This document shows, piece after piece, positions 1 to 64,000 of a DNA stretch of 64,000 nucleotides. Under the pieces are notes generated by a model. That model did not search any database, was not told the origin of the DNA, and saw only the letters and a program-made list of their open reading frames with translations. This stretch comes from Psammoneis japonica (lineage: Eukaryota): NCBI GenBank assembly GCA_008632985.1, contig QPGO01000064.1, forward strand, positions 248,001-312,000, read 5' to 3'. A program made the position numbers and the translations under genes. Positions within the stretch are counted from its first letter, which is position 1; the number at the start of each line of letters is the position of its first letter.

Positions 1-17
1 AACGTCACTACTCTACC

Positions 18-1387
18 ATGGCCAAGGGCAACAAGAAGCAAAAAAGCAAAAGTAGACACGACGAGAACGGTTCTGACAATGACACTCTTGATGTGGATGA
101 GGAAAAAGTCGTGGTAAAGCTCAAGGATTTGGATTTTGCGCAACGTCGCGAGCTTCAACGCAAGGCTGCTGCCGAAAAACGCAAGGCCAAACAACGTTGT
201 TATTTGTGCGGTAAAACGGGCCACGTGCGTCGTGAATGCCCCGGTATTGCCGACGATGGTCGGGGTGAATCAAAATACACAAAGTCCAAGGGTGACTCTG
301 GAGCGACACAACTCAAGGCGAGCAGCAAGGGAGCTAGAAATCGAGGGCGAAAGCAAGACAAGAACAATAACGCAAGCAGCGACACAGTAAAACTGCCTTT
401 TGGATTTTCTGCAACACAAGGAGAAGAACAAGATGTCGATCCATTTGTGTACTATGACGCAGGAAGCGATGTGTCGCTACTCTCGATTATCTTCGTACAG
501 GACGAGGCAAGAACAAGCTTGCAATGAGGGAAGCAATTTCAGAATACAAACATGCCTTGGATACTGCATCCACCACTTCCAATTTTGGTGGGATGATTTC
601 TAGATCCATAATCAAACCTGATCATCCATGGACGCCTGAGAGTGCGCTTGATCGAGACGATGTATTCTTTGTTGTTGGTCTCGGTGCGGCAAGAGGCAGT
701 GGGGACGGTCCGGATTCTGGATTTGTGAACCATGTCGTTGAAACGGTTTTGGGTAATGACAGAATTGTTGGGCTATATTGTGACTTGGATCTTTCTCCTA
801 CAACGACAAGTCGGTCTGGATTTGATGCCGAATCTCAGCTTCACCTTGTACGTCGTTCTTGCGAAATTGCTGGAAAGACGAATGTTGCCATTCAGATTCG
901 TGCATTGCCATCAGCGGCAAATGACGATTCTGATGATTCGTCCGATAGTCCATATGCAGAACTCATGATGAACCTTGACCGTATTGTTCATGATGCCATT
1001 ACAGAATATCCGTCTCTCAAGATTCATCTCTCCCGTTGGGTGGGTAACAGTGATCACATGTACAAGCTATTAACAAAGTACCCAAACAACGTCTGGATTG
1101 GCATGGATGGCACTGTAACTTTTGCAAAGGCCAAGCACGCACACGAGTGTGCCTTTGATGTTCCGCTGTCCAAGCTAGTCTTGGAAACGGGCTCTCCAAG
1201 CACCATACCATCCAAGGTTTCTCGAGCCAAGGGTCGACAAGCCTTTTGTCATTCCGGGCTTATTCCCTTTGTTGCAGAGGCAATTGCCAAGTACAAAACG
1301 TCACCATCGCTCGAGATTACTGCCGAGCAAGTTGCACGGGCGGCATCCGAAAACACTCTCGTATTGTATCCACAGCTTCATCGTTGA
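18..1387 (+). CDS. CCHC zinc-knuckle + TatD-family metal-dependent hydrolase/DNase; frameshift near 471
   Basis: CYLCGKTGHVRREC knuckle in ORF 18-527. TatD-like motifs (KIHLSRW, WIGMDGTVTF, LVLETGSP) in ORF 524-1387. The alternate frame from ~472 reads VATLDYLRTGRGKNKLA straight into MREAI. Confidence 0.75.
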
Positions 1388-1563
1388 AAGTGTAGCACAA
1401 CAGGGTTGCCATTGGAAAATGGATTACTGTTCCTTTCTTAGTTTCTCCTTATAAGATCGAGTCCGGGCCAGAGCGGTTGTGATGTTCGCCGTGAAAGACT
1501 ATTGATACAGCTAACCGCTACCGCTATCAAATGCGATATTATTCACGCATCAATCGCCTGCTC

Positions 1564-3170
1564 TTACACTCCTACAAATATTCGTCGCATCTCTGCGGCG
1601 CTCGCCTTGTAGTGCAAGCCACCACTACCGCATGAACCAGATAGTGTCTTTTCAATTTGCATTCTCCATTCGCTTTGATTCTTGGGTGCTGCAAATTTGC
1701 ATCCCACCCGAACGATTCTCCCCCTTGGAGACGGCGGTGTATTGGTCAAAGCAATGTTTTGAGTCTTGAGATCCCACGGACTAAAGGCGCCATGAAGCGA
1801 CCGTCCAGCAGGAGAGTACAAGACGACTCCACCATTGTGATGGTTTGGACTTAATTCCACGTCCACACCAGACTTTCCAGTCGGTGTAAAGCCCAGCCCG
1901 CGCTGCAAGACGAGCGCCAAGATGGGCTTGTGAATCAATCCCGTCACGGGTTTAATGCCCGCCTCGAGACAGAGTCGTACCCAAATGGCTAGAATAATTT
2001 TGGATAATCCACGTTGTCGTTCGTTTGGATCAAGATACATTCCCAACAAGGAACTGGTGCCCTTGTTATTGGTGTCTGAAAGCGAATTAATCATGAGCAA
2101 GTAGCCAATCTTGCTCTTGTTGTTTCTGGCGTCGTTATCGAAGAAGAGCATCTTGATGCCATTCTTGGACGGATTTCGATTCGCTGAAAAGGCAACTGTA
2201 ATGTTTGCATCCTTGGCAATATAGTGCCCAAAGATCCAGTAGGCATTCTTGCCTGTTCCGACCCTGATCATATTTTTTGCTTGGTCCTTCCAACTATTCT
2301 GAAAGAGCCCATGATTCACTACCACGGCCGTCCGGTATTACTGTCTCGCCGCATATCAATCTCTTTCGCCATGCTCATGTTGCCTCGCTTTGCATATGCA
2401 TTTGAAACCATATAGTATGTTTCATGATTGGGTCTTAACTTTGGATTGGTGTCCTGTTCCGTTCGAATCAAGAGCTCATATGCGTGGTCCAACATTTCTG
2501 CACCAATCAAGGCAGCAAGAGTTCTATGAAAAGAAACACGATCAGGAGGCGCAAGAGTTGATTTGGGGGATGACATTTTGTTTAGGAGCTCGAGCGCATG
2601 ACGTCCTTGCTTTGCCTTGACTAGACACGTCAAGACGGCATTGCACGACAGAGTGGAAATCATGGAGGCCGGCATGCGGGTTTCAATTATGTCGAGTGCC
2701 TCTCTCCAATAAATACCACCACACGCGGCAATGGCTGCATTCCAACTTCCCGCTTGTGGAGTAGGAGCTTCTTGTAACAATTGCAGAGCTAACATGGTTT
2801 CGTTGCATCGCCCACAAATCGAAATCGCCATGGCTCGACATCGTTCAAACGAAAAGTCTCTGTTTTCTGATTTTATTTTTGTGCTGTTGTAGTATAATTC
2901 CAACGTAACATCATGTCGACGAGCTCTACCACACACATCCATGGCTGCAATAATGGGCTCATCACTCTGAAAAAGCGCTGATTCATCATGATTGAGATGA
3001 GAAATTGCACATTCGACATTTGCTTTGCAAGCTCGGATCTTGCGTGCCAACAAAATGCCGCTGCTTTTCGATGATGGAACCAGAATCGACAACGTGTGGC
3101 ATAGAGGACAACCAACCAGCCATATCGATGCGAGGAAACTAAGAAGCCATGCTCGTCTCATGGCTTTCAT
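1564..3170 (-). CDS. Pentatricopeptide-repeat protein with C-terminal GNAT-like domain; frameshift near 2320
   Basis: PPR-like helical repeats (SWNAAIAACG, SCNAVLTCLVKAKQGRHALELLNKM, PDRVSFHRTLAAL), N-terminal hydrophobic signal, and GNAT motif-A-like LGMYLDPNERQRGLSKIIL in the abutting ORF 1564-2325. Confidence 0.65.
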
Positions 3171-3420
3171 CTTTCATCATTGTGTACCGGCCGATCGTCG
3201 TGCGCTCGTCGCTCGTTCCAGTCAGCATAGGGCATCCGGAATTTTGGGTTCTGCGGACATTTGGTCCCGGATGTATTCAACATCACGACTAAAAAAATCG
3301 ACAGGGCAAACGGCCAGGGCAGCTCGAGGCTCGAGCCAGGAGCCAGGAGGGCCTCCCACCATGAACAACCACGCACCGCCATGATGCACCGGCGCTCTGT
3401 TCGTAAGTAGGCTGATAGGG

Positions 3421-5962
3421 TTGAATGATACAGTATTCTCTTTAAAAAAGAATGGCATCAACGATCACAAGAGATTGTTGCAAGAGCTGTATCCAGATTT
3501 GATTGCAATTCTCGACTCCGAGTTGGATCGCGACGTTGTTTTATCTTTTCCAGATGTCCAACGCAACACACTGAAGACTTTGTACAATTACAACGACGCA
3601 ACTTCAACTGCTCATAGTCAAGATAAATCACCAAAGGGATCGGTCGATGTCGCCATTCGACCACTGGTGGACTTGATAAATTGTCATCCCTCCTTTTCGA
3701 CTCTATCGTCGTGTTCTGGGCGAATTACACTCTTTGATCCGAAACTACTGGCAGCATCTGCAACTTCAGACAATGAGATATTACAGACACCATCTGTCAG
3801 TGGCAAGGGCTTTGGTGGTTGGTTGTTGTCGAGTCACGAACAGGTGGATCCCAATATTTTATCAACCTTGATGCCAGATGATGATGCGGACAGCAATGAA
3901 ACAAATCATCTCGTATTCAAGTTTGAGCCGCTCCTGTTGCATATTGCAGCGTCCACCTTGCCACGTGCACGTCAATTGCTTTCTCTCGCATTGGCTCTGG
4001 GATTTCGAGAATCGGGCTTGATGCTATCCAATGCCAAGGTGACTGTGGCCATTCGTGGTACAAGTCTGGCACTGGCTGTACCATTGGCACCTTGTGGTCC
4101 TTTGCGACCACCCAATTCATACTTGCAAGCACTTGTGCAAGACGCCAACAAGAGATTACAAACCAATCTCGACAAACTCAAACGATTGCACAGTACTGTC
4201 CAAGAGAGTTTGTTTCGACCCAAACAACGACAACACTCTGGCACATACTCTGACTCGTTGCCTTGCTTGAATCTATGGGGACATGCTGCTGTAGCACTTT
4301 GTAACGACTCGAATAATGCCGTGCATGTTTTTGTGTTTGGTGGGTACGGGAGTGGTCCGCAGGTAGTAGAGAGTGAAACTTGTAACAATACCTCGACGAC
4401 TTCTTGTCAGCGATCTCGTCATGTCTATCGACTCTCACGACGAGACGGTGCATGGCAACAGGCATGGACACGCGTGACTCCAACCGACGCATCGCGAGGC
4501 AGCGAAAGTACAGCCCATGGTATCGAAACTACAAATGCAGAGTTTACACCACGCGAGGGCCACGATGCGTTTGCCATTTATCCGAGCAATAATGGAGCAG
4601 CCCTTGTCGTGATGTGGGGCGGAAGGACGAGTCCTGCAAAGCCTTGCTCCAACGACTTGCTCCTGTTTAATCCGACTACCGGCACTTTTGCAACACCAAT
4701 CAAGGTTCATGGCGAAACGCCCTCACCCCGATGGGGGCACAAGCTAACGCCACTACCATCAAACTCTGATAATTCTTGTGTGGCAGTGTTGACAGGAGGA
4801 CGCACAACCGATCAATGCTGTAGTGATGCCGTCCATGTACTGTCGCTGATTAAAAGTCACGAGAGCAGCAATCACTTTGCGTGGGAACAAATTCTTTGCA
4901 ACAATGATTGCTTTATGCCCCGGTTTCATCATTCTGCAGTTTTTCATAGCGATTCATCCAGCCTTGTCATCTTTGGAGGGTTGTCAAATCCCAATAATCT
5001 AATCGAGCCATTTTCGTTGGACGACAGTCACGGGATTATTGAATCCGTGTCTGCATACCACCTGGATCTAGAGGACAAAACAATGGACAAGGACATAAAA
5101 GAGGTGCCTACGGAAATGCCATGTTTGTTTGGAGCATCTGCGGCTTGGTTCCGGAATGAAGGCCTCCTTGTCGTCTCTGGTGGTGTGCATGGCTCGATGG
5201 AAGATCTTGCGGACGATTCCACCGGGAGTTCGCTGCATTTCTACTATTACATCATAAAGGACAAAGGACAAGATCTCCGTCTCATCCCAGTTGAGATTTC
5301 ATCGTTCGCATCAAGCGATAACAATTGCATACTGAATTTGGGATCCATGGTTCATCACACTGCACTCTCCGTCCATCTCGAGAGGGATACTCAGAGCTAC
5401 TGCTCTTGGGAGGCGGAGTCTTGGCGTTTGCGTTTGGACCCACCTTTGCCGAGTACGTATGATTGTTGCATTTTACCTGTATCACGTTTGCACTGTTTGT
5501 ATCATGCAGTGCCTCATTACCTTGTTTTGTTTGACGCACAGAAACTATCGGATTCAGCTTGTTCCCGACACATACGAAAGCGCAAGTCTGTCATACTCGG
5601 CTCGTGCCGTCAAAAAGTCTACGTCACCTTCTCCTTGTACGATATCAAAACCTGAAGCTACTCCCCAATCTTCAAGCGGAGCTGTTGTAACAGACGTTCT
5701 CTACGTTTTACCAAAACATGCCAAGCTTGTAAAAACAAGTCTTGAGGAGCTGGGATATCTGAACAAGACCTATCGAATGAGGACAGCAAAAAACGAAACA
5801 GAGAAGCAAATTGCAATTCCCGTCTCGGAAGAATGCTTACAACAGCTCGAGAGCAGCTCACCAAACAATATGAGTTGGCAGCCTTTTGTCATTGAAACTG
5901 GTCAACAGCAAATGCCCTATAGCACAGTCGTGATGGGTCGGCAAGCACAACGAAACAAGTGA
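3421..5962 (+). CDS. TYW3: tRNA wybutosine-synthesis protein TYW3 fused to kelch repeats; start uncertain, probable intron ~5454-5541 and frameshift ~5390
   Basis: DKSPKGSVD..LVDLIN..TLSSCSGRI, KFEPLLLHI and GFRESG are TYW3 motifs. Kelch motifs VFGG, WGGR, PRWGH, PRFHH. Confidence 0.85.
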
Positions 5963-6449
5963 CAACGTGGCGGAAGTATGCCTAGAGCTGGCCTCCCGCT
6001 GGACAAGACAAACTTTAGCAGTGTTTGGTCATACGTCGGCATGGTAGGGCTACACTAGTCGGTCTTCTTAAAGATAATGGATGGCTATCTCTCTAGTGGG
6101 GAGAGCGCGCGCGAGAAGATTCGACGAAGCAGCTGAAAGTTAGATCTATTCATTGCTTCAAGCGGATTTGAACAACGGCTGCTGAGAAACGACGTGCCGG
6201 CTACGGTACATATGGTTATGGGAGTTTCACAGCAATTCAACGTGACTTGTCGATGATGCTTTGGTAATTTTCTAGCTGCCGCATCTCCCGCCAACACATT
6301 CAGCCAATCCATCAAATCAAAAGTCATTGTCGTGTTCCGAACCTACTAGCAGTCCACCGGTTTGAGAATTGCGTGACTGCAGGGATAGCTACTTTTTTAT
6401 TTTTAAAAAAGGAATCGATTCTATTTGTAGAGAGGATTTTGAATGAAAA

Positions 6450-6956
6450 ATGCCATCACCAAAAAGACAAAAGCTGTTTGAAGGGACATCATAGTCAACT
6501 ATAATTGATCCATTCGATGAGTTTGTCCCAGTCATACTCTTTTCACCTACGGTGCTTTGAAATATGCTGGTACCTGGCGCCGTCCAAGATTTCGTTGCCA
6601 AGAGATCAGGCATTCGGTGATACTGGCGATTGCCGTGATTGTAAGGCGAGTTCGAAATTGAGTTGGAGCGTTCAATGGTGCATCCCACCAGTGGCGTGCC
6701 ATCTAAAGTATTGCTTATGAAAGGGTTTAACTCTCACTTTTGCAAAGTGCTTCCCATAATCTGGTATCGGCACAACTCGGTCGAGCTCGACAACGTATCG
6801 GTTCACAGCATCTATGAGATTTTTAAAACTGGTCTCAATCTCTTAACCTCAAGCGCCATCAAGAGGTTCACCTTTCCATATCACCATGGAGTCGATTGCT
6901 TCCTGCCGCGTCTTCAACATCAAGTTTTAGGTTCTAAAGAAGCAGAGAAAGCATAA
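6450..6956 (+). pseudogene. Possible decayed ORF with five in-frame stops
   Basis: ATG 6450 (MPSPKRQKLF) is in frame with ORF 6663-6956 but interrupted by TAG/TGA/TGA/TGA/TAA. No family recognised. Confidence 0.2.
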
Positions 6957-6978
6957 TAGACGTTGCGTCATCTCGTGA

Positions 6979-7596
6979 CTACCATTCAGACGAGACAATC
7001 CTGCTATTTGTCGTATCCTCGTTGTCATCAGCTTTACTAGAGGGGTGAGATTCCTTTTGACTACGTTCTGATGCGTCTTGCATAACTTGTTTCAACGAGA
7101 AATTCTTCAAATTGAGTTGCACCGTGACGAGTTTGAACTTTGCTCTGATTCGTTGCATCTTGGCTGAAATATCCAAATCTCCTTTGTACTCATCCCTACT
7201 GCTCGAACGAAGCATATCGTTCATGGATGACTCGAATTCATCAATCATTCCCCGTAATTCATTCATTTGTGCATTGATTCGATCTGTACGTTTGAGTCTG
7301 GATGCTTCCTCGTCAGCGTTGGCTGCAACATTTAGAAATCCTCGTATAAATCCCAGCTCGATACCAAACTCGATTGCTTTTTGTTTTCCAAGCTGATAGC
7401 CGTCTCTGTATCCTGATGCAAGACCCGCTTCACGACCTTGTTGTCGACCCTGCTGCAGATACTCATCGTGTGGATTGACGCAAATGTCGTCCCACGAAAC
7501 TTGGGCTGCTTCTTTGTCGTGCTGCTGTGCTGGCTGTGCTTGTTGTTTCTCCGACATTGCTTCTTGAGCTTGAAAGAGAAATTTTCTATCATTCAT
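6979..7596 (-). CDS. LTO1/ORAOV1-like (Yae1_N domain) protein
   Basis: deca-GX3 motif QGRQQGREAGLASGYRDGYQLGKQKAIEFGIELGFIRG and C-terminal MQRIRAKFK. Confidence 0.75.
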   Translation of the reverse strand: MNDRKFLFQAQEAMSEKQQAQPAQQHDKEAAQVSWDDICVNPHDEYLQQGRQQGREAGLASGYRDGYQLGKQKAIEFGIELGFIRGFLNVAANADEEASRLKRTDRINAQMNELRGMIDEFESSMNDMLRSSSRDEYKGDLDISAKMQRIRAKFKLVTVQLNLKNFSLKQVMQDASERSQKESHPSSKADDNEDTTNSRIVSSEW

Positions 7597-8189
7597 AAGA
7601 CGTCGAAAGCTACTAGCTAGCTAGTAACACTTGTTTTCCGCTATGGCCACGAGACACTGCGCCGCGTTGTATGTGTTCTCTGCTTCTTGCGAACTCCCTC
7701 CACCGCGCAGTGCTCAACTTCCAATGGAAAAACAGGCGTTCTCTCTAGTAGCTAGAGTAGAGGATAAGCGAGCTTGCCAACAGTAGCTAAAGAGTGCTGC
7801 TGTAAATAATCAAAAGCCAACACGGACGTCTTACCCTCGTCGAAGCGGATGATGCGTGCGTTGTTCGTTGCTTTGAGGGCGTCTTTTTGGAAATTTTGGA
7901 ATTTTTGAAATGGGCTGGCGCGATTCATGTAGAAAATATACCAGTCGTTACGACGCACCTTCGCAAACAGCAGAATATAAATGTACCACAGCGATTGCAT
8001 TGCGGCAGCTACCGTGATGATTTCAATACGGTATTACGGTAGGTAGACCCTACCGGTACGGTGATTACCGCCCGGTATTCTAAAAGTCAGCATCTCTATT
8101 CACACCGAGAACGCACGGAGAATACTTATTCTGTCTCTTACAGTGTTGTTGTTGCAATCGTTTTGCGTCTTTCGTACTATCCCAACGCC

Positions 8190-10099
8190 ATGCCTGGATT
8201 ATCTTCTCCAGAATCGCCTCTTGCCAAGAAGCGTCCGGCATCGGACGCTTTTGCGGAACTCATGAGTCCGAAAACGAAGCGAGCGAAAACAAAGCCCGTG
8301 ATTAACGCCTTTGAAGAGATGATGCAGTCCGCAAGCAAGCCTGATGCCTTCTGCCCCGTCTCGAATGAATCAATCATGGAGTACTTGGAGGAAAATCCAT
8401 ACTTTCGTCAGATCCTTGGAGAATTCATCTTTATGGAGAGGCAAGTATCTGACTCTGAGAAAAAGCCTGCAGCAATTCCGCAGGAAGAACGGAGGAACCA
8501 GATCACGAGGAAGACAATTCAGTAGTACGAGAAAACATGTATCGTCTTTACGGCGGGTATCTGAGCTATGACTCCGATCCTGATACGTACGGGGATTGCT
8601 TAGAGCATCGTCGGCTCGCTCAGGTTTGGCAGGTCGAAAAGCTTCGAGAATCAGTTCCCAATTCGAATCTGCAGATACACACCAATGCCGAGTTGCCTCC
8701 TCCTCCATCAAATCCCAGCTCAGATGCAGCGCTGATTGGAATTCGAGTACATTTTGCGGATAAGCCTGATAAGAGTTGCATCAAGGGCTTTACCATGATT
8801 TATGACGACGATACGGAAATTCCAGTTGGCCAGCTAGATGGAACAAAGGTAGCAGAGATTGTGTTGAACAAGGGTGAGCAAATTGTTGGCGTGAAAGTCC
8901 ATCATAAAAGTGGACGCTTCAAATATATGGATCGCATTGGCTTTAAAAAATCAAGTGAAAACCGTTGGCTGATCGCATTTAAAGGAGAGATTATTTCGGG
9001 CTTAGACGACCCATCGGTAGATTTCCCGCAGACTGGGATTAATCGACACCTTCAGAAACGAGTTCCACAGGGAAGGGTACTCCGGAGCATTGAATTTGAT
9101 CCTGAGAGCCTGCCCCCAATGTTTGACATCGTTACAGTCCCTTCAGATGAGATGACGGCGGCCAACGAAGAAATGGTCAGTAGACAAGATATTCGCTCTC
9201 TCCAGTCGCTCATAAAGGACCAGACTGTCGGTCGTTTCAAAGCACGAGCAGCATCAACGAGTCAATCTGTATTAAAACTGCTAGCAGCTTCAAAAGAGGA
9301 TGTAGAGACCGACCTTTATATGCACAACAAACGCCTGCGATCCAAGCTGCAACGTAGTCCCGAAGCCGCTTTTATCAGGTTTCTAGATCGCTTACGAGAC
9401 AAGACGGCCCAGCAGTTGGACCGCATGAGTAGTCGACTCCAGCGTGAAAATGAGCTTCATCGAGTAAAGCTTAATGCCGATTTTCAAAAGCTAAAGACTG
9501 ACTCCAAAGCACGTTGTCAGCAAGAGCAACTTGAAACATACAAGGACCACCTTGAATTCCACGACCTGAACGCCAGATTGTCGGCCAAGCACAACGATAT
9601 TGATGCCGACGGGTCCAACGAGAGACTGTGCATCTTTCCGGATTGTCGTAGAACCTTTTGCCCAGGCAAATTACCACTTGCAAGGCGATGCGTGGTGGGA
9701 GGGTGTGCTTCTGCTTTTCAAACCTGTGGATGTCTACACAATATTTGCGACATATGCCACAAAAGCGTTTGCCCGTGGCATGCGGATGAACATGCCAAGT
9801 CTTGTCTAGAAAGTGCCCCCCAGAAATGTGGCTATCAGAACCGTGGTGGTATTTACGATCTGCATTCTTTGGTGCCGGGCTGCTGCCAACGTACGGATTG
9901 CGCATTGTTTGAGTGTTATTATTGCAAAGCAAAAAGCTGCGCGAGATGTGGAGAGGATTGTCCACGGTGCAATGCATTCTGGTGCAAAGCATGTTTGGAT
10001 CTCTCTTTCCCTCCAAATATGTCATGCTGCTTGTATTGCGACTTTCATGAAGGTCGCCTCCGGGCCATCGAGTCAAGCAGTGAAAGTGATTCTGAGTAG
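8190..10099 (+). CDS. Hypothetical protein with beta-prism/jacalin-like segment, coiled coil and Cys-rich C-terminus; frameshift ~8515
   Basis: Long ORF 8537-10099 preceded by ORF from ATG 8190. IVLNKGEQIVGV resembles jacalin-like strands. Many CxxC pairs at the C-terminus. Confidence 0.5.
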
Positions 10100-10557
10100 T
10101 CGCATTCGGAACAGAGGCCGCCTCTGAAACTCATTGCAACTGCGTCTATGGGGTTGGCCAGAGGTAGATATATACACATTGGCAACCGCAAACTTGCCCA
10201 ACAGGGATTGGGTTTATGCGGTAGCATCATGGGCTCCATCCTCCTTTCCGCTCCGAGTTCCAAACCACGCGAATATCGATTGTTTTAAAGACCACATCTA
10301 TCGCAAAAGTCTGATCTGTGTAAGAAGTGTCACCGAACTTTACTCGTTGCTTTCTGCCAAGAGGCAGCAAAGGAAAACGCTGCTCCTACCATCGCGGCAG
10401 AGAATTTCGATAACATACCGTACGCACTTCATTCTTGAGAGCTAAGCAAAACACGAGACTACTCGATTCCGCAATGGAACGATCCGTGACGCGCAAGAAG
10501 ACTGTCACACCTTGATTTTGTTTACAGAGCTCACTATAACAAGTGAATAGTTTCCTA

Positions 10558-12095
10558 CTACTTATCCTTCTTGCTTTCGTCTTCCTCTTCGTCCTCATCA
10601 AGCGATGCTAAAAGCTCGAGTTCATGGATTACATTTGGTGCCATCGACAAGCGTTTGAATGAAGAGGAGTTGCCCAATCCAAACCCCGCGTCGTCAATTT
10701 CTTCTTGACTCATACCGGCCTTTCGCAATTCGTTTTGAGTCTCTTGATAGAGACTCGCACGATAGGTGCTCAACCTTCGAACAGATCCGCAATCTTTGAC
10801 GCTGAGGCGGCGCATGGAACCCTGTGGCGATTGAATGTCCTTGCTCGACATCCTCATGAGAGAGCTTCGTAGCATTCCAGCAACAGAGCCTCTGCGTGGC
10901 ACAATGGACGACTGCCGACGCCGGAGAATTTGCAGCGGTTCTTGCACGTGCGTCACCCTGAAATCTTTTTCATACGGACCAAACACTACCGAGTAATATC
11001 GGTCGCGGGTGCAAGAGTATGACTCGTCACTTGGGCGGAGACCACAAATGGTGTGTAGGAAGCAACAGGCCTGAGTCACCATGAAGAAGTTGGGCGCAAA
11101 GAAAAGAAGCATTCCAATAGACCAGAGGAAGGTCTCTGGGCTTCTAAATAGTGCTCGATGTCCATAGGCGATGCCCTCAATGAACGAGAGCGGTAGAATC
11201 TGAATCGGCACGAGCAACCCGCCAAGGATCCACATGATTAAGCGAGAAACAATGTCTGTCCTCTCCATCATGTCTTGGGCACTTTCCCAGCAATGTTCCG
11301 ACTCTTCAAGACCATGCCAAGCATAAACCCATTTCGGCTGAGAATAGGCTCGATCGTACAGCCATGGGTTATCAGCAAGGGCTCCAGTCAAGACGACAAA
11401 CCCGGATTCCAAGTATGCAACAAATGCCATTGACAGATTCTGTGGTAGATAACGAAAGAACAAACTCCAGATTCTGCGATATCCAGCTGGATAGGCAATG
11501 GCCTTTTCGCCATGTCGACTGTAAAGAAGCTGACACTTTCCATGATTGATCTCCTGTGCCATCATTCCCTCACAAGCAACATAGTCCCCGTCTTCTTCTT
11601 GCACTCTTTGCTTGTCGTTTCCCATAGATTCATGAATTCCCAGCTCGAAACGAATCAACAAGGCGCTAAACTGCAGCCAGAACATTTGAAGGAAAACAGA
11701 ATAACCAAGATCAGCAGGGTCAAAGGTGTAATCCATGTTTGGAAATTTAACTCGAGGCTCGCGAACGTTGATCTGGATGCCTTTGAACGGAGGACGCCAG
11801 GCGTATCCTTTCCAGTAAATTGAAAATACAACAGCAGACAGAACCAGCCCAAGAGCCCAAGCCACACAGTGGCAGAACCAAATGCTACAATCAAAGCATC
11901 CATGACTGCATACATGATCCAGCCGGCAAAAGCAAAGGATGCCAACGGGCGCATCAACGCTGTCGGCGCAAGTTCGGGCAACGTCTCTTTTCTCTGAAAC
12001 ATAAAGAGAGCAGCAAGACGCTTGTCGCCAATCAAAACTAGTCCGAGAAACAAGGCTCCCAGCACCAGACCGACGATCAGTCCTGTTTGCTCCAT
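10558..12095 (-). CDS. Membrane-anchored predicted metal-dependent hydrolase (ferritin-like diiron); frameshift ~11850
   Basis: AQEINHG, FVAYLE and WHGLEESEH (ExxH pairs). N-terminal transmembrane helices in ORF 11655-12095. Confidence 0.65.
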
Positions 12096-12229
12096 CCTTC
12101 TTTACTCAACACTATTACCAATACAAAACAACTCAGCCTCTCGCCAGATCATCATCCGCAATAGGGAACTACTTCGGCACCTCTGTCGGCTGCGATGATG
12201 CATTCTTCTACTATCGGTATTCGGCATCC

Positions 12230-12240
12230 GCGCGGGAAAA
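12230..12240 (-). promoter_or_regulatory. E2F-like motif TTTTCCCGCGC
   Basis: In a divergent intergenic region. Identical 11-mer at 23975 and 56371. Confidence 0.45.
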
Positions 12241-12553
12241 TTCTGTCCGCCAGTGCGCATCATAATACGTAAAACCTACGATCAATTTGTACTGCGTTCT
12301 GCGAGCGTGCTAACCATCAAAAAATTATCAATTGGCATGCACAATAGCCCAGTCATTATCAAAACTTCAACTTACTCGTTCGCCAAAAATGCTCGCTCGT
12401 GCGAACGATAACCCGCCCGGGCGAAGCGCGAAGCACGCGGCACAACATTGAACACAACATTGAGCATCATAATATTCATACAGACGACTATCTTATGAGC
12501 CCTACAGTAGTCTAACCAATCGCATTGGTGTGTATTAGCCTCCCCGTCCCAGT

Positions 12554-14872
12554 ATGGATCAAAGGAATGATGTATCTGAAGAAAAAGGAAGAGCGACGGC
12601 TTTTTCTCGATTGCTCCCTCGACGAACAAAGAAATCAGGTCACAATCATACGACCTCTCGATTTCTCCCTCGACGCACAAAGAAATCAGAGCACAACTTT
12701 CAAACACCTGTCCCAAGCAATGATGAAAACGATGCTTCTGAAGCAAAACTTTATCCTCTGGTCCGCACTTTGACCGAAGAGGAAACGAATTTAAAAGGAT
12801 GAAGGCGACAAGAAAAATCATCGACGAATCGGATTTGACCGACACATCAAGCACACCAGCAAAGCAGGTCTTTCTGCGGCCGCCAGCGATTTACGAACAA
12901 CAAGATGAGCAGATGCTTCAGTCATCTCGTTACTCTGACGAAAGAAAAGCGATAGAAAACCCCGATGATGCGATTAAATCGAGTTTGAGCAGCACACATG
13001 CCGGTACCCTAAAGAGAGCAAGAACTCCAAAGCAAGTTTCTCTGAAGCTGCCGGCGATTTGCGAACAGCAAGACGAGCAAATGCCTCAATCATCTCCGAG
13101 TTCTACCAGAAAGGTAATCGACAAATCGGGTTTGAACGGCTCACGTACTCCAAAGCAAATGGCTCTGCGGCTGTCGGCGATTTCTCAGCAACAAGTCGAA
13201 CAGTTGCGCCAGTCGTCTACTTATTCAGACAAAGACGTAGGGATCCCGGAGGACGCTGACTATGAAGCCGAAACAGTTGGGGATATGCTGGCCGAGTCGG
13301 TCAGAAGCAGTGTCATGTGGAAATCAATGCTCAGAAGTTCCGCAAGTCTACGTTCTTCATTGAGGCGTTCAAGTCTCGTCGCTTCTTTACGACGTCGCTA
13401 CTCACGTTCCTTTGGATCTGCCATCACCAAATCCCAGAAGGCTCGTCGATCAGCAGCAAAGAAATGGGCTGAATCGTACAGAACTAGTAGCTCGTGCGGC
13501 AGAGTGGACGAAACGAGCCATTTTGTTGCCCAGAGCAAGTGGGGTGTCGTCATTGAAAGATGGATCGTGCCATGGACTCCAGCAAGTACAGAAAGCCTTT
13601 TTGTATTTCTCTTCTTGTTCAACATGTTTCAAACTGTCCCGTTTGGCTTTTCAAGAATGCTGAGGGGCAAATGGGTCCAGGTGTACGTACAGCAGCAGTT
13701 TGTCAATTCCATCTTGTCTTTTTTGGGGATCAAACCGCTATTTGGAGATAATCTCGACGGCGTTGTTTATCCTTCGGATCATGAAAATCCCACAAGGCCT
13801 GGCATCGACTTTTCTATTGCACTACATCTGGGGGCTGGGCTTCTTTGGCTTCTGATTGGCACAACGCAGTAAGTTTTGGGATTTTGATTCGCCGTGCCGA
13901 TATTATCTCCACGTATGCTCAGCTCTTTCTTTCCCCCACGCAGGTTTGCTTCGTCAAATGTTGTCTCACGCAGGTTCCATCGAAGTTTTGGTTACTTGGC
14001 ATCGATCTCATTCCTTATCCATATTTTCTCATCACTATACATTCTTTACAAAGACCATGTGCACCACCATGTGCTTACCAGAGTTGTCTTGTTTCAAGGG
14101 ATAGTGTCTTCGACAATATATGTCGTGGGTGCAATCATGGCAGCTCGGAGCGGCGATGTCGAGGTGAGTAGCACCATTGTTGAAAGCGATTCAGTATCCG
14201 TGAATTGATGAATCTCATGATGCTCGTCCGATGTTTCCATCAGACCCATCGCGACATGTTGGTTAAAGGGTACTTGATATCGGCAGAAGGGTCGGGCCCC
14301 ATTCGCTTTACCGCATGGATACAATACATTTTTGGTCATTTGTTTCTACGCGCCGAGTCACGTGTCTGGTTTGAAACAAGCCGTTGTCAGGCGCAATTCG
14401 TTACGGCAGCTGCAGGCCGTTGCGCTCTTCCGTATATCTTCCGGCTACAAGCTATGCGTTTACTTACATTGTATTTTAATGTGTTGTACCTTCGAACTCC
14501 GGAGAAAGCGAGAGACGTTACAAGCCGGTTATTTTACGGAAAGAAGTTTATGAAGATGCCAAATTTCATCTCATCACAATGGCTACCATCATTATTTTGT
14601 CACAGCTGGACCTCCAGGATTGGGAGTTTATGCGTTCCGTCAGTGGAAAGGGGGCACCTCTACAACTCTGCGCCCTGACCTTTCAGACGTACAAAATGAT
14701 CAAGTCCCACATTGGCGAGCTTCATCAAACGCTCTTGATGCCCCGTCGCAACGCAGTTCGTCACAAGTCGGCAACGCGAAGCGCCAACGCTGTAGTCGAG
14801 TGGGCAGAACGCCATGGATTGAGAGACTCGGTTCCGGCGACCTCGAGGCTGATAATCATGAAAGAAGAATGA
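12554..14872 (+). CDS. Multi-pass membrane protein (DUF2306-like) with disordered N-terminus; intron ~13869-13944, probably one more intron, and frameshifts
   Basis: ORFs 12554-12802, 12799-13872, 13894-14208, 14205-14678 and 14579-14872. LHLGAGLLWLLIGTTQ, FHRSFGYL and HRDMLVKGY motifs. Confidence 0.5.
12850..13235 (+). repeat. Three degenerate intragenic repeats (TPxKQ..L.L.AI.EQQ.EQ..QSS)
   Basis: Copies near 12855, 13022 and 13145 share ACTCCAAAGCAA...GGCGATTT...CAACAAG. Confidence 0.7.
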
Positions 14873-15200
14873 TCGCTTGCATTTTCTTGTAAATCGCGAG
14901 AAGTGAGTCCAGCATATCATAATTGTCATATGAGACACGTTGTTCTTGCGGTACAGTGAGCCTTGCCATTCTGCTGCGTGATCGGGATAAATGGGTTCGT
15001 GCATGACACACACGCAGGATAACGTTTGAATTCCTCAATTTCTACTCTTGTTAAACTACTGTACCGAACCTAGAAAGCCTGATATAGATGATTCTATCGC
15101 AGATGCTTTCTGCCGTGGACACGTTGCCACGGAGTTTGCGCGTCCGCCGACGCCGAAAACAACACGAAACTCAGACCACATTGTACAAGGTCAATGTCTC

Positions 15201-16766
15201 TTACTTCTTTGTCAACTTGAACTCATTCTTCCACCCATTTACGGGGAAGTGCACCTTTTCTGAGGCTCTTACTTTCAGATCATACGACTGCAACATCCTT
15301 GTAAGCAGGACTCTCATTTCAAGCTTGGCAAAATGAGATCCGAGGCAGCCATGAGATCCGCCACCAAAGATTGGGTAGTTAGCCTTGAGATTATTATAAT
15401 CCACACCCTTCGCTTCTAGACTAGAGTCAACCGCGAGCGGATGATCTTCTGGTAAATATCGTTGAATCTCAAACTTGGATGGAGTTGGGTACACGTCGTC
15501 GTTCTGTGATGCGGCAAGAATATTGTAGCGTACCACCATATCCTTGGGAAGCTTGTATCCTTTGTACTCTGTGCCTTTTCGAAATTTTCGAAAGGCACCA
15601 CCAACGGGAGGATCCATTCTCCAAGACTCGGCCAGGAACGCATTCAACACTGGCGCATTCTTGAGCTCATCAAAATCGAGCGGCTCCTGAAACGACTGCA
15701 CTTCTTTTGTCAAGGCTTCACACACAGCAACATTCTCCGAGAGATAATGCAACGCTGTTCCCATACTAGCATAGGTGGTGTCGTGTCCAGCAAAGATCAT
15801 GTTGAGGACATTGTCTGCGAGCGTTTCAGGGGCCATTGGGTTGCCGTTCTCGTCTTTTCCGTAGCAAACTCGTCCCATCATGCTCTTTTGAGCCCGTTCT
15901 GATTCGGGAGGATTTTCCTCTTTGAACTTTTGTACCAAAGTATCTACAGTTTCAAGAATGCGGTCCCGGGCAGCCATGGCCTTGTAAAACAGAGTCCCGG
16001 GAACGCGAAGCGGAAAAATACTTCCAAAGCCACTAATCCAGATGGTAAAATCGTCGTGAAGCTGATTCATTATTTTCTCATCAACTGATCCAAACCCAGC
16101 AATGAAAAAGAGTCGCAAGGCAAACATTTTGAATTCTGCCGACGAATGAAACGTATCTGTCGAACTCCATGTTTCAAGTGAATCTTGAGTGGCAGTATCC
16201 AATACTTGTACGTAATCACGAGTCGCATTCGGAGCAAAGGCCGGCTCCAACAATCGTCGCAACATGCGATGCTGTTGTCCAGAGGTATTAGCAACCGCTC
16301 CGTCGCCCAACAAAGCTCGGATTTGTGGCGGCCATATGCCCTCTACTCTTCCTTTTCGCTCAATGTTCCAAAGCCACGAAATATCAATTGGATTGCCAAA
16401 CACAACTACTTGCGCAAGGGTATTCTCCATGTACGTGTCTCCAAACTTGGCTTGCTTATTTCTTCCATAAGAAGAGGGATTCGTAATAAAGGGAATGAAT
16501 TCGCCAACGATCGGATATCCCAAATCGCCCGGTGGCAAAAAACGTCGTTGGTATGCCGTACGCACTTCATTCATGAGCCAATACAAACACAGAAGCACTG
16601 ATAAAATGGAAACGACATATCCCGCAATCGTAGTAGCAGACAGAACCGACTTTGCGGCGAGTGAAAGACAACCAATAATGACGGCGCCTCGTAGCAAATG
16701 CTGTTGAAGTAGCGCCCCGGCGCTGATGGTAATGCCGGAACTCGTTTCGTCAACGTCTTCTGGCAT
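15201..16766 (-). CDS. Cytochrome P450
   Basis: I-helix FAGHDTT, ExxR (ESWR), heme motif FGGGSHGCLG, Pro-rich LPPG after the TM anchor. Confidence 0.95.
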   Translation of the reverse strand: MPEDVDETSSGITISAGALLQQHLLRGAVIIGCLSLAAKSVLSATTIAGYVVSILSVLLCLYWLMNEVRTAYQRRFLPPGDLGYPIVGEFIPFITNPSSYGRNKQAKFGDTYMENTLAQVVVFGNPIDISWLWNIERKGRVEGIWPPQIRALLGDGAVANTSGQQHRMLRRLLEPAFAPNATRDYVQVLDTATQDSLETWSSTDTFHSSAEFKMFALRLFFIAGFGSVDEKIMNQLHDDFTIWISGFGSIFPLRVPGTLFYKAMAARDRILETVDTLVQKFKEENPPESERAQKSMMGRVCYGKDENGNPMAPETLADNVLNMIFAGHDTTYASMGTALHYLSENVAVCEALTKEVQSFQEPLDFDELKNAPVLNAFLAESWRMDPPVGGAFRKFRKGTEYKGYKLPKDMVVRYNILAASQNDDVYPTPSKFEIQRYLPEDHPLAVDSSLEAKGVDYNNLKANYPIFGGGSHGCLGSHFAKLEMRVLLTRMLQSYDLKVRASEKVHFPVNGWKNEFKLTKK

Positions 16767-17384
16767 TCTTGCTGCCTTTGCTAAAATAGAGTTAGAGATA
16801 AGAGATTGAAACACAACTCTTTTCTTATTGATGCTGCTGACACTGTTACCTGACTGTATGCTTTATCGTCGCCTTGAAAGAGGAGTCGTGAGGGAATCCT
16901 GACGCATCGCCCCCACTGCGGATCATGCATTTCTTTCGATTTTTACCTTCGATCGCTTGATTGCGTGGCGCGGTTCAAAACGCGACCCGTTGTCAGGTCG
17001 CGCATTTCAGTCGTGAAAAGCCAATCGTTCGTTCCGTTCCATTTTTTCTCGTTGTGATGAGTTGACTTGAGCGAAAATGTGAGTACAAATGATTTATCCT
17101 AGTTAAATAGCAGCGAGGAAGGCGAGATCGGCGACGAATCATCATCGCCTGTGCCTTTCTCCCTTCATCAACAAAGTGCGGATCGAGCCTCTAGCGCCGC
17201 GGCACGTCTTTCAAAGAATATTACTCATAGCAGTAGACACGACAATGAGTGCGTACACGTGTGGCCATTTCCAAGTAGTTACACACAGTCTGCATTATTA
17301 ATAATTTACGTTTTCCTTTTGCAGCATGTTATCGTGCGGCGCTTTGTGATGAGCGACACGAGTGCTTGTTGCAAGACAAAGAGC

Positions 17385-18583
17385 TCAACGCAGAAGGTCC
17401 GTCGCAAAGAGGACAATAATAAAACACACAAGCACAACGATAAAAGTGATGCGACTATAGCAAAAGTTGAATATCAACAGGACGATTGTGAGAATGGGAG
17501 TAAAATTTCAAACAACTGAATCCAAGAAGCAAAGTCACAACCCACCATTGTTTCTTTCGAATGCTCTTTTGATGTTCAATAGCTTCAACCAAATTCTCAT
17601 TGCCATCCTCAATGTAGTCTGCGGCACCTTTAACTTGAAACTCTATGTGATCTAGGATTTCACCCTGTTGCTCAGTGAGCAGTGCGAAGTCCAAAAACAA
17701 TTCATGCAACTCTGCGACAGACTGTTCCAGTGTTAACACGTCTTGATACTTTCCTGCCACCTTTTCGTATGCAGTCCTGTCGCGAAAGAGCAAATACAGA
17801 AAAGGTTACGAGTTTCGTTGCAACGCGCGACCCGGAATTGTCACGACAATAACCAGAACAATAATGCACGCTGTGCTTCAAATACTAAAAAACAACTCAC
17901 TTGATGGGATCGGCCACGCCGTTGACAAGGATTGATTCGCGGTAGAGAGCATCTCTTCCTCCTTCACTCCGCATAACTGCATCCACTTCTTCGTCTGTAG
18001 CATCAGGTATGACCATTCTAACTTGTCGTGCAGCTTTCACCTTGATATCCTGTTTGTACTTTTCTTGTGCATTTCGATACAATTTCGTTTCATCAATGAA
18101 CTTGTGAGTGAGCGTATTGACGAGGTTCTCGCGTATTCGCAAATCGCTCGTTTTAATTTCTCCTTCATTTTTCAATTTAGCGTTCTCTTTCTTGAGTAGT
18201 GACAAGATATTCTTTGTCCGTTTCGCCGTCTTGTTGGTCTCGTTCGCCAGAGGCTGGAGTCTAGCACTTTGCTTGTTTTCCTCGTCGGTTGTAGTTGCAA
18301 GAAGCACTTTTTCGTTAATATCTCCAATGGTGTTTGTAGCGTCTCGTATGGCATCAACATTCGCCTTGATTTGATCAACCTCGCTGAAAAAAGTTTCCAT
18401 ATACTGAGTCCCCGGTTGCATCACCCCCATCTCAACGTCTCCGACAGGGGCATCAGAAACTTCATGTCGCTTGTGCTTTTTTACTTTTAGTTTCCTCTTT
18501 TTCTTTGGGGTGGGATCCACGGTGGTCTTTGGAGATTCCTCCACCATCTCCCACGATGAAATGTCTTCCAATCGATTGTTCAT
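17385..18583 (-). CDS. Syntaxin (Qa-SNARE, plasma-membrane type), two introns
   Basis: Habc region (FFSEVDQIK), SNARE motif LEQSVAELHELFLDFALLTEQQGEILDHIE, and final TM exon RITFIVVLVCFIIVLF. Confidence 0.9.
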
Positions 18584-19007
18584 CGTCGCGGCTTGGGTCG
18601 TGCAATGGTGACAGAATGCTACCGGTAGCAGAGTTGTGTAATAATGTTGCCGATGGTCTTCGTCTTGTCCGTTTGAATTGTGTGAGTCTGAGTCGTACAT
18701 GCTCGACAGGATCCAATTGGACATGAACGAAAAGATGATTCAACATCGCGACATTGTAAGGTGCGAAGTTTGGTCCCACTTCGAACTTGGCTTCTCACAA
18801 TCCTCGAGCTCCGAGAGCTAAAAAAAGAGCAACCTTCACCGATGTTCGTCGAACATCACATTCCTCAGAGATGAAGATGAAAAATGCGCGGGAAGAGTGA
18901 AAAAAGATCGCAAAGATTGTTGCAAAACATCATCAGCACCGCAAACGTCTCACAATTCCAACAAGTGAGCACTTTCCATAAGCACTCTCTCATCATCTGA
19001 TAAGATT

Positions 19008-19938
19008 ATGAGCTTTGTTACTTCTTCTGCATACAAGACCGCCATGTCCGCAAACGCTCCGAGTGTTGCTCTCGTGACGGGTGGGAAATCGGGTATTGGT
19101 TTGGCTCTCGCCAACATGTTGGCATCGTTTTCCTTTGTCGACAAGGTGATTGCCGTGTCTCGTAGTATAACCAAACAAGACTTGCAAGACTACAGCGACA
19201 AGATTGTTCCACTGGCTGCCAATGTCGCCACGGACGAGGGACGAAACACAATTGTAAGCGAGGTTCAACGTCTCTGTGGTGACGAGCAACAGCTCCGATT
19301 TTTAATTCATGCGGCCGGTACCATTGAACCCATCAAGCCCATTTTTGAACTACAAGCAGACGAACTGAGAAACGCCATGGTTGTAAATTGTGAAGCTCCC
19401 TTGTTGTTGACAACAGCTCTGTATCCCTTTATGGCTGCCAAAGAGAGTAACGAGAAAAGTGTCGCTGGACGAGTGTTGCATGTGTCTTCGGGTGCCGCTC
19501 ATGGAGCTCCACCCGTTGGTTGGAGCGCCTATGGTATTAGCAAGGCGGCCTTTTTTCAATCCTTTCGAGCATTGGAACGAGAATTTCGTCAAGACGGTGC
19601 AAAAGTCGTGGTTGGATCCTTCAAGCCCGGTGTTGTGGACACGGCCATGCAAGGCACGATTCGGTGTACGCCAGCCGATGTCATGCCTATTGTTCAAACT
19701 TTAAAAACATGAAGGAAAAGGCAGCGACACTTGAAGCTATTGGGGGCAAAAGGCAAAGCCACCGCCCAGTGGAGCACTTGATCGACCAGAGAATGTCGCA
19801 TTCTTTGCCGAGTACCTATTGGTGGGTACGACGGATGAAGAATTTGCCAATGCGAATGATCCCAATGAATACGATATTCGTAACAAGGACCTGTATCCGC
19901 TTTGGATCCCAGAGGAGAATCTTCCAAAGGAGGAGTAG
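19008..19938 (+). CDS. Short-chain dehydrogenase/reductase (sepiapterin/benzil reductase-like); frameshifts ~19700-19755
   Basis: TGGKSGIG, VSSGAA, YGISK, PGVVDTAMQ. Confidence 0.9.
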
Positions 19939-20288
19939 AGTGATTAGGGCGAGATTTTGAAATTAGTGGGGTAGTTGTCTAGAGATTGAGAAGGAATAGT
20001 TCATGTTTTTGTTGGATCACATCTTTGTATCAACCGTAGACAAGCAAGCCATGGATACTGTAGATCCTAGCATCGACAATCTTTTTGTGCTCAGCCATCT
20101 TCGGCCTAGGCCAGTTTAGTTGTACTGGGTTGATAGGTTAGGCGGCCGCGGGTCGTCTGGCATCCGCCCTTGTCTGCGCTCTCCGACAATAGCGCATTAC
20201 CTCACAAATCCGCAAATCGCAACACATCAGCACATCAGTGACATATAAGCAACTTTGTGGCAGCTTTAGATATGGTCCACCCTTTAGA

Positions 20289-21634
20289 ATGAAATTCACA
20301 TGTTCAGGCGCCACGATTACGTCGGTAACAATTCTTGCTATACTCCTGATTGGTAAAATTGACGACTCAGTTGCGTCATCCGCAAGAAACGGCCCATACC
20401 ACGCGGCAGCCGTGCACGAGTGGATCCAAAGCAAGTGTGGTGCGGATGGTTCACCCGGTTTATGGGCCTACGAAGGCGCCCTATATGATCCCATGACGGG
20501 GAATCGAATATGCAATGTTGAGGGAATGGAAATTGTCACGCCATTAGCTTCCTGTGAAGCCAGCAACGAAGAATCGTGTGGCAACTTTCGCTCCAAGTGC
20601 AAATCTCTGGCAATACCTCGATTGCTTTTTCCAGACAAAATGGACGATTCAATGAAACAAAGAACACACAAGAAAGTTGATGATTCGAATGAATGGGACT
20701 ATGCTACAACTGTTTTATCGAGAAAGATCTTTTGCTACAAAAAGGAGGATCAATTGATTCAGAAAATAAAGGCTCACCCAACAGCTCCGACACGTCAGAT
20801 TCCTCGCTCACAAGCCATGGTAATTTGGGATGCCGCAACAACCTATGTCTCTCGTGGGAAAGAGGGGCGAGAATTATACATTCATACAGAACAGCCAAAT
20901 GCGTCGTGTCTGTCGGCCAGTGCGGTTGCAACACCCCATGGCAACGAACCAGACACGACATCTCCAAGCAGACGCCTGTTTGACTTTACAATTTACACCA
21001 AGCGAAAACGAGGAAGCAAATTCGGTTGCCGCCATTGTATCAGCAGGAATTACCAATAATACAACAATGACAGCATCACCACCACGATCCAAACTTATCC
21101 AGTTTGGATCGGGCAAGAAGGAACTGCTAGACAAGTTTGGGGCCGTGAAACATACTCCTTTTCCATACCCATCCAACAAGAAGAACAAGTCGAACGAGGC
21201 TGGTTGTCACGCTTTCGAAACGCAAAAAGCCCATCACCGCATGGTGCAAAGCAAGTGTACTGTACACACGCTATGGAGAAGGACCACCGTGGTTGGGTCC
21301 GGGACGCATGTGCACGTTGGAATTGCGGGGTCAGCGCATCGATTCCATTCGACAGGCACCGCCACTCTTGTATGAAACGTGCTTTTCCAATGCTCGAGAC
21401 TTGGCAAAGTTCTTGCCAAGCTTCCTTCCAAAGCGCGCCGCTGCATCGCCACGACTGACGCAAAAGAAACCAGCCATTGATGAGAATCAAGACTTGGTGG
21501 TTGCACAAGAACACAATGCCGTGGCACTGTTTCGAGAAGGAGGAGGGTCTCTCAGGAAGGACGAAACAAAAGGCGGTGGCTTGTATCATGTATGGAATCG
21601 AATTCGTTCCGCTACAACGTCAGTCGATAGTTAA
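20289..21634 (+). CDS. Hypothetical protein with signal peptide; frameshifts ~21020-21290
   Basis: Hydrophobic N-terminus. WAYEGALYDP..NVEGME and RYGEGPPW..GPGRMCTLEL segments lie in successive frames. Confidence 0.55.
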
Positions 21635-22092
21635 TGCAAGCTCCTAGTGTATGAGCTGTGCGTCGATCATGCTACTTCGAATGCGGCTGCTATTGCTTTT
21701 CATTTAATTACTTACTGACAATGTAAGAGCACCCGCACCCACTTATCCAGTAAGACTATAGTTACTTTTCTAGCTCAGTAACGTTTATGACCGTGTACAA
21801 TGGATGGGGCGGAAACAGGAGCATAGAGAGGAAAGAAACGGGAGAATTTCAAAACTCTGCGATGGATGCGATGATTTAGTCACGCGGATACTCTATCTTA
21901 GAGCTACCTTACAGACAGTCCAAGTGCATGCAGACTAGCTCACCAATTTATACCAGAGAGAAAAACGAGCAGTAGACTAGCTGGTGTGTGGTGCTCGATC
22001 CAACTGTACATGCCGGCATTACGTGAATATAGTTCCTGATTGTCAATAGCCTTTCAAAAGCAATCGAATCATTCACTGTCACATGGAAAGGT

Positions 22093-23896
22093 TCAAACCA
22101 ACTGCACATTTCCCTCTGGACCGAGTTGTGTTTGATAGGTATAAAGGTACTCGTTCAAGGCATCTTGTGCGTTTGATTTTGTAATGCGAGCCGTAATGGC
22201 CACACGAAAGCCCTGACGAGCATCCATGTTGGGCGCATGAAAGATACCGGCACGCTGTACATGAATGGTTCCGTGATGAGTCACTAGGCCTCGGGCTCCA
22301 AGATACATGCCCGCATCACGATCGTTGTCGCTACTGTTGTAACTGGGAGTAAAGTTCAAAATGGGTTTCCACAAGACCATTTCCTTTCCCGAATCCTCGA
22401 TTGGCTTTTCGTAAAAGACGGTGGTAACCACGGGTTGATGAGGCACGAGTGGGGCATTCTTTGCTTTTAGAGAGGGAACAGCATCTTGATGGTAGTGAAA
22501 CCCAGCACCACGTAAATTGCAGCCAAAAATGAGTGTGTTATATCCCGGTTCCACGGGAGGAACGAGATGGACCGCCGTGTACACCAAGTTGTGAGCGACG
22601 CACATTTTGTCTGCGCTTGAAAAAGAAGCAAGAGGGTGATGGTTAGTCGCTGTTACGGCATAAGGTACTGATACCTTATCGATATACCAAACAAGGTTTG
22701 TTTTGTAATAGTACTCACGGGTCAGTTCTGTATGAGGCGATCCGTTGACAAGCTTGAGCTTGTCTTGTTCTTGTCCCAAGACGTAGGGACCACCAAAGGC
22801 TCGAATGAGAGCGTCGGGACTACGACGGCACCAAAAATTGGGCTCACGCATCAACTTTCCCATGTCTTGAAGAGTATCGGGATGCCACACGCCCGTGACA
22901 CCGTGCATGGAACCGTCCAATAAATCAGCTGCCTTGGCCTTTTGACAAGTAGACATTTCCATAGCAGGCAAGACGTCGAGTGCTCCAGACACGTTCCACT
23001 CGCAGGGAGGCAAGAGACCAGCCGTACGATACCACCATGCCTTGTCGTTTGCCGGTGCCATGCCTAGACTGACGAGTGCATCATCCGACGGTGGCCAACA
23101 AGACGACGTTTGCTCTTGAATGTCTTGAATGGAAAGAGGAGACAAAGCAGAACACTTGTTGGACTCATCCAATGGCGGAGCATCGACACCAAATGATGGT
23201 GTATCTGTGGTTGGCTTCCAATCTGGAACCGGGTTCCACGGCAATGCCTTGAGGTCGTTGAGCGCGTACGGTGCTGTCTTGGCTCGTTCCACGTCGGCTT
23301 TGGCAATGGTGTGGCAATACGGACCAACCAAGCTGCTGCCGTTTGGAGTAGAGGTGCGTCCCAAAATTGCATTTACGGCTTCTGCTTGAGCAGCAACTCC
23401 CTTGATTCGAATCAAAAAGGACGTTTCAAAACACTGGATGATGCTAGCACTGGAAATTTGAATCAAATTTGCATCCAAAAGAGGAGCGATTGTGGCGGCA
23501 CGGGCCTTGACGATGTGACCCAACTTTTTGCTGCAGGAAGAATAGACCGCAATGGCATTGGCATCGTACTCGTTTTCGTTTCAAGACCACATTAGTACCT
23601 ACAGTGAGAACAAACGTATCGTTTTCGTTCTTGTAGAATCTCCATCCCACCATGGTGAGGCATGTTTCGAATTCTGTAGGATCGTTTTGACGTTTTGTTG
23701 TGATGATTGTATTGACCTCGCGTTGCTCCGTACTGATACCGTTGTTCGATTCTTGTTGCTGCGGTTGAGTTACTTCATACTTATCGTTGTTCTTGCTCCC
23801 TTGTTGATTCGTCGAATCACAAAGAACCGCGGCGGCACTCGTAAAGTCGCCAACAAGACTAACGCAATGCTTCTTTTTCGGTGGAAGCTTTCTCAT
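22093..23896 (-). CDS. HIRAN domain + 2OG-Fe(II) dioxygenase (AlkB-like fold); frameshift ~23575
   Basis: HIRAN-like MVGWRFY...VVLKR/NEYDANAIAVY...KLGHI...IAPLLD. C-terminal HxD (HQD), distal H (IFHAP) and RVAITAR. Confidence 0.65.
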
Positions 23897-23974
23897 GGTT
23901 GTCGTCTTGTATGTTATACCGACGAGTTGGGAAAATGAGCTCGATGTGATGTGTGATGATGTGTCGGCATGGAT

Positions 23975-23985
23975 TTTTCCCGCGC
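23975..23985 (+). promoter_or_regulatory. E2F-like motif TTTTCCCGCGC
   Basis: ~80 bp upstream of the HIRAN-2OG start. Confidence 0.45.
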
Positions 23986-26083
23986 TTTGCACTTCGCGTA
24001 GCATCAGCACTGAATGTTACGTAGCGCCCTTCATGATGGAATCGCACAACAGCATTTCTCTCTTGCCCTTTTTGCATAAATGCCAATGCCATGACCAGCA
24101 ATGACATTGTTGTTGTGATCAGGTCAATTGCGCCGGTTTCAGCTCTAGAGTAGATGTAATGCGTAGTTCAAATTTGGCGAAGAATTCCATGGTCCGTGCG
24201 TCGTCAGGATCAGAATCTTTTCAGCCACGGCACCATGATTGCACTGCTTTTTACTGATGTTTCCATGCAGGGCTTTGCTTTTTCATCAACATTGCAACAA
24301 CAATGCGGCAAAGCATCATCTCGGAAGCACCCACCAAACACCACATGCTGGCATCGTCAAGCAAGAAGAGAGGTGCGCTGCCTGCTGCAACAATGAAAAA
24401 TCTTGTGATGCTGCAAAGAGCACAAATGCCCAGCTCACTCAGTGTGTGTCCGAGCGCAAGGAGCAAGCAGAGGACCATGTTTTGGCCTCCAGAAAGCCTC
24501 CCATCAACAAAAACACCTCCTCTCATGGCAACTTTGCATCAAAAAATGTCTTTTTGCTCACTTTTGTTCTTTTTGCAAAAAACTCTCATCTCATGTGTCA
24601 AGAGCAACAAGAGCATCTTTCTCTCCTTGGGGCCTTCTTGCGCAACCCTTGCAAGAACCGTCTGGCTGAGAATGGATTGCATGTCATTCATGGACAAATT
24701 GCCACCAAGAACATTGGCATCTTTTGCCATCAACTGGCCCTGAAGGATCAAGACCACGAGCACGACCTGGTCACGGCATGGAGTGCAGCACAGGGAGTTG
24801 TGCTCTTTCTTGACAGCTCTTGGCCAGTGGACTTGGTTGGCGAAAGGGGGGCTGACAATCTCTGGGGATGTCACCATGATGTGACCTGTGGCAGCACACC
24901 ACCTGGCAACAAAGACTGGCCCAACCAGCCTTTCTCTCATTCTCTCCACGGTGTTTTGTCACGTCGTGCACTCCGACTGGCCGTCTGAAGTGATTGCGGT
25001 GGTTTGCAGTTGAACACTCGAACAGAGCCACATTTCTATGATGTCTTTGACGAGAAAATCTTAGAGCTTCAACAGTGGGGAGCAAAACGACCCATCGGCC
25101 ATCATTGCCGACACAATCTTTTCGTGTGTGCAGCAAAAATGAACGGCATGTGATGCTGCAGCTTTCGATCTGTGGGCTTTTCCCGTGCTTTTCGAGCCAG
25201 TCCTGTTGCCCCTAACTTCAAGATGTGACCAAAGTGAGCAAAGCGATCACAACCGGAAAAGAAAACTGAAGCACACAACAAGCAGTGTGATCACCTAAAT
25301 TTTGTGGGAAAAAAACCGTTGAACAATTTGGTGGATGAATGTGTTTCAATGATCACATCTCTCCCTCAAACACTGTCATCCGAACAAACCCTCAGTGTCT
25401 CACCCCCCTTTTCACATGAGGAATTTGGCTCTGCTGTTCGTTTTCTCCGATGACGCGATTTGAGAAAAAACCGTTAAATTGAGCAGTGATCACCTCCATT
25501 TCCCACAAAATGGAGGTGATCACTGCTTGTGGCCGGCAACCATTCGCAGCGCTCGTGGCATCGCTTCAGGCTTCGGGCAAGCTGTTCTATGCCACAAACT
25601 CTTGGACCATGATTCTCAACCAAAAATGCCATGAGCACAATGTTTCGCATTGGCATTTGTGTTTCAAATTCAGCCCAGAAAGCAAAGATTCTTCCCTCCG
25701 ACACGACGGTTGACGGTTCATCGTCCACCACGGCACACTGTGGGCAACAGTGCTGTGCAGAAAGGGCATGAAGAGAGAAACTTCCAAGAGGCAGATCAGA
25801 TCATCAAAGGACTTTCCCGCCCACTCGACACCTTTGAGAGATGTCATGAGGCTACCCGAACCGTTGTGCGTCACTCTTGAACTCTTGACATCAGGTCTTG
25901 CCATTCCCGAACCACGTCTGCGACTAAAAATGAGAATGCTGTGAGAAACCGCGACTGCAGTCACGGCGGATGCTGAACGATGACGAGAAATCTATGGCGT
26001 TGTCCTGCACTTTTTTTCTTGCAAGGTCGCTTTCATCCTTTCCACTGTTTTTTACTTTGCTCTGCAAGACGTTCATCCACATC

Positions 26084-28679
26084 ATGGACCGTCGCAACAA
26101 GCATGACGATGAAGATCAAACAAAAGAATCAGAACAAGATTTTGAAGATTTGGTCTGTGATTTCAAAGAAGCTGCGTCTCCTGACAGCTGCAAGGAAAAG
26201 ATGATGAACAACCCCCAGCACGCTTCTCATCAACGTCATCAAGAACGAAAAGAAGCCTTGATGCTTGACAGCGAACAAGTTGAGATGGCTTCAAACGATG
26301 TTTCAAGTGCACGTGATCAAGAGATGCCGTCTCCTGGAGTCGCAGATCAGCGGCACAATTCTGATGGCCATGATGACGTGCTTCCACATCCTGGAGCTCA
26401 ACGAGTGGGAGGAAATGACCAGGAGGATGAAGAGACTCTGTTCTTGTTTACAAATCCTCCTTCTACGTCTGAGCAAGAAGCAGCACAGGCGGCACCCACC
26501 CCGACGGCTTTTCTCGTGCCTCCACCAGGACGTTGGGAACAATGGTGGTCCAAGACCCGCAACCGTCATCTGTTGATTGGTGGGGTCCTGGCAGTCGTTG
26601 GGGCTCCAGTGGCGGGGGTGGTGACCTTGGCTGTTGAAACTTCACCTCCGACGACCCCATCTCCAACGAACGTGCTGGACTTGTCAGACCTGGACGGCTC
26701 CAACGGCTTTCTCATCAATGGAATCGGCAGCTTTCCCCTGTCATCTGCTGCTTCTGTGGCAAGTGCGGGTGATGTCAATGGCAACGGGATCCATGATGTG
26801 GTTGTGGGAGGTCAGTTTGCAGAAAGTTTGGACACTGGCGAGGCCCATGTCATTTTTGGGCGACATGACTTTCGTCCCGCATTCAGCGTGAACACCTTGG
26901 ATGGGTCCAATGGATTTGCTGTCTCGGGAGCCAATTCGTCCGACAGAACTGGATGGGCAGTGGTGGGTGTGGGGGATGTCGATGGTGATGGGTTTGCTGA
27001 TGTCTTGATTGGCGCCTGTGACGCAGATCCTTTGGGCCGCGACGCAGCTGGAGAAGCCTGCGTGGTCTTTGGCAGACCTTGTGGTTTCCCTGCCAATCTT
27101 GATTTGTCGACCCTTGATGAACGCAATGGCTTTGCGCTGCGTGGCATCAATGGAGGTGATCAAGCGGGGTGGTCTGTTGCGACAGCTGGTGATGTCAACG
27201 GGGATGGTTTTGATGACATTGTCATTGGAGCTCCTGGACCTTTTGCTTTTGAGAGCGGCGATCGTCCAGGTGCCGCATGTGTCATTTTTGGCAGAGCAGC
27301 AAGTTCTTTCCCTTCTGCATTTGATTTGTCAACACTCGACGGAATCAATGGCTTTTCGCTGATTGGGATTGAGAATGGTGACAATGCAGGGGTCTCGGTT
27401 GCAGGTGCCGGCGATGTCAATGGCGATGGTCTTGGTGACCTTGTTGTCGGGGCACACAGTGCCACTCGAAATGGCAATGTTGATGCTGGCGAGGCCCATG
27501 TCATTTTTGGAAGAGCCGGCGGTTTTGAATCTTCCATCAATTTGTCTGCACTCGACGGAAACAATGGTTTCATCTTCAAGGGGACTGACGAATTCGATCA
27601 CACAGGGAAGTCAGCAGCTGGCGGCGGCAATGTAAATGGAAACGGTCTGGACGATGTCATGATTGGTGCGCACAACGCTGGTCCGGGTTCTGATGCTCCC
27701 GGTGAAACATGTGTTGTCTTTGGGAAGTCTGCAGGCTTTGATTCTTTTCTGGATTCTTCAATGCTTGACGCGTTCCAGCCCTAGGTGGGACTCCGTGTGA
27801 CATTGGGCCCGTAGAATTCTACGTGCGAGCTCCGTAGTACGAGAATTTAATTAATGGATATATTTATCTTCAACATCAAATAAACGGCCAAGTTTGTGGT
27901 ACAATTATGCCTCTTACCACTCGACGTTTTTGCAACTTCGCCTGCCCTACGCGATTCTTAAGACATTGTAGAATCGCGCTGCAACAAAAAATGTCAAAAG
28001 TTGTTGGACGGATCGCTCAATAAGTGCACCGTAAAATGACACAAAATATCGAAAAAATCACGTAGAAATCTACGTGCGCGACATACGACGAGACTCAAAA
28101 AACTATCGATGTCACAGTTCAGTAGTACGAGGTCCCACCTAGACCTGGAACGCGTCGCTTGACGGCACCAATGGATTTGTCGTGAAAGGTGTCAACAATT
28201 CGGACCATGCCGGGGAATCTGTCGCTGGTGTCGGCGATTTCAATGGCGATGGTTTTGACGATGTCATTGTTGGTTCCCATGGCGCAAATCCAGACAACAA
28301 GGATGACGCTGGACAGGCATGCATTGTCTTTGGAAAGGGTGCCAGTTTTGCCTCTGCGATTGATTTGTCAACGCTGGATGCCAAGAATGGTTTCATCATG
28401 AACGGCGTTGCTCCTGGTGACTGGGCCGGGTGCGCAGTGGCCAGCGCTGGTGACGTAAATGATGATGGCTGTGATGGTGTCTTTGTTGGGGCACCCGGTG
28501 TTCTTTCAGGTGGTGAGGCCCATGTCGTTTTTGGTGACGGAGCGTGCAAAAAACCCAGAAACAGCAATGGCAGGGCCCCAGTGATGCGGAGGATTGGATT
28601 CACAAGGGCTGGAAATCAAGTTCAAATGCGAAGACAGTTTGTGTTGTCTCACGCCGCCCTTCTTTTTTGCTCTTCATGA
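26084..28679 (+). pseudogene. Type-II membrane FG-GAP (integrin-alpha beta-propeller) repeat gene, hypermutated and interrupted by a MITE
   Basis: Seven LDG.NGF...AGDVNGDG.DD..IGA...G.A[H/C]V.FG repeats, TM segment, PTTPSPT linker, zero Tyr. Removing 27767-28160 restores the frame (SMLDGTNGFVVKG). Confidence 0.9.
27767..28156. mobile_element. 390-bp non-autonomous TIR element (MITE), complete copy
   Basis: 25-bp TIRs GACGCGTTCCAGCCCTAGGTGGGAC / GTCCCACCTAGACCTGGAACGCGTC (2 mismatches), 4-bp TSD GCTT (27763-66 and 28157-60), second copy at 50940. Confidence 0.95.
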
Positions 28680-29600
28680 ATGGAATGTTCGTGGATGCAA
28701 TGTCGCCTTGTTGTTGTCAACGGGTCAATTTGTGGCCAAGTCAAATCTTGATGCGATTCCTTGGTGCGCGCAAAGTCAGGGGCGGAATCCACTTTTTTCC
28801 CTCCGACGTTTGCAGCTTTGCTTCAGCGCTCATCTTTGGCTGCGACATCTGAGTTCGTTGGTTTTCCTGCAATCATGTGCAAAACTGGGATTGCTTTGTT
28901 GTTTCGTCAACGGTGGTCATTGTTGCGACTGCTCATCTTGCTACAAATTGCCAAACACTTGGCAAAAACGCACGCAAACCGCCTTCGTTCGCCTCTGAAG
29001 GGAAAATTTCCATTCGTTGCGATTTTGTGCCAGAGCCACGTGGAAATTTACAGCGCTGCGTCTTGCTGCTTTCCGACTCCCGCCTCCGACCTCCGATGAA
29101 GACACGGCGAAGCACGAGGATGTGTCCGACAATGGCGGTGCCCATTGTCATCGATTCTGCCAATTTTCACACTCTCCCGTGTTTCATTTAACTCCAAATG
29201 GTGATGAAAGAGAGCTTTGGTGCTTTGCATTTTTTCCATTGGCGGTTTCACTCACATTTGTTCTCCGTCTGCACCATTTTGACATCCCAGCTAGTGTGAC
29301 GCGTAGTTTTTGCTTCTATTCAGGAGCATTGCGGCTTAAGTTGTCGTTCATCAACCAACACTGGTGAAATTCGTTCGATTGTTGAATGCCTGGTGTTGCT
29401 GTGTGCACATTTGAGGCAATGGGAGGGCAAGAAATGGCTCGTGCAAGAGCGCACAACGCGTCATGTTGCTTGACAGATGCAACAGATGGCAGAGTTGGAT
29501 GTGATCAATGAAGAGGTTGAATTTATGGTGCACAGGAGGGCAAACATCAACTTCTCTCTGTCGGCGGAGGGAGTGACTCGCTCACAACTAATTTTAGATT

Positions 29601-29790
29601 GGGTTCCATGCTGCTCTGGGTTGTTTGTTCAACACTGCTCTAGATTCAATGCTGTGCTCTCTAGAGGTTATTTGTTCAATGCTGCTCTAGACAAGACACT
29701 GCTCTAGGTTCTTTGTTCCATGCCACTCTAGATTCGACACTTGTCCAGGTTCTTTGTTCAATGCTGCTCTAGATTCGACACTGCTCTGGC
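29601..29790. repeat. Degenerate ~41-bp minisatellite, ~4.5 copies
   Basis: Unit approx TGCTCTAGGTTCTTTGTTCAATGCTGCTCTAGATTCGACAC. Confidence 0.8.
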
Positions 29791-29849
29791 ACCAATGCAA
29801 TCGGATCATGCAGTGGCATTGTTGATTCCACATCATCTGTTTTTTTTCT

Positions 29850-30320
29850 ACATTGCTGGCATCCATCCCAATGAAGATCCACACTCAATGGCATGGCACA
29901 AATGCCGTCTCCTCTTTGGGCTTGGTCGGTCTACGAGACTGGGGCTTTCCTCCGGGTGCACGACATGGCGCGCCACTCCTCTTGCAATTTTCAAACTCCT
30001 CGACCGAAGTTTGCCACTCATCGAGCTCATTCTCATTCCTCTGTGCAACATTTCGAATTTAGTTTGGCTCATCTACAGAAAAATGCCCACATCTAATACA
30101 TTGACGGTGCGCCTCGTCGTCTGGCAGGCATCAGCCGACCAGAAACTTCCTGTCGCGCTCTTCGGCACACCGCACCATGGCTCGGTTCCCTCAGCTCGTC
30201 GAGCATTTTACATCCCTCGTGGGACCATCTACATCGTCATACTCGACAGTGTCATGTGGAGTTTCGGCGTTTGATTCCCGTGCACGGACACGGTTGTGCA
30301 CAGCGTTTGTTTGCCATGGT
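29850..30320 (-). pseudogene. Decayed coding fragment (CxxCGH..VDEP motif)
   Basis: One minus frame reads QCIRCGHFSVDEPN*IRNVAQRNENELDEWQTSVEEF...PKEETAFVPCH with stops. Confidence 0.3.
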
Positions 30321-30624
30321 TGAAGAGTGCGAGCGGTGTCATCTGTGTTGCAAAAAATCAACGCGCGGGAGGATTGTGTACTTTTCTACGTAGGCTGGTA
30401 GATCGAAGATCGCCACCTGGACAGAATAAATCGATATTCGTCTCTGAAGATTTTCATTGATCTGCAACCCGGAAGTGAAAGATATTCCCTCCGACACCGC
30501 GATCCGTATCTTTTCCTGGCTTCGCGTTTTGCAACCCCGATAGGAGCTGAGAATGAATCGACAACTACTCTCCCCGAGATAGCATAACGTTGTTGTTAGT
30601 ACTCTGATCGTAGTAGCACTGAAA

Positions 30625-33181
30625 ATGAAGCTCTACAGGTCGGCCGCTCGTCTCGGACGTTACACAACGACGGCTCTTTCTCAGAAGCAGCGTCTCCTCA
30701 GAAACAGGCGATTGATTCAGCGATCCTTACAATCGTCGTCGTCATGCTTTGTTGTGCCCAAACGAAACGAATCTGTATTATTGGGATGTGTCTCGTACGA
30801 TCCTGCCGTGAGTTCCATTTGGGGCATGATGAAAAACTATCTACTGAAAAGCGGCGGTGTGAACGGCTTTGATTTTGTGCTGTACTCCAACTATGAGCAA
30901 CAGGTCCGAGCGCTCTTGGATGGGGGCATTGATATTGCTTGGAACGGTCCATTAGCTCACGTCATGTGCGAGCAGCGTGCTGATATCGTCTCGTTGGGTA
31001 TGCGGGATGTAGATTGTGACTTTGAGTCTATCGTAGTCGTCACCAAGGAGAGTGGGATCAACACAACGAGCGACCTACATGGTGCTCGCTTATTGTCGGG
31101 AGCGATGGATTCACCGCAGGGTCATGTCATTCCCCTACACTATCTCAAATCAAAACAGATTGACGTTACAGTCGATCCTCAAAACGAGGATCTTGGAAAA
31201 CACGGTGACACCGCGGTTGGTGAAATCAAAGCCATGGAGGTGATGCTTGCCAACTCCTCTGCAGATTCGGCGCAAGGAGCTCTACTCTCTCGCATGATGT
31301 GGGACCGAGCCGTGAATGGACAGCTCGATTCAATCAATGCGGCAGACTTGACAAAGCATGCCACTGTTCTGTCGGATGCGAGTATCCCACGATTTGATCA
31401 TTGCCAATTTGACGCCTTGCAATCCACGGCAGAAACTGGAAAGTTGGACTCGTTTTACGCCGCCTTGCACGGCATGGATTATAATGATCCACAGCAGCAG
31501 CCCGTCATGAAGTTGGAAGGCATTCAACGTTCTTGGGCCAAGCCACGACAAGAGGGATACGACATTGTCCGAGCCGCAATGGGAGTGGCTGCTGCATCTT
31601 CAGCACGAGCCCAAAACTTTGTTCCTCGCGGAGTGCGAGCCTTTTCCACCATAAATACCAGGAGGAATAGCAGCAGTACTACCAATACCAGCAACAATAC
31701 CAATAGACAACTCGAACCGGGCAGTCGTGTGGGTGTGATTGGGTGTGGCGTTGCCGGTCTTCAAGTCATTCGGTCCATGCGTGCACGAGGTTATTACGTT
31801 ACGGCGTTTGACAAGGCGGACAAGGTTGGTGGACTCTGGCGCGAGAACTATGCCAATTTTGGTTTACAAGTACCAAAGCAATTTTTCGAAATGCCAGACT
31901 TGGAAATGACGGAAGCCAAATGGGGTGAACTCGCCTCGGGACCCAAAGTTCAAGCGTATATTGAACGCTTTGCTTCCGAGTTTGACCTTAACAGCTCCGT
32001 TCAACTCAAAAATGGCATTGACAAGGTTATTCGTAAAACAGATGGAACGTGGACATTTCATACCGAAAAGGGAGAAACGCACGATTTTGACTACTGCGTC
32101 GTCTCGACAGGAATGTACTCGACCGTTCCGTTTGTTCCAGACGTTCCTGGCAGGGACACGTATTCTGGATCTGCCATTCACAGCAGCGAATTCATGGATG
32201 CAGATGCTGTCAAGGAAAAGCGGGTCGTTGTGATTGGAGGCTGCAAGAGTGCCACGGATTGTGCCACCAGTGCAGCAAACGCGGGTGCCGAGTCTGTCAC
32301 TGTCCTTCAGCGACAAGCTCACTGGCCCACGCCTTTGCACATTGCCGGGCTCATTCCGTTTCAACACGTGTTTTTGAGTCGATTGGGCCAAGCACTCGTC
32401 GAAGCCAAGGTGGGAGTCTTTCCAGGAAGTAAATCGAGTGCTTATGCCTTTAATCCCATTATGGGAGCCGTCTTTGCAATTGTTGAGCAGCTGTTTGCCT
32501 TTCACTTGGGCTCAAAGGCGACTTGAGGCCTAAAACAGGAGTCGTGGAGGATTTTTACGGCTATGCAGCTGTACAAGACGATAGCTTCAAGAAGGTGCGC
32601 AATTCTGGAAAGGTAGATGTCAAGCTTGGAGAGATTGAATCATTTACTGCAAATGGCGTAAGTTTCAAGGCAACGAGATTGAAGCAGATCAAGTCATTTT
32701 TGCGACTGGGTTCGGCAAGGATTATGGCAAGCTCTTTGAACCAAACGTCGTCAAGTCCTTGGACGTGCAGAACGACGGACTTCTCTTGTACAAACGAATT
32801 TTGCCTCCGTCCGTGGATCGGCTTGCATTTGTTGGTGCCGAATCGGCAACCATTTTCAACTGTACAAACTCAGGTTTGCAGGCCGAATGGCTGGCTCGAA
32901 CCCTTGCCGGAGAGACCAAGGCAGATCTCAGCGAGGAATCTCTAGCCACTGACGCGAATGCATTCAAGGCGTTTGCACGCTCTTGGATGCCTGCCAGTTC
33001 CTCCCGCTCCGCGTTGGTGCTGCTACACCAGCTGCACTATTACGATCAGCTACTCGAGGACATGGGCGAGAAACCATCTCGGAAATCCAACGTGGTTGCA
33101 GAGTACCTTGGGTCGTACTATAGTCGCGACTATGACGGCATTGTTGGTCGACCCGCTCGCGCTGCCGCTGCTGCATCGTAA
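30625..33181 (+). CDS. Fusion of PhnD/SsuA-type substrate-binding domain and flavin-containing monooxygenase, with mitochondrial-type presequence; frameshifts ~32520 and ~32670
   Basis: LLGCVSYDP...LYSNYEQQVRALLDGGIDIAWNGPLA, then FAD motif VIGCGVAG, GGLW..NY, FMO motif YSGSAIHSSEF and NADPH motif VIGGCKSA. Confidence 0.85.
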
Positions 33182-34141
33182 GCAATGGACGGTATTGCAT
33201 TTGAAAAGACGAACGCGGTTGGGGCTGGTTGGAATTGTACGTTAAATAATTTTTGAACATTTTGCTTTCGATTGTATTGTAAAGTAGAGTATTGGCTTTT
33301 GCATCTCTTAGTTAGCATGCGGAAAAGTCACCTTTCTTTGACTCTAGCACCCGTGCACTCTAGAGTGGAATGAACTGGCGTCTCAAGAAAGGATCGAGCC
33401 TCTGACCTTACCCTTGTACCACAATCATGTCAGGCGACCAACTGTGCTTCATATACAGGCACGAGAGGGGTATCCATGGCAAAGGCACGAGAAGAAGAAT
33501 AGAATACACAGATAGAACGAAAGATGGGGAATAAATAAAGCACACACAATGTCATGCTTTGTTGGAAAAATGACAGTGTGTTGTCCCCGACAGTGATTGA
33601 GATCTCGACCAATGATGTTGTTACTTTGCTTCTACTCTAACCCACCATTTTCTCAGAAGCTAGATTGCATTCTAGACAGACATAAAACTCAATGAGCCTA
33701 GATTCTCGCTTGAGGACAATCTCGGACGGCTCCATGTAGCTCAACAGCTAGAGTCTATTCGCTTGCTACAAATCCATAGAATGGTGTCGTCAAGCATCCA
33801 TCTGGCGGTCAACTCGCTCCTACGTCTGGGTGACGCCCGAAACCCACACATTCGCAAGCATCAGTTTCCGATGAACTTTTTTCAAACGAACCTCATTTCA
33901 CGACAAAATTTTGATCGAACCTACCTCAAGCAACCCACTTTTGGCGAGGCTTTCGGCGAGGGTAAATGGAGGGCAAACCTGCAGTTTCAAAAATCACTGC
34001 GTAGAAATACGTAGAATCAGTACCACAAGCAATCCCACCACAGACCATCGAAGCAAATCGGCAAAATAGTTCTGCTGCTGAAGCTCTCACAATCCTCTTG
34101 CTCGTTGTAGAGTTACGGTTGTACCCCTTGCTATTGCAGTT

Positions 34142-35218
34142 ATGCTTTTTATGCTATCAACTCGATACATGCGCTCTCGCTTTTGCACCCAGCTTCGTTC
34201 TGGCGTGATGGGTATTGCAGTTCATGACCCACAACAAAGAACTGTGCTTGCTGCTGCGGTTTTCGTGACTCGGCAGCAGCGTCCTTTTGCATCGATCGCT
34301 GGTGGGCAACATTTGGCGTTTGTTGAGTTACCCACCATCATGACGGTTCCCATGGGATTCGGAATGAGACGTTCGCTGACTGCTACACTCTCGCCTGGCT
34401 TGAGATCTTCTCTTGTAGTGGCACAGCGGGCCGTTGCCGGTTCTTGCAATTTCGCTCTTACTTTGCGACTCACCGACTCTGTTTCTCCTTCGTTCTCTTC
34501 TATGCAGATCGTACCATATCGTCCCACTTTCCCTCTCAGATGGCTCTTGATTTTGTTGGAATGTCGTCGGAAGATTGCTGAAAGGATCCAGTTGTGCCGA
34601 GCCGTTCAAGATTTCGTTCGAGAAAAGAAGAGACGCGTCGAGTCACGAGCAATCTTGATGAAGAAGGTGTACAAAGATATCAAGAGACTGCATACAACGA
34701 AGAAGCGTCGGCAAGACAAAGCGGATAAGCTTGCGATCCAGGATTACACAGGCTCGGGGTACTCGGAGATTAACAAGTTCCTTCGTGGTCAGCAAACGTT
34801 GTTGAATCCCGAATTGTTGAAGTCACGAGCCAGCAACGTGGATCACGCACTCCAGCATTGTCCAAAGCTGAACTCCTTCAGTGGTGTTGTGTATCGTGGT
34901 ACGGAGCTATCGCAAGATTTATACGATTCGTTGAAGCCTGGTGGCACCTTTTCCGACCCAGCCTTTCTGAGTTCATCTCGCAAGAAGGAAAAGTGCAAGA
35001 GGTTTATCACCGGTGAAGGCGGCTGCAATACTCTCTTCGAGATTGAGAGCAAGACGGGCTTGGACGTAAAAGCGTTGGCACTCAAAAAGAATCAGCATGA
35101 ATGTGAAGTATTGTTTCGGCCAGGCACAAAGTTTCTTATCAAGTCGGTTGAAGAGCGAGTCGATTCCATGTTTGGAAGAATCACGGTTGTCTCGATGGAA
35201 CAACTTGTCAACTGGTGA
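34142..35218 (+). CDS. ADP-ribosyltransferase exoenzyme-family (R-S-E clade) protein
   Basis: YTGSGYSEINKFLRG, VYRGT (R), FLSSS (S), HECEVLF (ExE). Confidence 0.85.
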   Translation: MLFMLSTRYMRSRFCTQLRSGVMGIAVHDPQQRTVLAAAVFVTRQQRPFASIAGGQHLAFVELPTIMTVPMGFGMRRSLTATLSPGLRSSLVVAQRAVAGSCNFALTLRLTDSVSPSFSSMQIVPYRPTFPLRWLLILLECRRKIAERIQLCRAVQDFVREKKRRVESRAILMKKVYKDIKRLHTTKKRRQDKADKLAIQDYTGSGYSEINKFLRGQQTLLNPELLKSRASNVDHALQHCPKLNSFSGVVYRGTELSQDLYDSLKPGGTFSDPAFLSSSRKKEKCKRFITGEGGCNTLFEIESKTGLDVKALALKKNQHECEVLFRPGTKFLIKSVEERVDSMFGRITVVSMEQLVNW

Positions 35219-35996
35219 GGGAAGTGAAGAAATAGGTAAGGTAAGCAAGGTAAGTATACTCATAATTCATAATGTGTATAGTTTCTCTTTGTATCTACTT
35301 TGAGAGCTATAGTCCTTTAGTTGAAATTTAGACGCTGTCTCTCTGGAGAACGATGGTTCATAATTCCGATCGGTGTCTTTCGTCTATTGTCTCTAGAGAG
35401 TTAGTCTTTTGGTTGAAAAGCCACACGCATTATGCCGTAGTTGTGTTGCAAAGTAAAGAGATCACCTCTGTATTAACCTCTTCAAAGCCTCACACCGTTC
35501 CGAATTGGATGATCTGCCGCGTGTCGTTCACATGAACCATTTCAAGGCTCCTTGTTTTAACGCGAACGTACTACTACGGTTCGTCCAGTATATTGACAAT
35601 AGTACTTTAAGACATGCATCCACTCTTTTTTTCTTTGGTGTCGTCATTCTGAGCATCTCCAAACAGAAAAGTACAGGACGGGTGCAGACCCTGGCCTTAT
35701 GTATTCTGCAAAGCAAGCGGCTGCCATTATCGAAATGCTTTCTGACCCTTCCTCTGCGAAAACATACCTCTACTAGCTTCACCGTCAAAGTCTAGGCGGT
35801 TGTATCTCATCAAGAAAGCTTTTCTCTTGACGAGATAGGCGCCGTTATGTCCGAAACGCATCCAAGTCCGATTTCACCTTTTGCATCGACTCGTATCACG
35901 TTGCTACTACATTCATGTAACCCTAAAACGTTCTGCTAGCTATCTTTATTATTTGAAATAAACAACAATGTCCAAGAAAATCAAACTATTTCCATT

Positions 35997-37115
35997 CTAA
36001 ATTTCCCCAACCTGATCCCTCGCGTACAACCTCTTGTTCGTTCGCCTCGGCTCACACGCCTTGGTGCAATAAAAGTAATCATCGTGCTGCTCTTGTGGTT
36101 GACAATTGCCACAAAAGAAGGAACCACACGTGGACGCATTGCAAAATCGTCCCCCATTTTCGTGTGCACACAAGAGACAATAGTACTCGTCGTTGCGGCA
36201 TTCGGTGCACTGAAATCCCACCGCCTCCTCATCGGAAAAGCTGGTACGCAGCTCCTCCAACAAACACGAACAGTTGGTACAGAGAAAGTGCCCCATCATT
36301 TCTTCCGAGCCAAGAACAGTGCTACTAGTCGTACTACTGCTCATGGGCGACATGACGGCGGTACTCTCATCACTGGTATTGCCAGAAGAATACTTGGAAA
36401 GCGACGACGACGACGACCCGTCATGGATAGGACGACCTGGCAAGACTGGTGGCTCCTCTTCCTCTTCTTCCAATCGCAGTTTCAAGCGTGCGGGACGATA
36501 CTCTGGAGTAACCTGCTGTGGCGGTGGTGGCGGCGGTTGTTCTTGTTGCTTCAGCTGCGGTGGCTTGGAAATAACAGCCGCTGTACTCCTTGGCGTGCCT
36601 TGACTGCTACGAGCTTGTTTCAATTCATGAGAAGGCATGAATTTACCACCCATCTCTGCCGCCATGCAATCACAACACCACTTGAGGTAAATCCCATTTT
36701 CAAAGCAAGAAAAGTTGTATTCCAAATTCCGACACCACGAACTGTATCCACACACCCAACACGCCTGACTCTGCTTGCCTCGAACCTTGGTGCACGTGAC
36801 GGTACGCTGTGTCATGGTATTGTACCAATCCAACTTGAATTTGATTTGTTCCTGTGTCATGGGTTTGAGAACAATCTTGTTGACATAGTCTTCAGTGCCA
36901 GCCTTGGGCAGGACGAGTGTTGTAGTGGTGTCGTTGCGCTTGTTACTGTTGTTGGTATTGTTGTTGTTGGTATTAGTATTGAGCGAGAGGGACTGATCAA
37001 ATTGCTTTATATAACCATCGTCCATGTCGCGACTGTACTTGGACTTTTGTTGTCGTGTTGTATAGTCATCGTCCATGTTTTTGCTGTATTTCGGCTTTCG
37101 TAAGCTCGACTTCAT
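35997..37115 (-). CDS. Hypothetical protein with low-complexity linker and Cys-rich zinc-binding segments
   Basis: Long ORF with CWVC/CCDC and C-terminal CxxC clusters. Confidence 0.6.
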   Translation of the reverse strand: MKSSLRKPKYSKNMDDDYTTRQQKSKYSRDMDDGYIKQFDQSLSLNTNTNNNNTNNSNKRNDTTTTLVLPKAGTEDYVNKIVLKPMTQEQIKFKLDWYNTMTQRTVTCTKVRGKQSQACWVCGYSSWCRNLEYNFSCFENGIYLKWCCDCMAAEMGGKFMPSHELKQARSSQGTPRSTAAVISKPPQLKQQEQPPPPPPQQVTPEYRPARLKLRLEEEEEEPPVLPGRPIHDGSSSSSLSKYSSGNTSDESTAVMSPMSSSTTSSTVLGSEEMMGHFLCTNCSCLLEELRTSFSDEEAVGFQCTECRNDEYYCLLCAHENGGRFCNASTCGSFFCGNCQPQEQHDDYFYCTKACEPRRTNKRLYARDQVGEI

Positions 37116-37770
37116 CGTTTTACAAGAATGTTTGATTCTTTCGACAAAAAAATGAGAGAGACTGTGTGGTGAGCTGACGTTGCAAATACGACGGTGGTGT
37201 CTCTGCGCCTTGAAAAACACAAAAACTAGGTAAAGCAATGAATCGTTCGACCTGCTTCAATTCGCCTTGATGGAAGGACCTGGTCGACAAGTAAGAACAA
37301 CAGCAATGTCGTTGTTTTGCGCAAGGAGAATGACGACGACAACAAACAACAACACACAACACCGTTTGTTTTGGTTTTTCGTTTGGGCGGGACGGAGCGG
37401 CGGCACAACATGCCGTTTTCGTCTTCCCTACGTAGCTTACACGTACATTTGTATGGGCGGCTCAACGGACTCGGCTTTCGAAAAATTCAGTCTTACTCTT
37501 ATTCAAATAGAAGTTTGATGAATTGTTAGAGCTTATACATTCAATTTTTCATGCATTTTGATTGATACTATTGTCAGTTTGTCAGCAATTCGGATTTTTG
37601 TTTTCGATCCAACTCAATTTTTCTGTAGTGTCTGTGTCAAATCTTTTTACCCTTTACCTGTTACCACCGACTTGTACGTAGCATCGTACGTAGACTTTGT
37701 ACGGAGCAGCAACATACTCATTCTCTCGAAACGAGGTTCATCTCGAAAACAGCGTGAGAAGAACGACACC

Positions 37771-39005
37771 ATGGGTACGTTTATAACAGCGTCGGTTACA
37801 TGGCTGGAACGATATGAGTGTTGTTGCTATAGTAAGAATAGGAGAAAACGAAAAGCAAGCGGGTGACGCCGTTGTATGGAACAAACATCCATCCCGTCGT
37901 CGTCATGGTGTGCGCTTGCGTCCGTGTGCGGCTCGATTGGGTACTGGGTCAACTCTAAACAGCACGTTTGCACGCTGAAACCCGTGTGAAGGTCTTTTTC
38001 ATTGCGGCGTCTCTTTCTCGTCCATGTCGTCAAGTCAGTCTATTCCATCCATATCCATCCTCTATGGGCTGTGGTGTCTCGTTGTTGTGTTTGCTATGCT
38101 CTTTGAATCAATCTGCATGATTTTCTTTACGAGAAATCTCACCTTTTTTCTCATGATTTATACTCGTTTCAGTGTCATTGAAATTGCAAAAGCGCCTTGC
38201 CGCTTCCGTTCTCAAGTGCGGAGAGCGCAAGATCTGGTTGGATCCCAATGAGATTAACGAAATCTCGCTTGCCAACTCTCGCAGAAATGTGGCTCGTTTG
38301 CACCGTGATGGGTTTATCATGAAAAAGCCCACGGTGGTGCACTCACGCGCTCGTGTTGCTCTTCGTAACGAGGCCAAGCGCAAGGGACGGCATACCGGTA
38401 CGTTGTATATATTTGTTGTGGTAGGATGCAAAAGCCCTCTTATTACACTCCACACCTTTTATAAATTGCCCACCGAGGAGTGGGGCGCTTTTGGGGGGCA
38501 ACAACATGTAGGCCCTCGAGGCCGACCGGCCAGACAACCGGTGGTCCGCTTCCACGCATGGCTATGGAGAATACAAATCACTCGAGCTGTGTACTAATTG
38601 TCACTTGGACTACATCATCATCTCACTCTATTTCTTTTTCTTAAATTAATAGGAACCGGTAAACGCCGCGGTACCGCCAACGCTCGTCTCCCCCTCAAGG
38701 TCATGTGGATGCGTCGGATTCGTGTCTTGCGTCGTCTCTTGAAAAAGATGCGGGACGCCAAAAAGATTGACAAGCACATTTATCACAGCCTCTACATGTT
38801 GGCCAAGGGTAATCAATTCAAAAACAAGCGAGTCCTTTTGGAAACCATTCACGACATGAAGGCCATCAAGGCGCGTGAAAAGGATCTGGCACAGCAGGCC
38901 GAGGCACGCAAGGGACGTGCTCGTGCTCGTTTGGCACGCAAGGCGGAACGGGAAGCCAAAAAGCAAGAAGCGGCGGCTGCGGCGGCGGCGGGTGATGATG
39001 CGTAA
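37771..39005 (+). CDS. RPL19: 60S ribosomal protein L19 (eL19); exons 37771-37774, 38173-38397, 38653-39005
   Basis: [49 protein letters not shown], with canonical GT-AG introns. Confidence 0.97.
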
Positions 39006-39131
39006 ACTAGTGTAGGTTGGTTGACTAGTAAAGATTATTTATGGAAACCATGTCTTTGTTTTTTGTACTAGTTGTTGTTTTAACATACCGCTATTTACAA
39101 TTGCAAAATTCTACTTCTGATTCAAGTTTAA

Positions 39132-40587
39132 TCAACGATGACGCTTATGCTTCTCATCGGCTGGCAATACCCATCCTTGTACAATATCAAAGGTAGTAAA
39201 GCTGATTGAAAATGCAATCGGTCCCTTGAGCCAATTCATGCTGACGCCTTTGAAGAAACCACGCAACCCCTGTTCCTGAAACAGAGACTTCATGGTGGAA
39301 ACCATGCCACCCTCTGCAGCAGCTGTTGCTGGGGTCGATGAGCCATTCTTTCTTGTTCCATTTTCTGCCACAACGACGGTTTGAGCCGTAACACCCTTGA
39401 CCAAACCAATCGTTTGCATACGCCGTCTCGTTACTTCGAGTGGATACGTGATTGTTTGAGCACAAAGTCCCGACAAGGCACCACATTGCATTCGTTCCAC
39501 AGTTGTCGGATCGCGACGAAACTTGCGGGTAATGGCGTGTTTGGCTTGTTCATTCATGGCAAAGGCAACACCCGAATAGGGTAAAATACCCAACATGGTG
39601 GGTGTAATTCCACGAAACAAGCCCATAAAGCCCTACATATGATAATATAGGAAAGGATAAAAGAGAGAAACGTGAGCAACATGAACATGGACGGCCAAAA
39701 GAGATCTCCAATATACAACGAGGTGATGCGCAATACTCACGCCTCGCGTATGGTTTTCAATTAGAACAGATAGAAAGCCAGGATTCACACCGTGCCGATT
39801 CCGCTTGAGCACAGCCAATTGAGCTCTTGTCAAATCTAGTGGATAGGTACAAGCAACCGAAACAGATCCTGCAATCGATCCAGCCACAAGTGACTCCAAC
39901 GGTGTCAGTCCGACAATGGATGATACCGAAGAGTATCTCTTGAGCAGTGTCTTGTCGTTTGTTACGGTCGTTCTTGTTGTTACGACGGGAGTTGTAGTCT
40001 TGGTCGTTTCTGCCGTCGTTGCTGGTGTTGCCGTAGTATCATAGTGCGAGATTGTGCTTGGAGCTTTGTGTTGTTGTTGTTTTGATTTTTTGGTTGTATT
40101 CTGATGTTTGAGGAAATAGTGTTTGCACCCATCAAACACCATGAATTGAATACCGGCATAAGGAAACACACGAATCATTGTGGCCGTGTTTCCCTTCCAT
40201 AATGCTTGAATCCCTTCTTCTCGAATAATGCGGAGTGCTACTCGTGGTATTTTATACAAGTGAAATTGTGCACTGGACGTTTGATAAAGAATCTTGATGC
40301 GGTCACCGGAGCAACGACACTCTTTGCCACCATGCCTGCAATCCCTCCGCTAACAAATTCCATACCTCTCGGGGAATTTGAACTTGTAATTTCAGAAATT
40401 GTTCATTCTGACGTAAGGGACTCCATGGATAACCCAAGTACCGTGGTGTGTCGTCTTCTTCCTCCTCCTCGTCGTTGTCTGCTTGGTTCAACTCGGTCTC
40501 ATCATCATTCGCTGGAGCAGTCAGCCACTCTTTTTCGCGCACAATGTCGGATGATGCGGTAGTTTTCTCGGATGTTGGTTTGCCCAT
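39132..40587 (-). CDS. Mitochondrial carrier (SLC25A42/A16-like CoA transporter); intron 39633-39740, frameshift ~40270-40300
   Basis: Three carrier repeats: VAPV.RIKIL, TYPLDLTRAQ, TYPLEVTRRRMQ. Also LWKGNTATMIRVFPYAGIQF. Confidence 0.9.
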
Positions 40588-40949
40588 GTTTCGTTAACTT
40601 TTAATGGTACAACCTATTCAGAAAGTGAACGTTAAGCAATTTCCCTTCTCTTTTAGGCCATGTGCTATCACAAATCGTTGTCAAAGCGTCGCTGCCAGTA
40701 TGACTCACACAACAACATCGACACGAGAGCGAGAAAATAAAAAGCTGGAAGCACATCAGTTGAAACCTCCGCGCGAATCTGTCGCGCGAGAATCAATCTG
40801 ACGCGTCTGTCAGCTTCCGTATTAATCCGTTAAAAAGTGGTTACTAGCTACCAAAGAGACTTGTATTGTTTTACATGCGTGAAGTTTGTACCAGACCTAC
40901 GTCCTAATCGCGAAAAGAGATTGGAGGCATTGATGACCGGCAGAATGAC

Positions 40950-41560
40950 TTTTGGATCCAACAATGACTTCTCAAGTCACTTTGTCAATGAGGCCCAACA
41001 TGTTTTTGAATGACTGTTCTCTCGCTTCTTTCCGAGCATTTCCGATGCGAGGGGTGAGGGGCGCTTTGGCCTTGCTAGCTGGATGTCGCCTCTCTCCCAT
41101 GTAGATGATGAGCCTCATCCATGAGCCTCTCTCTGTTTCCATGTCTGAAGAGAGAAATGGAGATGAAAGGATGGAGCCCTCAACAAGCCAGAAGAAGCCG
41201 GCCCAGCTTCGTGCTCTTGCTGCGAGACCCCTCTTCCAGCCTTTTTTCTCTGGCTGGGGCACTCTTTTTGCTTTGTTTGTTGCTGCGGGTGCCCACCAGC
41301 AAGCTAGAAAGCAAGGTAGATTCTCTGTTGTTTAGAAAAATGGCACATTTCATGAGCCCCGCCACACCCACCACAGCTGCCAGCAGAGAGACAAGACAGG
41401 TTTCTTTGTCACACCAGCGCTCTCTGCTGCATGCAGTGGGCTCTTTCCAGAGGGCCCTGGGGCACCAAGCAGAAGCCATGTGTGAAACAACTGGCCAGAA
41501 AGAAAAGTGATCGTGGTGCCTGGTGGTGGTGCAGTTCAAAAATAAAAAGTGATCGTCGTG
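40950..41560. other. TpA-depleted island B (probable repeat fragment)
   Basis: ~600 bp with only ~6 TA, flanked by TA-normal intergenic DNA. Confidence 0.7.
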
Positions 41561-42102
41561 ACGACTTCACTTTATAATTTTGTCACAGACATACGGCTTT
41601 AGTTTACTCGTAATCAAGAACGAAGGACTTGGAATGCTTATCCGTTGAGTTTGGGCAGTTCCAAAGCATTTAGTGACTGTCCATTCCACTTACCAATCTG
41701 TAAGATATGAAAGAAAACGAAAGTCGCTATTTTCAGTCGGATATCGCACTAAGTATTTCAGCCCAAGACAATGTAGTAAAGCGAATCCTACCAAGAATCA
41801 AGATTGAGACGTATGTAACTTACTTGCCACGTGGAAGGCCTGACTGTGCTTTCCTAAGCATGCACTCGCATTGGGCCTGTAGACAGCCAGATGACTGCAT
41901 AAATGTTCCCGTTTTAGCGGGCGCTCCTACTCGTGGATAATTATTGTTCACAGCTACGTAGGAATCCTACTGAGGTCAACGCAAAAACGGTATCTTCCTT
42001 CTCAATTTTCAACGGATCGATTCGCGGCCACGCTGTTTGTTCATAAAAGGTTCTTGGCAGATGAAACATTATCACAATACAACGCAGCAGACAGTTGCAA
42101 CA

Positions 42103-43008
42103 ATGAAGATCTCTACCTCCAACCTTCCTGTCTCATCCTTTGATAAGTCTGCTCCGTCGGCTGCTATGGTTGGTACGGCGACTATGACGACGACAAGCAC
42201 CGTTGTCAGCGACGACGAGTTGTCCATTCCCTCGGAGCCTGAAACAGTCGTGAATAAGGTGTACCAAGAGTGGAAAACCGGCGGATCGAACAACGACTCA
42301 ATCCTTCACCACGAACCAGATCTCATGGAGGTGGATGAGATTCTTGAGTCTGATATGATTCCTGAAACTATGGACGAGTGCGGTGCTGCTCTGGATTTTA
42401 CTCTTAGCGGTGAGACTCCGCTTTCCATGACTGTGGAAGAAGAAGAACGGCTCATTCATCCCTTCTCGCCCATGCCCGCGATGAAGTTGACTTCTCAGTC
42501 TTGGGATGAACCACCGTTTAGTCCGCTCTTGACCAAGGACAGGTATATGGCTGCTTGTGTCTCTCCTACCACTCTCCATGGAGAAATGGAGACTTCTTTG
42601 GAACAAGAAGAAAACGAGAAGAAGAAGCGAAAGTTGTCGCCTCTTCCTTCTCCTCCATTGACTTCGAAAGCCACCAAGGACGATAAGGAACTCACCATGG
42701 AGGAAAAGCTTGAGAACGCAAGTCAGAAACTCGCTGAATCCATGAAGCGCAGTCAAATGACAAGAGCCAGTCTCATTTTCAAGCCCATGGTGGACGAGTA
42801 CACAGACGAGAACGACGTCAAGAGCTTGCTTGGAAAGATTGAAGAATCGACCAATCAAATCCATCAGCAAATGAACTTGAAGCGATCCAACAAGGATGGA
42901 TTCTCAGAAGAAAGTATCCGAAAGCTTCTCTACACGATTGAAGAATCTACAAGTCAATTGCAAAGACGGCTCTCCTTCACTTCCGATACTAGTACTACCG
43001 AGCAATAA
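42103..43008 (+). CDS. Hypothetical acidic protein
   Basis: Intact ORF of ~300 aa with KLAESMKRSQMTR and LL..IEEST.Q repeated twice. Confidence 0.7.
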   Translation: MKISTSNLPVSSFDKSAPSAAMVGTATMTTTSTVVSDDELSIPSEPETVVNKVYQEWKTGGSNNDSILHHEPDLMEVDEILESDMIPETMDECGAALDFTLSGETPLSMTVEEEERLIHPFSPMPAMKLTSQSWDEPPFSPLLTKDRYMAACVSPTTLHGEMETSLEQEENEKKKRKLSPLPSPPLTSKATKDDKELTMEEKLENASQKLAESMKRSQMTRASLIFKPMVDEYTDENDVKSLLGKIEESTNQIHQQMNLKRSNKDGFSEESIRKLLYTIEESTSQLQRRLSFTSDTSTTEQ

Positions 43009-43085
43009 AACTACTGTATAGAGGGGAACATCATTTTTGCACTTCTTTTGGTATATACTATACTCCGTATCAAGCTTTTTAAAGG

Positions 43086-43740
43086 TTCATCGTCGCGGTG
43101 TCATAAGCGGTTTCTCGTTGGATTACTTGAAAATATATGCCGACACAAGGCGCATGGAACGCTTATCTATCATTCCAACTAAGCTTTGTTTACAAGGGGC
43201 AAATGAGAAAACGACACCAAGCAGCTGCTTTCTTTAAGTCTGGTGTTCAAAATCTACTCCAGAATCTACGGTAATGCAGACTTCTCGCTGAAAGATTGAG
43301 TTCTAGGTCCTACCTTTTGCGACATCCAACACTTTATGAGAGATGGAAGTAACACTTCTTATTGGTTCTTTTCATGATATACCCCTTGTAACTAGATGCT
43401 CCAACAATAGTCGAACTTACCACGGCAAAGACGTACCAAGCTCTTTACACTTCAACGTTGCGGTGTCATCAGGGGTTTCTCGATGGCATGCTCATCTATG
43501 ATTTCCAACTGTGCTTTGTGTGCAGGGGGCAAATGAGAAAAGGACACCTAACAGTTGATTTCTTTTAAAAAATCCGGTGTTGAAAATCCACTGCAGACTT
43601 GTTCGCTGAAAGACTGAGTTCTATGTCCTGTTGCACACCTCATTAGAGATGGGACTGACACTTCTTGCAGGCATTTTTCATGACATGCCCCGTTGAACCA
43701 GATGCTCCAAAACCAGTCGAACTTGTTGCAGGCAAGGAAA
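43086..43740 (+). repeat. Diverged tandem duplication (copy 1 ~43086-43450, copy 2 ~43451-43740)
   Basis: Shared GCGGTGTCAT, GGGGCAAATGAGAAAA, CGCTGAAAGA.TGAGTTCTA and AGATGCTCCAA..AGTCGAACTT. Confidence 0.9.
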
Positions 43741-43819
43741 GCGTTTGGGCGCTGTGCACACCAAAGACACAAGAGCAACTTGGACAACTGACTTGGCTGT
43801 CACAAACAACATGTGCACA

Positions 43820-44650
43820 GTTACAAACATTTTTTTCTTGCGGCATCTATTTTTCTGCCTCTGCAAGCTGCAAGAATCCTCACAATGAGCCTTTCATTGA
43901 AGTCAATTGCACTGCGGTGCATTTTGAACTCCTTGACAAGTTTTTCAATGGTCTCTGGAGACATGGATCCCTCCTTGACCTCCAGAGATGTGCCAGCATT
44001 TTCCATGTAAGAGCAAATGCATGGTCAGAAAAACTTGCGTGCTTTTTCAGTGGTGAGCACATTTTTTGCCAACAGTCATTCTCGTGTGAACCAATTCCCC
44101 AATGTCTTGCTTTTCCCTCTTCCTTGACAAGCAAAGGTCGCAAGCAATGGCGCTGCTTTGTCAGCACCCAACAACATTCCTGCCATTTCTGGGTGACACT
44201 TGGTTGTTCAGTCAGTTGCCACAATTATTTTGCAACCTGCTCAAGGCAGCCACAGGAGAAGACCTGTTGACAGTGGCTTCTTGTGGTTGCTTTGGCACTG
44301 ATTGGAGGATTGCATCAACAGGAATCATTGTGGCTCTCAGAGTCATTGTGCAGAAATTGTGTGGAAGAGTGCCAGAAACAATCGTCATCATTCTGTCCAC
44401 CCTTCCACACATGAGTGTCAACTTCTCGGGAAATCAATTGAAATGTCATCTGACCAAAGGCACTGCTCTTCACCATGCAAATCAAAACACCTTTGGTCAA
44501 ACAACACTTCAATTGAGTTTCCGAAAAGTCGCCAGCTCCAGTCACCCTCTCGCACGACATTGTGCGCATTTCTCTGCACGATTTGGTGTTTTTCCTTGTG
44601 ACTCTTGTGACATTTTCAAATGATTCCTGTTGCATGCAATGTGGTCAAAG
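43820..44650 (-). mobile_element. Degenerate IS630/Tc1-mariner-like DDE transposase C-terminal relic
   Basis: Frame-broken TKCHPEMAG..ECCW..TKQRH, VLTTEKARKF and IEKLVKEFKMHRSAIDF segments. Confidence 0.5.
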
Positions 44651-45199
44651 GGGGTGAAGGCCACCCTTTGCACAAAAGGCGCAGCTTTTGATTGTGCAAA
44701 AGTGGCACGATGCAAGAGCAATGGCTGCAACAAGCACTTGAGTTCTTTTGTCAAACTGGCAATGGAAATCAACAAAGTTGTGGCATTGGCACTGGCATCT
44801 TTGGTTGTTCTGTACAAGGGTGTGATGGCATTGAGGAGATCAGCACAGCTTGCAACATTTTTGGCTTTGGGGGTGTTGTTGGGACCAAATGAGGCACCCG
44901 TGCAAATGACATTGGAAGCAACCAAAAGGACATTTGGGCTCTGCTGCAATGTTTTGGCCCTCCAACTTTGATGAAAAGGATTGGCCCATGCTGCCACAAT
45001 CACTCCAAAAGGTTCAACTGGCAAGGAGCTGGTGCCGCTGAAGGAGAAGTGAGAAAAAGCATCAGCAGTTGTTGCACTCAATGCAGCCGTTGACCCAATG
45101 GCAATGACAACCCATCTTTCTAGAGAAATTGAACAGCACAACCACCTTTCATCACACAATGCTGTGCCAGTTGCCTGGAGTTTCTGCTGTCTTGTTGTT

Positions 45200-47450
45200 T
45201 TCCTCAATGGCCAACATCACATGAATGAGATTGTTGGTTGTTGTGTGGGACTGTGTGTGCACCTTGGCACTTCTTGCTCTTTGCAGGCATGACACACCAC
45301 AACATGAGGAGGCTCTCCACACTCAGCCCAAACTGGCTTTGGGACACCCTGCCCATGTTCTCAGCTGCAACCTTGTCAATGTCTGGGAACAGCAAACCAT
45401 CTCTCTTGGGTGCACCACCCAGCCTTCTGGATTGAATTTTGAATCTTTGTCAATTTTGCATGCCTGTCATGACGTGCCCACAGAACAGCTTGCCCCACAA
45501 TGCATCTGCGCTGAAGCTGGGCATCTTGCATCTTGTGCGCAACCCTGCAGTGCTCCTGGTTGACATTTTGACAATGTGTGTTTGCTGTTGACAAGGTGAT
45601 CAGGGAGGACTTGGTTGCAAGGACCTCAAAAAACTTGAGGGAACAAGCAATCTGTTTTCACAAAACCTTTGTCCCCCGTGCATTCTGTGCTGGGCAGAAT
45701 TTTCCAAAGCCTGAGACAGATGTCTCTTGGCTCTGAATCCTCATCCAATGTGTGACTTTCTGGAGTCAAGGGGCCACCAAGCCAGCGCAACACATCCCAA
45801 CAATGCTCTTTTGTCATTTCCAAGTGCACACCAAGAATGTCACAATGCAGCTCCTTCTTGCTGCGCAGCCAATGAAGACACTCATGAATCTCAAGCTGTT
45901 GCAGAGGCTCCTCTGGAGAATTTTTTGTGACAATCCCAAAGCCTTCTCACTCAATTTGCTCTTCCATTTGATTTTGATTTTAACACAACAACTGTGTCAC
46001 CCCCGCCACTCCAGAGTCTTAAATCTTTTCACATCGGCATCTGCCAAAGCCTCGCAAATGTCAACCACTCATCAGCGGCATTGATGGCATGCTCACAATT
46101 TGACTTTGTTGCATTGGCAGAGCCATCTGCTCCATGAGTCAAGCTGCAAATGCTTTCAATGTCAGTTGTGTGCAAGTTGGAACTCTCGCCTTCAGTGCTC
46201 CAATTGCTGTTGCTGTCATCATCTGACCCAACAAAGTTGCCAGCTTCTGAAAACTCATGATGACTCTGCTTCCTCCAGAGTGAACATTTCTGGCATGTTG
46301 CATTGAATCTTCATTGGTTGCATCCTTGTCCATTGCACCCTCATCAACCAACTTTGCCACCTCCTCCAGTTCTTTTCCTGCCAAAAAAATTGACTCAAAC
46401 CATCCAGCAACTCAAGACATTTTGAACCAGTTTTCATTTGGCACTGTCTTTCCACTCTGCAATCATGGCTTTTTCCTTTGGGCAAGCTCCTGTCAACTCC
46501 ACAAAATGTCTCTTGTCAGCCCATGCACCATGTGCCCTGGTGTGCTCAAACAACAGAGCACAAGGAGCAACAAAGTCTGTCCACAGAAAGACAGAGCAAC
46601 GTGCCTTGTTGCCATGCTCTGTGTGTGCACAGTGTGCTGCAACATCCTTTTTACGGTCTCCAAAGTTGCATCTTTCCCATGAAACAACTCAGCTGTTTTT
46701 GATGCATCCTTCTTTGTGAATTTGTTGGGCCTTCTTTCATTTTTGAAATGCTTGCAAGGCATTGGCAATGCAGACAGGAATTCTCCATGCTTTTCCCACC
46801 TTGGCCTGTGTTGATTTGGACAATTTAAGACAGCAGCAAGCACAAAGCCAAAAATGCAGTCAGCATGCTCTCAAATGGGACAACAGTGAATGAAACACTT
46901 CACAGTCAGCACCTGTTCAAACTGAGTTGGTGTCACTGGATCACACACAAGTTTCTTCTCCTTTGAGTCAAACATCACTTTGGGAACCTCCAACATGGCA
47001 CATCAGAAAGAAAGGAAGCCACACACTTCTCAGCCTTGAAAGCAATTGAAGCCTGCCCAAACAAATCCTTTGCAGCAATGGGGTTGCTGTTGTGCCATTC
47101 TTCAGAAGTCAGTTGGCAGCGGTTTGCAGAGTTGTCCTCAAGAAACTCTGCCAAACAGTCCTCTGCATGCTCAGTGAGACAAGCCAAATCAACATCAGGT
47201 TCTGCCTCAGCTTTGCACTTCTTCCTGCTCTTGGCAGCCCAGCTGCTGACCTCTCTTTTGTGCATTTCACATCAGCCCTGGCAATGACTTTAACTCCACA
47301 TTTGAAAGCACATGATTGTTCTCTTTGTTTTCTCATCTCTTTGGCTCAAATTGACAAACTCTCCAAATGTTTGACTGCCGCAAGCTTGCTTGTGTTCCTC
47401 AAGCTTCTGACAAGCAAGATGCTCATTGCGCGCATGTCCTTGCAATGGTT
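45200..47450 (-). mobile_element. Degenerate PIF/Harbinger-ISL2EU-type (DDE_Tnp_4) transposase relic
   Basis: EEWH...AAKDLFG, PRWEKHGEFLSAL, ELFHGKD, LEIHECLH and LRLWKILP..GDKGF motifs with frameshifts. Confidence 0.65.
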
Positions 47451-47599
47451 TTATGAGTCACCTGCTTTGTTCTTGGCTGGAGGTGAAGAAAAGCAGCTTT
47501 CCATGCTTTTTCACACTGCGCTGAGGGTCAAATTTGTCAGCAACCACCTTTGCATCTGCTGCGAAGAACGAGTGTGAACGAAAGCAGAGCGAAGTTCGA

Positions 47600-50500
47600 A
47601 AAGTGAAAATTGTGAGATTGAATTTTGCTCTGTGATTTTTGGTTTCTCCGAAACGAGTTCTCAATGGCCTGAAGCTTCTGCACTGCTTCCACAGACAAAA
47701 GGCCTTTTGGAGAAGATGTTTGTGACAACAGATTGTCCGGATGCGATTGCTGTTGACACGTGAGATGTCAACATCGTCAATCGATCGCACCTGCAATTTT
47801 CGACATCTGATCAACTCTGTGTGATCGTTCTGTCCTTTGCATGCATCCACGACTGTGGCTGCGATTGACGCGCAAATGACACACAATTGCAAACATGTGT
47901 GCAACAGTTGCGTGCTGCACTCGCCTCCCCAATTGCACATTGAAGTTGTTCGTCAAGTGGAACAATTTGACGGACATTGATTTTGTCAACAATGTCTCCA
48001 CGTTAACTGCATTGTGCCATTGGCAATGACTGTTGTTGTTTTGGGTGGGCCAGCATGCATGGGACCGTTTCAATTTCCAAACGTCTTTTGAGAGCATCGT
48101 GATTTGTCTCACGCTTCATGTGTGTGCATGATGCTCTCTGTGCATGTGTGCATGTGGTGTGCTGTGGCATTGCATCGAGCATTCTCTCTGACATTGTTTT
48201 GTTCATGTGGGCACAAGGACCAACTGTCCTGCTGTTCTTTCATGGTGTCGATTGCACACAGCATCATGATTGCACACAGCATCATGCCCAGTGCTCGATG
48301 TGCGCTCTTGTTTGTGGCATTCACTTGCTCGCTGGTGGATTTCGCGCAGTTTGGCGGCTCACTTCATGTGCCACATTGCTCTGCTGCACCACCACGTTTC
48401 TCAAGCAGCAATCAACGATGGTCAAGGATGTGACCATTTCGTCTTGGCAATCAATCCTGTGATGGTCATGAATTCCATTGTGGATTTTTTGTGCTTCAAC
48501 CATCTGTCAGTTGGATTTTGGTCGTCACTTGGATGTTTCTTTTTGACATGCCGGCATCATTTGTCATTCCAAAGGCATTGGTTTCGTGCACCAAGTGGAC
48601 AAATGTCCATTTTTCTTTTCTTTTTCTAGATCTTTGGCACATCTTGTGTGTCGACATGATGCATGTTTTAATGTCTTGCCTCGCACATTGTGCAATGCAA
48701 CCGCGCGGGTGTTGTGAGATTGTCTTTTGCCAGTGTGAAGTGGATGCTGCAACAGTTTTTCTGACCGTCCTTTAAAACAAGGCGATTTTGTCCTTGTGAC
48801 ATGAGCATTTTTCGATCTCGCTTGCCTCCACGAAAAGTGTTCGCACAACATGTCGCGTCCGACAATTTGGAGGGAAATGTCTTTGTCCCATTTTAACGGC
48901 AGGACATTGTCGCAGGATTCAACACTCCGCAGCAAGTCGGCTTTTTTGATTTTAAATTGTGGTGTTCCATGTTTGAAACAAACAGCGTTTCAATCTTTCA
49001 CAATTGGTCAAATTCCTTTTAAATGGACGCCCCCAAGGACTGTGACAGGAGAAGGTTCTCACACGTCGCAGAATCACGTCAGATTTTTCACGGTGAGGTC
49101 CACTGGTTCGCCCCACTCCTTTGTCTGAGGAACTTTTCAAAAGGATTTTGAACCTCTTAAGAAGGAGACTGAGTGGCTGCATTGTTTTGGATTGGATGCA
49201 TTGCTGCAGCTGTCACTTGATTGGAATCGACGGCGTGACAATGTGAGTCGAAGACCACTGGTCTCATCATTGACTCTGTTTGCTGCGTCACATTTCTCAA
49301 TGTGATCGGCATTCAGCTGGAACATTTTTGTGTCGAAGAGTGCATCAACATTCTTCACAGGGCAATTGCTTCACTCCCATTTGATTTCTTCAATTGCGCA
49401 GTCTAACATGATTGCAAGACTGGACACCAAGTCGCGTCCCATGATCACATTGCTCGACCTTGAAGAAGATTTCGTGTCATCGACACATGCTGTTTGAACA
49501 TCAGTGTGTCTTAAATTTGCACAGTGAGAACTGGACTTGGTTTCTGCTGTCAGTCGTGAAGAGCTCACCCTTGGTTTCCCAAGTTTTTTGGTGGCGGACA
49601 TTTTGGTTCTCAACTTTCGCACGATTTTGCGCAAAATCATGGGCTGATGATGTTCTTTGTCGAGAAGAACGTGCTGAAGCTTGTTTTTTGCTTTTCTCAG
49701 AGAAGCAGTCATGCAGATGGCAAGAACAGGACTCGCGCAACATGCCATGATGTTTTTTCTGGGTTTCCAGACGTCCTGCAATGCGGCACACTCCTCGATC
49801 GGTGTAAATTTTTGATCGGACTCGATCGGGTCAATTTTTCTAAATTGACAGTTTTGTTCATCAAGCATTTTAGAGTCGCAACTTTCGCTCTTGTTTTCTC
49901 GTTCCTTTGCCAAGCAACTCGCTTTGTTGGTTTTTGTGAACTGCCCAGTCACTGTGGAGCTCAGTTCCTCTTTCACAGAGGTGTTTCTGCTGTCGTCACG
50001 CGACCGCGCGCGATTGCTGTCAGAGCATCACATTTTTTTGGGTCTCTTTCAGAGCCACCCTTGCACTCTTTTGCTCTTTTTCTTGTTCAAGGAACTCGCT
50101 TTGAGCATTTTTTTGAACTGCCTGATCAATCATGATGTTCAACTCTTTTTTTGCGAGCGGCATTTTCGTTGTCGCGACGCCACGTGCGACTGCCATTAGA
50201 ACAGCGCCGTTTCGGATCACGCTCAATGTGTCCACGGCATTCTTTCGCTGGTTCATTTTTAGAACAGCTTCAATCCATGATGCAGGTGTTCTTTTTTCAA
50301 AGATTGCACCTTTTGTTCACTTTGGATTGTTCAGGTGCCATGTGGGAGACCATTTTGGAATCAAATTTGGAGCCATTTTGGTTTTGGAATCAACTTTGCT
50401 GTCAGCGCCTGATTTGACACATTTTTTCATCATGGACGTCTTCAACGACCTTTGGATGACTCAAAACTTAATCAGCTCATCAAGGATGAGTTGCGACAGT

Positions 50501-50939
50501 TGATTGTTTTGGACAGTGGACTGATGCTGCCATCCTTGCGGTGCGAGCAATGGCCAATGGCTCACGGCTCGGTTTCCCGCCAGATTCAACTTAGAATCGA
50601 TTGAAGGGTCGTGTGGACGCTCTTCATTGACCTCTTGGGTCGAATGGGCACTCTCTTGCTGCTGAGAGCCTTTGGTTTCTTCAGATCATCTCAAAACAAA
50701 TGACTCTGATTCTGAAGTGCAGTTCCTGGAAAGACATGAGATGAGAGACTCTTGAGGCACTTTCCAACGGTTCCTTCTTGCTCTTTGGACTCGAGGCTTG
50801 TCGATTTGGTCTCAAAAAACTCTTCAACAGTCTCTCCTTGCAAAGTAGATGCATTTCTCGGATCTGATCGACTCGGGACTTGCGCTCTCTGCAGCCATGA
50901 CTTGGTGTAGATTTTTTGATGATGCAGTGCACTTGTGGA
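47600..50939 (-). mobile_element. Degenerate Ty3/gypsy LTR retrotransposon relic (gag, protease, integrase; RT/RH largely missing)
   Basis: Protease-like VLLD...IMGRDL..LAIMLD...IKWE, LSLLLKRFKIL, integrase end NGTM..GDIVDKINVRQIVP, and PPT GGGGAGGCGAG (47930-47920) followed by TG at 47919. LTR end not defined. Confidence 0.7.
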
Positions 50940-51311
50940 GACGCGTTCCAGCCCTAGGTGGGACTCCGTGTGACATTTGGCCCGTAGAATTCTACGTGCG
51001 AGCTCCGTAGTACGAGAATTTAATTAATGGATATATTTATCTTCAACATCAAATAAACGGCCAAGTTTGTGGTACAATTATGCCTCTTACCACTCGACGT
51101 TTTTGCAAATGCACCTGCCCTACGCGATTCTTAAGACATTATAGAATCGCGCTGTAACAAAAAATGTCAAAAGTTTTTGGACGGATCGCTCAACAAGTGT
51201 ACCGTAAAATGACACAAAATATCAAAAAATCACGTAGAATTCTACGTGCGCGACATACGACGAGATTCAAAAAACTATCGATGTCACAGTTCAGTAGTGC
51301 GATTCCCACCT
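50940..51311. mobile_element. Second MITE copy, right TIR truncated
   Basis: About 96% identical to 27767-28141. Ends at TCCCACCT with no terminal 15 bp and no TSD. Confidence 0.95.
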
Positions 51312-51945
51312 TGGCCCATGTTGATTTGGACAATTTAAGACAGCAGCAAACACAAAGCCAAAAAGGCAGTTAGCATGCTTTCAAATGGGACAATGGTGCG
51401 TGAAACACTTCACAGTCAGCAAATGTTCAAACTGGGTTGGTGTCACTGGATCACGCACAAGTTTCTTCTCCTTTGAGTCAAACATCGCTTTGGGAACCTC
51501 CAACATGGCACATCAGAAAGAAAGGAAGCCACACACTTCTCAGCCTTGAAAATGATTGAAGCCTGCCCAAACAAATCCTTTGCAGCAATGGGGTTGTTGT
51601 TGCGCCATTCTTCAGAAGTCAGTTGGCAGCGGCTTGCAGAGTTGTTCTCAAGAAACTCCACCAAACAGTCTTCTGCATGCTCAGCGAGACAAGCCAAATC
51701 AACATCAGGTTCTGCCTCAGCTTTGCGCTTCTTCCTGCTCTTGGCAGCCCAGGTGCTCTCTGTTTTCCTGTCAGTGCAAAATTTCAACCTGCAGCCTTGA
51801 ATCATGACAATGTCCCTTTTGACACTCAAGTCCGTTTGCTCCAAAATTTTTGTTTGTCGCATCTGTGTGGGCCCCATGGGTCGCTGCTCCTCCCATTCCA
51901 ACAGTTCAAAGGCAAGGAGGAGTTTCTGCCAACTTTCGCCCATGC
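51304..51945 (-). mobile_element. Second copy of the Harbinger/ISL2EU-type relic
   Basis: 51304-51752 aligns without gaps to 46794-47242. Confidence 0.9.
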
Positions 51946-54872
51946 CTACAGCAGAAGAGGAGCCAGACGGTAATCATGATTTGGAGGACCACAACGGCGA
52001 TGAAGAGAGTGGAATCTCTCGTCAACAGGAATCTATTGGAACAGGCGAAAGTCGGGGTAGTCAAAGGAGGCCCTTGTTAAGGAGTTCGGCTCCGAAAAGA
52101 CATTTTCGCACACAAAGTGTGGAACATACACTAGTTGGTTTGACGAAAGCCATGATGGCTTTTGTCGGGAAGCTTAAAGATGATCACAATCAAAGCAATC
52201 CAGCAAGCGTTCCCGAGGGGTCGCCTGCGGCAGGATTTACCGAAAATGCAATTTTACTTGCAGATCAAGCTTTGAGCAGTCCGACGTCTACTACCGGCCA
52301 CCTTTCGACTGTACCCGAAGGCGAGTCGGAAGTGAATTCGTCGCACTCCAACAGCGATGACAACGAAGATGAAGCAAAAGAGGGCGATAAGTCTCATGGC
52401 CGCATTCCTTTTTTCGGGAAGGTTGTTAAGAATAAAGAGAAGAGAAGAAAGAGTGCATTTGAAGAATCAACCGACAAGTTTAAGGAAGATATGGAGGTGT
52501 GGAGGAACTTTTTCCATCTTCGCCGAGATCGCGTTGCGGCGTACCTCAAGGTGGTTTTGCTTTACCTTTTGGTACCGCTCATTGGAGTTGCAGGTATCTT
52601 GTATTACATCTTCAATAATCCTCCGACGGGAAAAGAGGACGAGACCGTGCCGCTTGATGGGGAAGAAAATCAGACTGCGGGAGCGTCGGCGAGCTTTATA
52701 CTCATCTTTTGTGCTCGTCAAATCATCACATTTTCCATGGCTCTTTCAATGCAAGGCTTCCTTATTGACTTTTTGGCGCTTGACTTGCGTATTGTGTTGC
52801 GAGTTCTTGGGCCCGTTCTAACTTTGTGGCTTGTACAGTCCAGGGGCTGGCCTCATATTATGTTCTGGTGGTCTATCTTTGACTTTGCAATACTGTCAGG
52901 TGACAGCCGCTTTGTCAAACATTGGTTGTTTTGGCAAGATTCGATCGGTTTGTTCAATGAAAGCAACCCTTCCGGAAACATTGTGAGCAATGACTGGTAT
53001 CTCGACATGCTGATAGTTGCCGTGACCGTCAGCGTCGTTGTTTCCATCAAGCGTTTCTTGGTTGGGCTCTACTTGAGCCGCCAAACATTCTCTCATTACG
53101 GCCAACCGCTTGCCAATGTCATGAATAAGATTGTTCTTGTCAGTGAGGTTGCTGGATTGGCGAGATCTATTGCTAGCGACGATGTTGAGCCTTCAAAATC
53201 ACAGCTGATTCAAAGTACGGGCTTAGGCATTTCATACGATGGCGAAGATGACGGCAATACCTGCAAGAGTTCGGCTAGCGGTGGTCCCGATCTTATTGTT
53301 GACACGAACAACATCGATCCCCTTACTGGCAGTCTCCATTACACAGAAAAGATGAAGTTGATGCAGCTTCTCGACCAATGGGAAGAACCAACACGGCATG
53401 ACCCTGGAAGCAGCGAGAATGCTACGATTTCAGCTGTTCTAAGGTTCCGAAAAGCCCTCACTTTCGTTCAGAATCGATACCCTTTTGGTCAAGCGTTTGG
53501 TCTTGCAGATAATAGGGAGACTTGTGTCGAGTCTGCACAGAAAGTTTACCTTCGTCTGATGACGCATTCGCCGACCGAAGTTCTTCAATTTGAAAGGATC
53601 GCTTTGCTCGCTATCGATGACAACGAAAACATTGACCCAATCAAAGCTAAGGATTTGATACAAGTCTTCCGCCCTGATCGTCAAGGTTTCCTGACAATGA
53701 TTGACTTTGTTCGAAGTGTCGATTCTGTTTACAAGGAGTTCCGTTTGCTCGACGCAAGCATACAGAATTCCTCGCAGATTGATCGCGCATTCGAAAATAT
53801 TTTTAACTTCGTGTTTTACACGATTGTTGTTATCATTGTTCTTTCACAACTCGGGTTGTAAGTTTCTTTCTATTTTGTTGCTTGCGTACGATGCTGTCTG
53901 CTTTTTCATTGAGCCATTTTTGTTCCCAATTCTTTTGCAGTGATCCCTTGGCCCTGTTTTTGTCGCTTAGCAGCATCATTTTGGCATTTGCGTTCATGAT
54001 TGGAAATGCTAGTGCCAATTACTTTGAGGGGTTGTTGTGTAAGTCCCTACTACTTCAACTTTTTTTGGCGCTTCCAAAATAGACTCGATTCTCACGCTTT
54101 TTGCTGCGCCCTAAAGTCATTCTCGTCAGAAAGCCGTATGGTATAGGAGACAGGATCTCGGTTGCTCCTGTAGAATCCGATACTTCTCTCGATGGTGTAA
54201 TGCCGTGGGTGGTACAGCATGTGACTCTTTTTGAAACTGTGGTGACTTTCTTACCAACGAACGAGACTGCCAGTCTGTCAAACGGTTCTTTAGCAGCGAG
54301 TCGCATCGTCAACTGGGCGCGTTCACCGCAGGCCCAATTCCATATTTTTCTTGAGTTTCCTTTGGAAACTCCTTACGAGAAGCTCTTGATCTTCAAGACG
54401 GCCATTGAAGAGTACATCAAGGCGCGACCCAGGGAGTGGCGGGCATTGAATGGATTCCGTGTGAATCGCATTTATGCTCAGAAGAATTACATTGAGTTTA
54501 TCATTGTCATTCAGTAAGTTTTTCCCGAGAGTGCATTAAGATGACAATGCCACGATGGCTCTCTGGATCTGACTCACTTGTGATTTTTTCTTTTCATTGC
54601 GAAACAGACACCGGGAAGCTTGGCAGGAGATAGGCACGGTCTTGGATTCCAAAGCCAACTTGACAAGTTACTGTCAAGAGGTCTCTAAGCAGCTTGGTCT
54701 GCAGTACCAGGCACCGAAACTTCCTGTGGACTTGCGTTACAGCGCCATGCCCGCGGAAGAAGAATCATCCGGGGAATCCAACCGCAGCCGAGTAGATAGC
54801 CTTGACCAGGAAGCCTTACAGAAGGAATTTCAATCAGTAGCGCGAAACAAACATCAAATTCGGGCTGGTTGA
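51942..54872 (+). CDS. MscS-like mechanosensitive channel with EF-hand; three introns; 5' end uncertain
   Basis: TM helices, FRPDRQGFLTMIDFVRSVD EF-hand, FAFMIGNASANYFEG, VRKPYGIGDRI, NGSLAASRIVNWARS. Introns start ~53858, ~54039 and ~54514. Confidence 0.9.
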
Positions 54873-55494
54873 AAAGTCGTAGACTTCGGCATATCTCCGA
54901 AGATTTAGAAAAGTAGGGTAAAAGATGTAGAAAGACAGAGCGTTAATAACATCTCTTCCGACAGAATCAAATGTGACAGTGTGGCTCTGATAAACTCGTA
55001 AGTACAACTTTGTGATATGCGATTACTCATCGCTGGTATCTCGATGTCGCTGAGAAAAGCGGACTCGAAAGCACTGTTTTTGATCAAAATGCAGTAACCT
55101 CTACTCTAGTAGTAGGTTGCATTTTAAAAGATTGAGCTTTTGTTGGTCCTGCGGTGCGTGCGTGTGGCTCGCGAAATTCGGGTGGACATACGATCAGACG
55201 GATGTATTGTGTGCTTTTTGCTTTTTGTTTCATACTCGGAGTAGCTTTTAGGAATCAATCCGGGCGAATAGGTTCTTGAATCATGGTTTGGGAAAAAGTT
55301 GAACTGCTTTGAGCAATCGATCGACAGACGGATAAAAATAATGAGCCACCATATACTCACGACCCAAGTCGAAAGCCCCGCAGTATCTATCGTTTCTCAT
55401 CCACGAGCCAAGATTATGTACGCACAAGCCAATACGGATTCTCCCAGGCCAAAATCACGCATTTCCGGACCGATACTACATTCCTCTAGACAAA

Positions 55495-56224
55495 TTATCC
55501 AAAACACTCGCGCTTTCGTCCGCGTAATCTAACTTGCGCAAGTCTCAGCAAAACTGCGTGCGATCTAGTGCATTTTGCCTTGTAGGCATCCCAGAGTTGA
55601 TCCAGAAAGCATCGTCCAGAGTTGGATGAGTGGACTGAACGGCACGTTCCAAAACATACAGGTCTACCGCCAGTTCTTCTGGGTTGGTCGAAACGCGGGC
55701 CAATCCAAAATCAATCAGTGTGAGCTGTTGTTGCTGATCGTTGTTGTTTTCTGAAATCATAATGTTGGACGTTGTCAAATCCCATGCACGATACCGATAT
55801 TATGAACCTTTGCAATCAATTCTCCCATGGCTATTGACAACTTTTGTAGTGATGTTGTCGCATCATTGTTGGCGTTTGTATTGGAAGCTTGTTCTTCGAT
55901 ATACTCTCGAACCGTCTTTCCCTCAACAAACTCCATGTACAGCACAGGAGGATGAACACCATAGAGTGCGGGACATGGAATTCCGGCACGCCGACACTTG
56001 GTAAGACACTTGGCTTCCGCCTTGCATCGTTGCTTCGTCAATCGTTCATCCAGCAAGGCGTGTCGATACGATTTGGAAAAGCGTTCTTTTGCAATCGCGT
56101 CTCCCAACGACAGGTAGTTTGGGATTTGATACAATCGTGCTTCGGCTCCTTGCGAAATCAATGACCAATCAGATTGAGGTTCGAATAATACTTGAGAAGA
56201 AGGCTTGCGTTCTGTCGATGTCAT
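55495..56224 (-). CDS. BUD32: KEOPS complex kinase Bud32/TP53RK; frameshifts ~55780 and ~55600
   Basis: ISQGAEAR, KERFSKSYRH..LD, IVHG/DLTTSN, IDFGL, AVDLYVLERA, and C-terminus VRLRGRKRECFG. Confidence 0.93.
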
Positions 56225-56370
56225 GGTTACTGTTGTTATTGGGCTACGGTATGATATGGTGCTGTTTTCGGCATTGAACACTAACTCTGCGATGATGTGG
56301 ACGCATCGCCGATCGCCGCCGCGCGCCGTGTCTCTCATCTGCCTCAAGGGGAGGCGCACGGACAAGAATA

Positions 56371-56381
56371 TTTTCCCGCGC
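56371..56381 (+). promoter_or_regulatory. E2F-like motif TTTTCCCGCGC
   Basis: ~150 bp upstream of BUD32. Variant ATTCCCGCGC at 56721. Confidence 0.45.
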
Positions 56382-56990
56382 TTTTTCCAAGATCGGTTTC
56401 TGTTTAAGTATCACGCATAGATAAATTCAACTTTGGAAACTATTGAAATATTAGAACTTCTTGTAATTCATAATCCATATAAATCCGATACTCAATGGCC
56501 TCAACGGACAATCTGTGGGCGCCAAAATGTCCCATAAGTATTCAAATCGGACAATTATATAATATTAACGTTAAACGTTAAAAAGGTATCGCAAAATGGA
56601 CACTCATTTATCAAAGTTTTTCGGCCCAACGATCGTCAATTAGGTGAAAAATTCAAATGAGTTTTTAAACTCGAATACACACATGAAATTACTTAAAGCG
56701 AAATTTTTTCGTCAGCTTGAATTCCCGCGCCACCTCTTGAAAACGAGTTGTTCCTTTCATCATTGCTTGTGTTCATTGTTTACACCAAAACCAGCCAGCA
56801 AGTCATTGTTTCAATTGAATCGCCCGTGTTTGAATCCACAAGAAGAACTCTAACGGTTGGAATTTATTCAAACAACACGAAAAACGAGTCAGAGTGGCGT
56901 TTTTGAATTGTCAGAAGTGATTGCGAATGATCCGATTGCTTACACGCAACACCCTGTCCCAACAACAACGCGAACACTGTCACAAATAAT

Positions 56991-57779
56991 ATGATCCCGT
57001 CTCCCACCATGGACAACAAGAATGTCTTGTTGGATGAACTGTCCGCCATTGAACGCGTCTATGGAAAGCGCGTTGATTTGTACAAGGACGTGTTAAAAGT
57101 CTCCTCGGAAGCTTCACCACCTCAAGTTCAGAACGCCTTTTTTCATCAACGACAAGAACTCTTCAAACGTCTCGGACAATCATCGCGAACAGACGCTCGT
57201 GCCGAGAAACAAATGGATGCCTTGGTCTTGTCGTATCGTATTATTGGGGACGCGGTCATGCGAGGGGAATACGATGATTGGAAAAAGTCGAGCCGCAGCA
57301 GCAAGGCAACGCCGCCACGAACGGTGACTCCCGAAAAGGAAGAGCGGCAATCGAAAAACTCATCCAGATCGAGCAGTCGACGGTATGCCATGGATGAATC
57401 GGTTGTGGCGGAGACTACTAGTAAGAGGAAAAACACTACTCCGTCGAGAAAGAGCAAGCGCAAGAGTCGATCGTATTCCTCTTCCTCCTATGATTCTTAT
57501 GGGAACCATTCGGATGATGAGGAGACGTACGGTGACACTACGACACTGTTTTCCGCCGAAACGAGAGGTACAGAAACGGTCTTTTCCGCAGAAACGGCTC
57601 TATCGAAACGAAGCGGCAGTACTTCGTTTTTCAGACGAGCTGCCGAAGAGATTGAAGGGTGCATTGAAGACACGGTTAGCGCCTTTGATCAAGTCTTGAA
57701 TGTATTTACGCTCAATGACCGGGATATTCAGGCTGTGACGGGGAGGATTCAAAGAGCCAAGAAGGAATTGAGAAAGTAA
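56991..57779 (+). CDS. J-domain-like protein lacking HPD
   Basis: DLYKDVLKV...QVQNAF...LSYRIIGD..RGEYD. Confidence 0.65.
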   Translation: MIPSPTMDNKNVLLDELSAIERVYGKRVDLYKDVLKVSSEASPPQVQNAFFHQRQELFKRLGQSSRTDARAEKQMDALVLSYRIIGDAVMRGEYDDWKKSSRSSKATPPRTVTPEKEERQSKNSSRSSSRRYAMDESVVAETTSKRKNTTPSRKSKRKSRSYSSSSYDSYGNHSDDEETYGDTTTLFSAETRGTETVFSAETALSKRSGSTSFFRRAAEEIEGCIEDTVSAFDQVLNVFTLNDRDIQAVTGRIQRAKKELRK

Positions 57780-57860
57780 TTGGTATTGCTGTGGAGAGAG
57801 TAGAAAAGCTTATAATGCTACTTAAGCAATACGAACTCGAGTGTCTAAATGTCTATCTTC

Positions 57861-59635
57861 TTAACTGGGCTCTACCATGAGTTCAACTTGTGGTGTAATC
57901 TTGTTGGTCTCGCCACCCGTCCACTTGTGTTTGAGATACGTGTCGCTGGACATTTCGTGCAGTCGACTTACCGTACGGTCAAAGCTAAACACTTCATCCA
58001 CAAACTCATTCTCCTCGTCCAATACAAACAGCTCTTCCGGCTTGACTTGCGCTTGAATCACAAGCTTGACATGATGTTCGTACATGGCGTCAATGAATAT
58101 AATGAAACGACGAACCCAATTGATTTCATGCAAGTGTAACTTGGGAACATTTTGAACAAAGACAGTGTTGAAATTTTGGGCGATGACGAGATAATCCGCC
58201 GCTCCCAAGGCTTTTTGGCACAAGTCTTCAAATTGAAATCGAGCAATTCCCTTTTTCAATGACGCTTGCGGGATCTTGACTTTGCGTCCCAGCGTTGTGA
58301 GCTTGGTCGCAGTCATGGTTCGATTCCGAGTGACCAAGCGGTACATTTTTTCAAACTCGTCCAGTTCCGCGCCCTGGCCTACAAAGTAAACGCCGCCGCC
58401 GTGACTTGATTCGGCACTGGCGGCCTTTTGGACCAAGCGATAGTCCACGACCGAATCCCACATGCTAACGACTGCTAACTTTTCCTATAAAATGGATATA
58501 AAGGAATGGATTGAGTTCGCGATTGATAACTTCAAACAAGCCCATACGTATGTCACTGTGATACGACACCTCTAACAAATCAATAAAGGGCAAGAACAAA
58601 TCTCGTTGCAAGCCATTCAGATACAAGTCTTGTGGCGGTCGATTCGAGGTTGCCACTACAACAGCGCCCTGTTGTAACATCATGGTGAAGAGTCGTCGAA
58701 GAATCAGTGCGTCTGCTACATCGGTGACTTGGAATTCATCCAAACAAAGCAATCTTCCACTCTGCAAGGTTTGTTCCACCACGTGGCTCAAGAGCGCATC
58801 GCCATCCTTGATGCCCTCTTTCATTTTCGCCTCGTGCATCTATGTACAGAAAAGGGTAGTATAGAGATGGTGAGTGCGAAAAGTAACTTGTCTACCTGAA
58901 TCTATTACACACAACGTGAGTTTTCTTACAGTACCTTCTGATGAATCCCCAACATGAATTGATGGTAATGTACTTTTTGTCTGTCGTGGTCCCACGAAGT
59001 TCCTTCGATGCTATCATAAAACAGATTCATACAAAACGTTTTACCGCAGCCAACTGTGTTTTCGTAAAAGAACAGAAAAAGAAAGGAAGGGGTCAAAAAT
59101 ATATGATGGATCTCAACTCGCTGTGCTTATCAACACACTAGCAAGATACAATCATACCTCCTCCATGCAAGTAGACTCCTCTTGGAGCAGTACTTAATGC
59201 GTGGACAACACTATCAGTAGCTGAAGCAAAGAAGAAGCCCCCAAATATCGAGGAATCTTGTTGAAAAGGCGTCTCTCTGGATGACATGGTTGGTGGTTCA
59301 TACGCGAGCAAGTCATTTCGCAGTCGATTCAGTTCTGTCAGAGCGGCGATCTGATGTTCATCATGCTGGACATTCTCTTCTGTAGATTCGCCTTGTACAA
59401 GATCCTCGTACATGGTTAAAAGTGTCATATCATTGTTGTTTTCTTCTTGTCGGCTAGCAAAGCTTCTGGTTGTCAATCGAAAAGATTCGTTGTGGAGGCG
59501 ATGCTTTGTTGGGACTGATAATATGAAAGATCCAGCGCTTCTTGAAATCAGAGTCCCACCCATTCCTCTGCATCGACGATACGTTGACTCTAAAAGGCAT
59601 CTAGAACGGCTTTGTATTCGACAGGACAGCGCCAT
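57861..59635 (-). CDS. AFG1: AFG1/LACE1 (ZapE)-family ATPase, multi-exon
   Basis: RGVYLHGG/VGCGKT Walker A, CLDEFQVTDVADALIL, TSNRPP.DLY.NGLQR, RRFI.FID.MYE, RTVSRL.EM. Confidence 0.93.
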
Positions 59636-59879
59636 GGTGCAATTCAATTCTCGCACTCTTCTCTCTCTCGTTTGCGTTTTTGCGCTTATGAGCTGTGGAT
59701 TCGTAGCAAGCAATGGGCAATCGCGAATTCCAGTTATGCCAATGCCTGATATCAACTCGTGGTTCTTCTTGTGCTCGAGAAATAAAGGCTCGCCATGTTG
59801 ACGGTTGCCTTCATTGTCATTGCATAAAGCGAATCGATCATCGGCAACCAACATCGTCTGTCCTTCGCTGTTGATGAAC

Positions 59880-61900
59880 GGCGCCAACACACTGATTGAT
59901 AGATGCGATGTTGTGTGTGCACTGCACTGCTTGTTTGCTCCTGCTGCTTCTCTTGCTGTTGTCTGCAAAAGGCCAAACTCCAAGGAGAATGTGCTCATGC
60001 ACAAGATAATGCACGGGTGACAGGCACGTGCAAGCTGCAGCAGATTGCACCCCACCATCAGTGGCGCACCTGGTGGTCATTGCCCTTCTTTTGTCCTCAT
60101 GGGAACAGGACAAGGAGATGCATGCTTTCAGATGACAGCTGGCTGACACTGGCAAGCAGCTTGTGGCACGAGCTTTCCACTGCAGTGGGAAGCCCACAAC
60201 ACAGATGCATGCACCACATGTCACATGCCTGCGCTGATTTGTGGGGAGCTGTGTTGATGCCGTGTGCCGGCTCTTGAGAGGGCGCCAGTTGCGACAAGTG
60301 AGCTCTCACACCCTGCTGGGGATTGTTGTGCACTCGATGTGACCAACCAAATGCCACAGCTGTTGTTCCAACAACAATCTTTGTGCAACTCACCTGGCCT
60401 GTTTTTGTTGCCAAAAGTTGGCACACAAGGCCATGTGCACCAGCTCGGCTCAAACTCACAATTTTTCAACCCCTGCACTGCCGTTGGTGGGTGCTCTGCA
60501 AGGCCCATTACAAGTTTGTGTCCAGTCTGCAAGGTGCTTGTGCATGACACATGCAGAGCCACAGCATTCCCTGAATCTGAGTTGTTGCATCACAAAGCAT
60601 GAACAGTCAACCAACAGCGGCTGGCTGGGTGTTGCCAGCTGCAAGAAGTGAGCCCACATTTCCTGATGGGAAGGGCTGTGCTGTGTGCTCAAGTGCACCC
60701 TCCCTCCCTGTGTGCAGCACCTGCTGTTGAAAAATTTTGTGCGCAAAGCTGTGCAATTTGTTTGCAGCAGATGTGGGAAAAAGTGTGCTTGCTTGCAAGT
60801 GTGTGCCAACAGAACACCTGCACACTTCATGTGACCAGCCAAATGTGCTGCAGTTGTTTTGCCTCAATGGCAATCTTTGTGCAGCCTGCCTGGCCTTTTT
60901 GTTCATGTCAAAATTTGGCACACAAGGTCCTGAGGATTGTTGCACACTTGGTGTGACCAGCCAAATGACACAGCTGTTGCCTCAGCAACAGTCTTTGTGC
61001 AACCCACCTGACCTTTTTGTTCGTCATCAAATTTGGCACACAAGGCCATGTGCAGCAATGTTCAAACTCACAGTTTCAACCCTTGCATCAGCACTGGTGC
61101 TGCAAAGTCTAAGACAAGTCATCCAGTCCACCAAATGCTTGCAAAGGATTCAAACAAATCATCATCATCATTTGATGTGTTCACCCCACATGAGAACTTT
61201 TGAACAAATCACAAGGCTTTCCATGTGTTTTTGTGTGTTACACACACTTGGCTCCAAATCTAAAACAAGAACAATCCTTTCAAGCCTCACATTGTAAACC
61301 GAGCACACCCCAAATGGCACCATGCTGTCACCATGAACTCTCACATTTGTCATGAGCTGACATGTGTTTGTGTCTAACCTGCAAAGGCAAAAATGCAGCA
61401 GCAGGCAGGTGATCAAGACTTTCATTGATGTGAGTGTGCTGAAGATTTTCAGGACCAATGGCAAATGCAGACAGGGCAGCTTGGAACAATTTCTCCTTCC
61501 TCCAGCGCATTTGTGCACCCAGTGCATTGGATTGCATGGTGTGGAGGCACTGCAAAACTTCATGGAATGACAAAAATCCACTTCTGATTCAGTTTTGCTT
61601 GACTGGTTTGATGCCTTGTTTGTGACCAAGCTTCTTTGCAACCCATGCAGCAGATGCAGAAAGCTCTTGCTTGACACTTTACATTGTGGGGGTTTGTCAA
61701 TGACACCTGTGTTGTCAAAGCACCCACCTTCAAAGGCATGAGTGAACATGGCAACAGCATTGTAAACATGGTTGCCAAACAACTCAACAAAAACATGCAA
61801 CACACACAGCTTTGTGCCACGAAGAAAAAAGAAGCTGCGAAGCTGCAGGCGGAACCTTTGCTGGTTGAGCAGCCAAAAAAGGCAACAAAATCTAACTTTT
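59880..61900. other. TpA- and CpG-depleted domain D (unidentified repeat relic)
   Basis: TA and CG both rare, TG/CA dominant, between the AFG1 promoter and the stop of the next gene. Confidence 0.9.
60320..61100 (+). repeat. Three ~125-bp degenerate direct repeats
   Basis: TGTGACCA.CCAAATG...TCTTTGTGCA..C.CCTG.CCT...TTGGCACACAAGG at ~60338, ~60830 and ~60953. Confidence 0.85.
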
Positions 61901-61932
61901 CTAATGTTTGTCTAAACTCTAAAATATCGACG

Positions 61933-63666
61933 TCACCGAGTGCAGCTTGTGGAGCTGCGTTTCAAAAAGAACCAATCAATGTTGAGGTCACCTGTGGATT
62001 CCATGATCAACCTCAAATAGTATTTGCCTTGTTGTAGTTTAACTTCGCCCAGATGGACTAGCTGATATTGGTCGAGGCCACCCGTAAACGGTAACATAAC
62101 AGTTGGCAAGCTGCCAAGGTCCAATCGAAGTTTCTTTCCCTCCTTCCGGGTAGCCAAACGAGCCGTGAAACGATACGTCCCGCATCCAAGTTGAACATTC
62201 TTGTATTCCAACCACTCCCCCTTCACCGTCCAGCCAACATACCAACCACTGTTGTCCCTAAGCTTGCCCACATCCAATTCACGATCAGCGTAATGACCCC
62301 CGAGGTTGGCGGGGGTGGTATCGTTAAAGGCATCAGCACCCTCCGCCTGGAACTTCAACGTTTCGGGAAATGGGTCGGCATGTTCCCGTACAATGTTGAT
62401 GTACTGGGTTGGGTATTCCCAGTCCAAGCTACGGTAGAACCCAGCACTCTCGGCCATGTTTGTCCATCCCTCTAACATAATAAAACTTGCGTCCTTACCT
62501 GCTTCTAGCGCCTTGGATAAGGTTGTCCCATTCCGCCTGGTCACTTCACGACACGCGGTTCCACAACCAGGGTCGTACTCTCCACCATTGCGAAAAGAGG
62601 GTGTGACACAACCCCACCTGGCGTTGTTATAGTCGATATACGTGTAAATACTCGATGCATCATCATGGACGGGCCTGAACCAATCATGCGTTCCTACGGC
62701 AAGGCTCGAATTAATGGTGGAGTCTTGTTCAAACCAATCATCTTGAAGGATCAAGGCGGGTTCCCTGCCATACCGCTTCAGGAACTCGGCAATTATGTAC
62801 GCAAGCATTTCGGATGCATTACCCTGTTGGTTGGAGAAGAACCTATCACGCAAGTTCCAAAATGCTATAACAGGCTTTCCGTCAATAAGAAACCACATGT
62901 CCTCGGGTAGCGTGTCGAACCAAATCATGATATTGAGATCCCAAAAATACCTCCAATTGTTGCGATTGGAGAGATCAAAGGGTGTTCCGCGCGGAAGGTC
63001 CTCTAGATGCTGCCTTGCCTTGTTGTAAACGCCCGTGTCATCCCACATACCAACCTTGAGAGCATGGCGGGCTTCAGCACGGTCCACTGCAGAGACAAAC
63101 TTTTCTAAATGACGAGGACACAAGTCGCCTTGGCCCTCCAGACCTGATGTAGCATTGTAGCATCCTCTGCCATGAAACAGAATTACATCGACTCTCGATA
63201 AGAGCAACTCGTCCACCAAATAATTCCAATATTCATCATCGTCGCGGTTGAGCGTTTTGTAAAGCGGCAGCTCATACCGACTATCCGGCCAGTCGCTTGC
63301 GTCCCTCCACGTATACGCTGTGATGGGTGCAATAATCGGTCCGTTGCTTTCGGGCCTCACCAAGATTGTGTCAGAAGCACGGACTTGCTCGTTGTCGCCA
63401 AAGCATGGGTTGCGTTCAATGTTCCCGCAGCCACAATTTCCAGGTTCGAATTTCTCAGGGTCGTCGGGACACAGGTCAACGCATGGGTCTTGCTCAGGAT
63501 TACCGCAGCCACACTCCCCGGGAAACGTCTTGTTGGGATCCTCAGGACACAAATCAATAACAGGTGCTACCGCAAGCGAATAAGAGTAATGAGAGGACGA
63601 TGCGGTGGGAACAACTGCGATTGCAAGAACGAGCAGCGGCAGTAAGCTCGGAGTTCTTGATCGCAT
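61933..63666 (-). CDS. Secreted DUF5010 glycoside-hydrolase-like protein with two CP.DP.K..PG.CGCG repeats and C-terminal CBM6
   Basis: Signal peptide. YWNYLVDELLLSRVDV, WFDTLP, LEGWTNMAESAGFYRS, and CBM6 motifs QAEGAD, VGWT..GEWLEY, TGG..QY, NIDWF. Confidence 0.8.
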   Translation of the reverse strand: MRSRTPSLLPLLVLAIAVVPTASSSHYSYSLAVAPVIDLCPEDPNKTFPGECGCGNPEQDPCVDLCPDDPEKFEPGNCGCGNIERNPCFGDNEQVRASDTILVRPESNGPIIAPITAYTWRDASDWPDSRYELPLYKTLNRDDDEYWNYLVDELLLSRVDVILFHGRGCYNATSGLEGQGDLCPRHLEKFVSAVDRAEARHALKVGMWDDTGVYNKARQHLEDLPRGTPFDLSNRNNWRYFWDLNIMIWFDTLPEDMWFLIDGKPVIAFWNLRDRFFSNQQGNASEMLAYIIAEFLKRYGREPALILQDDWFEQDSTINSSLAVGTHDWFRPVHDDASSIYTYIDYNNARWGCVTPSFRNGGEYDPGCGTACREVTRRNGTTLSKALEAGKDASFIMLEGWTNMAESAGFYRSLDWEYPTQYINIVREHADPFPETLKFQAEGADAFNDTTPANLGGHYADRELDVGKLRDNSGWYVGWTVKGEWLEYKNVQLGCGTYRFTARLATRKEGKKLRLDLGSLPTVMLPFTGGLDQYQLVHLGEVKLQQGKYYLRLIMESTGDLNIDWFFLKRSSTSCTR

Positions 63667-64000
63667 CTTCTATCTTCTCATGGCAGTGCGGCAGTGCTGA
63701 ATCCCTATCTCGAGTCTCGGCTGTTTGCGATACTACAAATTGCAAGACAATTGCGCGATTCACGTGCCCGAAGGTGGAATATCGTTGCCCGAAGCAACAT
63801 TCTCCCTTCGCGCAGATGTCAATTCTACGTATGATGTGGTATCAAAATTTTCATTTTGGTCCCAGTCATTTCATCAAATGACCTTGTGGTACTCTCCTAC
63901 GTGATCTACGAAAATCGGAGCTTCGGGCTGGCTGGTACATTTTCTACAGGCTCTACGTGCGCGAAGCTCGAATTTCAACAATCACCCTTCGGGCACGTGA

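Follow-up and report, generated by a model that had tools for sequence, protein, structure and literature searches.

Roughly a quarter of the 64,000-bp stretch of diatom DNA analysed here (the window) has been stripped of the dinucleotide TA. Six TA-poor cores, together 15,293 bp in length, retain 65 TA where about 609 are expected, and in their place TG and CA are found in excess. We consider it likely that these blocks are stretches of diatom chromosome that have passed through saturating, regional, DNA-level hypermutation of TA to TG or CA – a process of the same kind as that described for Bigelowiella natans in a recent preprint (Mettrop et al., bioRxiv 10.64898/2026.01.13.699255).

The TA-poor blocks

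An earlier note on this DNA described four domains poor in TA and rich in TG and CA. Our analysis confirms these domains and refines them to the six cores listed below, together with the elements that interrupt or border them. The expectation for each core is derived from the background rate (1813 TA in 45,504 bp) and p values are binomial.

24165-27766, core D1a: 14 TA against 143 expected, p=9e-45; 1.8 kb of unannotated sequence and the first part of an FG-GAP pseudogene
27767..28156, first copy of a MITE: 390 bp, terminal inverted repeats of ~24 bp, 4-bp target duplication GCTT, 27 TA; lies inside the FG-GAP open reading frame (ORF)
28141-29188, core D1b (28157..29188 as a feature): 3 TA against 42 expected, p=5e-15; rest of the FG-GAP ORF and downstream sequence
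29189-30378, partly depleted transition zone of intermediate TA density; a 41-bp unit is tandemly repeated at 29611-29787 (TRF)
40906-41542, core D2: 5 TA against 25 expected, p=8e-7; its neighbours are a mitochondrial-carrier gene and an unannotated ORF
43645-50939, core D3: 31 TA against 291 expected, p=2e-86
50940..51302, second copy of the MITE: truncated at its right end, 27 TA, 96% identical to the first copy
51303-51946, core D3b: 2 TA against 26 expected, p=2e-9; contains the right-hand member of a pair of 467-bp direct repeats
59826-61892, core D4: 10 TA against 82 expected, p=2e-24; flanked by an AFG1-like gene on one side and the stop codon of a DUF5010-CBM35 gene on the other

In sliding 1-kb windows the ratio of observed to expected TA (o/e) falls to 0.00-0.14 in the flagged blocks, compared to ~0.4-0.78 elsewhere, the flanking genes included; the claim that depletion is confined to discrete, non-housekeeping blocks is thereby borne out. 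With the exception of the transition zone at 29189-30378, the edges of the blocks are sharp – resolved to tens of base pairs – and are positioned near, or between, the ORFs of adjoining genes. The loss of TA spans coding and non-coding DNA alike, and two bacterial-like genes within the window (DUF5010-CBM35 and a phosphonate-binding/FMO fusion) have a normal TA content. The earlier count of ~30 TA at 43741-50939 agrees with our recount of 31 in 7,199 bp. For the 430 bp just outside, ~33 had been given and we find 28: the contrast holds, but 50940-51302 is a copy of the MITE rather than the exterior of the domain. Indeed, the gap in the first block (27767-28156) and the gap in the third (50940-51302) are two copies of this one TA-rich element.

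The TA-free sequence is supported by DNA reads. The k-mer contigs of a DNA run (~55x; one sample, possibly the assembly's own source) reproduce it: over 4,529 bp of the blocks they depart from the window at 19 letters, as compared to 35 in 9,420 bp of normal DNA; the 1,856-bp contig from D4 differs at 3 letters. These are ordinary SNP-level differences. That allelic divergence in the blocks is similar to that of normal DNA is expected once TA targets are exhausted.

Nature of the substitutions

Pooled, strand-symmetric o/e values for cores and background are, respectively, 0.07 and 0.57 for TA, 1.64 and 1.18 for CA/TG, and 0.53 and 1.03 for CG; none of the remaining seven dinucleotide classes differs by more than 0.14. 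The GC content of the blocks is unchanged or slightly higher. Block by block, the gain of TG plus CA matches the loss of TA plus CG (0.085 against 0.081, 0.040 against 0.045 and 0.050 against 0.053), the balance being poorer in two small blocks (0.028 against 0.064 in D2 and 0.054 against 0.076 in D3b). TG and CA are present in about equal numbers in every block: at 43500-51950, for example, there are 871 TG and 855 CA. The composition of the blocks thus suggests that the TA-free state arose from TA to TG and from TA to CA, that is, by A-to-G change on either strand. The same change had been proposed in the earlier note, and the mass balance, the tyrosine codons and the tandem duplicate considered below are all in accord with it. 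Given that both strands are mutated, and that TG and CA outcomes are intermixed within a few base pairs, the process is one that operates on DNA and not on RNA.

TA is the dinucleotide lost from all blocks, as previously stated, but that account omitted CG, which is also strongly depleted in some: the left part of D3, D3b, D2 and D4, though not in every block. The left part of D3 and D4 together hold 65 CG compared to 316 expected, and D2 holds 16 compared to 36. D1, taken in its entirety, shows only a mild reduction of CG (222 against 264 expected) even though TA is gone, which shows that the two losses are separable. The signature of CpG decay – loss of CG and gain of TG/CA – is present in some blocks, where it accompanies the loss of TA without explaining it.

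The bases that flank TA matter: TTAA and YTAA/TTAR survive, and ATAT, ATAC and GTAC are erased. Taking expectations from the window background, from which the ancestral composition of the blocks may differ, the 65 residual TA include 15 TTAA (24.9 expected) and 15 CTAA/TTAG (33.9 expected), compared to a single GTAC (52.8 expected) and no ATAC/GTAT (103.8 expected) or ATAT (41.3 expected); uniform survival is rejected (chi-square = 122, 9 df, p=5e-22). It is in the blocks of the diatom that this sparing of TTAA/YTAA is seen. A per-strand model in which neighbouring bases determine whether a site becomes TG or CA was tried and rejected, being right at 8 of 19 informative sites with a log-likelihood of -25.95 against -18.02 for a 50:50 outcome. 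A test based on tetranucleotide gain returned r=-0.36 and 0.25.

Derivation of the TA-free state

A critical issue is whether the blocks lost TA or never possessed it. The features that bear upon this are a decayed gene and two pairs of repeats.

25934..27781 (+), FG-GAP repeat ORF, part 1: 616 codons with no Tyr; Pfam FG-GAP E=8e-24
28143-28676, FG-GAP ORF, part 2, beyond the MITE: Pfam FG-GAP E=9e-10
43154..43724, diverged tandem duplication: period ~330 bp, 71% identity; copy 1 in normal DNA, copy 2 extending into D3
46793..47259 (+), left copy of the 467-bp direct repeat (LTR-like)
51303-51766, right copy of the same repeat; the copies are 93% identical and flank a high-copy segment

Removal of the MITE and one copy of its target duplication leaves the FG-GAP frame open for 783 codons. 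The gene is internally repetitive and its closest named homologues are bacterial (43-52% identity). At one motif position, seven out of seven copies carry either His (CAY, three copies) or Cys (TGY, four copies), all in one reading frame; the same position among 120 homologues is Tyr in 834 of 860 instances, His in 3 and Cys in none. The replacement of Tyr by His or Cys in every repeat, in a gene that is moreover split by a MITE, points to decay and not adaptation.

The tandem duplication allows the change to be followed site by site. Seventeen TA of copy 1 can be aligned, and in copy 2 these read CA (6), TG (5), TA (4) or something else (2): 11 of the 13 changed sites are now TG or CA. Within the core, none of 7 TA has been kept as compared to 49 of 72 other dinucleotides. 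Neighbouring sites just 2 bp apart show opposite outcomes, with no strand coordination. Judged from these comparisons, the lack of TA is a derived and not an ancestral condition.

The 467-bp repeats add a further element. The pair displays four TG|CA double differences, and most TG/CA states are common to both copies, from which it follows that part of the TA loss is older than their duplication. The high-copy family may have spread when already TA-poor.

Copy number and contents of the blocks

Copy number was estimated from depth in bins of one DNA run, with the ~55x seen in flanking genes taken as single-copy and a likeness of at least 85%. D3 divides into two parts.

43645..47147, left part of D3: TA- and CG-poor, no recognisable protein; single-copy from 45156, with repeat-like bins at 43828-45155
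47148..50939, right part of D3: TA-depleted high-copy repeat, no long ORF, no Pfam domain; 37-55 stops per minus-strand frame

TA-poor DNA at 45156-47147 and 59764-61755 is single-copy, with a depth of 55-69 compared to ~55 in the flanking genes; D4, which contains internal repeats of 118 bp and 614 bp, has a depth of 59-64. Bins at 47148-50467 have a depth of 4,476-18,497 and are thus 80-330-fold repeated. In the bins of the second MITE copy depth reaches 49,251-63,990, which corresponds to ~1000 copies, and yet this element, embedded in two blocks, has retained its TAs. The two MITE copies are separated by 13 substitutions, of which 5 are TA<->TG/CA, a number that is not significant for a comparison of two copies of a very TA-rich element. 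A search of metagenome contigs with the terminal pattern of the MITE gave 0 matches.

The fact that single-copy blocks are mutated and a ~1000-copy MITE is spared leaves the earlier description of the process as 'repeat-targeted' without support. The suggestion that the domains coincide with 'transposon relics' is also weakened: only 47148-50467 is demonstrably high-copy, and no domain – transposase, RT, viral or other – was detected by Pfam (E<0.001) in 117 block ORFs of at least 70 aa. These ORFs were drawn from 136 stop-to-stop ORFs, the other 19 of which lie in the FG-GAP region (25,934-28,676) and were scanned separately. The best sub-threshold match was to Vint/Hint (E=0.0019; 46394-46699, +). 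A 224-aa ORF at 44545-45216 (-) returned 0 homologues among 1.84 billion representatives, and no deaminase domain was found among the scanned ORFs of the window. A foreign origin of the blocks is unproven. No RNA run was listed as containing the locus; run X2, which is not recorded as RNA, covers the TA-poor blocks sparsely or not at all.

Proposed process and alternatives

In the process that we favour, the A of 5'-TA-3' would be converted to G on either strand, giving TG or CA. The targets would be silenced, non-self or junk chromatin – here the dead bacterial-like FG-GAP gene, the high-copy repeat and the orphan DNA – and would be chosen by chromatin state rather than copy number. The chemistry may be enzymatic deamination of adenine to hypoxanthine, which is read as G; the enzyme is perhaps an ADAT2/TadA-like deaminase. 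Loss of CpG in some blocks could reflect a separate and slower clock, namely, deamination of 5mC in those silenced stretches. Relative to neutral decay the burst was probably fast: in-frame stops cannot arise through this process, and the FG-GAP frame remains open for 783 codons.

The same pattern could be the product of a different chemistry. The T of TpA might be modified (TET/JBP-type oxidation to 5hmU or 5-formylU, mispairing with G), the adenine might be methylated, or the changes might stem from an error-prone repair patch. 5-Formyluracil causes T:A->C:G, and sequence alone cannot tell T to C on one strand from A to G on the other; moreover, the failure of flanks to predict the changed strand (8/19) would accord with an enzyme that recognises TA as a duplex step and not in a single-stranded TA-N context. 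Nothing in the window favours a modified T, however, and repair of the pol-eta type (WA->WG) should deplete AA and enrich AG, whereas o/e in cores and background is 1.29 and 1.17 for AA/TT and 0.95 and 0.93 for AG/CT. We think it rather unlikely that one of these chemistries is responsible; the B. natans authors favour deamination, likewise without proof (bioRxiv 10.64898/2026.01.13.699255). The framing of the earlier note was RIP-like; on such a reading, repeats would be detected through their homology, with mutation at TA to follow. A trigger of this kind draws support from the 80-330-fold repetition of 47148-50467, from the internally repetitive FG-GAP gene and from the 118-bp and 614-bp repeats of D4. 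It is nonetheless improbable given that 45156-47147 and 59764-61755 are single-copy at a likeness of at least 85% and that the ~1000-copy MITE stands unmutated inside two blocks (though an element of 390 bp could be too short to act as a trigger). In B. natans, too, the hypermutable NCLDV insert is single-copy (bioRxiv 10.64898/2026.01.13.699255).

A different possibility is that the composition of the blocks is intrinsic or selected: that they are foreign or TA-avoiding DNA (avoiding, for example, a TA-reading nuclease) and were not mutated in place. For neither D3 nor D4 did an unmutated progenitor come to light, and the TG/CA states shared by the 467-bp repeats are in keeping with this idea, but we hold it to be very improbable: a conserved structural Tyr has become His or Cys in 7/7 repeats of a gene split by a MITE, the tandem duplicate has TA outside the block and TG/CA within it, and coding and non-coding DNA have both lost TA. 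We attach almost no weight to A-to-I editing of transcripts at the level of RNA (ADAR-/ADAT-like) followed by reverse transcription and integration. The U-A preference resembles that of known RNA adenosine deaminases, a point also raised in bioRxiv 10.64898/2026.01.13.699255; against this, the two strands have changed to about the same extent, four Tyr->Cys and three Tyr->His changes occur together on the sense strand of one gene, and the blocks cover intergenic single-copy DNA. An artefact of assembly or base-calling, due to modification of a base at TA, is hardly credible. The locus was found in one sample only, but the contigs of the ~55x DNA run carry the same TA-free sequence, and a strand-symmetric miscall would yield CG as often as TG/CA; CG is instead depleted.

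Implications

If hypermutation of TA in place is the source of the blocks, then erasure of TpA from chosen DNA would join RIP and APOBEC as a third eukaryotic defence of the 'mutate the invader' type, and one that has been reported once, in one species. The diatom and B. natans, taken together, would extend the process across two supergroup branches of SAR. Over the long term its targets would become tyrosine-free dead genes and orphan DNA in which, among YpR steps, only TG/CA are left. Our data argue against repeat counting as the trigger, and the flank rule – sparing of TTAA – must be reproduced by any candidate enzyme. There is also a hazard for annotation in diatoms: since only TGA stops remain, the blocks contain long spurious ORFs, which can pass for Cys/His-rich orphan 'proteins'.

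A broader reading, which we put forward tentatively and with some doubt, is that TpA hypermutation is an old and widespread arm of defence in SAR algae (Rhizaria and Stramenopila at least). It would be aimed by chromatin and not by repeat number or viral identity, and would depend upon a natural dsDNA adenine editor that reads the duplex TA step, spares TTAA and is random as to strand. Were this SAR-wide reading true, a transformable diatom model species would make the enzyme findable.

Comparison with known systems

RIP depends upon duplication and upon a sexual cycle, and involves cytosine-methyltransferase-like enzymes. The earlier note saw in the present blocks the mirror image of fungal RIP, and so it has proved: both produce regional, dinucleotide-specific, saturating transitions in non-genic DNA and leave sharply bounded aberrant blocks, but the direction is opposite. 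RIP changes C to T at CpA and thereby makes TA, whereas here TA is destroyed (o/e 0.07) with GC unchanged or slightly higher. The trigger differs as well, RIP being set off by duplication. Deamination of 5mC in methylated transposons, like the process proposed here, turns a self-complementary YpR dinucleotide into TG/CA on both strands, and its signature is also present in the left part of D3, D3b, D2 and D4; it removes CG, however, and not TA, and in D1 it is TA that has gone and CG that largely persists.

With the APOBEC3 (retroelement DNA), ADAR (hyper-editing of dsRNA) and BjADAT2 systems the blocks share clustered transitions, a preference concerning one neighbouring base and perhaps an aim at non-self nucleic acid. 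ADAR has RNA as its substrate and is known only from metazoans. APOBEC converts C to T on ssDNA in a strand-coordinated manner, whereas here both chromosomal strands are changed, uncoordinated even over 2 bp. A preference for U or T 5' of the edited A is common to ADAR, TadA and ADAT, as is also stated in bioRxiv 10.64898/2026.01.13.699255, which cites in addition DNA editing by amphioxus BjADAT2.

That preprint describes how, in B. natans, integrated DNA of viral or other foreign origin undergoes TpA->TpG/CpA hypermutation. Of the 231 mutations that mutation-accumulation lines acquired in two hypermutable regions, 230 were A->G or T->C, all of them at TpA according to the authors; the process is episodic, the mutation rate – directly measured – is elevated ~1000-fold, and the genome contains 124 TpA-depleted clusters, with an ADAT2-like protein as candidate. 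The earlier note knew of no description of such a process, but both the hypermutation and the idea of an adenine deaminase were already present in this 2026 work. The parallels are close: A->G/T->C confined to TpA and on both strands, discrete domains, single-copy DNA among the possible targets, and long-term depletion of TpA with gain of CpA/TpG in clusters where many genes are unannotated, TE-like or bacterial-like. There are also differences. B. natans is a chlorarachniophyte (Rhizaria) and the host here a diatom (Stramenopila); the blocks are saturated (TA o/e 0.03-0.14), whereas Rho is 0.45 in the NCLDV insert; and here no viral gene is recognisable and CpG loss is strong in some blocks. 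Our literature search found no report of TpA-specific hypermutation in diatoms; one candidate on diatoms and hypermutation, PMC9258296, proved unrelated. New here are the diatom lineage, the saturation, the sparing of TTAA and a loss of CpG that is separable from the loss of TA.

Extent of the TA-depleted blocks

Measured in 1-kb windows across the whole window, TA observed/expected falls to 0.00-0.14 in four regions, against about 0.4-0.78 elsewhere. At finer resolution these regions divide into six cores summing to 15,293 bp (24% of the window), each with a significant TA deficit (binomial p from 8e-7 to 2e-86). Core edges are sharp to tens of bp; the exception is a partly depleted tail at 29189-30378.

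TA-poor cores: TA observed, and expected at the background rate
24165-27766 (block 1): 14, 143 expected
28141-29188 (block 1): 3, 42 expected
40906-41542 (block 2): 5, 25 expected
43645-50939 (block 3): 31, 291 expected
51303-51946 (block 3): 2, 26 expected
59826-61892 (block 4): 10, 82 expected

An earlier note, made by eye, had placed about 30 TA in 43741-50939 and about 33 in the TA-rich adjoining 430 bp; our recounts are 31 and 28. Pooled and strand-symmetrised, observed/expected moves from 0.57 in background to 0.07 in cores for TA, from 1.03 to 0.53 for CG and from 1.18 to 1.64 for CA/TG, and the shift is limited to these three dinucleotide classes. In the three large blocks the gain in CA+TG matches the loss of TA+CG (0.085 vs 0.081, 0.040 vs 0.045 and 0.050 vs 0.053), a balance that is looser in both blocks of ~640 bp. 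The partly depleted zone harbours a 41-bp tandem repeat (4.2 copies, 29611-29787), and block 4 has internal repeats of 118 bp and 614 bp (60307-61087).

The blocks sit between adjacent gene ORFs – block 1 between a HIRAN-domain gene and the FMO fusion gene, block 4 from upstream of the AFG1-like gene to 40 bp short of the DUF5010-CBM35 stop codon – and intergenic DNA elsewhere in the window is TA-normal. Window ORFs are long and intron-poor, as fits a diatom.

Neighbouring genes
15201-16859 (-): P450 ORF
30583-32526 (+): one ORF with periplasmic phosphonate-binding and flavin-monooxygenase-like domains, a bacterial-looking fusion; TA-normal
34082-35218 (+): ADP-ribosyltransferase exoenzyme / ART domain ORF (Pfam E=1e-11), in TA-normal DNA
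57852-59727 (-): AFG1-like gene
61933-63669: DUF5010-CBM35 gene; TA-normal

The best named homologues of the P450 (39-49% identity) come from diatoms: Thalassiosira spp., Helicotheca, Seminavis, Bacillariaceae and Fistulifera; the highest identities among further relatives are 72-80%. Since the bacterial-looking genes are TA-normal, bacterial-like ancestry is by itself no magnet for hypermutation. One contig of a further run (X2) matches the AFG1-like gene in three pieces, with gaps of 85 bp and 318 bp, and looks like a spliced transcript, X2 carrying no RNA label on record.

The TA-free state is derived

The depletion is real and its origin mutational: three independent lines agree that the TA-free state is derived. 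One is an FG-GAP repeat gene inside block 1 (Pfam E=8e-24), whose 616- and 178-codon pieces contain not one tyrosine. In the repeat motif G-x-[AST]-X-[VIL]-[VILF]-[FY]-G, position X is tyrosine in 834 of 860 cases, histidine in 3 and cysteine in none (120 listed homologues); the window gene has H, C, C, H, C, C, H there, non-tyrosine at 7 of 7. Histidine here follows from TAY->CAY and cysteine from TAY->TGY. Duplicated DNA tells the same story. The left edge of block 3 is straddled by a diverged tandem duplication. Where its outer copy has an aligned TA (17 sites), the inner copy shows CA at 6, TG at 5, TA at 4 and something else at 2; over the part of the inner copy that lies in the core, TA was kept at 0 of 7 sites, against 49 of 72 for other dinucleotides, and opposite outcomes occur at two sites 2 bp apart. 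A 467-bp direct repeat (46793-47259 vs 51303-51766) is 93% identical and carries four TG|CA double substitutions, the product expected when one self-complementary ancestral dinucleotide is resolved independently in each copy, though that ancestor could have been CG as well as TA.

The same TA-free sequence appears in ~55x contigs of X1, one public DNA run that contains the locus and possibly comes from the same sample as the assembly. Between X1 and the window, TA-poor single-copy DNA shows 19 mismatches over 4,529 bp, and normal DNA 35 over 9,420 bp. Among the mismatches inside the blocks are three CA<->TG exchanges of neighbouring letters (44271-2, 45188-9, 46526-7) and a TA/CA polymorphism at 44226; a fourth such double, at 55924-5, lies in normal DNA. 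The doubles are consistent with one ancestral TA or CG having been resolved separately in two haplotypes or strains, and the block differences suggest resolution of a few sites after these haplotypes or strains had parted. A base-calling artefact is very unlikely: a symmetric error would also make CG, yet CG is depleted.

Targets

The earlier note had framed the process as repeat-targeted, a framing that does not hold: 45156-47147 and 59764-61755 are single-copy (X1 depth 55-69) and mutated, whereas a high-copy MITE inside the blocks is untouched, retaining 27 TA in each of two copies.

MITE copies
27767-28156: copy 1, 390 bp, within the FG-GAP gene; ~24 bp terminal inverted repeats, 4-bp target duplication GCTT
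50940-51302: copy 2, within block 3, lacking the right terminus

X1 depth is 4,476-18,497 (about 80-330-fold) over 47148-50467 and 49,251-63,990, roughly 1000-fold, in bins with copy 2. That copy adjoins the 467-bp direct repeat, whose first 8 letters equal those of the missing terminus, which may have been lost by microhomology-mediated deletion. With copy 1 and one target copy taken out, the FG-GAP reading frame runs for 783 codons without a stop; the gene was thus once one uninterrupted long ORF, which lost its tyrosines and was split by the MITE afterwards, or at least independently.

Block ORFs are mostly Cys/His-rich and spurious-looking, as expected given that TA loss deletes TAA and TAG and never makes an in-frame stop. 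Domains of transposases, reverse transcriptases, integrases or viruses were absent from the Pfam results for 117 block ORFs of at least 70 aa, and a search of 1.84 billion representative proteins turned up no homologue for a 224-codon ORF. A Hint/Vint match in orphan TA-poor DNA at 46394-46699 (+) (E=0.0019) is below the Pfam cut-off and not significant after 117 tests.

Mechanism

TG and CA are near parity (871 vs 855 in 43500-51950), as are strand outcomes in the FG-GAP frame (3 His vs 4 Cys), and the two outcomes alternate within a few bp. Parity and alternation rule out both one-strand RNA editing and strand-coordinated deamination of single-stranded DNA, and point to events occurring independently on double-stranded chromosomal DNA. 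A pol-eta-like WA->WG signature is not seen: AA/TT and AG/CT are unchanged between cores and background. Residual TA is scattered throughout the cores with a strong context bias (chi-square 122 against uniform survival, 9 df, p=5e-22).

Residual TA by context in the cores
TTAA: 15, 24.9 expected
CTAA/TTAG: 15, 33.9 expected
GTAA/TTAC: 15, 86.7 expected
GTAC: 1, 52.8 expected
ATAC/GTAT: 0, 103.8 expected
ATAT: 0, 41.3 expected

A per-strand neighbour preference fits these survival counts, but calls the strand correctly at 8 of 19 sites of known ancestry, with a likelihood below that of 50:50; the flanks thus seem to govern attack on a TA step as such rather than the choice of strand.

CpG loss and TA loss are separate processes. 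Block 1 lost TA and kept CG (222 vs 264 expected); in the left part of block 3 (43645-47147) and block 4 (59826-61892) both were lost (CG 65 vs 316 expected), with GCGC at 14 vs 14.3 expected and all other NCGN down 3.7- to 17-fold.

The core of the earlier reading – A-to-G change at TA, on both strands, in silenced non-genic DNA – stands. We infer adenine deamination as the chemistry and presumably targeting through chromatin state; judged from sequence, a route through modification of T might instead yield the same changes.

Relationship to a known system

The earlier note knew of no description of such a process and left novelty to a literature check; complete novelty is now precluded by a 2026 preprint on Bigelowiella natans, a chlorarachniophyte (10.64898/2026.01.13.699255). 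It reports that 231 of 302 nuclear mutations in mutation-accumulation lines fell within two integrated viral regions, 230 of the 231 were A->G or T->C (all on TpA, according to the authors), and rates there were ~1000-fold over background, with only a subset of lines showing hypermutation. The paper describes the NCLDV insert as single-copy; the genome holds 124 TpA-depleted, CpA+TpG-enriched clusters with an excess of unannotated, TE-like and bacterial-like genes, and an ADAT2-like protein is the proposed candidate enzyme (10.64898/2026.01.13.699255). Diatoms go unmentioned in that paper, and our literature searches found no report of TpA hypermutation in diatoms. Our blocks are best filed with this system, described once and here found in a diatom, a different major lineage. 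New relative to B. natans are the saturation, the tyrosine-free gene corpses, the sparing of TTAA, the random choice of strand, the separability of TA loss from CpG decay, and the embedded MITE left intact.

What the first reader, a model, noticed from the sequence alone, without database searches (positions are those of the whole stretch)
26084..28679. FG-GAP gene in which every conserved Tyr became Cys or His
Seen: the 604-aa and 165-aa ORFs contain no Tyr. The G.AYV.FG position reads GEAHV, GEACV, GAACV, GEAHV, GETCV, GQACI and GEAHV (7 of 7). GACDA, GAHSA, GAHNA, AGCAV and DGCD fit the same pattern. Established: Tyr is the consensus at this position in FG-GAP repeats. TAY->TGY (Cys) and TAY->CAY (His) are exactly A>G on the plus and minus strands. 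This fixes the direction of change and shows both strands are hit about equally. The frame and most CpGs are intact, so the TA process is far faster than background decay and also reaches host-type genes.
Basis: partly seen in the sequence, partly recalled or inferred. Interest (0 to 1): 0.9.

Follow-up and report, generated by a model that had tools for sequence, protein, structure and literature searches.

The report
Tyrosine-free gene in TpA-purged DNA island
A cell-surface-type gene of a diatom-like alga has lost every tyrosine because it lies in a 6-kb stretch where nearly every TA step of the DNA was turned into TG or CA, the mark of a DNA-editing process so far reported in only one other, unrelated alga.

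Summary
The 604-aa and 165-aa ORFs hold no Tyr. All 7 G..YV.FG positions read Cys or His, where 120 homologues have Tyr in 862 of 915 motifs. The two ORFs are one FG-GAP gene split by a 390-bp MITE. A public run holds the empty-site form.

The gene lies in a sharply bounded TpA-depleted island (about 24250-30350). Two more islands lie at 43490-52000 and 59900-61900. TA is lost equally at all three codon phases (4 observed, 75 expected) and in non-coding flanks. TA and CG losses (61 per kb) match TG and CA gains (60 per kb). A paralogue pair across an island edge shows TA changed to CA or TG at 13 of 16 sites, with no reverse cases. A second gene relic in the same island shows Tyr to Cys and Tyr to His at 2 of 2 sites.

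Surviving TAs are context-biased: RTAY is almost extinct and YTAR is often spared. Young MITE insertions are untouched.

This matches the TpA-only hypermutation reported in 2026 for Bigelowiella natans. The organism here looks diatom-like, so this is a new member of a newly described kind. The enzyme is inferred, not shown.

The parts
24250..30350 (.). TpA-depleted island 1. It is strongly depleted at 24250-29290 and partly depleted at 29291-30350. It lies between two normal genes: ORF 22093-23523 on the minus strand and the FMO-like ORF 30625-32526 on the plus strand.
   Evidence: The 250-bp bins hold 0-3 TA against 7-16 outside. Non-coding parts hold 9 TA against 67 expected and 3 against 24 expected. 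In 29291-30350, 20 of 23 remaining TAs have a 5' pyrimidine. The right edge coincides with the end of a repeat of about 15 copies (depth drop at 30350).
24623..25060 (+). Relic of a second gene. It matches residues 262-398 of a 745-aa protein of unknown family (P0362). It is Tyr-free and has an in-frame TGA at 24986.
   Evidence: The representatives search gave E 3.6e-38. BLASTP gave 62% identity over 123 aa, with GYHYD in the homologue against GCHHD here. tblastn gave 61% over 139 aa read through the stop, where the homologue has Arg. The ORF shows coding-like 3-periodicity.
25287..25523 (.). Small inverted-repeat element, repeated in the genome.
   Evidence: It has 25-nt arms that are 92% complementary. 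Depth is 295-1378 against about 56 for single-copy DNA.
26084..27766 (+). FG-GAP gene, 5' part. It has an acidic N-terminus, a hydrophobic segment and then FG-GAP repeats. The open frame reaches back to an ATG at 25970.
   Evidence: Pfam PF01839, E 7e-24. It holds 0 Tyr and 5 motifs with C or H. Depth is about single copy, 47-90.
27767..28156 (.). MITE insertion of 390 bp with normal TA content, flanked by GCTT at 27763-27766 and 28157-28160.
   Evidence: The inverted repeat has 30-nt arms. The 250-bp bins that hold the MITE contain 17 and 10 TA. Depth is 90,000-174,000, which suggests thousands of copies. One contig joins 27762 to 28157, skipping 394 bases, and this is the empty site.
28157..28679 (+). 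FG-GAP gene, 3' part with the stop codon.
   Evidence: The frame continues as DGTNGF.... Pfam FG-GAP, E 7e-10. It holds 2 motifs with C or H.
28680..30350 (.). Repeat of about 15 copies, including 41-nt tandem units at 29604-29790.
   Evidence: Depth is 740-1030. Other copies read TA where the window has CA or TG at 28975, 29042, 29829 and 30192. One case runs the other way, at 29670.
43490..52000 (.). TpA-depleted island 2. CpG is also depleted in 43500-47500. It holds 467-bp direct repeats at 46793-47259 and 51303-51766.
   Evidence: TA o/e is 0.03-0.14 and CG o/e is 0.14-0.28 in 44-47 kb. The direct repeats are 93% identical.
50940..51311 (+). Second copy of the same MITE. It is truncated at its right end and is a TA-normal islet inside island 2.
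   Evidence: It is 96% identical to 27767-28140 and the terminal-repeat pattern matches. Bin 51001-51250 holds 21 TA.
43154..43724 (+). Tandem paralogue pair that straddles the left edge of island 2. The outside copy is 43154-43418 and the inside copy is 43483-43724.
   Evidence: The copies are 71% identical. Of 16 aligned TA in the outside copy, the inside copy reads CA at 6, TG at 7, TA at 2 and GA at 1. No TG or CA outside reads TA inside.
59900..61900 (.). TpA- and CpG-depleted island 3.
   Evidence: TA o/e is 0.04-0.15, CG o/e is 0.2 and CA+TG is 1.8-2.1.

Best explanation
The FG-GAP gene lies inside one of three sharply bounded intergenic islands. In these islands a transition process specific to the TpA step changed almost every TA into TG or CA, on either strand. 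In coding DNA this turns every Tyr codon (TAY) into Cys (TGY) or His (CAY). It also removes NTA codons and T|A codon junctions. It can never create a stop codon, so the frame stays open while the protein is damaged. A separate CpG to TpG/CpA decay acts in parts of the same islands. The gene is most likely dead or dying.

What is shown: the direction of change, the dinucleotide specificity, the regional limits and a flanking-base preference. RTAY is almost always hit and YTAR is spared about half the time. What is inferred: the chemistry. The most likely route is enzymatic deamination of adenine to hypoxanthine in DNA at 5'-TA-3', by an ADAT2/TadA-like or other deaminase directed at silenced, repeated or foreign chromatin and fixed at the next replication. 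This has been proposed for the TpA-only hypermutation measured in Bigelowiella natans. I put about 0.8 on the hypermutation footprint and about 0.45 on adenine deamination as its chemistry.
For: Regional TA loss is sharp. TA o/e is 0.03-0.24 inside the islands and 0.46-0.68 outside.

The losses and gains balance. Against the background per kb, the islands show TA -34.4, CG -26.8, TG +34.2 and CA +25.4.

Three comparisons give the direction.
- 7 of 7 conserved Tyr sites in FG-GAP read C or H.
- 2 of 2 Tyr sites read C or H in the neighbouring gene relic, against a homologue that is 62% identical.
- In the paralogue pair at the edge of island 2, 13 of 16 TA sites read CA (6) or TG (7), with no reverse cases.

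Other copies of the 15-copy repeat keep TA where the window has CA or TG at 4 listed sites, with 1 case the other way. Only 40 of 301 differences were printed.

All codon phases are hit equally and non-coding flanks are equally depleted.

The surviving TAs in the islands are 3 RTAY, 40 mixed and 48 YTAR. The background holds 583, 962 and 252. The chi-square P is 2e-27, or 3e-22 against non-ORF background.

Two MITE copies inside islands keep normal TA, so the islands were mutated before these insertions.

Contigs from an independent run reproduce island sequence with 0 differences over 452, 184 and 341 bp.

The gene looks unconstrained. It differs from a 60%-or-higher consensus at 76 of 282 conserved columns, including Asp to Asn at three 100%-Asp sites. 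The neighbouring TYW3 gene differs at 15 of 202, although its homologue set is different. Of the 10 listed differences between the window and run X1 within the gene, 7 change the protein.

A preprint (10.64898/2026.01.13.699255) reports A>G/T>C mutations falling only on TpA in integrated viral regions of B. natans. It also reports 324 low-TpA CDS, 124 TpA-poor/CpA+TpG-rich clusters and an ADAT2-like candidate enzyme. I read its abstract, Results, Discussion and one Methods section.
Against: No whole genome is held. I therefore could not test genome-wide extent, copy number at the time of mutation, or the presence of a deaminase gene.

No close unmutated orthologue of the FG-GAP gene was found. 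The best identity was 54%, so most ancestral TA sites are inferred.

No viral or transposase domain was found in any island. None of 154 stop-to-stop ORFs reached a Pfam cut-off. A 'foreign DNA' target is therefore unproven here.

The MITE has thousands of copies yet is unmutated. This argues against a simple repeat-triggered mechanism that is active now.

The two 467-bp direct repeats share most of their TG and CA and show only 4 CA/TG mismatches. Most conversion therefore predates that duplication, or the product is not random.

At tetranucleotide level, the gains did not track the losses predicted from background contexts (r = -0.02).

An empty-site form with an uninterrupted ORF exists, so loss of function is not proven.
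Confidence: 0.8

Rival explanations
1. The TA loss is real and regional, but no dedicated defence deaminase causes it. Instead it is a by-product of a symmetric base modification at the self-complementary TpA step in silenced chromatin. That could be a modified A or a modified T that miscodes or is misrepaired. This would parallel the way 5-methyl-CpG decays to TpG/CpA.
For: CpG decay and TpA decay share the same islands in part. In 43500-47500 and 59900-61900, CG o/e is 0.1-0.3. Both target dinucleotides are self-complementary and yield the same products. The islands fill intergenic space between normal genes with sharp edges. The symmetric RTAY preference would suit an enzyme that reads duplex DNA.
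Against: The two decays are uncoupled in places. At 47500-51000 and in the FG-GAP gene, TA is nearly gone while CG o/e is 0.6-1.0. I know of no TpA-specific DNA modification in this group (recalled, and not searched specifically). The B. natans data show bursts in only some lines. The authors read this as a regulated process.
Confidence: 0.2
2. The Tyr-free protein and the TA-free DNA are kept by selection. This could be avoidance of a nuclease that cuts TA or UA, or a functional FG-GAP variant with Cys or His at these sites.
For: The frame of 733 codons is open and an uninterrupted empty-site form exists. Pfam still recognises the repeats.
Against: TA is equally absent from non-coding flanks and from all six frames. 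Tyr is Y in 862 of 915 motifs of 120 homologues, against only 7 with C or H. Invariant Asp sites are also lost. Of 10 listed differences between haplotypes, 7 are non-synonymous. TA to TG or CA cannot make stops, so the open frame carries little weight.
Confidence: 0.05
3. The islands are foreign DNA, viral or bacterial, that arrived already poor in TA. Their composition is native and was not produced in place.
For: The nearest listed FG-GAP relatives are bacterial or metagenomic. The island edges are sharp.
Against: From recall, TA o/e of 0.03-0.1 is far below any genome signature I know. The donor's own protein family keeps Tyr. The paralogue pair and other copies of the 15-copy repeat within the same genome keep TA. 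A second relic in the island has a 62%-identical homologue with Tyr. The one IMG/VR scan made found no relative of the FG-GAP protein.
Confidence: 0.05
4. This is a sequencing or assembly artefact. Modified bases in heterochromatin were miscalled, so the true sequence still has TA and Tyr.
For: Systematic miscalls at modified motifs are known for some long-read methods (recalled). The library type of run X1 is not on record.
Against: 31-mer contigs of run X1, at depth of about 56, match island sequence exactly over several hundred bases. Strand-mixed miscalls should also yield CG at former TA sites, yet CG is depleted, not gained. MITE copies inside the islands read normally.
Confidence: 0.03

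Closest known systems
TpA-specific hypermutation of integrated viral regions in Bigelowiella natans (Mettrop et al., bioRxiv 10.64898/2026.01.13.699255)
   Same: The changes are TpA to TpG or CpA only, on both strands. They form regional clusters that are TpA-poor and CpA+TpG-rich. Many affected ORFs are unannotatable and some are host-like. Island 2 passes the paper's own thresholds in 5 consecutive 1-kb windows.
   Different: The organism is different. It has long intron-free ORFs, and all 10 organism-named homologues of the neighbouring TYW3 gene are diatoms. Depletion here is near saturation (o/e 0.03-0.2), against Rho 0.45 for their NCLDV region. No viral or transposase domain was found here. 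CpG decay accompanies the TA loss in parts of the islands. A flanking-base preference (RTAY over YTAR) is seen here. The words flanking, trinucleotide, CpG, tyrosine and diatom do not occur in that text. No mutation rate was measured here.
Repeat-induced point mutation (RIP) of filamentous fungi
   Same: It is a regional, dinucleotide-specific transition hypermutation with sharp limits that inactivates genes and repeats.
   Different: The direction is opposite. RIP makes C:G to T:A changes, mostly at CpA, and so raises TpA (abstract of PMC2621366 in the listing). Here TpA is destroyed. RIP creates stop codons and this process cannot. Dependence on repeats is not shown here, because the FG-GAP gene is about single copy and a MITE of thousands of copies is untouched.
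Decay of methylated CpG to TpG/CpA in silenced transposons
   Same: It targets a self-complementary dinucleotide, yields the same products, is limited to silenced regions, and is present in parts of the same islands.
   Different: It cannot remove TpA. The two decays are uncoupled in the FG-GAP gene and in 47500-51000.
ADAT2/ADAT3 (TadA-type) adenosine deaminases with reported DNA activity (amphioxus BjADAT2, PMC10354150; Trypanosoma ADAT2 as cited in the preprint)
   Same: The change is A to I (read as G). The natural tRNA substrate A34 follows U33, which is a 5'-TA-like context (recalled).
   Different: No such gene could be sought here because no genome is held. For PMC10354150 I saw only the search listing and the start of the abstract. 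Any regional targeting mechanism is unknown.
APOBEC3 and ADAR hyperediting of retroelements and viruses in animals
   Same: A deaminase-driven burst of one transition type acts as a defence. ADAR prefers a 5' U, as stated in the preprint's Discussion.
   Different: Those enzymes act on cDNA or dsRNA of mobile elements. Here a mixed island of gene relics and repeats is affected in the chromosome. ADARs are confined to animals (recalled).
FG-GAP / integrin-alpha beta-propeller repeat proteins (PF01839)
   Same: It has the repeat architecture, the Ca-binding DxNGDG loops and 7 G..xV.FG strands.
   Different: The conserved Tyr is absent from all 7 repeats and several invariant Asp residues are replaced.

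Membership tests
TpA-specific hypermutation (B. natans type) | Changes fall on TpA and give TpG or CpA. | tested here: met
   Tyr codons read C or H at 9 of 9 conserved sites in two genes. In the paralogue pair 13 of 16 TA sites read CA or TG, with 0 reverse cases. Losses and gains balance. CpG changes occur in addition.
TpA-specific hypermutation (B. natans type) | [quoted passage not shown] | tested here: met
   Windows 44001-49000 pass, which is 5 in a row. 60001-62000 gives 2 in a row. In island 1 only 1 of 6 windows passes the CpA+TpG cut-off, although TpA Rho there is 0.05-0.30. In all, 8 of 64 windows pass both thresholds. The thresholds are the paper's 5% tails for another genome.
TpA-specific hypermutation (B. 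natans type) | Targets are integrated viral, transposon or other foreign DNA. | tested here: inconclusive
   The islands hold repeats: a 15-copy element, an inverted-repeat element and 467-bp direct repeats. None of 154 ORFs reached a Pfam cut-off. The IMG/VR scan for FG-GAP relatives found none.
TpA-specific hypermutation (B. natans type) | A measured, ongoing mutation rate about 1000 times the background. | not testable with these tools
   This needs mutation-accumulation lines or pedigrees. There is only a hint: three adjacent CA/TG double differences between the window and run X1.
TpA-specific hypermutation (B. natans type) | The genome encodes an ADAT2-like candidate deaminase. | not testable with these tools
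   No genome is held for this window.
Fungal RIP | C to T at CpA, giving TpA excess and AT enrichment. | tested here: not met
   TpA is depleted to o/e 0.03-0.24 and GC content is not lowered.
Fungal RIP | It acts on duplicated sequence only. | tested here: inconclusive
   Gene depth is 47-90 against about 56 for single copy. The MITE has thousands of copies yet is unmutated. Copy number at the time of mutation is unknown.
Methyl-CpG decay | Loss of CpG with gain of TpG and CpA. | tested here: met
   CG o/e is 0.1-0.3 in 43500-47500 and 59900-61900 and 0.6-0.95 in the gene. In the relic, Arg codons of the homologue read TGA and TGC. This does not explain the TA loss.
FG-GAP repeat family (PF01839) | Profile match above the curated cut-off. 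| tested here: met
   The scores are 83.7 and 39 bits against a cut-off of 22.1.
FG-GAP repeat family (PF01839) | A conserved aromatic Tyr in the G.AYV.FG strand of each repeat. | tested here: not met
   Tyr is present in 0 of 7 repeats. I read this as secondary loss, not as non-membership.

The most novel reading that the evidence does not exclude
A TpA-specific DNA-editing genome defence, until now seen only in the rhizarian alga Bigelowiella natans, also operates or operated in the diatom lineage, so it is widespread or ancient among eukaryotic algae. It works in bursts to near saturation on chromatin-delimited islands. It has a tetranucleotide preference (RTAY much greater than YTAR) that could serve as a fingerprint to identify the enzyme. 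It disables genes without creating stop codons, which leaves Tyr-free ghost ORFs that gene predictors will call as genes.
Probability: 0.5. Interest if true: 0.85.

Novelty: new member of a known kind. Interest (0 to 1): 0.7.

Why it matters
If the same TpA-editing process is present in a second, distantly related algal lineage, it is unlikely to be a peculiarity of one species. It would then be a candidate for a general eukaryotic way of disabling unwanted DNA. It would be the mirror image of fungal RIP, removing TpA where RIP creates it.

The locus offers three things that the single published report does not mention:
- A protein-level read-out of direction: Tyr to Cys or His at 9 of 9 conserved sites.
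- A flanking-base preference that can be tested on the published mutation list and on candidate enzymes.
- A relative time order: island mutation first, then duplication, then CpG decay, then a MITE insertion that is still absent from another form of the locus.

There is also a practical point. Such islands yield Tyr-free open frames that annotation pipelines may report as genes.

Tried and rejected
- Whole genome: none is held, so no proteome-wide screen for Tyr-free models and no deaminase search was possible.
- Close unmutated relatives of the FG-GAP gene: two word-based searches, at near and shorter lengths, gave at best 54% identity.
- MITE terminal-repeat pattern in metagenome contigs: 0 matches.
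- FG-GAP relatives in IMG/VR: none.
- Pfam on 154 stop-to-stop ORFs of the islands: only two sub-threshold hits, Vint at E 0.0019 and RbpA at E 0.0021.
- RNA evidence: no RNA holder was listed for the stretch.
- Rfam and tRNA scans of the window: nothing.
- A strand-product rule (RTA gives RTG on the motif strand): it fitted 6 of 7 Tyr codons but only 4 of the 9 paralogue-pair sites that the rule predicts, so I rejected it. This was my own count from the alignment.
- Tetranucleotide mass balance against background contexts: no correlation (r = -0.02). The starting composition of the islands is evidently not that of the background.
- Stop-triplet density is only slightly lower in the islands (28.4 against 34.6 per 1000), because TGA rises. 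I dropped the idea that the islands are strongly ORF-rich.
- Earlier notes of this scan: nothing on this genome or this MITE. The word look-up returned only unrelated phage cases.
- Literature searches that returned nothing on TpA-targeted hypermutation in diatoms. The B. natans preprint came up.
Full report
**What is there.** The window looks eukaryotic. It has long open frames for a TYW3-Kelch fusion, a cytochrome P450, an FMO-like protein, an ADP-ribosyltransferase-like protein and a DUF5010-CBM protein. All 10 homologues of the TYW3 protein that carry an organism name are diatoms, at 33-39% identity. GC content is 47%.

The finding's two ORFs, 25970-27784 (604 aa) and 28182-28679 (165 aa), are both FG-GAP repeat proteins by Pfam, with E 7e-24 and 7e-10. 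They are one gene. Between them lies a 390-bp element (27767-28156) with 25-30 nt terminal inverted repeats, flanked by a GCTT duplication. Taking it out joins ...SMLD to GTNGF... in frame, giving 733 codons from the ATG at 26084.

Contig depth in the one public run that holds the stretch (X1) is about 56 for flanking single-copy DNA. It is 47-90 over the gene and 90,000-174,000 over the element. The element is therefore a MITE with thousands of copies. One contig of that run joins 27762 to 28157 and skips exactly 394 bases, which is the empty site. The insertion is therefore absent from another form of the locus and is recent.

- Neither ORF has a Tyr.
- The strand motif G..x[VIL].[FY]G occurs seven times and reads H, C, C, H, C, C, H.
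- In the 120 best homologues the same position is Tyr in 862 of 915 motifs, His in 5 and Cys in 2.
- At each of the seven columns, Tyr is present in 115-119 of 119-120 aligned homologues.
In the GA[C/H].A positions Tyr is only 17-24% of homologues. In AGCAV and DGCD the commonest residue is Phe.

**It is a property of the DNA, not of the protein.**
- Against seven other genes of the window, the 733 codons should hold about 24 TAN codons, 22 NTA codons and 29 T|A junctions. They hold 0, 2 and 2, with Poisson P 4e-27.
- The non-coding flanks are just as empty: 9 TA against 67 expected in 24250-25969, and 3 against 24 expected in 28680-29290.
- In 250-bp bins the window shows three islands with sharp edges: about 24250-30350, 43490-52000 and 59900-61900. 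TA o/e is 0.03-0.24 inside and 0.46-0.68 outside.
- The only TA-normal patches inside the islands are the MITE in the gene and a second, truncated copy of the same MITE at 50940-51311.
- Per kb, the islands have lost 34.4 TA and 26.8 CG and gained 34.2 TG and 25.4 CA relative to the rest of the window.

**Direction.** Three comparisons place TA as the older state.
1. The seven Tyr sites of the FG-GAP gene.
2. A second gene relic in the same island (24623-25060). I found it because its frame shows coding-like periodicity. It has a 62%-identical homologue, P0362 (745 aa, no Pfam family), which reads GYHYD where the window reads GCHHD. The homologue has Arg where the window has an in-frame TGA and a TGC, which are CpG-type changes.
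3. A tandem paralogue pair that straddles the left edge of island 2. Of 16 aligned TA in the outside copy, the inside copy has CA at 6, TG at 7, TA at 2 and GA at 1. No TG or CA of the outside copy is TA inside.

In addition, other genomic copies of the 15-copy repeat at 28680-30350 read TA where the window has CA or TG at four listed sites, with one case the other way. That list is truncated to the 40 best-supported of 301 differences, so it is an illustration and not a count.

The two products are about equally common: 4 Cys to 3 His, 7 TG to 6 CA, and +34 against +25 per kb. Because TpA is its own complement, A>G on one strand cannot be told from T>C on the other.

**A context preference.** The 91 TAs that survive in the islands are not a random sample. 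Three are RTAY, 40 are RTAR or YTAY, and 48 are YTAR. The background holds 583, 962 and 252. The chi-square P is 2e-27, or 3e-22 when only DNA outside long ORFs is the baseline. The MITE copies look like background.

Scaled to background density, and using the narrower island set that leaves out 29291-30350, survival is roughly 0.5%, 10% and 46% for the three classes. This fits a simple model in which each strand is hit with probability of about 0.9 when a purine precedes the T and about 0.3 when a pyrimidine does. That fit is my own arithmetic.

In the weakly depleted tail of island 1 (29291-30350), 20 of 23 remaining TAs follow a pyrimidine, against about 42% in the background. A further idea, that the motif strand always yields RTG, failed on the paralogue pair: it was right at 4 of the 9 sites it predicts. 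I dropped it.

**State of the gene.**
- The open frame says little, because TA to TG or CA can never make an in-frame stop.
- The protein differs from a 60%-or-higher consensus at 76 of 282 conserved columns. These include Asp to Asn at three sites where all 120 homologues have Asp, and Asp to Gly at a 99% site.
- Four Val to Ile and two Asp to Asn changes sit behind a C, as expected for CpG decay.
- TYW3, judged the same way against its own and different homologue set, differs at 15 of 202 columns.
- Of the ten listed differences between the window and run X1 within the gene, all are transitions and seven change the protein.
- I read the gene as dead or dying. The uninterrupted empty-site form means this is not proven.

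**Order of events.**
- The 467-bp direct repeats in island 2 (93% identical) share 36 TG and 57 CA and show only four CA/TG mismatches. Most TA conversion therefore predates their duplication.
- The 5' copy has lost six CpGs that the 3' copy keeps, so CpG decay there came later.
- The MITE insertions came last.
- Three adjacent CA/TG double differences between the window and run X1 in the gene could be late, independent hits on leftover TAs. They could equally be double hits on CpGs.

**What it most likely is.** A literature search turned up one directly relevant report, the bioRxiv preprint 10.64898/2026.01.13.699255. I read its abstract, Results, Discussion and the Methods section on dinucleotides.

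In mutation-accumulation lines of Bigelowiella natans, two integrated viral regions mutate about 1000 times faster than the rest of the genome. The changes are almost only A>G and T>C, and all fall on TpA. The genome also holds 324 low-TpA CDS and 124 TpA-poor/CpA+TpG-rich clusters. The authors propose an ADAT2-like DNA adenine deaminase.

The footprint here is the same kind of thing. By their thresholds, five consecutive 1-kb windows of island 2 qualify.

The organism here is very unlikely to be B. natans. Its genes are long single exons, whereas B. natans is intron-rich (recalled). Its TYW3 has no near-identical entry in the protein collection. Its named relatives are all diatoms.

That text does not mention diatoms, other species, tyrosine, flanking bases, CpG or stop codons. 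My five other searches found nothing on such a process in diatoms.

**Mechanism.** What is shown: the specificity, the direction, the regional limits, the context bias and the relative timing. What is inferred: that adenine in 5'-TA-3' is deaminated in DNA by an enzyme directed at silenced or unwanted chromatin.

An alternative that I cannot exclude is decay of a symmetric TpA base modification, by analogy with methyl-CpG. The partial overlap with CpG decay and the symmetric RTAY preference fit this. The uncoupling of the two decays in the gene and in 47500-51000 does not.

I judge the other rivals unlikely:
- Selection for TA avoidance is unlikely, because non-coding DNA is equally depleted and the homologues keep Tyr.
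- Native composition of foreign DNA is unlikely, because paralogues within the same genome keep TA.
- Miscalled modified bases are unlikely, because independent 31-mer contigs match the island exactly and no CG is gained.

**Limits.**
- No genome, no expression data and no close orthologue were available.
- The read-laying table was truncated.
- The library type of run X1 is not on record.
- The supplements of the preprint could not be read.

Noticed in passing
window 27767-28156 and 50940-51311: This is a 390-bp MITE with 25-30 nt terminal inverted repeats and a 4-bp GCTT target duplication. Contig depth of 90,000-174,000 against about 56 suggests thousands of copies. One copy is absent from another form of the locus, because an empty-site contig exists. 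The second copy lacks the last 16 bp of its right end.
   Followed up: partly
window 24623-25060: This is a relic of a gene related to a 745-aa protein of unknown family (P0362). That protein has two internal repeats, a Cys-rich region and a C-terminal hydrophobic segment. Only residues 262-398 are represented here, with an in-frame TGA where the homologue has Arg.
   Followed up: partly
window 43001-43500: The stretch just outside island 2 is unusually TA-rich (o/e 0.84-0.88, GC 40-43%). It holds the unmutated copy of the tandem paralogue pair. It may be a younger insertion.
   Followed up: no
window 29604-29790: There are about 41-nt tandem repeats whose TAs all sit in CTAG, one of the contexts that survives best in the islands.
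   Followed up: partly
window 34142-35218: This ORF has an ADP-ribosyltransferase domain (Pfam ADPrib_exo_Tox E 8e-12, ART E 5.5e-07) and lies in normal, TA-containing DNA.
   Followed up: no
window 30625-32526: A single ORF joins a phosphonate-binding-protein-like domain (residues 62-197) to an FMO-like flavin monooxygenase domain (residues 368-591).
   Followed up: no
window 46793-47259 and 51303-51766: These 467-bp direct repeats are 93% identical and lie 4.5 kb apart inside island 2. The layout resembles an LTR element, but no pol or gag domain was detected between them.
   Followed up: partly

Follow-up and report, generated by a model that had tools for sequence, protein, structure and literature searches.

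Two Neighbouring Copies With Different Fates

Why do two neighbouring copies of one sequence, lying head to tail in a diatom genome, differ so widely in their content of the dinucleotide TA? The question arises at the left edge of an almost TA-free block in the window, a 64-kb stretch of Psammoneis japonica DNA, where a tandem duplication straddles the edge and its two copies follow different compositional regimes.

TA-Poor Blocks in the Window

A two-state segmentation over all 12,347 TA/TG/CA sites of the window separates six TA-poor segments, which make up four blocks (Table 1). The probability of TA per TA/TG/CA site is 0.021 in these segments and 0.215 in the background. Over the whole window, rho is 0.45 for TA, 1.32 for CA, 1.28 for TG and 0.90 for CG. 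In the 1-kb windows 44001-50001, rho(TA) falls to 0.03-0.14; most 1-kb windows outside the TA-poor blocks lie at about 0.4-0.75. In block windows rho TG/CA reaches 2.07, and rho CG is 0.21-0.90 in the blocks compared with 0.91-1.10 in five large background segments. The longest TA-free runs extend up to 1,169 nt. TG and CA are about equally frequent in blocks B and C; both strands are therefore affected alike.

The blocks occupy the space between genes, and the affected DNA is non-coding, interrupted or degenerate. The transition at most block edges is sharp, taking up only tens of bp, and it is least sharp at the duplication. At the left edge of block A, TA occurs at 24146, 24151, 24157 and 24164, and after 24252 there is none for 785 nt. 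At the right edge of block C, the TA at 61763 is followed by others at 61893, 61902, 61913, 61920 and 61925.

The window also holds a cytochrome P450 ORF with top matches at 72-80% identity; its lower matches bearing organism names are all diatom (Thalassiosira, Fistulifera, Bacillariaceae, MMETSP), mostly at 39-49%.

Table 1. Features of the window, with positions counted from its first nucleotide
Feature	Position	Strand	Description
Block A	24169-27776 and 28146-29585 (spanning 24169-29585)	.	TA 14/693 and 9/280; rho CG 0.69 and 0.90; TG/CA 358/321 and 160/111
FG-GAP repeat ORF, block A	25934-27784	+	Pfam FG-GAP, E 8.1e-24; none of its 616 residues is Tyr; interrupted by the small element
Small element interrupting block A	27767-28140	.	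Second in-block copy of the element at 50940-51311
FG-GAP continuation	28143-28676		Pfam, E 8.9e-10
Block A'	40922-41537	.	TA 5/116; rho CG 0.33; abrupt edges; upstream of ORF 41974-43008
Upstream ORF	41974-43008	+	344 aa, without Pfam family; copy 1 lies within its 3' flank
Copy 1	43071-43436	.	Non-coding; rho TA 0.80, CG 0.96, TG/CA 1.01
Copy 2	43437 to about 43745	.	Edge zone of block B; rho TA 0.26, CG 0.51, TG/CA 1.49
Transitional edge	43446-43650	.	TA kept at 43446, 43497 and 43622; first conversion at 43493; copy-2-only TA at 43549, 43566 and 43644
Block B, whole	43650-51943	.	8.3 kb; almost TA-free, CG-poor, TG/CA-rich
Block B, main part	43650-50841	.	TA 29/1537; TG 768; CA 740; rho CG 0.47
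Block B, left half	43761-47491	.	Depth 62-129 in most bins, bins to 305, one bump of 5937; strongest CpG depletion, rho CG 0.14-0.28 at 44-47 kb
Segment of block B	46793-47259	.	93% identical to 51303-51766; both TA-free
Block B, right half	47492-50935	.	High-copy repeat family, TA-poor; summed depth 1,264-39,468; 4,996 matching contigs in one run
Small element in block B	50940-51311	.	Inverted ends; normal TA content; 3' inverted end not intact; depth 203,877
Block B, right-hand tail	51374-51943	.	TA 0/115; rho CG 0.34; ends near the first ATG codons of ORF 51801-53861
Block C	59839-61886	.	TA 10/520; rho CG 0.21; TG 256; CA 254
DUF5010/CBM gene	61933-63669	-	Pfam; stop codon 47 bp from the end of block C

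A Tandem Duplication at the Edge of Block B

A repeat search and a pairwise MAFFT alignment (mean column identity 80%) bear out the head-to-tail duplication that an earlier note on this DNA had reported, with a period of 366. Copy 1 starts 63 bp past the stop codon of ORF 41974-43008, and gaps of 36, 16 and 12 nt make copy 2 the shorter of the two. The duplication escaped Tandem Repeats Finder; this is expected, since only about 79% of the aligned bases match and the gaps are long. No conserved ORF common to both copies was found, so the repeat unit is non-coding and a coding role for it was rejected.

Over alignment columns 2-356, which contain 285 aligned bases, the copies differ at 59 positions: 32 transitions and 27 transversions. 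Read from copy 1 to copy 2, the transitions are T>C (14), A>G (9), C>T (7) and G>A (2). The main difference between the copies is the change of TA to TG or CA in the copy inside the block. Copy 1 has 23 TA, five of them opposite gaps; the 18 that are aligned correspond in copy 2 to TG (7), CA (6), TA (3), TC (1) and GA (1). Copy 2 has six TA, one opposite a gap; the five aligned ones face TA (3), AA (1) and GA (1) in copy 1, and none faces TG or CA. The asymmetry between TA and TG/CA is 13:0 (two-sided binomial p 2.4e-4). Transitions away from TA are balanced, with A/T in copy 1 at ten sites and in copy 2 at nine, and the contrast of 13:0 with 10:9 gives a Fisher p of 0.004.

About a dozen such sites had been claimed for copy 2, and the 13 of 18 aligned TA agree with this. 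All ten of the example sites were found, at copy-1 positions 43164, 43191, 43255, 43311, 43360, 43378, 43380, 43393, 43408 and 43418; further converted sites lie at 43180, 43335 and 43350. The placement of copy 1 outside and copy 2 inside the TA-poor domain also stands, except that copy 2 belongs to the edge zone of the block and not to its deep interior. This follows from the segmentation edge, from the first conversion and from the three TA kept in the transitional zone (Table 1). From 43629 onward, eight of the nine aligned TA have become TG or CA, and the ninth GA. Per TA/TG/CA site, TA makes up 36% in copy 1 and 2% in the block interior. The duplication is a single natural experiment (n = 1).

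Sequence Context and CpG Depletion

The TA that remain in the blocks are strongly biased in context (chi-square p 9e-18). Among the 67 residual TA, 35 are YTAR, compared with 273 of 1884 in the background, and one is RTAY, compared with 602 of 1884. TTAA is 5.8-fold over-represented among them, and neither ATAT nor ATAC/GTAT occurs (0/67). Since the residual TA are mostly YTAR and RTAY is nearly gone, the process prefers RTAY, a palindromic four-base site. At the 13 events in the duplication, preferences for the base 5' or 3' of the mutated one are not separable.

Alongside TA, CpG is depleted in the blocks and TpG/CpA is in excess. CpG decay explains part of the TG/CA excess and none of the TA loss. 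The two losses are only loosely coupled: in block A, TA is reduced to 2% of sites, yet rho CG is still 0.69-0.90. Judging by composition, this CpG decay would be the expected mark of cytosine methylation.

Proposed Mechanism

The difference between the copies is probably due to duplication of the unit followed by a process that changes TpA to TpG or CpA in place, acting on the right-hand block and reaching into copy 2. The 366-bp non-coding stretch downstream of a diatom gene would have been duplicated in tandem first. Later, a process at the DNA level would have converted TpA to TpG or CpA, equally on both strands, over the 8.3-kb block to the right; it would have reached about 250-300 bp into copy 2 and halted near the copy junction, leaving copy 1 untouched. 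Such a process would act on chromosomal DNA where it lies, with location deciding what is hit and not sequence or a homologous partner. It would prefer RTAY, spare YTAR and be accompanied by CpG decay.

Position-dependent action in place is supported by the unconverted twin of copy 2, which lies 366 bp away, and by contig depth. Depth was taken as the summed depth of contigs at at least 80% likeness, from three runs of one sample. Over the duplication it is 54.6, which is one contig depth across 42900-43760, and it is similarly low over most of the left half of block B. Since copy 1 was spared, a purely homology-guided trigger is disfavoured. The earlier note had held that position, and not the presence of a homologous partner, determines mutation; the two regimes by position stand (13:0), while the part on homology was overstated, as a repeat of only 366 bp says little about dependence on homology.

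The targets may be silenced, methylated, gene-free DNA, that is, repeats, pseudogenes and old insertions. Two observations suggest targeting by a silent, methylated state: the CpG depletion of the blocks, and the methylation of transposable elements that is known in diatoms, as described in PMC9998398. The chromatin-guided or spreading mechanism put forward in the earlier note might be how such targeting works.

The likeliest chemistry would be enzymatic deamination of adenine in DNA, giving inosine, which is read as G. An adenine-deaminating enzyme is also what has been proposed for the chlorarachniophyte Bigelowiella natans, and the footprint in the window is consistent with one. The same in-place process might instead hit thymine, for example if an enzyme modified T at TpA or if glycosylase repair went wrong, with T>C as the result. 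T>C on one strand is indistinguishable from A>G on the other, and thymine as the target fits the sequence data equally well. TpA is palindromic and its products are symmetric, in the duplication (7 TG/6 CA) as in the main part of block B (768/740), and RTAY is a palindromic four-base site of the kind expected for recognition of double-stranded DNA. Dinoflagellates offer a precedent that counts for thymine: in them, T is preferentially replaced by 5-hydroxymethyluracil at TpA. However, nothing in the sequence favours thymine over deamination of adenine, and the candidate that the B. natans authors put forward, on predictions only, is an ADAT2-like deaminase; they also compare the TA motif to that of ADAR (bioRxiv 10.64898/2026.01.13.699255). 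Thymine as the base attacked is rather unlikely.

Direction of the Change

No outgroup was found for the repeat. Low-stringency blastn with both copies gave no third copy in the window, and the contigs of one sample contained no other copy at 80% likeness or more. A metagenome scan with a 23-nt block common to both copies returned 0 matches, as did a scan with the terminal repeat of the small element. The direction of change in the duplication has other indicators: composition, block A and the mutation-accumulation lines of B. natans (see below), all of which suggest that TA gave way to TG/CA.

Copy 1 lies within the 5-95% range of the background for TA, CG and TG/CA. Copy 2 lies outside this range for all three, and is shifted towards block values.

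In block A, the FG-GAP repeat ORF is probably a pseudogene, since it is cut by a small inserted element. Loss of TA at tyrosine codons gives TGY or CAY from TAY, so replacement of tyrosine by cysteine or histidine is the expected signature. Tyrosine is found in a homologue at 1164 cells of the best alignments with 120 homologues; at these cells the ORF has Cys 368 times, His 285 times, Phe 107 times and Tyr never. At all five Tyr-consensus positions it has Cys (3) or His (2), compared with Tyr at 37 of 39 and Cys/His at none in five control homologues. The FG-GAP homologues that bear organism names are bacterial. Judged by these aligned residues, the replacements show that the change in block A ran from TA to TG/CA. 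The earlier note had taken TA as ancestral and copy 2 as the mutated copy. Composition and the tyrosine loss in block A favour this; for the repeat unit itself, we infer the direction.

It is distinctly unlikely that the change ran the other way, with a TA-poor unit duplicated and copy 1, having landed outside the block, regaining TA by C>T at CpA/TpG. The lack of an outgroup leaves room for this, and the rho TA of copy 1 is high for the background, at the 91st percentile. Furthermore, 13 of about 53 TG/CA sites changed, compared with ten transitions at other C/G sites, an excess of only about two-fold. A rough estimate, starting from copy 2's total of about 53 TG/CA sites, is that ordinary C>T could account for two or three of the 13 TA in copy 1. 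However, copy 1 would need to have regained background levels of TA, CG and TG/CA jointly while remaining 80% identical to copy 2. Copy 2 gained no TA from TG/CA, the low TA and high CA and TG of the window as a whole indicate no background pressure towards TA, and the polarity in block A is from TA to TG/CA. Copy 2 would still have to be kept TA-poor by its position.

Reverse polarity does not rescue a position-independent model, because TA is at 2% in the block interior and at 36% in copy 1; even with the direction reversed, the two copies must be under different regimes by position. The earlier note had regarded an ancestral TG/CA state as fatal to its reading. This was too strong, as the regime would still differ by position.

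Contents of Block B and the Small Element

The two halves of block B differ in copy number and in composition. The left half retains 12 TA in 3.85 kb and the right half 17 in 3.3 kb; rho CG is 0.14-0.28 and 0.53-0.83, respectively. Since the left half is more depleted in both TA and CG than the repeats of the right half, its composition is not mere spill-over from them. Many genomic copies of the high-copy family in the right half are TA-poor, and the conversion of some TA-free DNA may therefore predate its arrival. The abrupt block edges fit insertion-defined units as well as they fit chromatin boundaries.

A rival reading takes the blocks as insertions that were TA-poor from the start, such as foreign DNA or elements that underwent editing at the RNA or cDNA stage. 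The edges, the family at 47.5-50.9 kb and the island 40922-41537, which resembles an inserted piece, are all in keeping with inherited composition. However, copy 2 arose by local duplication of TA-normal DNA and lost its TA in situ; the tyrosine codons of the FG-GAP ORF have all gone to Cys/His, a state not borne by any working gene; and the depth over most of the left half of block B is that of a single contig, as it is over the duplication. Inherited composition is very unlikely as the general explanation. It is extremely improbable that TA and CG were removed by selection, for instance to escape a nuclease or to avoid stop codons, and not by biased mutation: both palindromic YR dinucleotides are indeed low in the blocks, but the affected DNA is non-coding, interrupted or degenerate, conserved tyrosines are replaced, and depletion goes as far as rho 0.03 with sharp edges beside genes of normal composition.

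Returning to conversion in place, its timing can be approached through the small element. This element contains 27 TA in 362 nt, and each in-block copy has 26-27; other copies carry the canonical end, as shown by loose contig ends at 51302. Since both in-block copies keep their TA, either the element postdates the main wave of conversion or the process works in episodes. The three TA found only in copy 2 carry the same implication: they arose after the main wave, or the process is episodic. Together, the copy-2-only TA and a TA-rich element left unconverted inside a block indicate that the process is not continuously saturating.

The two in-block copies of the element differ at 12 of 362 aligned bases. 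Five of the seven transitions are between TA and TG/CA, where about two would be roughly expected if change were undirected; this is suggestive, but only suggestive, of ongoing activity. The paralogous segments at 46.8 and 51.3 kb (Table 1) provide a second comparison. Five CG in the 51-kb segment are TG/CA in the 46.8-kb segment, and four sites have TG in one segment and CA in the other. TG also faces CA at two sites (44271-2 and 45188-9) when the window is compared with the sample contigs. Sites of this kind fit independent conversion of one ancestral TA, or CG, in two lineages, and may be taken as a hint, not proof, of recent activity.

The blocks encode little that can be recognised. Pfam at curated score, applied to 78 block ORFs of at least 90 aa, yielded nothing except FG-GAP and no family in block B; eight further block ORFs searched at E up to 1 yielded nothing credible. 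For ORF 44545-45216, in the left half of block B, neither a homologue nor a viral relative was found. The single match of ORF 49374-50027 to a viral contig covers 40 residues (E 4e-4 among candidates only) and was taken as chance. For ORF 51443-51973 there is a single weak homologue, which belongs to no Pfam family; its two aligned tyrosines are both cysteine in the window. No viral genes were recognised in the blocks by Pfam and homologue searches of block ORFs.

Comparison With Known Systems

A literature search for TpA-directed chromosomal hypermutation returned only a 2026 preprint on B. natans, and nothing for diatoms. In B. natans, integrated viral DNA undergoes localised hypermutation from TpA to TpG/CpA (Mettrop et al., bioRxiv 10.64898/2026.01.13.699255). 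Two hypermutable regions gathered 231 mutations in mutation-accumulation lines, of which 230 were A>G or T>C; the authors place all of these on TpA, and they count 124 clusters of TpA-poor, CpA+TpG-rich windows in the genome (bioRxiv 10.64898/2026.01.13.699255).

The blocks carry the same kind of footprint, in a second, distant algal lineage. As in B. natans, there are A:T>G:C transitions at TpA that yield TpG or CpA by strand, these are confined to discrete regions with clustered TpA-poor, CpA+TpG-rich windows in an otherwise normal genome, and activity appears to be episodic. The main target in B. natans is single-copy and homology is not needed there, so homology independence is not a new idea. 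Foreign or mobile DNA, the kind of target described for B. natans, may be a target in the window too: both the small element and the right half of block B are present in many copies, and the named FG-GAP homologues are bacterial. Searches with ORFs from the left half of block B gave no recognisable origin.

There are also differences. The host is a diatom and not a chlorarachniophyte. Near-saturation, the RTAY preference and CpG co-depletion are new compared with B. natans: its NCLDV region has a rho TA of 0.45, well above that of the core of block B; its text, supplementary tables apart, gives no flanking context for comparison with the preference for RTAY over YTAR; and the term CpG occurs 0 times in that text, again with the supplementary tables apart. 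The searches of block ORFs recognised no viral genes, and the footprint here is read from sequence and not from de novo mutations.

Like the process proposed here, RIP is a local transition hypermutation at one dinucleotide and disables repeats and pseudogenes. However, RIP makes TpA from CpA; in the blocks TpA is lost, CpA/TpG is gained and tyrosine codons become Cys/His codons. RIP mutates both copies of a repeat, whereas one of two adjacent copies is affected here. For tandem repeats, RIP has a minimum length of about 400 bp, and the 366-bp unit is below this. Single-copy DNA is affected in the window, and the host is not a fungus. RIP was rejected due to its opposite direction and the sparing of one copy. 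The contrast with RIP drawn in the earlier note is sound on these two points; it went too far on homology, as the 366-bp repeat is a weak test and RIP also leaks into neighbouring unique DNA, as PMC7296669 describes. Diatoms have a DNMT4 related to RID, whose function is given as unknown in PMC9998398.

CpG decay of methylated transposable elements would account for the low CG and for part of the TG/CA excess in the blocks. Deamination of 5-methylcytosine cannot remove TA, and CpG decay alone was rejected since it leaves the TA loss unexplained. ADAR and APOBEC editing share a deaminase-like transition signature and a preference for 5' T/U. In contrast to the present case, where a chromosomal duplicate and a pseudogene were changed, they act on RNA or pre-integration cDNA; APOBEC, moreover, gives C>T and not A>G. 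RNA editing of the ADAR type by way of retro-copies was rejected because copy 2 arose by tandem duplication on the spot, its twin is unedited and the region has one-contig depth.

Implications

A near-saturated footprint in a diatom means that the process is not peculiar to one alga. The duplication acts as a natural internal control, in which like DNA 366 bp apart has met different fates; it argues for position-limited action in place and against targeting by sequence identity alone. The RTAY bias and the CpG co-depletion provide handles for an enzyme search and for tests of a link with methylation.

A broader reading is plausible, though short of probable: diatoms may possess a base-editing defence that converts TpA to TpG/CpA, preferably at RTAY, in place on silenced, cytosine-methylated DNA, and that stops tens to hundreds of bases from active genes. 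Taken together with the chlorarachniophyte, it would suggest an ancient defence common to the SAR supergroup. If so, it would be a mirror image of fungal RIP with no need for a homologous partner, and natural duplications could reveal its boundary site by site.

There is also a practical consequence for annotation. The blocks contain almost no TAA or TAG stops; this results in spurious long ORFs and Tyr-less pseudogenes, and gene finders are misled by them.

Small repeated elements

The small element, a repeat of about 374 bp with inverted ends of about 25 nt each, has one copy in block A and one in block B, two of the stretches nearly devoid of TA and rich in TG/CA (among them blocks A, B and C). 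The two copies are 96% identical, and the TA and CG content of the element is normal. In sequencing run X1 its contig depth sums to about 204,000, compared with roughly 55 for unique DNA, and the element appears to be a miniature transposon of very high abundance.

Within block B, depth rises to 5,937 at the longer inverted repeat, compared with about 60-300 in the adjacent bins; this may be another small repeated element. In the tandem duplication at the left margin of block B, each unit carries a shorter inverted repeat whose outermost 10 nt are fully complementary (TTACAAGGGG / CCCCTTGTAA). A small element able to form a hairpin may be the source of the duplication unit.

Two versions of the same block B locus are separated by adjacent double transitions: the window reads CA at 44271-44272 and TG at 45188-45189, while the run X1 contigs read TG and CA, respectively.

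Features of the window
Feature	Position	Strand	Remarks
Small element, block A copy	27767-28140		interrupts FG-GAP ORF
Small element, block B copy	50940-51311		3' end not intact
Inverted repeat, 45 nt	44416-44534		arms 29 nt apart, 80% complementary
Inverted repeat, 25 nt	43190-43214 and 43367-43391		76% complementary; in each duplication unit
TA- and CG-poor island, 616 bp	40922-41537		upstream of ORF 41974-43008
FG-GAP repeat ORF	25934-27784 and 28143-28676	+	split by small element
Two-domain ORF	30583-32526	+	phosphonate-binding periplasmic-type (E 3.3e-21), flavin monooxygenase-like (E 1.2e-22)
ADP-ribosyltransferase-domain ORF	34082-35218	+	Pfam ADPrib_exo_Tox (E 9.5e-12), ART (E 5.7e-07)

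Open reading frames and composition

TAA and TAG are nearly absent from blocks A, B and C, and many overlapping ORFs of 90-250 aa are found there in several frames (78 of at least 90 aa in ~17 kb). Their translations are rich in Cys and His, and gene finders are likely to make false gene calls in these blocks.

The FG-GAP repeat ORF contains no Tyr. Those of its homologues with organism names are bacterial (cyanobacteria, planctomycetes and proteobacteria), and the ORF may be a bacterial-type gene that has decayed. The two domains of the ORF at 30583-32526 are an unusual fusion. The ADP-ribosyltransferase-domain ORF sits in a part of the window with normal composition.

The short TA- and CG-poor island has abrupt edges; TA occupies 5 of its 116 TA/TG/CA sites, and its observed/expected ratio for CG is 0.33.

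Follow-up and report, generated by a model that had tools for sequence, protein, structure and literature searches.

Targeted A:T to G:C hypermutation of nuclear DNA has so far been reported, in the literature searched, from one organism. In the chlorarachniophyte Bigelowiella natans, integrated NCLDV and virophage DNA is described as hypermutated at TpA, with near-exclusive A:T to G:C changes in discrete domains and an adenosine deaminase proposed as the agent (Mettrop et al., bioRxiv 10.64898/2026.01.13.699255). The preprint also reports 124 TpA-depleted, CpA- and TpG-rich clusters enriched in transposable-element, foreign or unannotated genes, states that ADAR favours a 5' U, and holds no flanking-base analysis in the main text (0 uses of context, flanking, trinucleotide or tetranucleotide). 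Fungal RIP consists of C to T changes mainly at CpA, creating TpA (PMC7296669). Among the titles and abstract openings of the literature searched, no report of TpA hypermutation in diatoms was found. Here we describe an interval, positions 43741-50939 of a 64,000-nt stretch of DNA (the window), that is with a probability of roughly 0.72 part of a discrete domain (the window has at least three) in which a targeted process of the B. natans kind, sensitive to flanking bases, has turned nearly all TpA into TpG or CpA.

The interval (7199 nt) contains 31 TA where ~285 are predicted from the bulk density of the window, a loss of ~89%, and the five TA-poor runs of the window have observed/expected (o/e) ratios for TA of 0.04-0.09 against ~0.55 in bulk (Table 1). 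The contexts of the 31 sites are TTAA (13), TTAG (4), CTAA (2) and CTAG (2), so that YTAR accounts for 21, with five YTAY, four RTAR, one RTAY and no ATAN making up the rest. In ordinary DNA of the window (46,697 nt) YTAR makes up 260 of 1847 TA (14.1%, with a span of 11.1-17.2% across 30 blocks of 7.2 kb), giving a binomial p of 1.4e-11 for the interval, and TTAA alone reaches 13/31 against 4.1% (p = 1e-10). The initial annotation had counted about 21 YTAR among about 30 residual TA and compared this with the quarter expected by chance; the recount bears out the excess, which persists against that generous null (p = 6.7e-7 at 25%).

Table 1. Coordinates and composition of features in the window
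Feature	Position	Strand	Details
TA-poor domain with FG-GAP repeat gene (second)	24278..29117	+	TA o/e 0.06
FG-GAP repeat gene, split by MITE 27767-28130	25934-27781 and 28143-28676	+	Pfam FG-GAP E=8.1e-24 and 8.9e-10
~330-bp tandem repeat spanning left edge, 71% identity	43154..43724	+	outer copy 43154-43418 TA-normal, inner copy 43483-43724 mutated
TA-poor, strongly CpG-poor, mostly low-copy part	43741..47516		TA o/e 0.03-0.04, CG o/e 0.14-0.53, TG/CA o/e 1.6-1.9
TA-poor many-copy repeat-family part, T-rich on + strand	47517..50939		TA o/e 0.09-0.14, CG o/e 0.72-0.83 (CpG mildly depleted)
TA-normal MITE-like element inside TA-poor domain	50940..51302	+	96-97% identical to 27767-28130; 27 TA in 363 nt
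TA-poor continuation, duplicate of 46793-47259 at 93% identity over 51303-51766	51303..51900		0 TA in 51380-51900
TA-poor, CpG-poor domain with diverged internal repeats (third)	59936..61720		8 TA; TA o/e 0.07, CG o/e 0.16, TG/CA o/e ~2.0

The interval falls into two parts. In the left part no recognisable protein domain was found, its ORFs giving no credible Pfam match, and over 44993-47516 the summed word depth in sequencing run X1 ranges from 62 to 77, compared with ~57 over flanking genes, and it is higher over 43731-44992. The ORFs of the right part likewise gave no Pfam match; its summed word depth in X1 is 4,900-27,300, and 5012 contig pieces align to an 18.9-kb stretch. Pfam searches for the identity of the flagged DNA, first with 8 and later with 100 ORFs from the TA-poor domains, yielded nothing above cut-off, the best sub-threshold match being Vint (E = 0.0019; 18.5 bits, where 27 is the cut-off). 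ORF 44545-45216(-) had 0 relatives among 1.84 billion representatives and ORF 49374-50027(-) 0 among 123 candidates, and no viral gene was found. Sequencing runs with matching reads were X1 and two runs of one sample, with no RNA run among those listed; cover of the TA-poor domains in X2 is low or absent, which we do not take as silence. The abrupt right boundary of the interval is formed by the MITE-like element (summed depth 118,203 in X1), on the far side of which the TA-poor run resumes at 51303. Terminal inverted repeats of ~25 nt are seen in the copy at 27767. Both young MITE copies lie in TA-poor domains, and 5 of the 12 substitutions between them exchange TA with TG or CA (p = 0.02), suggesting that the process is possibly still active. 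A supposed mutated MITE copy upstream of the 46793 duplicate was rejected, as its purine/pyrimidine identity of ~0.5 indicates no homology.

Comparisons between related copies show the TA depletion to be mutational, dinucleotide-specific and domain-confined. At the left edge, where TA per 200 nt drops from 13-19 to 0-2 over ~400 nt, the inner tandem copy alone is affected: at 13 sites where the outer copy has TA, the inner one has TG (7) or CA (6), and the reverse occurs 0 times, so that all 13 TA-differences run from TA to TG/CA with the two strands hit nearly equally. The duplicates 46793-47259 and 51303-51766 differ by four TG/CA swaps, five exchanges of CpG with TpG or CpA and one CA/TA difference, and such swaps imply independent hits on an ancestral TA. 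Between X1 and the window there are at least the TG/CA swaps at 44271/2, 45188/9 and 48846/7, together with a TA to CA change at 44226, counts that are lower bounds since 40 of 748 places of difference were examined. Logan contigs of X1, a run that may share its sample with the assembly, match the TA-poor sequence apart from 1-7 differences in each piece of 420-1253 nt. Repeat units within 59936-61720 also differ by TG/CA swaps; the three-unit alignment of 60300-61095 was discarded as evidence on direction, its TG/CA sites being balanced by construction and hence uninformative. Over 13.7 kb of TA-poor DNA the balance relative to bulk is -486 TA and -370 CG (total 856) against +827 TG+CA, CpG decay accompanying TA loss in the mutated domains. 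The FG-GAP gene records the same change at the protein level. Its product contains 0 Tyr against 2.3% in 60 homologues, and the five positions that are Tyr in 95% or more of the homologues now hold His (2) or Cys (3), with two more in the second ORF, all seven conserved Tyr codons having become CAT or TGY. The initial annotation had seen in the interval an enzyme-like fingerprint rather than compositional drift; a non-drift process, dinucleotide-specific, flank-sensitive and domain-bounded, is what the comparisons bear out, while an enzyme as its agent is something we infer.

The survivors of this process are graded by their flanks. Across all TA-poor domains (55 survivors, 31 of them in the flagged domain) the counts are 1 of ~175 expected for RTAY, 25 of ~290 for YTAY+RTAR and 29 of ~76 for YTAR, the ancestral NTAN composition being represented by bulk DNA of the window, not true ancestors, and checked by class-level closure. 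Half-site survival factors for the base 5' of T are 0.84 (T), 0.42 (C), 0.17 (G) and 0.06 (A), and a four-base half-site model outperforms a Y/R model (LRT p = 5e-4), a division into pyrimidine and purine being too coarse for this gradation. The next base out is as influential as the first flank in the main domain and in the others, T occupying this second-flank position in 59% of survivor half-sites (main domain 61%, others 56%) against 28% in bulk. CTAG, with 2 sites against ~23 expected, survives no better than many non-YTAR contexts. As had been noted at the outset, the preference is not absolute, CTAG to CCAG and CTAA to CTGT changes occurring in the mutated tandem copy and a TCAG/TTAG difference in the 46.8/51.3-kb duplicate. 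When NTAN depletion is computed for the other TA-poor domains (24278-27638, 28285-29117, 51380-51900 and 59936-61720) the enrichment anticipated from the interval is present but weaker, with YTAR at 8 of 24 (p = 0.014), YTAY at 12, RTAR at 4 and RTAY at 0. Each conversion amounts to an A:T to G:C transition at either base pair of a TA step. The process is fastest at R..Y-flanked TA (ATAT, GTAC and ATAC/GTAT are essentially extinct) and slowest where a T-run precedes or an A-run follows the TA (TTAA, TTTA/TAAA), so that the residual TAs are the slowest-reacting sites and a non-random sample.

The initial annotation had placed the mutated A preferentially in T-A-pyrimidine. That YTAR reacts slowest stands, but YTAR is the slowest class both when the A is read in T-A-Y and in the mirror case of A in R-T-A, and direction alone separates the two. 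At YTAY and RTAR sites direction divides 9 to 8 (n = 17), where a 3'-base-only model with a fitted rate ratio predicts ~84% (p = 0.003); three gcc-CAT sites in the FG-GAP repeats may be non-independent in this count, and several flanks differ between copies. Flank reading looks strand-symmetric, which fits a reader of duplex TA better than a TadA-like enzyme acting on loops or single strands. Composition gives a mixed picture: the ratio of YTGY+RCAR to YCAY+RTGR lies in the direction of the T-A-Y model in the two CpG-poor domains, 43741-47450 (105:11) and 59936-61720 (75:15, combined 180:26); the FG-GAP domain gives 30:58, and 47451-50939 gives 43:29. CpG decay is itself flank-biased (YCGR lost 56%, RCGY 36%) and yields the same products as TA loss. 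The overall composition test (278 against 120), being heterogeneous and CpG-confounded, was left out of the decision.

A TadA/ADAT-type deaminase working on ssDNA or R-loops, reading the 3' base and preferring T-A-pyrimidine, would spare YTAR, which has no TAY on either strand; the TadA likeness and the TAY target come from the initial annotation, and we consider the model unlikely. YTAR is indeed the best-surviving class, all five putative early events in the MITE pair place the changed A in T-A-Y, the combined composition of the two CpG-poor domains leans the same way, and an ADAT2-like protein is named as a candidate in the B. natans preprint (bioRxiv 10.64898/2026.01.13.699255). The near-even direction count stands against it, however, as do the three C-TAT codons of the FG-GAP gene that became CAT, the wrong strand for this model, the unprotected CTAG and the influence of the second flank base, and neither a deaminase gene nor a deaminase domain was found among the window ORFs scanned. 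The natural site of TadA is UACG in the tRNA anticodon loop, whereas here a 3' T (half-site factor 0.06) is mutated at least as readily as a 3' C (0.17). What matches a TadA-type target is the T before the A and no other TadA feature, and that T is present by construction in any TpA-specific process, where it equally reads as a T followed by A. The flank bias is a real clue to the agent, yet it falls short of pinpointing a TadA-like deaminase. Since the TA step is palindromic, A to G and T to C changes are not separable, so a thymine-modifying enzyme fits all counts equally, TA to TG being TA to CA on the opposite strand. An activity of this kind in silenced domains (e.g. a TET/JBP-type hydroxylase making 5-hydroxymethyluracil-like bases) would act on the T in R-T-A, and the modified T would mispair with G or be mis-repaired, giving T to C; we hold this to be quite improbable. 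Dinoflagellate 5hmU modification does prefer the T of TpA, but 5hmU:A pairs are not known to be strongly mutagenic. Deamination is the explanation preferred by the B. natans authors (bioRxiv 10.64898/2026.01.13.699255).

Very doubtful, in our judgement, is the reading that the flank pattern reflects something other than enzyme specificity, with poly(dT:dA) tracts shielded structurally or by chromatin (rigid narrow groove, nucleosome exclusion) or the survivors being partly young back-mutations. It would account for the weight of the second flank base and for the favouring of T-runs and A-runs rather than of pyrimidines in general, and the 10 non-YTAR survivors of the main domain are about what back-mutation could supply. 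Yet back-mutation from the abundant TG/CA, 673 of 2841 of which are flanked as Y..R, predicts ~24% YTAR against the 68% counted (p = 3e-7), and the C>G>A grading at the first flank is no tract effect. It is hardly credible that there was no mutation in situ, the DNA being foreign and already TA-poor, the TA loss a base-calling artefact at modified bases, or the sequence retro-copied from ADAR-edited RNA. The top FG-GAP homologues are largely bacterial, and viral inserts are tied to such domains in the B. natans preprint (bioRxiv 10.64898/2026.01.13.699255). This reading is largely refuted by the one-directional changes and the TG/CA swaps between copies within the window and by the replacement of conserved Tyr by His or Cys. 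Against it stand also the X1 contigs that reproduce the TA-poor sequence, though X1 may be the same sample. Retro-copies would also be unlike what is seen, since the two strands are hit about equally and the changes affect a low-copy gene as well as a single member of the tandem pair. ADAR prefers a 3' G, which here is relatively protective, TTAG and CTAA persisting relatively well. For targeted, flank-sensitive hypermutation of TpA, the reading that we favour, the agent would be an enzyme targeted to chromatin that is silenced or foreign, in domains that also show CpG decay, and we infer that a DNA adenine deaminase (A to I, read as G) is the leading candidate.

The far deeper footprint in a diatom-affine genome suggests that the process may be widespread among SAR algae, in which case it would affect gene prediction and the dating of TEs as well as annotation in diatom genomes. 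Long spurious ORFs persist in mutated DNA, since TAA and TAG vanish and new stops cannot arise from TA to TG/CA changes, and real genes in such domains lose every Tyr. The flank signature provides a first quantitative handle on the agent and argues against presuming a TadA-like single-strand reader. A natural editor of A:T pairs in double-stranded DNA, if that is what it is, would interest base-editing technology.

Among the known systems, fungal RIP resembles this process as a defence-like, dinucleotide-specific transition hypermutation of chosen segments that leaves a dinucleotide skew, but RIP makes TpA in duplicated DNA, whereas here TpA is destroyed, low-copy DNA is hit too, and of the tandem pair the inner copy alone is affected. 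APOBEC3 and AID offer the parallel of enzymes that hypermutate foreign or mobile DNA by transitions in particular sequence contexts and leave a flank signature, while their target is C (in TC, CC or WRC) and not A or T at TpA. TadA and ADAT2-ADAT3 share the A to I chemistry leading to A to G and the U/T before the target A; they differ in their natural substrate, the tRNA anticodon loop, and in that a 3' C is not favoured over a 3' T here and the flank effect looks symmetric on the two strands. ADAR likewise produces A to G clusters in repeats and favours a 5' U, but as an RNA editor it would need retro-copying, and the changes here fall on both strands and extend to low-copy DNA. Closest is the B. 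natans process (bioRxiv 10.64898/2026.01.13.699255), with its TpA to TpG/CpA transitions, domain confinement and long-term TpA-poor footprint. As to targets of the foreign, viral or transposon type described there, the signs here are mixed: 47517-50939 is a many-copy repeat and the homologues of the FG-GAP gene are mostly bacterial, but the left part (43741-47516) gave no Pfam match or homologue. The two cases differ in that de novo events were measured in B. natans and a footprint alone is read here, in that TA o/e is 0.03-0.1 here against a Rho of 0.45 in its NCLDV region, in the CpG decay that accompanies TA loss here, and in the host, whose closest named relatives are diatoms and not a chlorarachniophyte. 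Tentatively, diatoms and chlorarachniophytes might share a chromatin-targeted editor of duplex TpA, either an adenine deaminase or a thymine modifier, serving as a RIP-like defence and having as an intrinsic property the symmetric flank fingerprint in which RTAY is fastest and TA next to T- or A-runs nearly immune.

A domain-restricted, TpA-specific and flank-graded transition process acts on the DNA of this locus. Over most of the window TA occurs at 27-62 per kb (o/e 0.4-0.75), and in sharply bounded TA-poor stretches (listed in the table below) it falls to 2-9 per kb (o/e 0.03-0.14) while TG and CA rise to o/e values of 1.5-2.1. CpG is reduced there as well, to an extent that differs between stretches.

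The window has a G+C content of 47% and is densely packed with genes and long unbroken ORFs, including those of a P450, a TYW3-Kelch protein, a syntaxin and a mitochondrial carrier. The named closest relatives of the P450 are all from diatoms (39-49% identity), with the top matches overall at 72-80%, and the DNA probably comes from a diatom or something closely related. The single ORF at 30583-32523 is an unusual fusion of a periplasmic-type domain that binds phosphonate (E=3.3e-21) and a domain resembling flavin monooxygenases (E=1.2e-22), and the ORF at 34082-35215 of this algal-looking genome carries a domain of the ADP-ribosyltransferase exoenzyme type (Pfam ADPrib_exo_Tox 9.5e-12, ART 5.7e-7).

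TA-poor stretches and associated features, in window positions
Feature	Position	Basis or description	Remarks
TA-poor stretch	24278-27638	TA/TG/CA o/e	
TA-poor stretch	28285-29117	TA/TG/CA o/e	
TA-poor stretch	43741-50939	TA/TG/CA o/e	
TA-poor stretch	51380-51900	TA/TG/CA o/e	
TA-poor stretch	59936-61720	TA/TG/CA o/e	
FG-GAP repeat gene	25934-27781 and 28143-28676	Pfam 8.1e-24 and 8.9e-10	in 24-29 kb TA-poor domain
MITE, second copy	27767-28130	96-97% identical, terminal inverted repeats ~25 nt	inside FG-GAP gene
P450, diatom relatives		Thalassiosira spp., Fistulifera solaris, Bacillariaceae MAG, Helicotheca transcriptome	

The interval 43741-50939 is a composite of two unlike parts. Residues 43741-47516 are mostly low-copy (summed word depth in sequencing run X1 of 62-77 over 44993-47516, versus ~57 over neighbouring genes) and heavily depleted in CpG (o/e 0.14-0.5). 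The remainder, 47517-50939, is a member of a repeat family with many similar copies, its summed X1 depth of 4,900-27,300 being a depth and not a copy number; 5012 contig pieces match the 18.9-kb stretch compared with the runs, at a likeness of at least 80%. Profile searches with ORFs of both parts and homologue searches with one ORF from each found neither a Pfam domain nor a protein relative. Contigs of a second run, X2, match short pieces of 44240-45085 at a likeness of at least 80% and then run on into TA-normal sequence; this segment may be a mutated copy of sequence that exists unmutated elsewhere. X2 itself may be an RNA library despite its 'DNA?' label, because its contig over 57852-59727 resembles a spliced transcript: it covers 57852-58483, 58569-58839 and 59158-59727 and omits the intervening 85 and 318 nt.

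The TA depletion is mutational, a conclusion drawn from four independent lines of evidence. A tandem duplication of ~330 bp (43154-43724) falls exactly on the left domain edge, so that TA is at its normal level in the outer copy (43154-43418) and scarce in the inner one (43483-43724). At 13 sites with TA in the outer copy the inner one has TG (7) or CA (6), and the opposite case does not occur; since the inner copy alone is mutated, it is location in the domain that governs targeting, rather than similarity of sequence. The duplicates 46793-47259 and 51303-51766 (93% identical, 32 differing positions) show four TG/CA double differences, each marking an ancestral TA that was hit twice independently, together with five exchanges of CpG with TpG or CpA and one CA/TA difference. 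Between the window and X1 contigs TG and CA are likewise swapped at 44271/2, 45188/9 and 48846/7, while the TA surviving at 44226 is CA in an X1 contig. Relative to the bulk, i.e. the ordinary DNA of the window, 13.7 kb of TA-poor DNA has lost 486 TA and 370 CG and gained 827 TG+CA, and the accounts balance by flank class too (Y, pyrimidine; R, purine): a loss of 148 versus a gain of 164 for YTAR+YCGR, and of 233 versus 265 for RTAY+RCGY. Under the genetic code a change of TA to TG or CA can give rise neither to TAA or TAG nor to a new TGA, whatever the frame. This accounts for the abundance of long ORFs across the six frames of the TA-poor domains and for the intact 616-codon frame of the FG-GAP gene.

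The FG-GAP gene, whose nearest relatives are ~48% identical and mostly bacterial, is interrupted by the MITE-like element with its frame still open. The remaining line of evidence is its translation, which contains no tyrosine (2.3% in 60 homologues): all five positions that are Tyr in at least 95% of homologues have changed, two to His and three to Cys, and the downstream ORF holds two further replaced Tyr repeat positions. The former Tyr codons now read CAT (three), TGC (two) and TGT (two), that is, TAY to CAY or TGY. The gene is probably a dead one that gene finders would take for live.

The right edge of the composite interval (50939/50940) is the end of the other copy of this element, a 363-nt TA-normal sequence (50940-51302; 27 TA) with a summed X1 depth of 118,203 versus ~57 for neighbouring genes. 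Lacking its right terminal repeat, it joins the 51303 duplicate at a short common CCCACCT-like stretch, and beyond it TA-poor DNA continues (51303-51900). Both copies sit within TA-poor domains. They are young, differing by 12 substitutions and one indel, and five of the 12 substitutions interchange TA with TG or CA, an excess over the 15% of the element that TA positions occupy (p=0.02) and a hint that TpA hypermutation is still or was recently active.

CpG decay accompanies the TA loss unevenly (CG o/e of 0.14-0.9 across TA-poor domains, e.g. 43741-47516 and 59936-61720), and because its extent varies between domains it looks like a separate and slower process. It has flank preferences of its own, with losses relative to bulk of 56% for YCGR and 36% for RCGY. 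X1 contigs differ from the window at many places by an exchange of CpG with TpG or CpA, which suggests that cytosine methylation of the TA-poor domains is ongoing.

Within 43741-50939 only 31 TA survive versus ~285 predicted from bulk density: TTAA (13), TTAG (4), CTAA, CTAG, TTAC, TTAT, GTAA and GTAG (2 each), and CTAT and GTAC (1 each). The initial annotation had put ~21 of ~30 survivors in the YTAR class, and our count agrees (21 of 31). Its chance level of a quarter was too high, YTAR making up 14.1% of bulk TA (260 of 1847 in 46,697 nt; 11-17% across 30 blocks of 7.2 kb), so that the enrichment it described is stronger than stated (p=1.4e-11 versus the bulk share, p=6.7e-7 versus 25%). 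The other TA-poor domains replicate it more weakly (YTAR 8 of 24, p=0.014; YTAY 12, RTAR 4, RTAY 0). Normalised to bulk density, survival per context descends from TTAA (0.63), CTAA (0.52), TTAG (0.32) and TTAC (0.20) through GTAA (0.14), CTAT (0.13), CTAG (0.09) and CTAC (0.07) to GTAG and TTAT (0.06) and ATAA and GTAC (0.02), reaching 0 for GTAT, ATAC, ATAT and ATAG. 'YTAR' is thus a coarse name for a graded series. When survival is modelled as the product of two half-site factors, each set by the base 5' of T (or, on the other side, by the complement of the base 3' of A), the factors are 0.84 for T, 0.42 for C, 0.17 for G and 0.06 for A, and this model outperforms a Y/R model (likelihood-ratio p=5e-4); CTAG is unprotected, with 2 survivors versus ~23 expected. 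The next base out weighs as much as the first: T occupies the second flank position in 65 of 110 survivor half-sites (59%, versus 28% in bulk; 38 of 62 in the composite interval, 27 of 48 in other TA-poor domains), and survival is 0.32 for TC-TA versus 0.02-0.06 for CC-, GC- and AC-TA. Because T is enriched at this second position too, the refractory context is a run of T before TA or of A after it. Back-mutation as the source of the pattern is ruled out, Y..R flanks accounting for only 24% of TG/CA in the TA-poor domains.

The survivor pattern had been read as attack on T-A-pyrimidine, which it does not imply. In an N-TA-N' duplex the top-strand A lies two bases after N and directly before N', and for the bottom-strand A these neighbours are complemented and exchanged. 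A rule by which a 3' Y makes a site fast and its mirror, by which an R before T does so, therefore predict the same survival, with YTAR slowest under both, and are separable by direction only: YTAY goes to TG under the 3' rule and to CA under the other, RTAR the opposite. The 3' rule was favoured by five sites and opposed by four in the tandem copies, by one and three in FG-GAP Tyr codons after C, by three and none in the MITE differences, and by none and one at 44226. The total of 9 versus 8 (53%, 95% CI 28-77%) comes from a small set in which compared copies sometimes have changed flanks and the three CAT codons from the FG-GAP gene may be non-independent. A 3'-only rule with the rate ratio fitted to survival predicts ~84% and is rejected (p=0.003, 17 sites). 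A composition-based test favours the 3' rule overall (278 versus 120) but is inconsistent between domains (105:11 and 75:15 in the CpG-poor pair, 30:58 in the FG-GAP domain, 43:29 in 47451-50939), and CpG decay, which yields the same products with its own flank bias, affects it. A symmetric reading of the flanks is the simplest description of the direct direction data.

The likeliest agent is an adenine deaminase, which would convert A to I, to be read as G on copying. An enzyme that modifies thymine is a serious alternative: TA is self-complementary and A-to-G on one strand is T-to-C on the other, so attack on A and attack on T are indistinguishable. The enzyme would be recruited to silenced chromatin, CpG decay in the TA-poor domains suggesting long-term cytosine methylation, and would act on TpA, a flexible step, in double-stranded DNA, with T/A-tract flanks impeding it. 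RNA editing followed by retro-copying is opposed by the equal hits on both strands (7 TG, 6 CA), by the low-copy DNA affected and by the mutation of one of two tandem copies.

Among the window ORFs scanned there is no deaminase domain. The TadA site is UACG, which would make C the best 3' base, whereas a 3' T is no less affected here than a 3' C; the 5' T (U) is the sole feature that TadA/ADAT have in common with the window process. The initial annotation was right to see an enzyme-like, flank-biased fingerprint, in the form of a graded series, while a TAY target like that of TadA is not established. ADAR prefers a 3' G, which in the window is rather protective, and RIP, which requires duplication, has the reverse chemistry. 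A title- and abstract-level literature search found no TpA hypermutation of this kind in diatoms. Of the 231 mutations that arose within two integrated viral regions in Bigelowiella natans mutation-accumulation lines, 230 were A-to-G/T-to-C, all at TpA, and 124 clusters of that genome are TpA-depleted and enriched in CpA and TpG; an ADAT2-like protein is put forward as the agent (10.64898/2026.01.13.699255). The main text of that preprint contains no flanking-base analysis (context, flanking, trinucleotide and tetranucleotide each occur 0 times). By comparison with this main text, the window process is of the same kind as the B. natans TpA hypermutation and carries a flank signature that goes beyond it.
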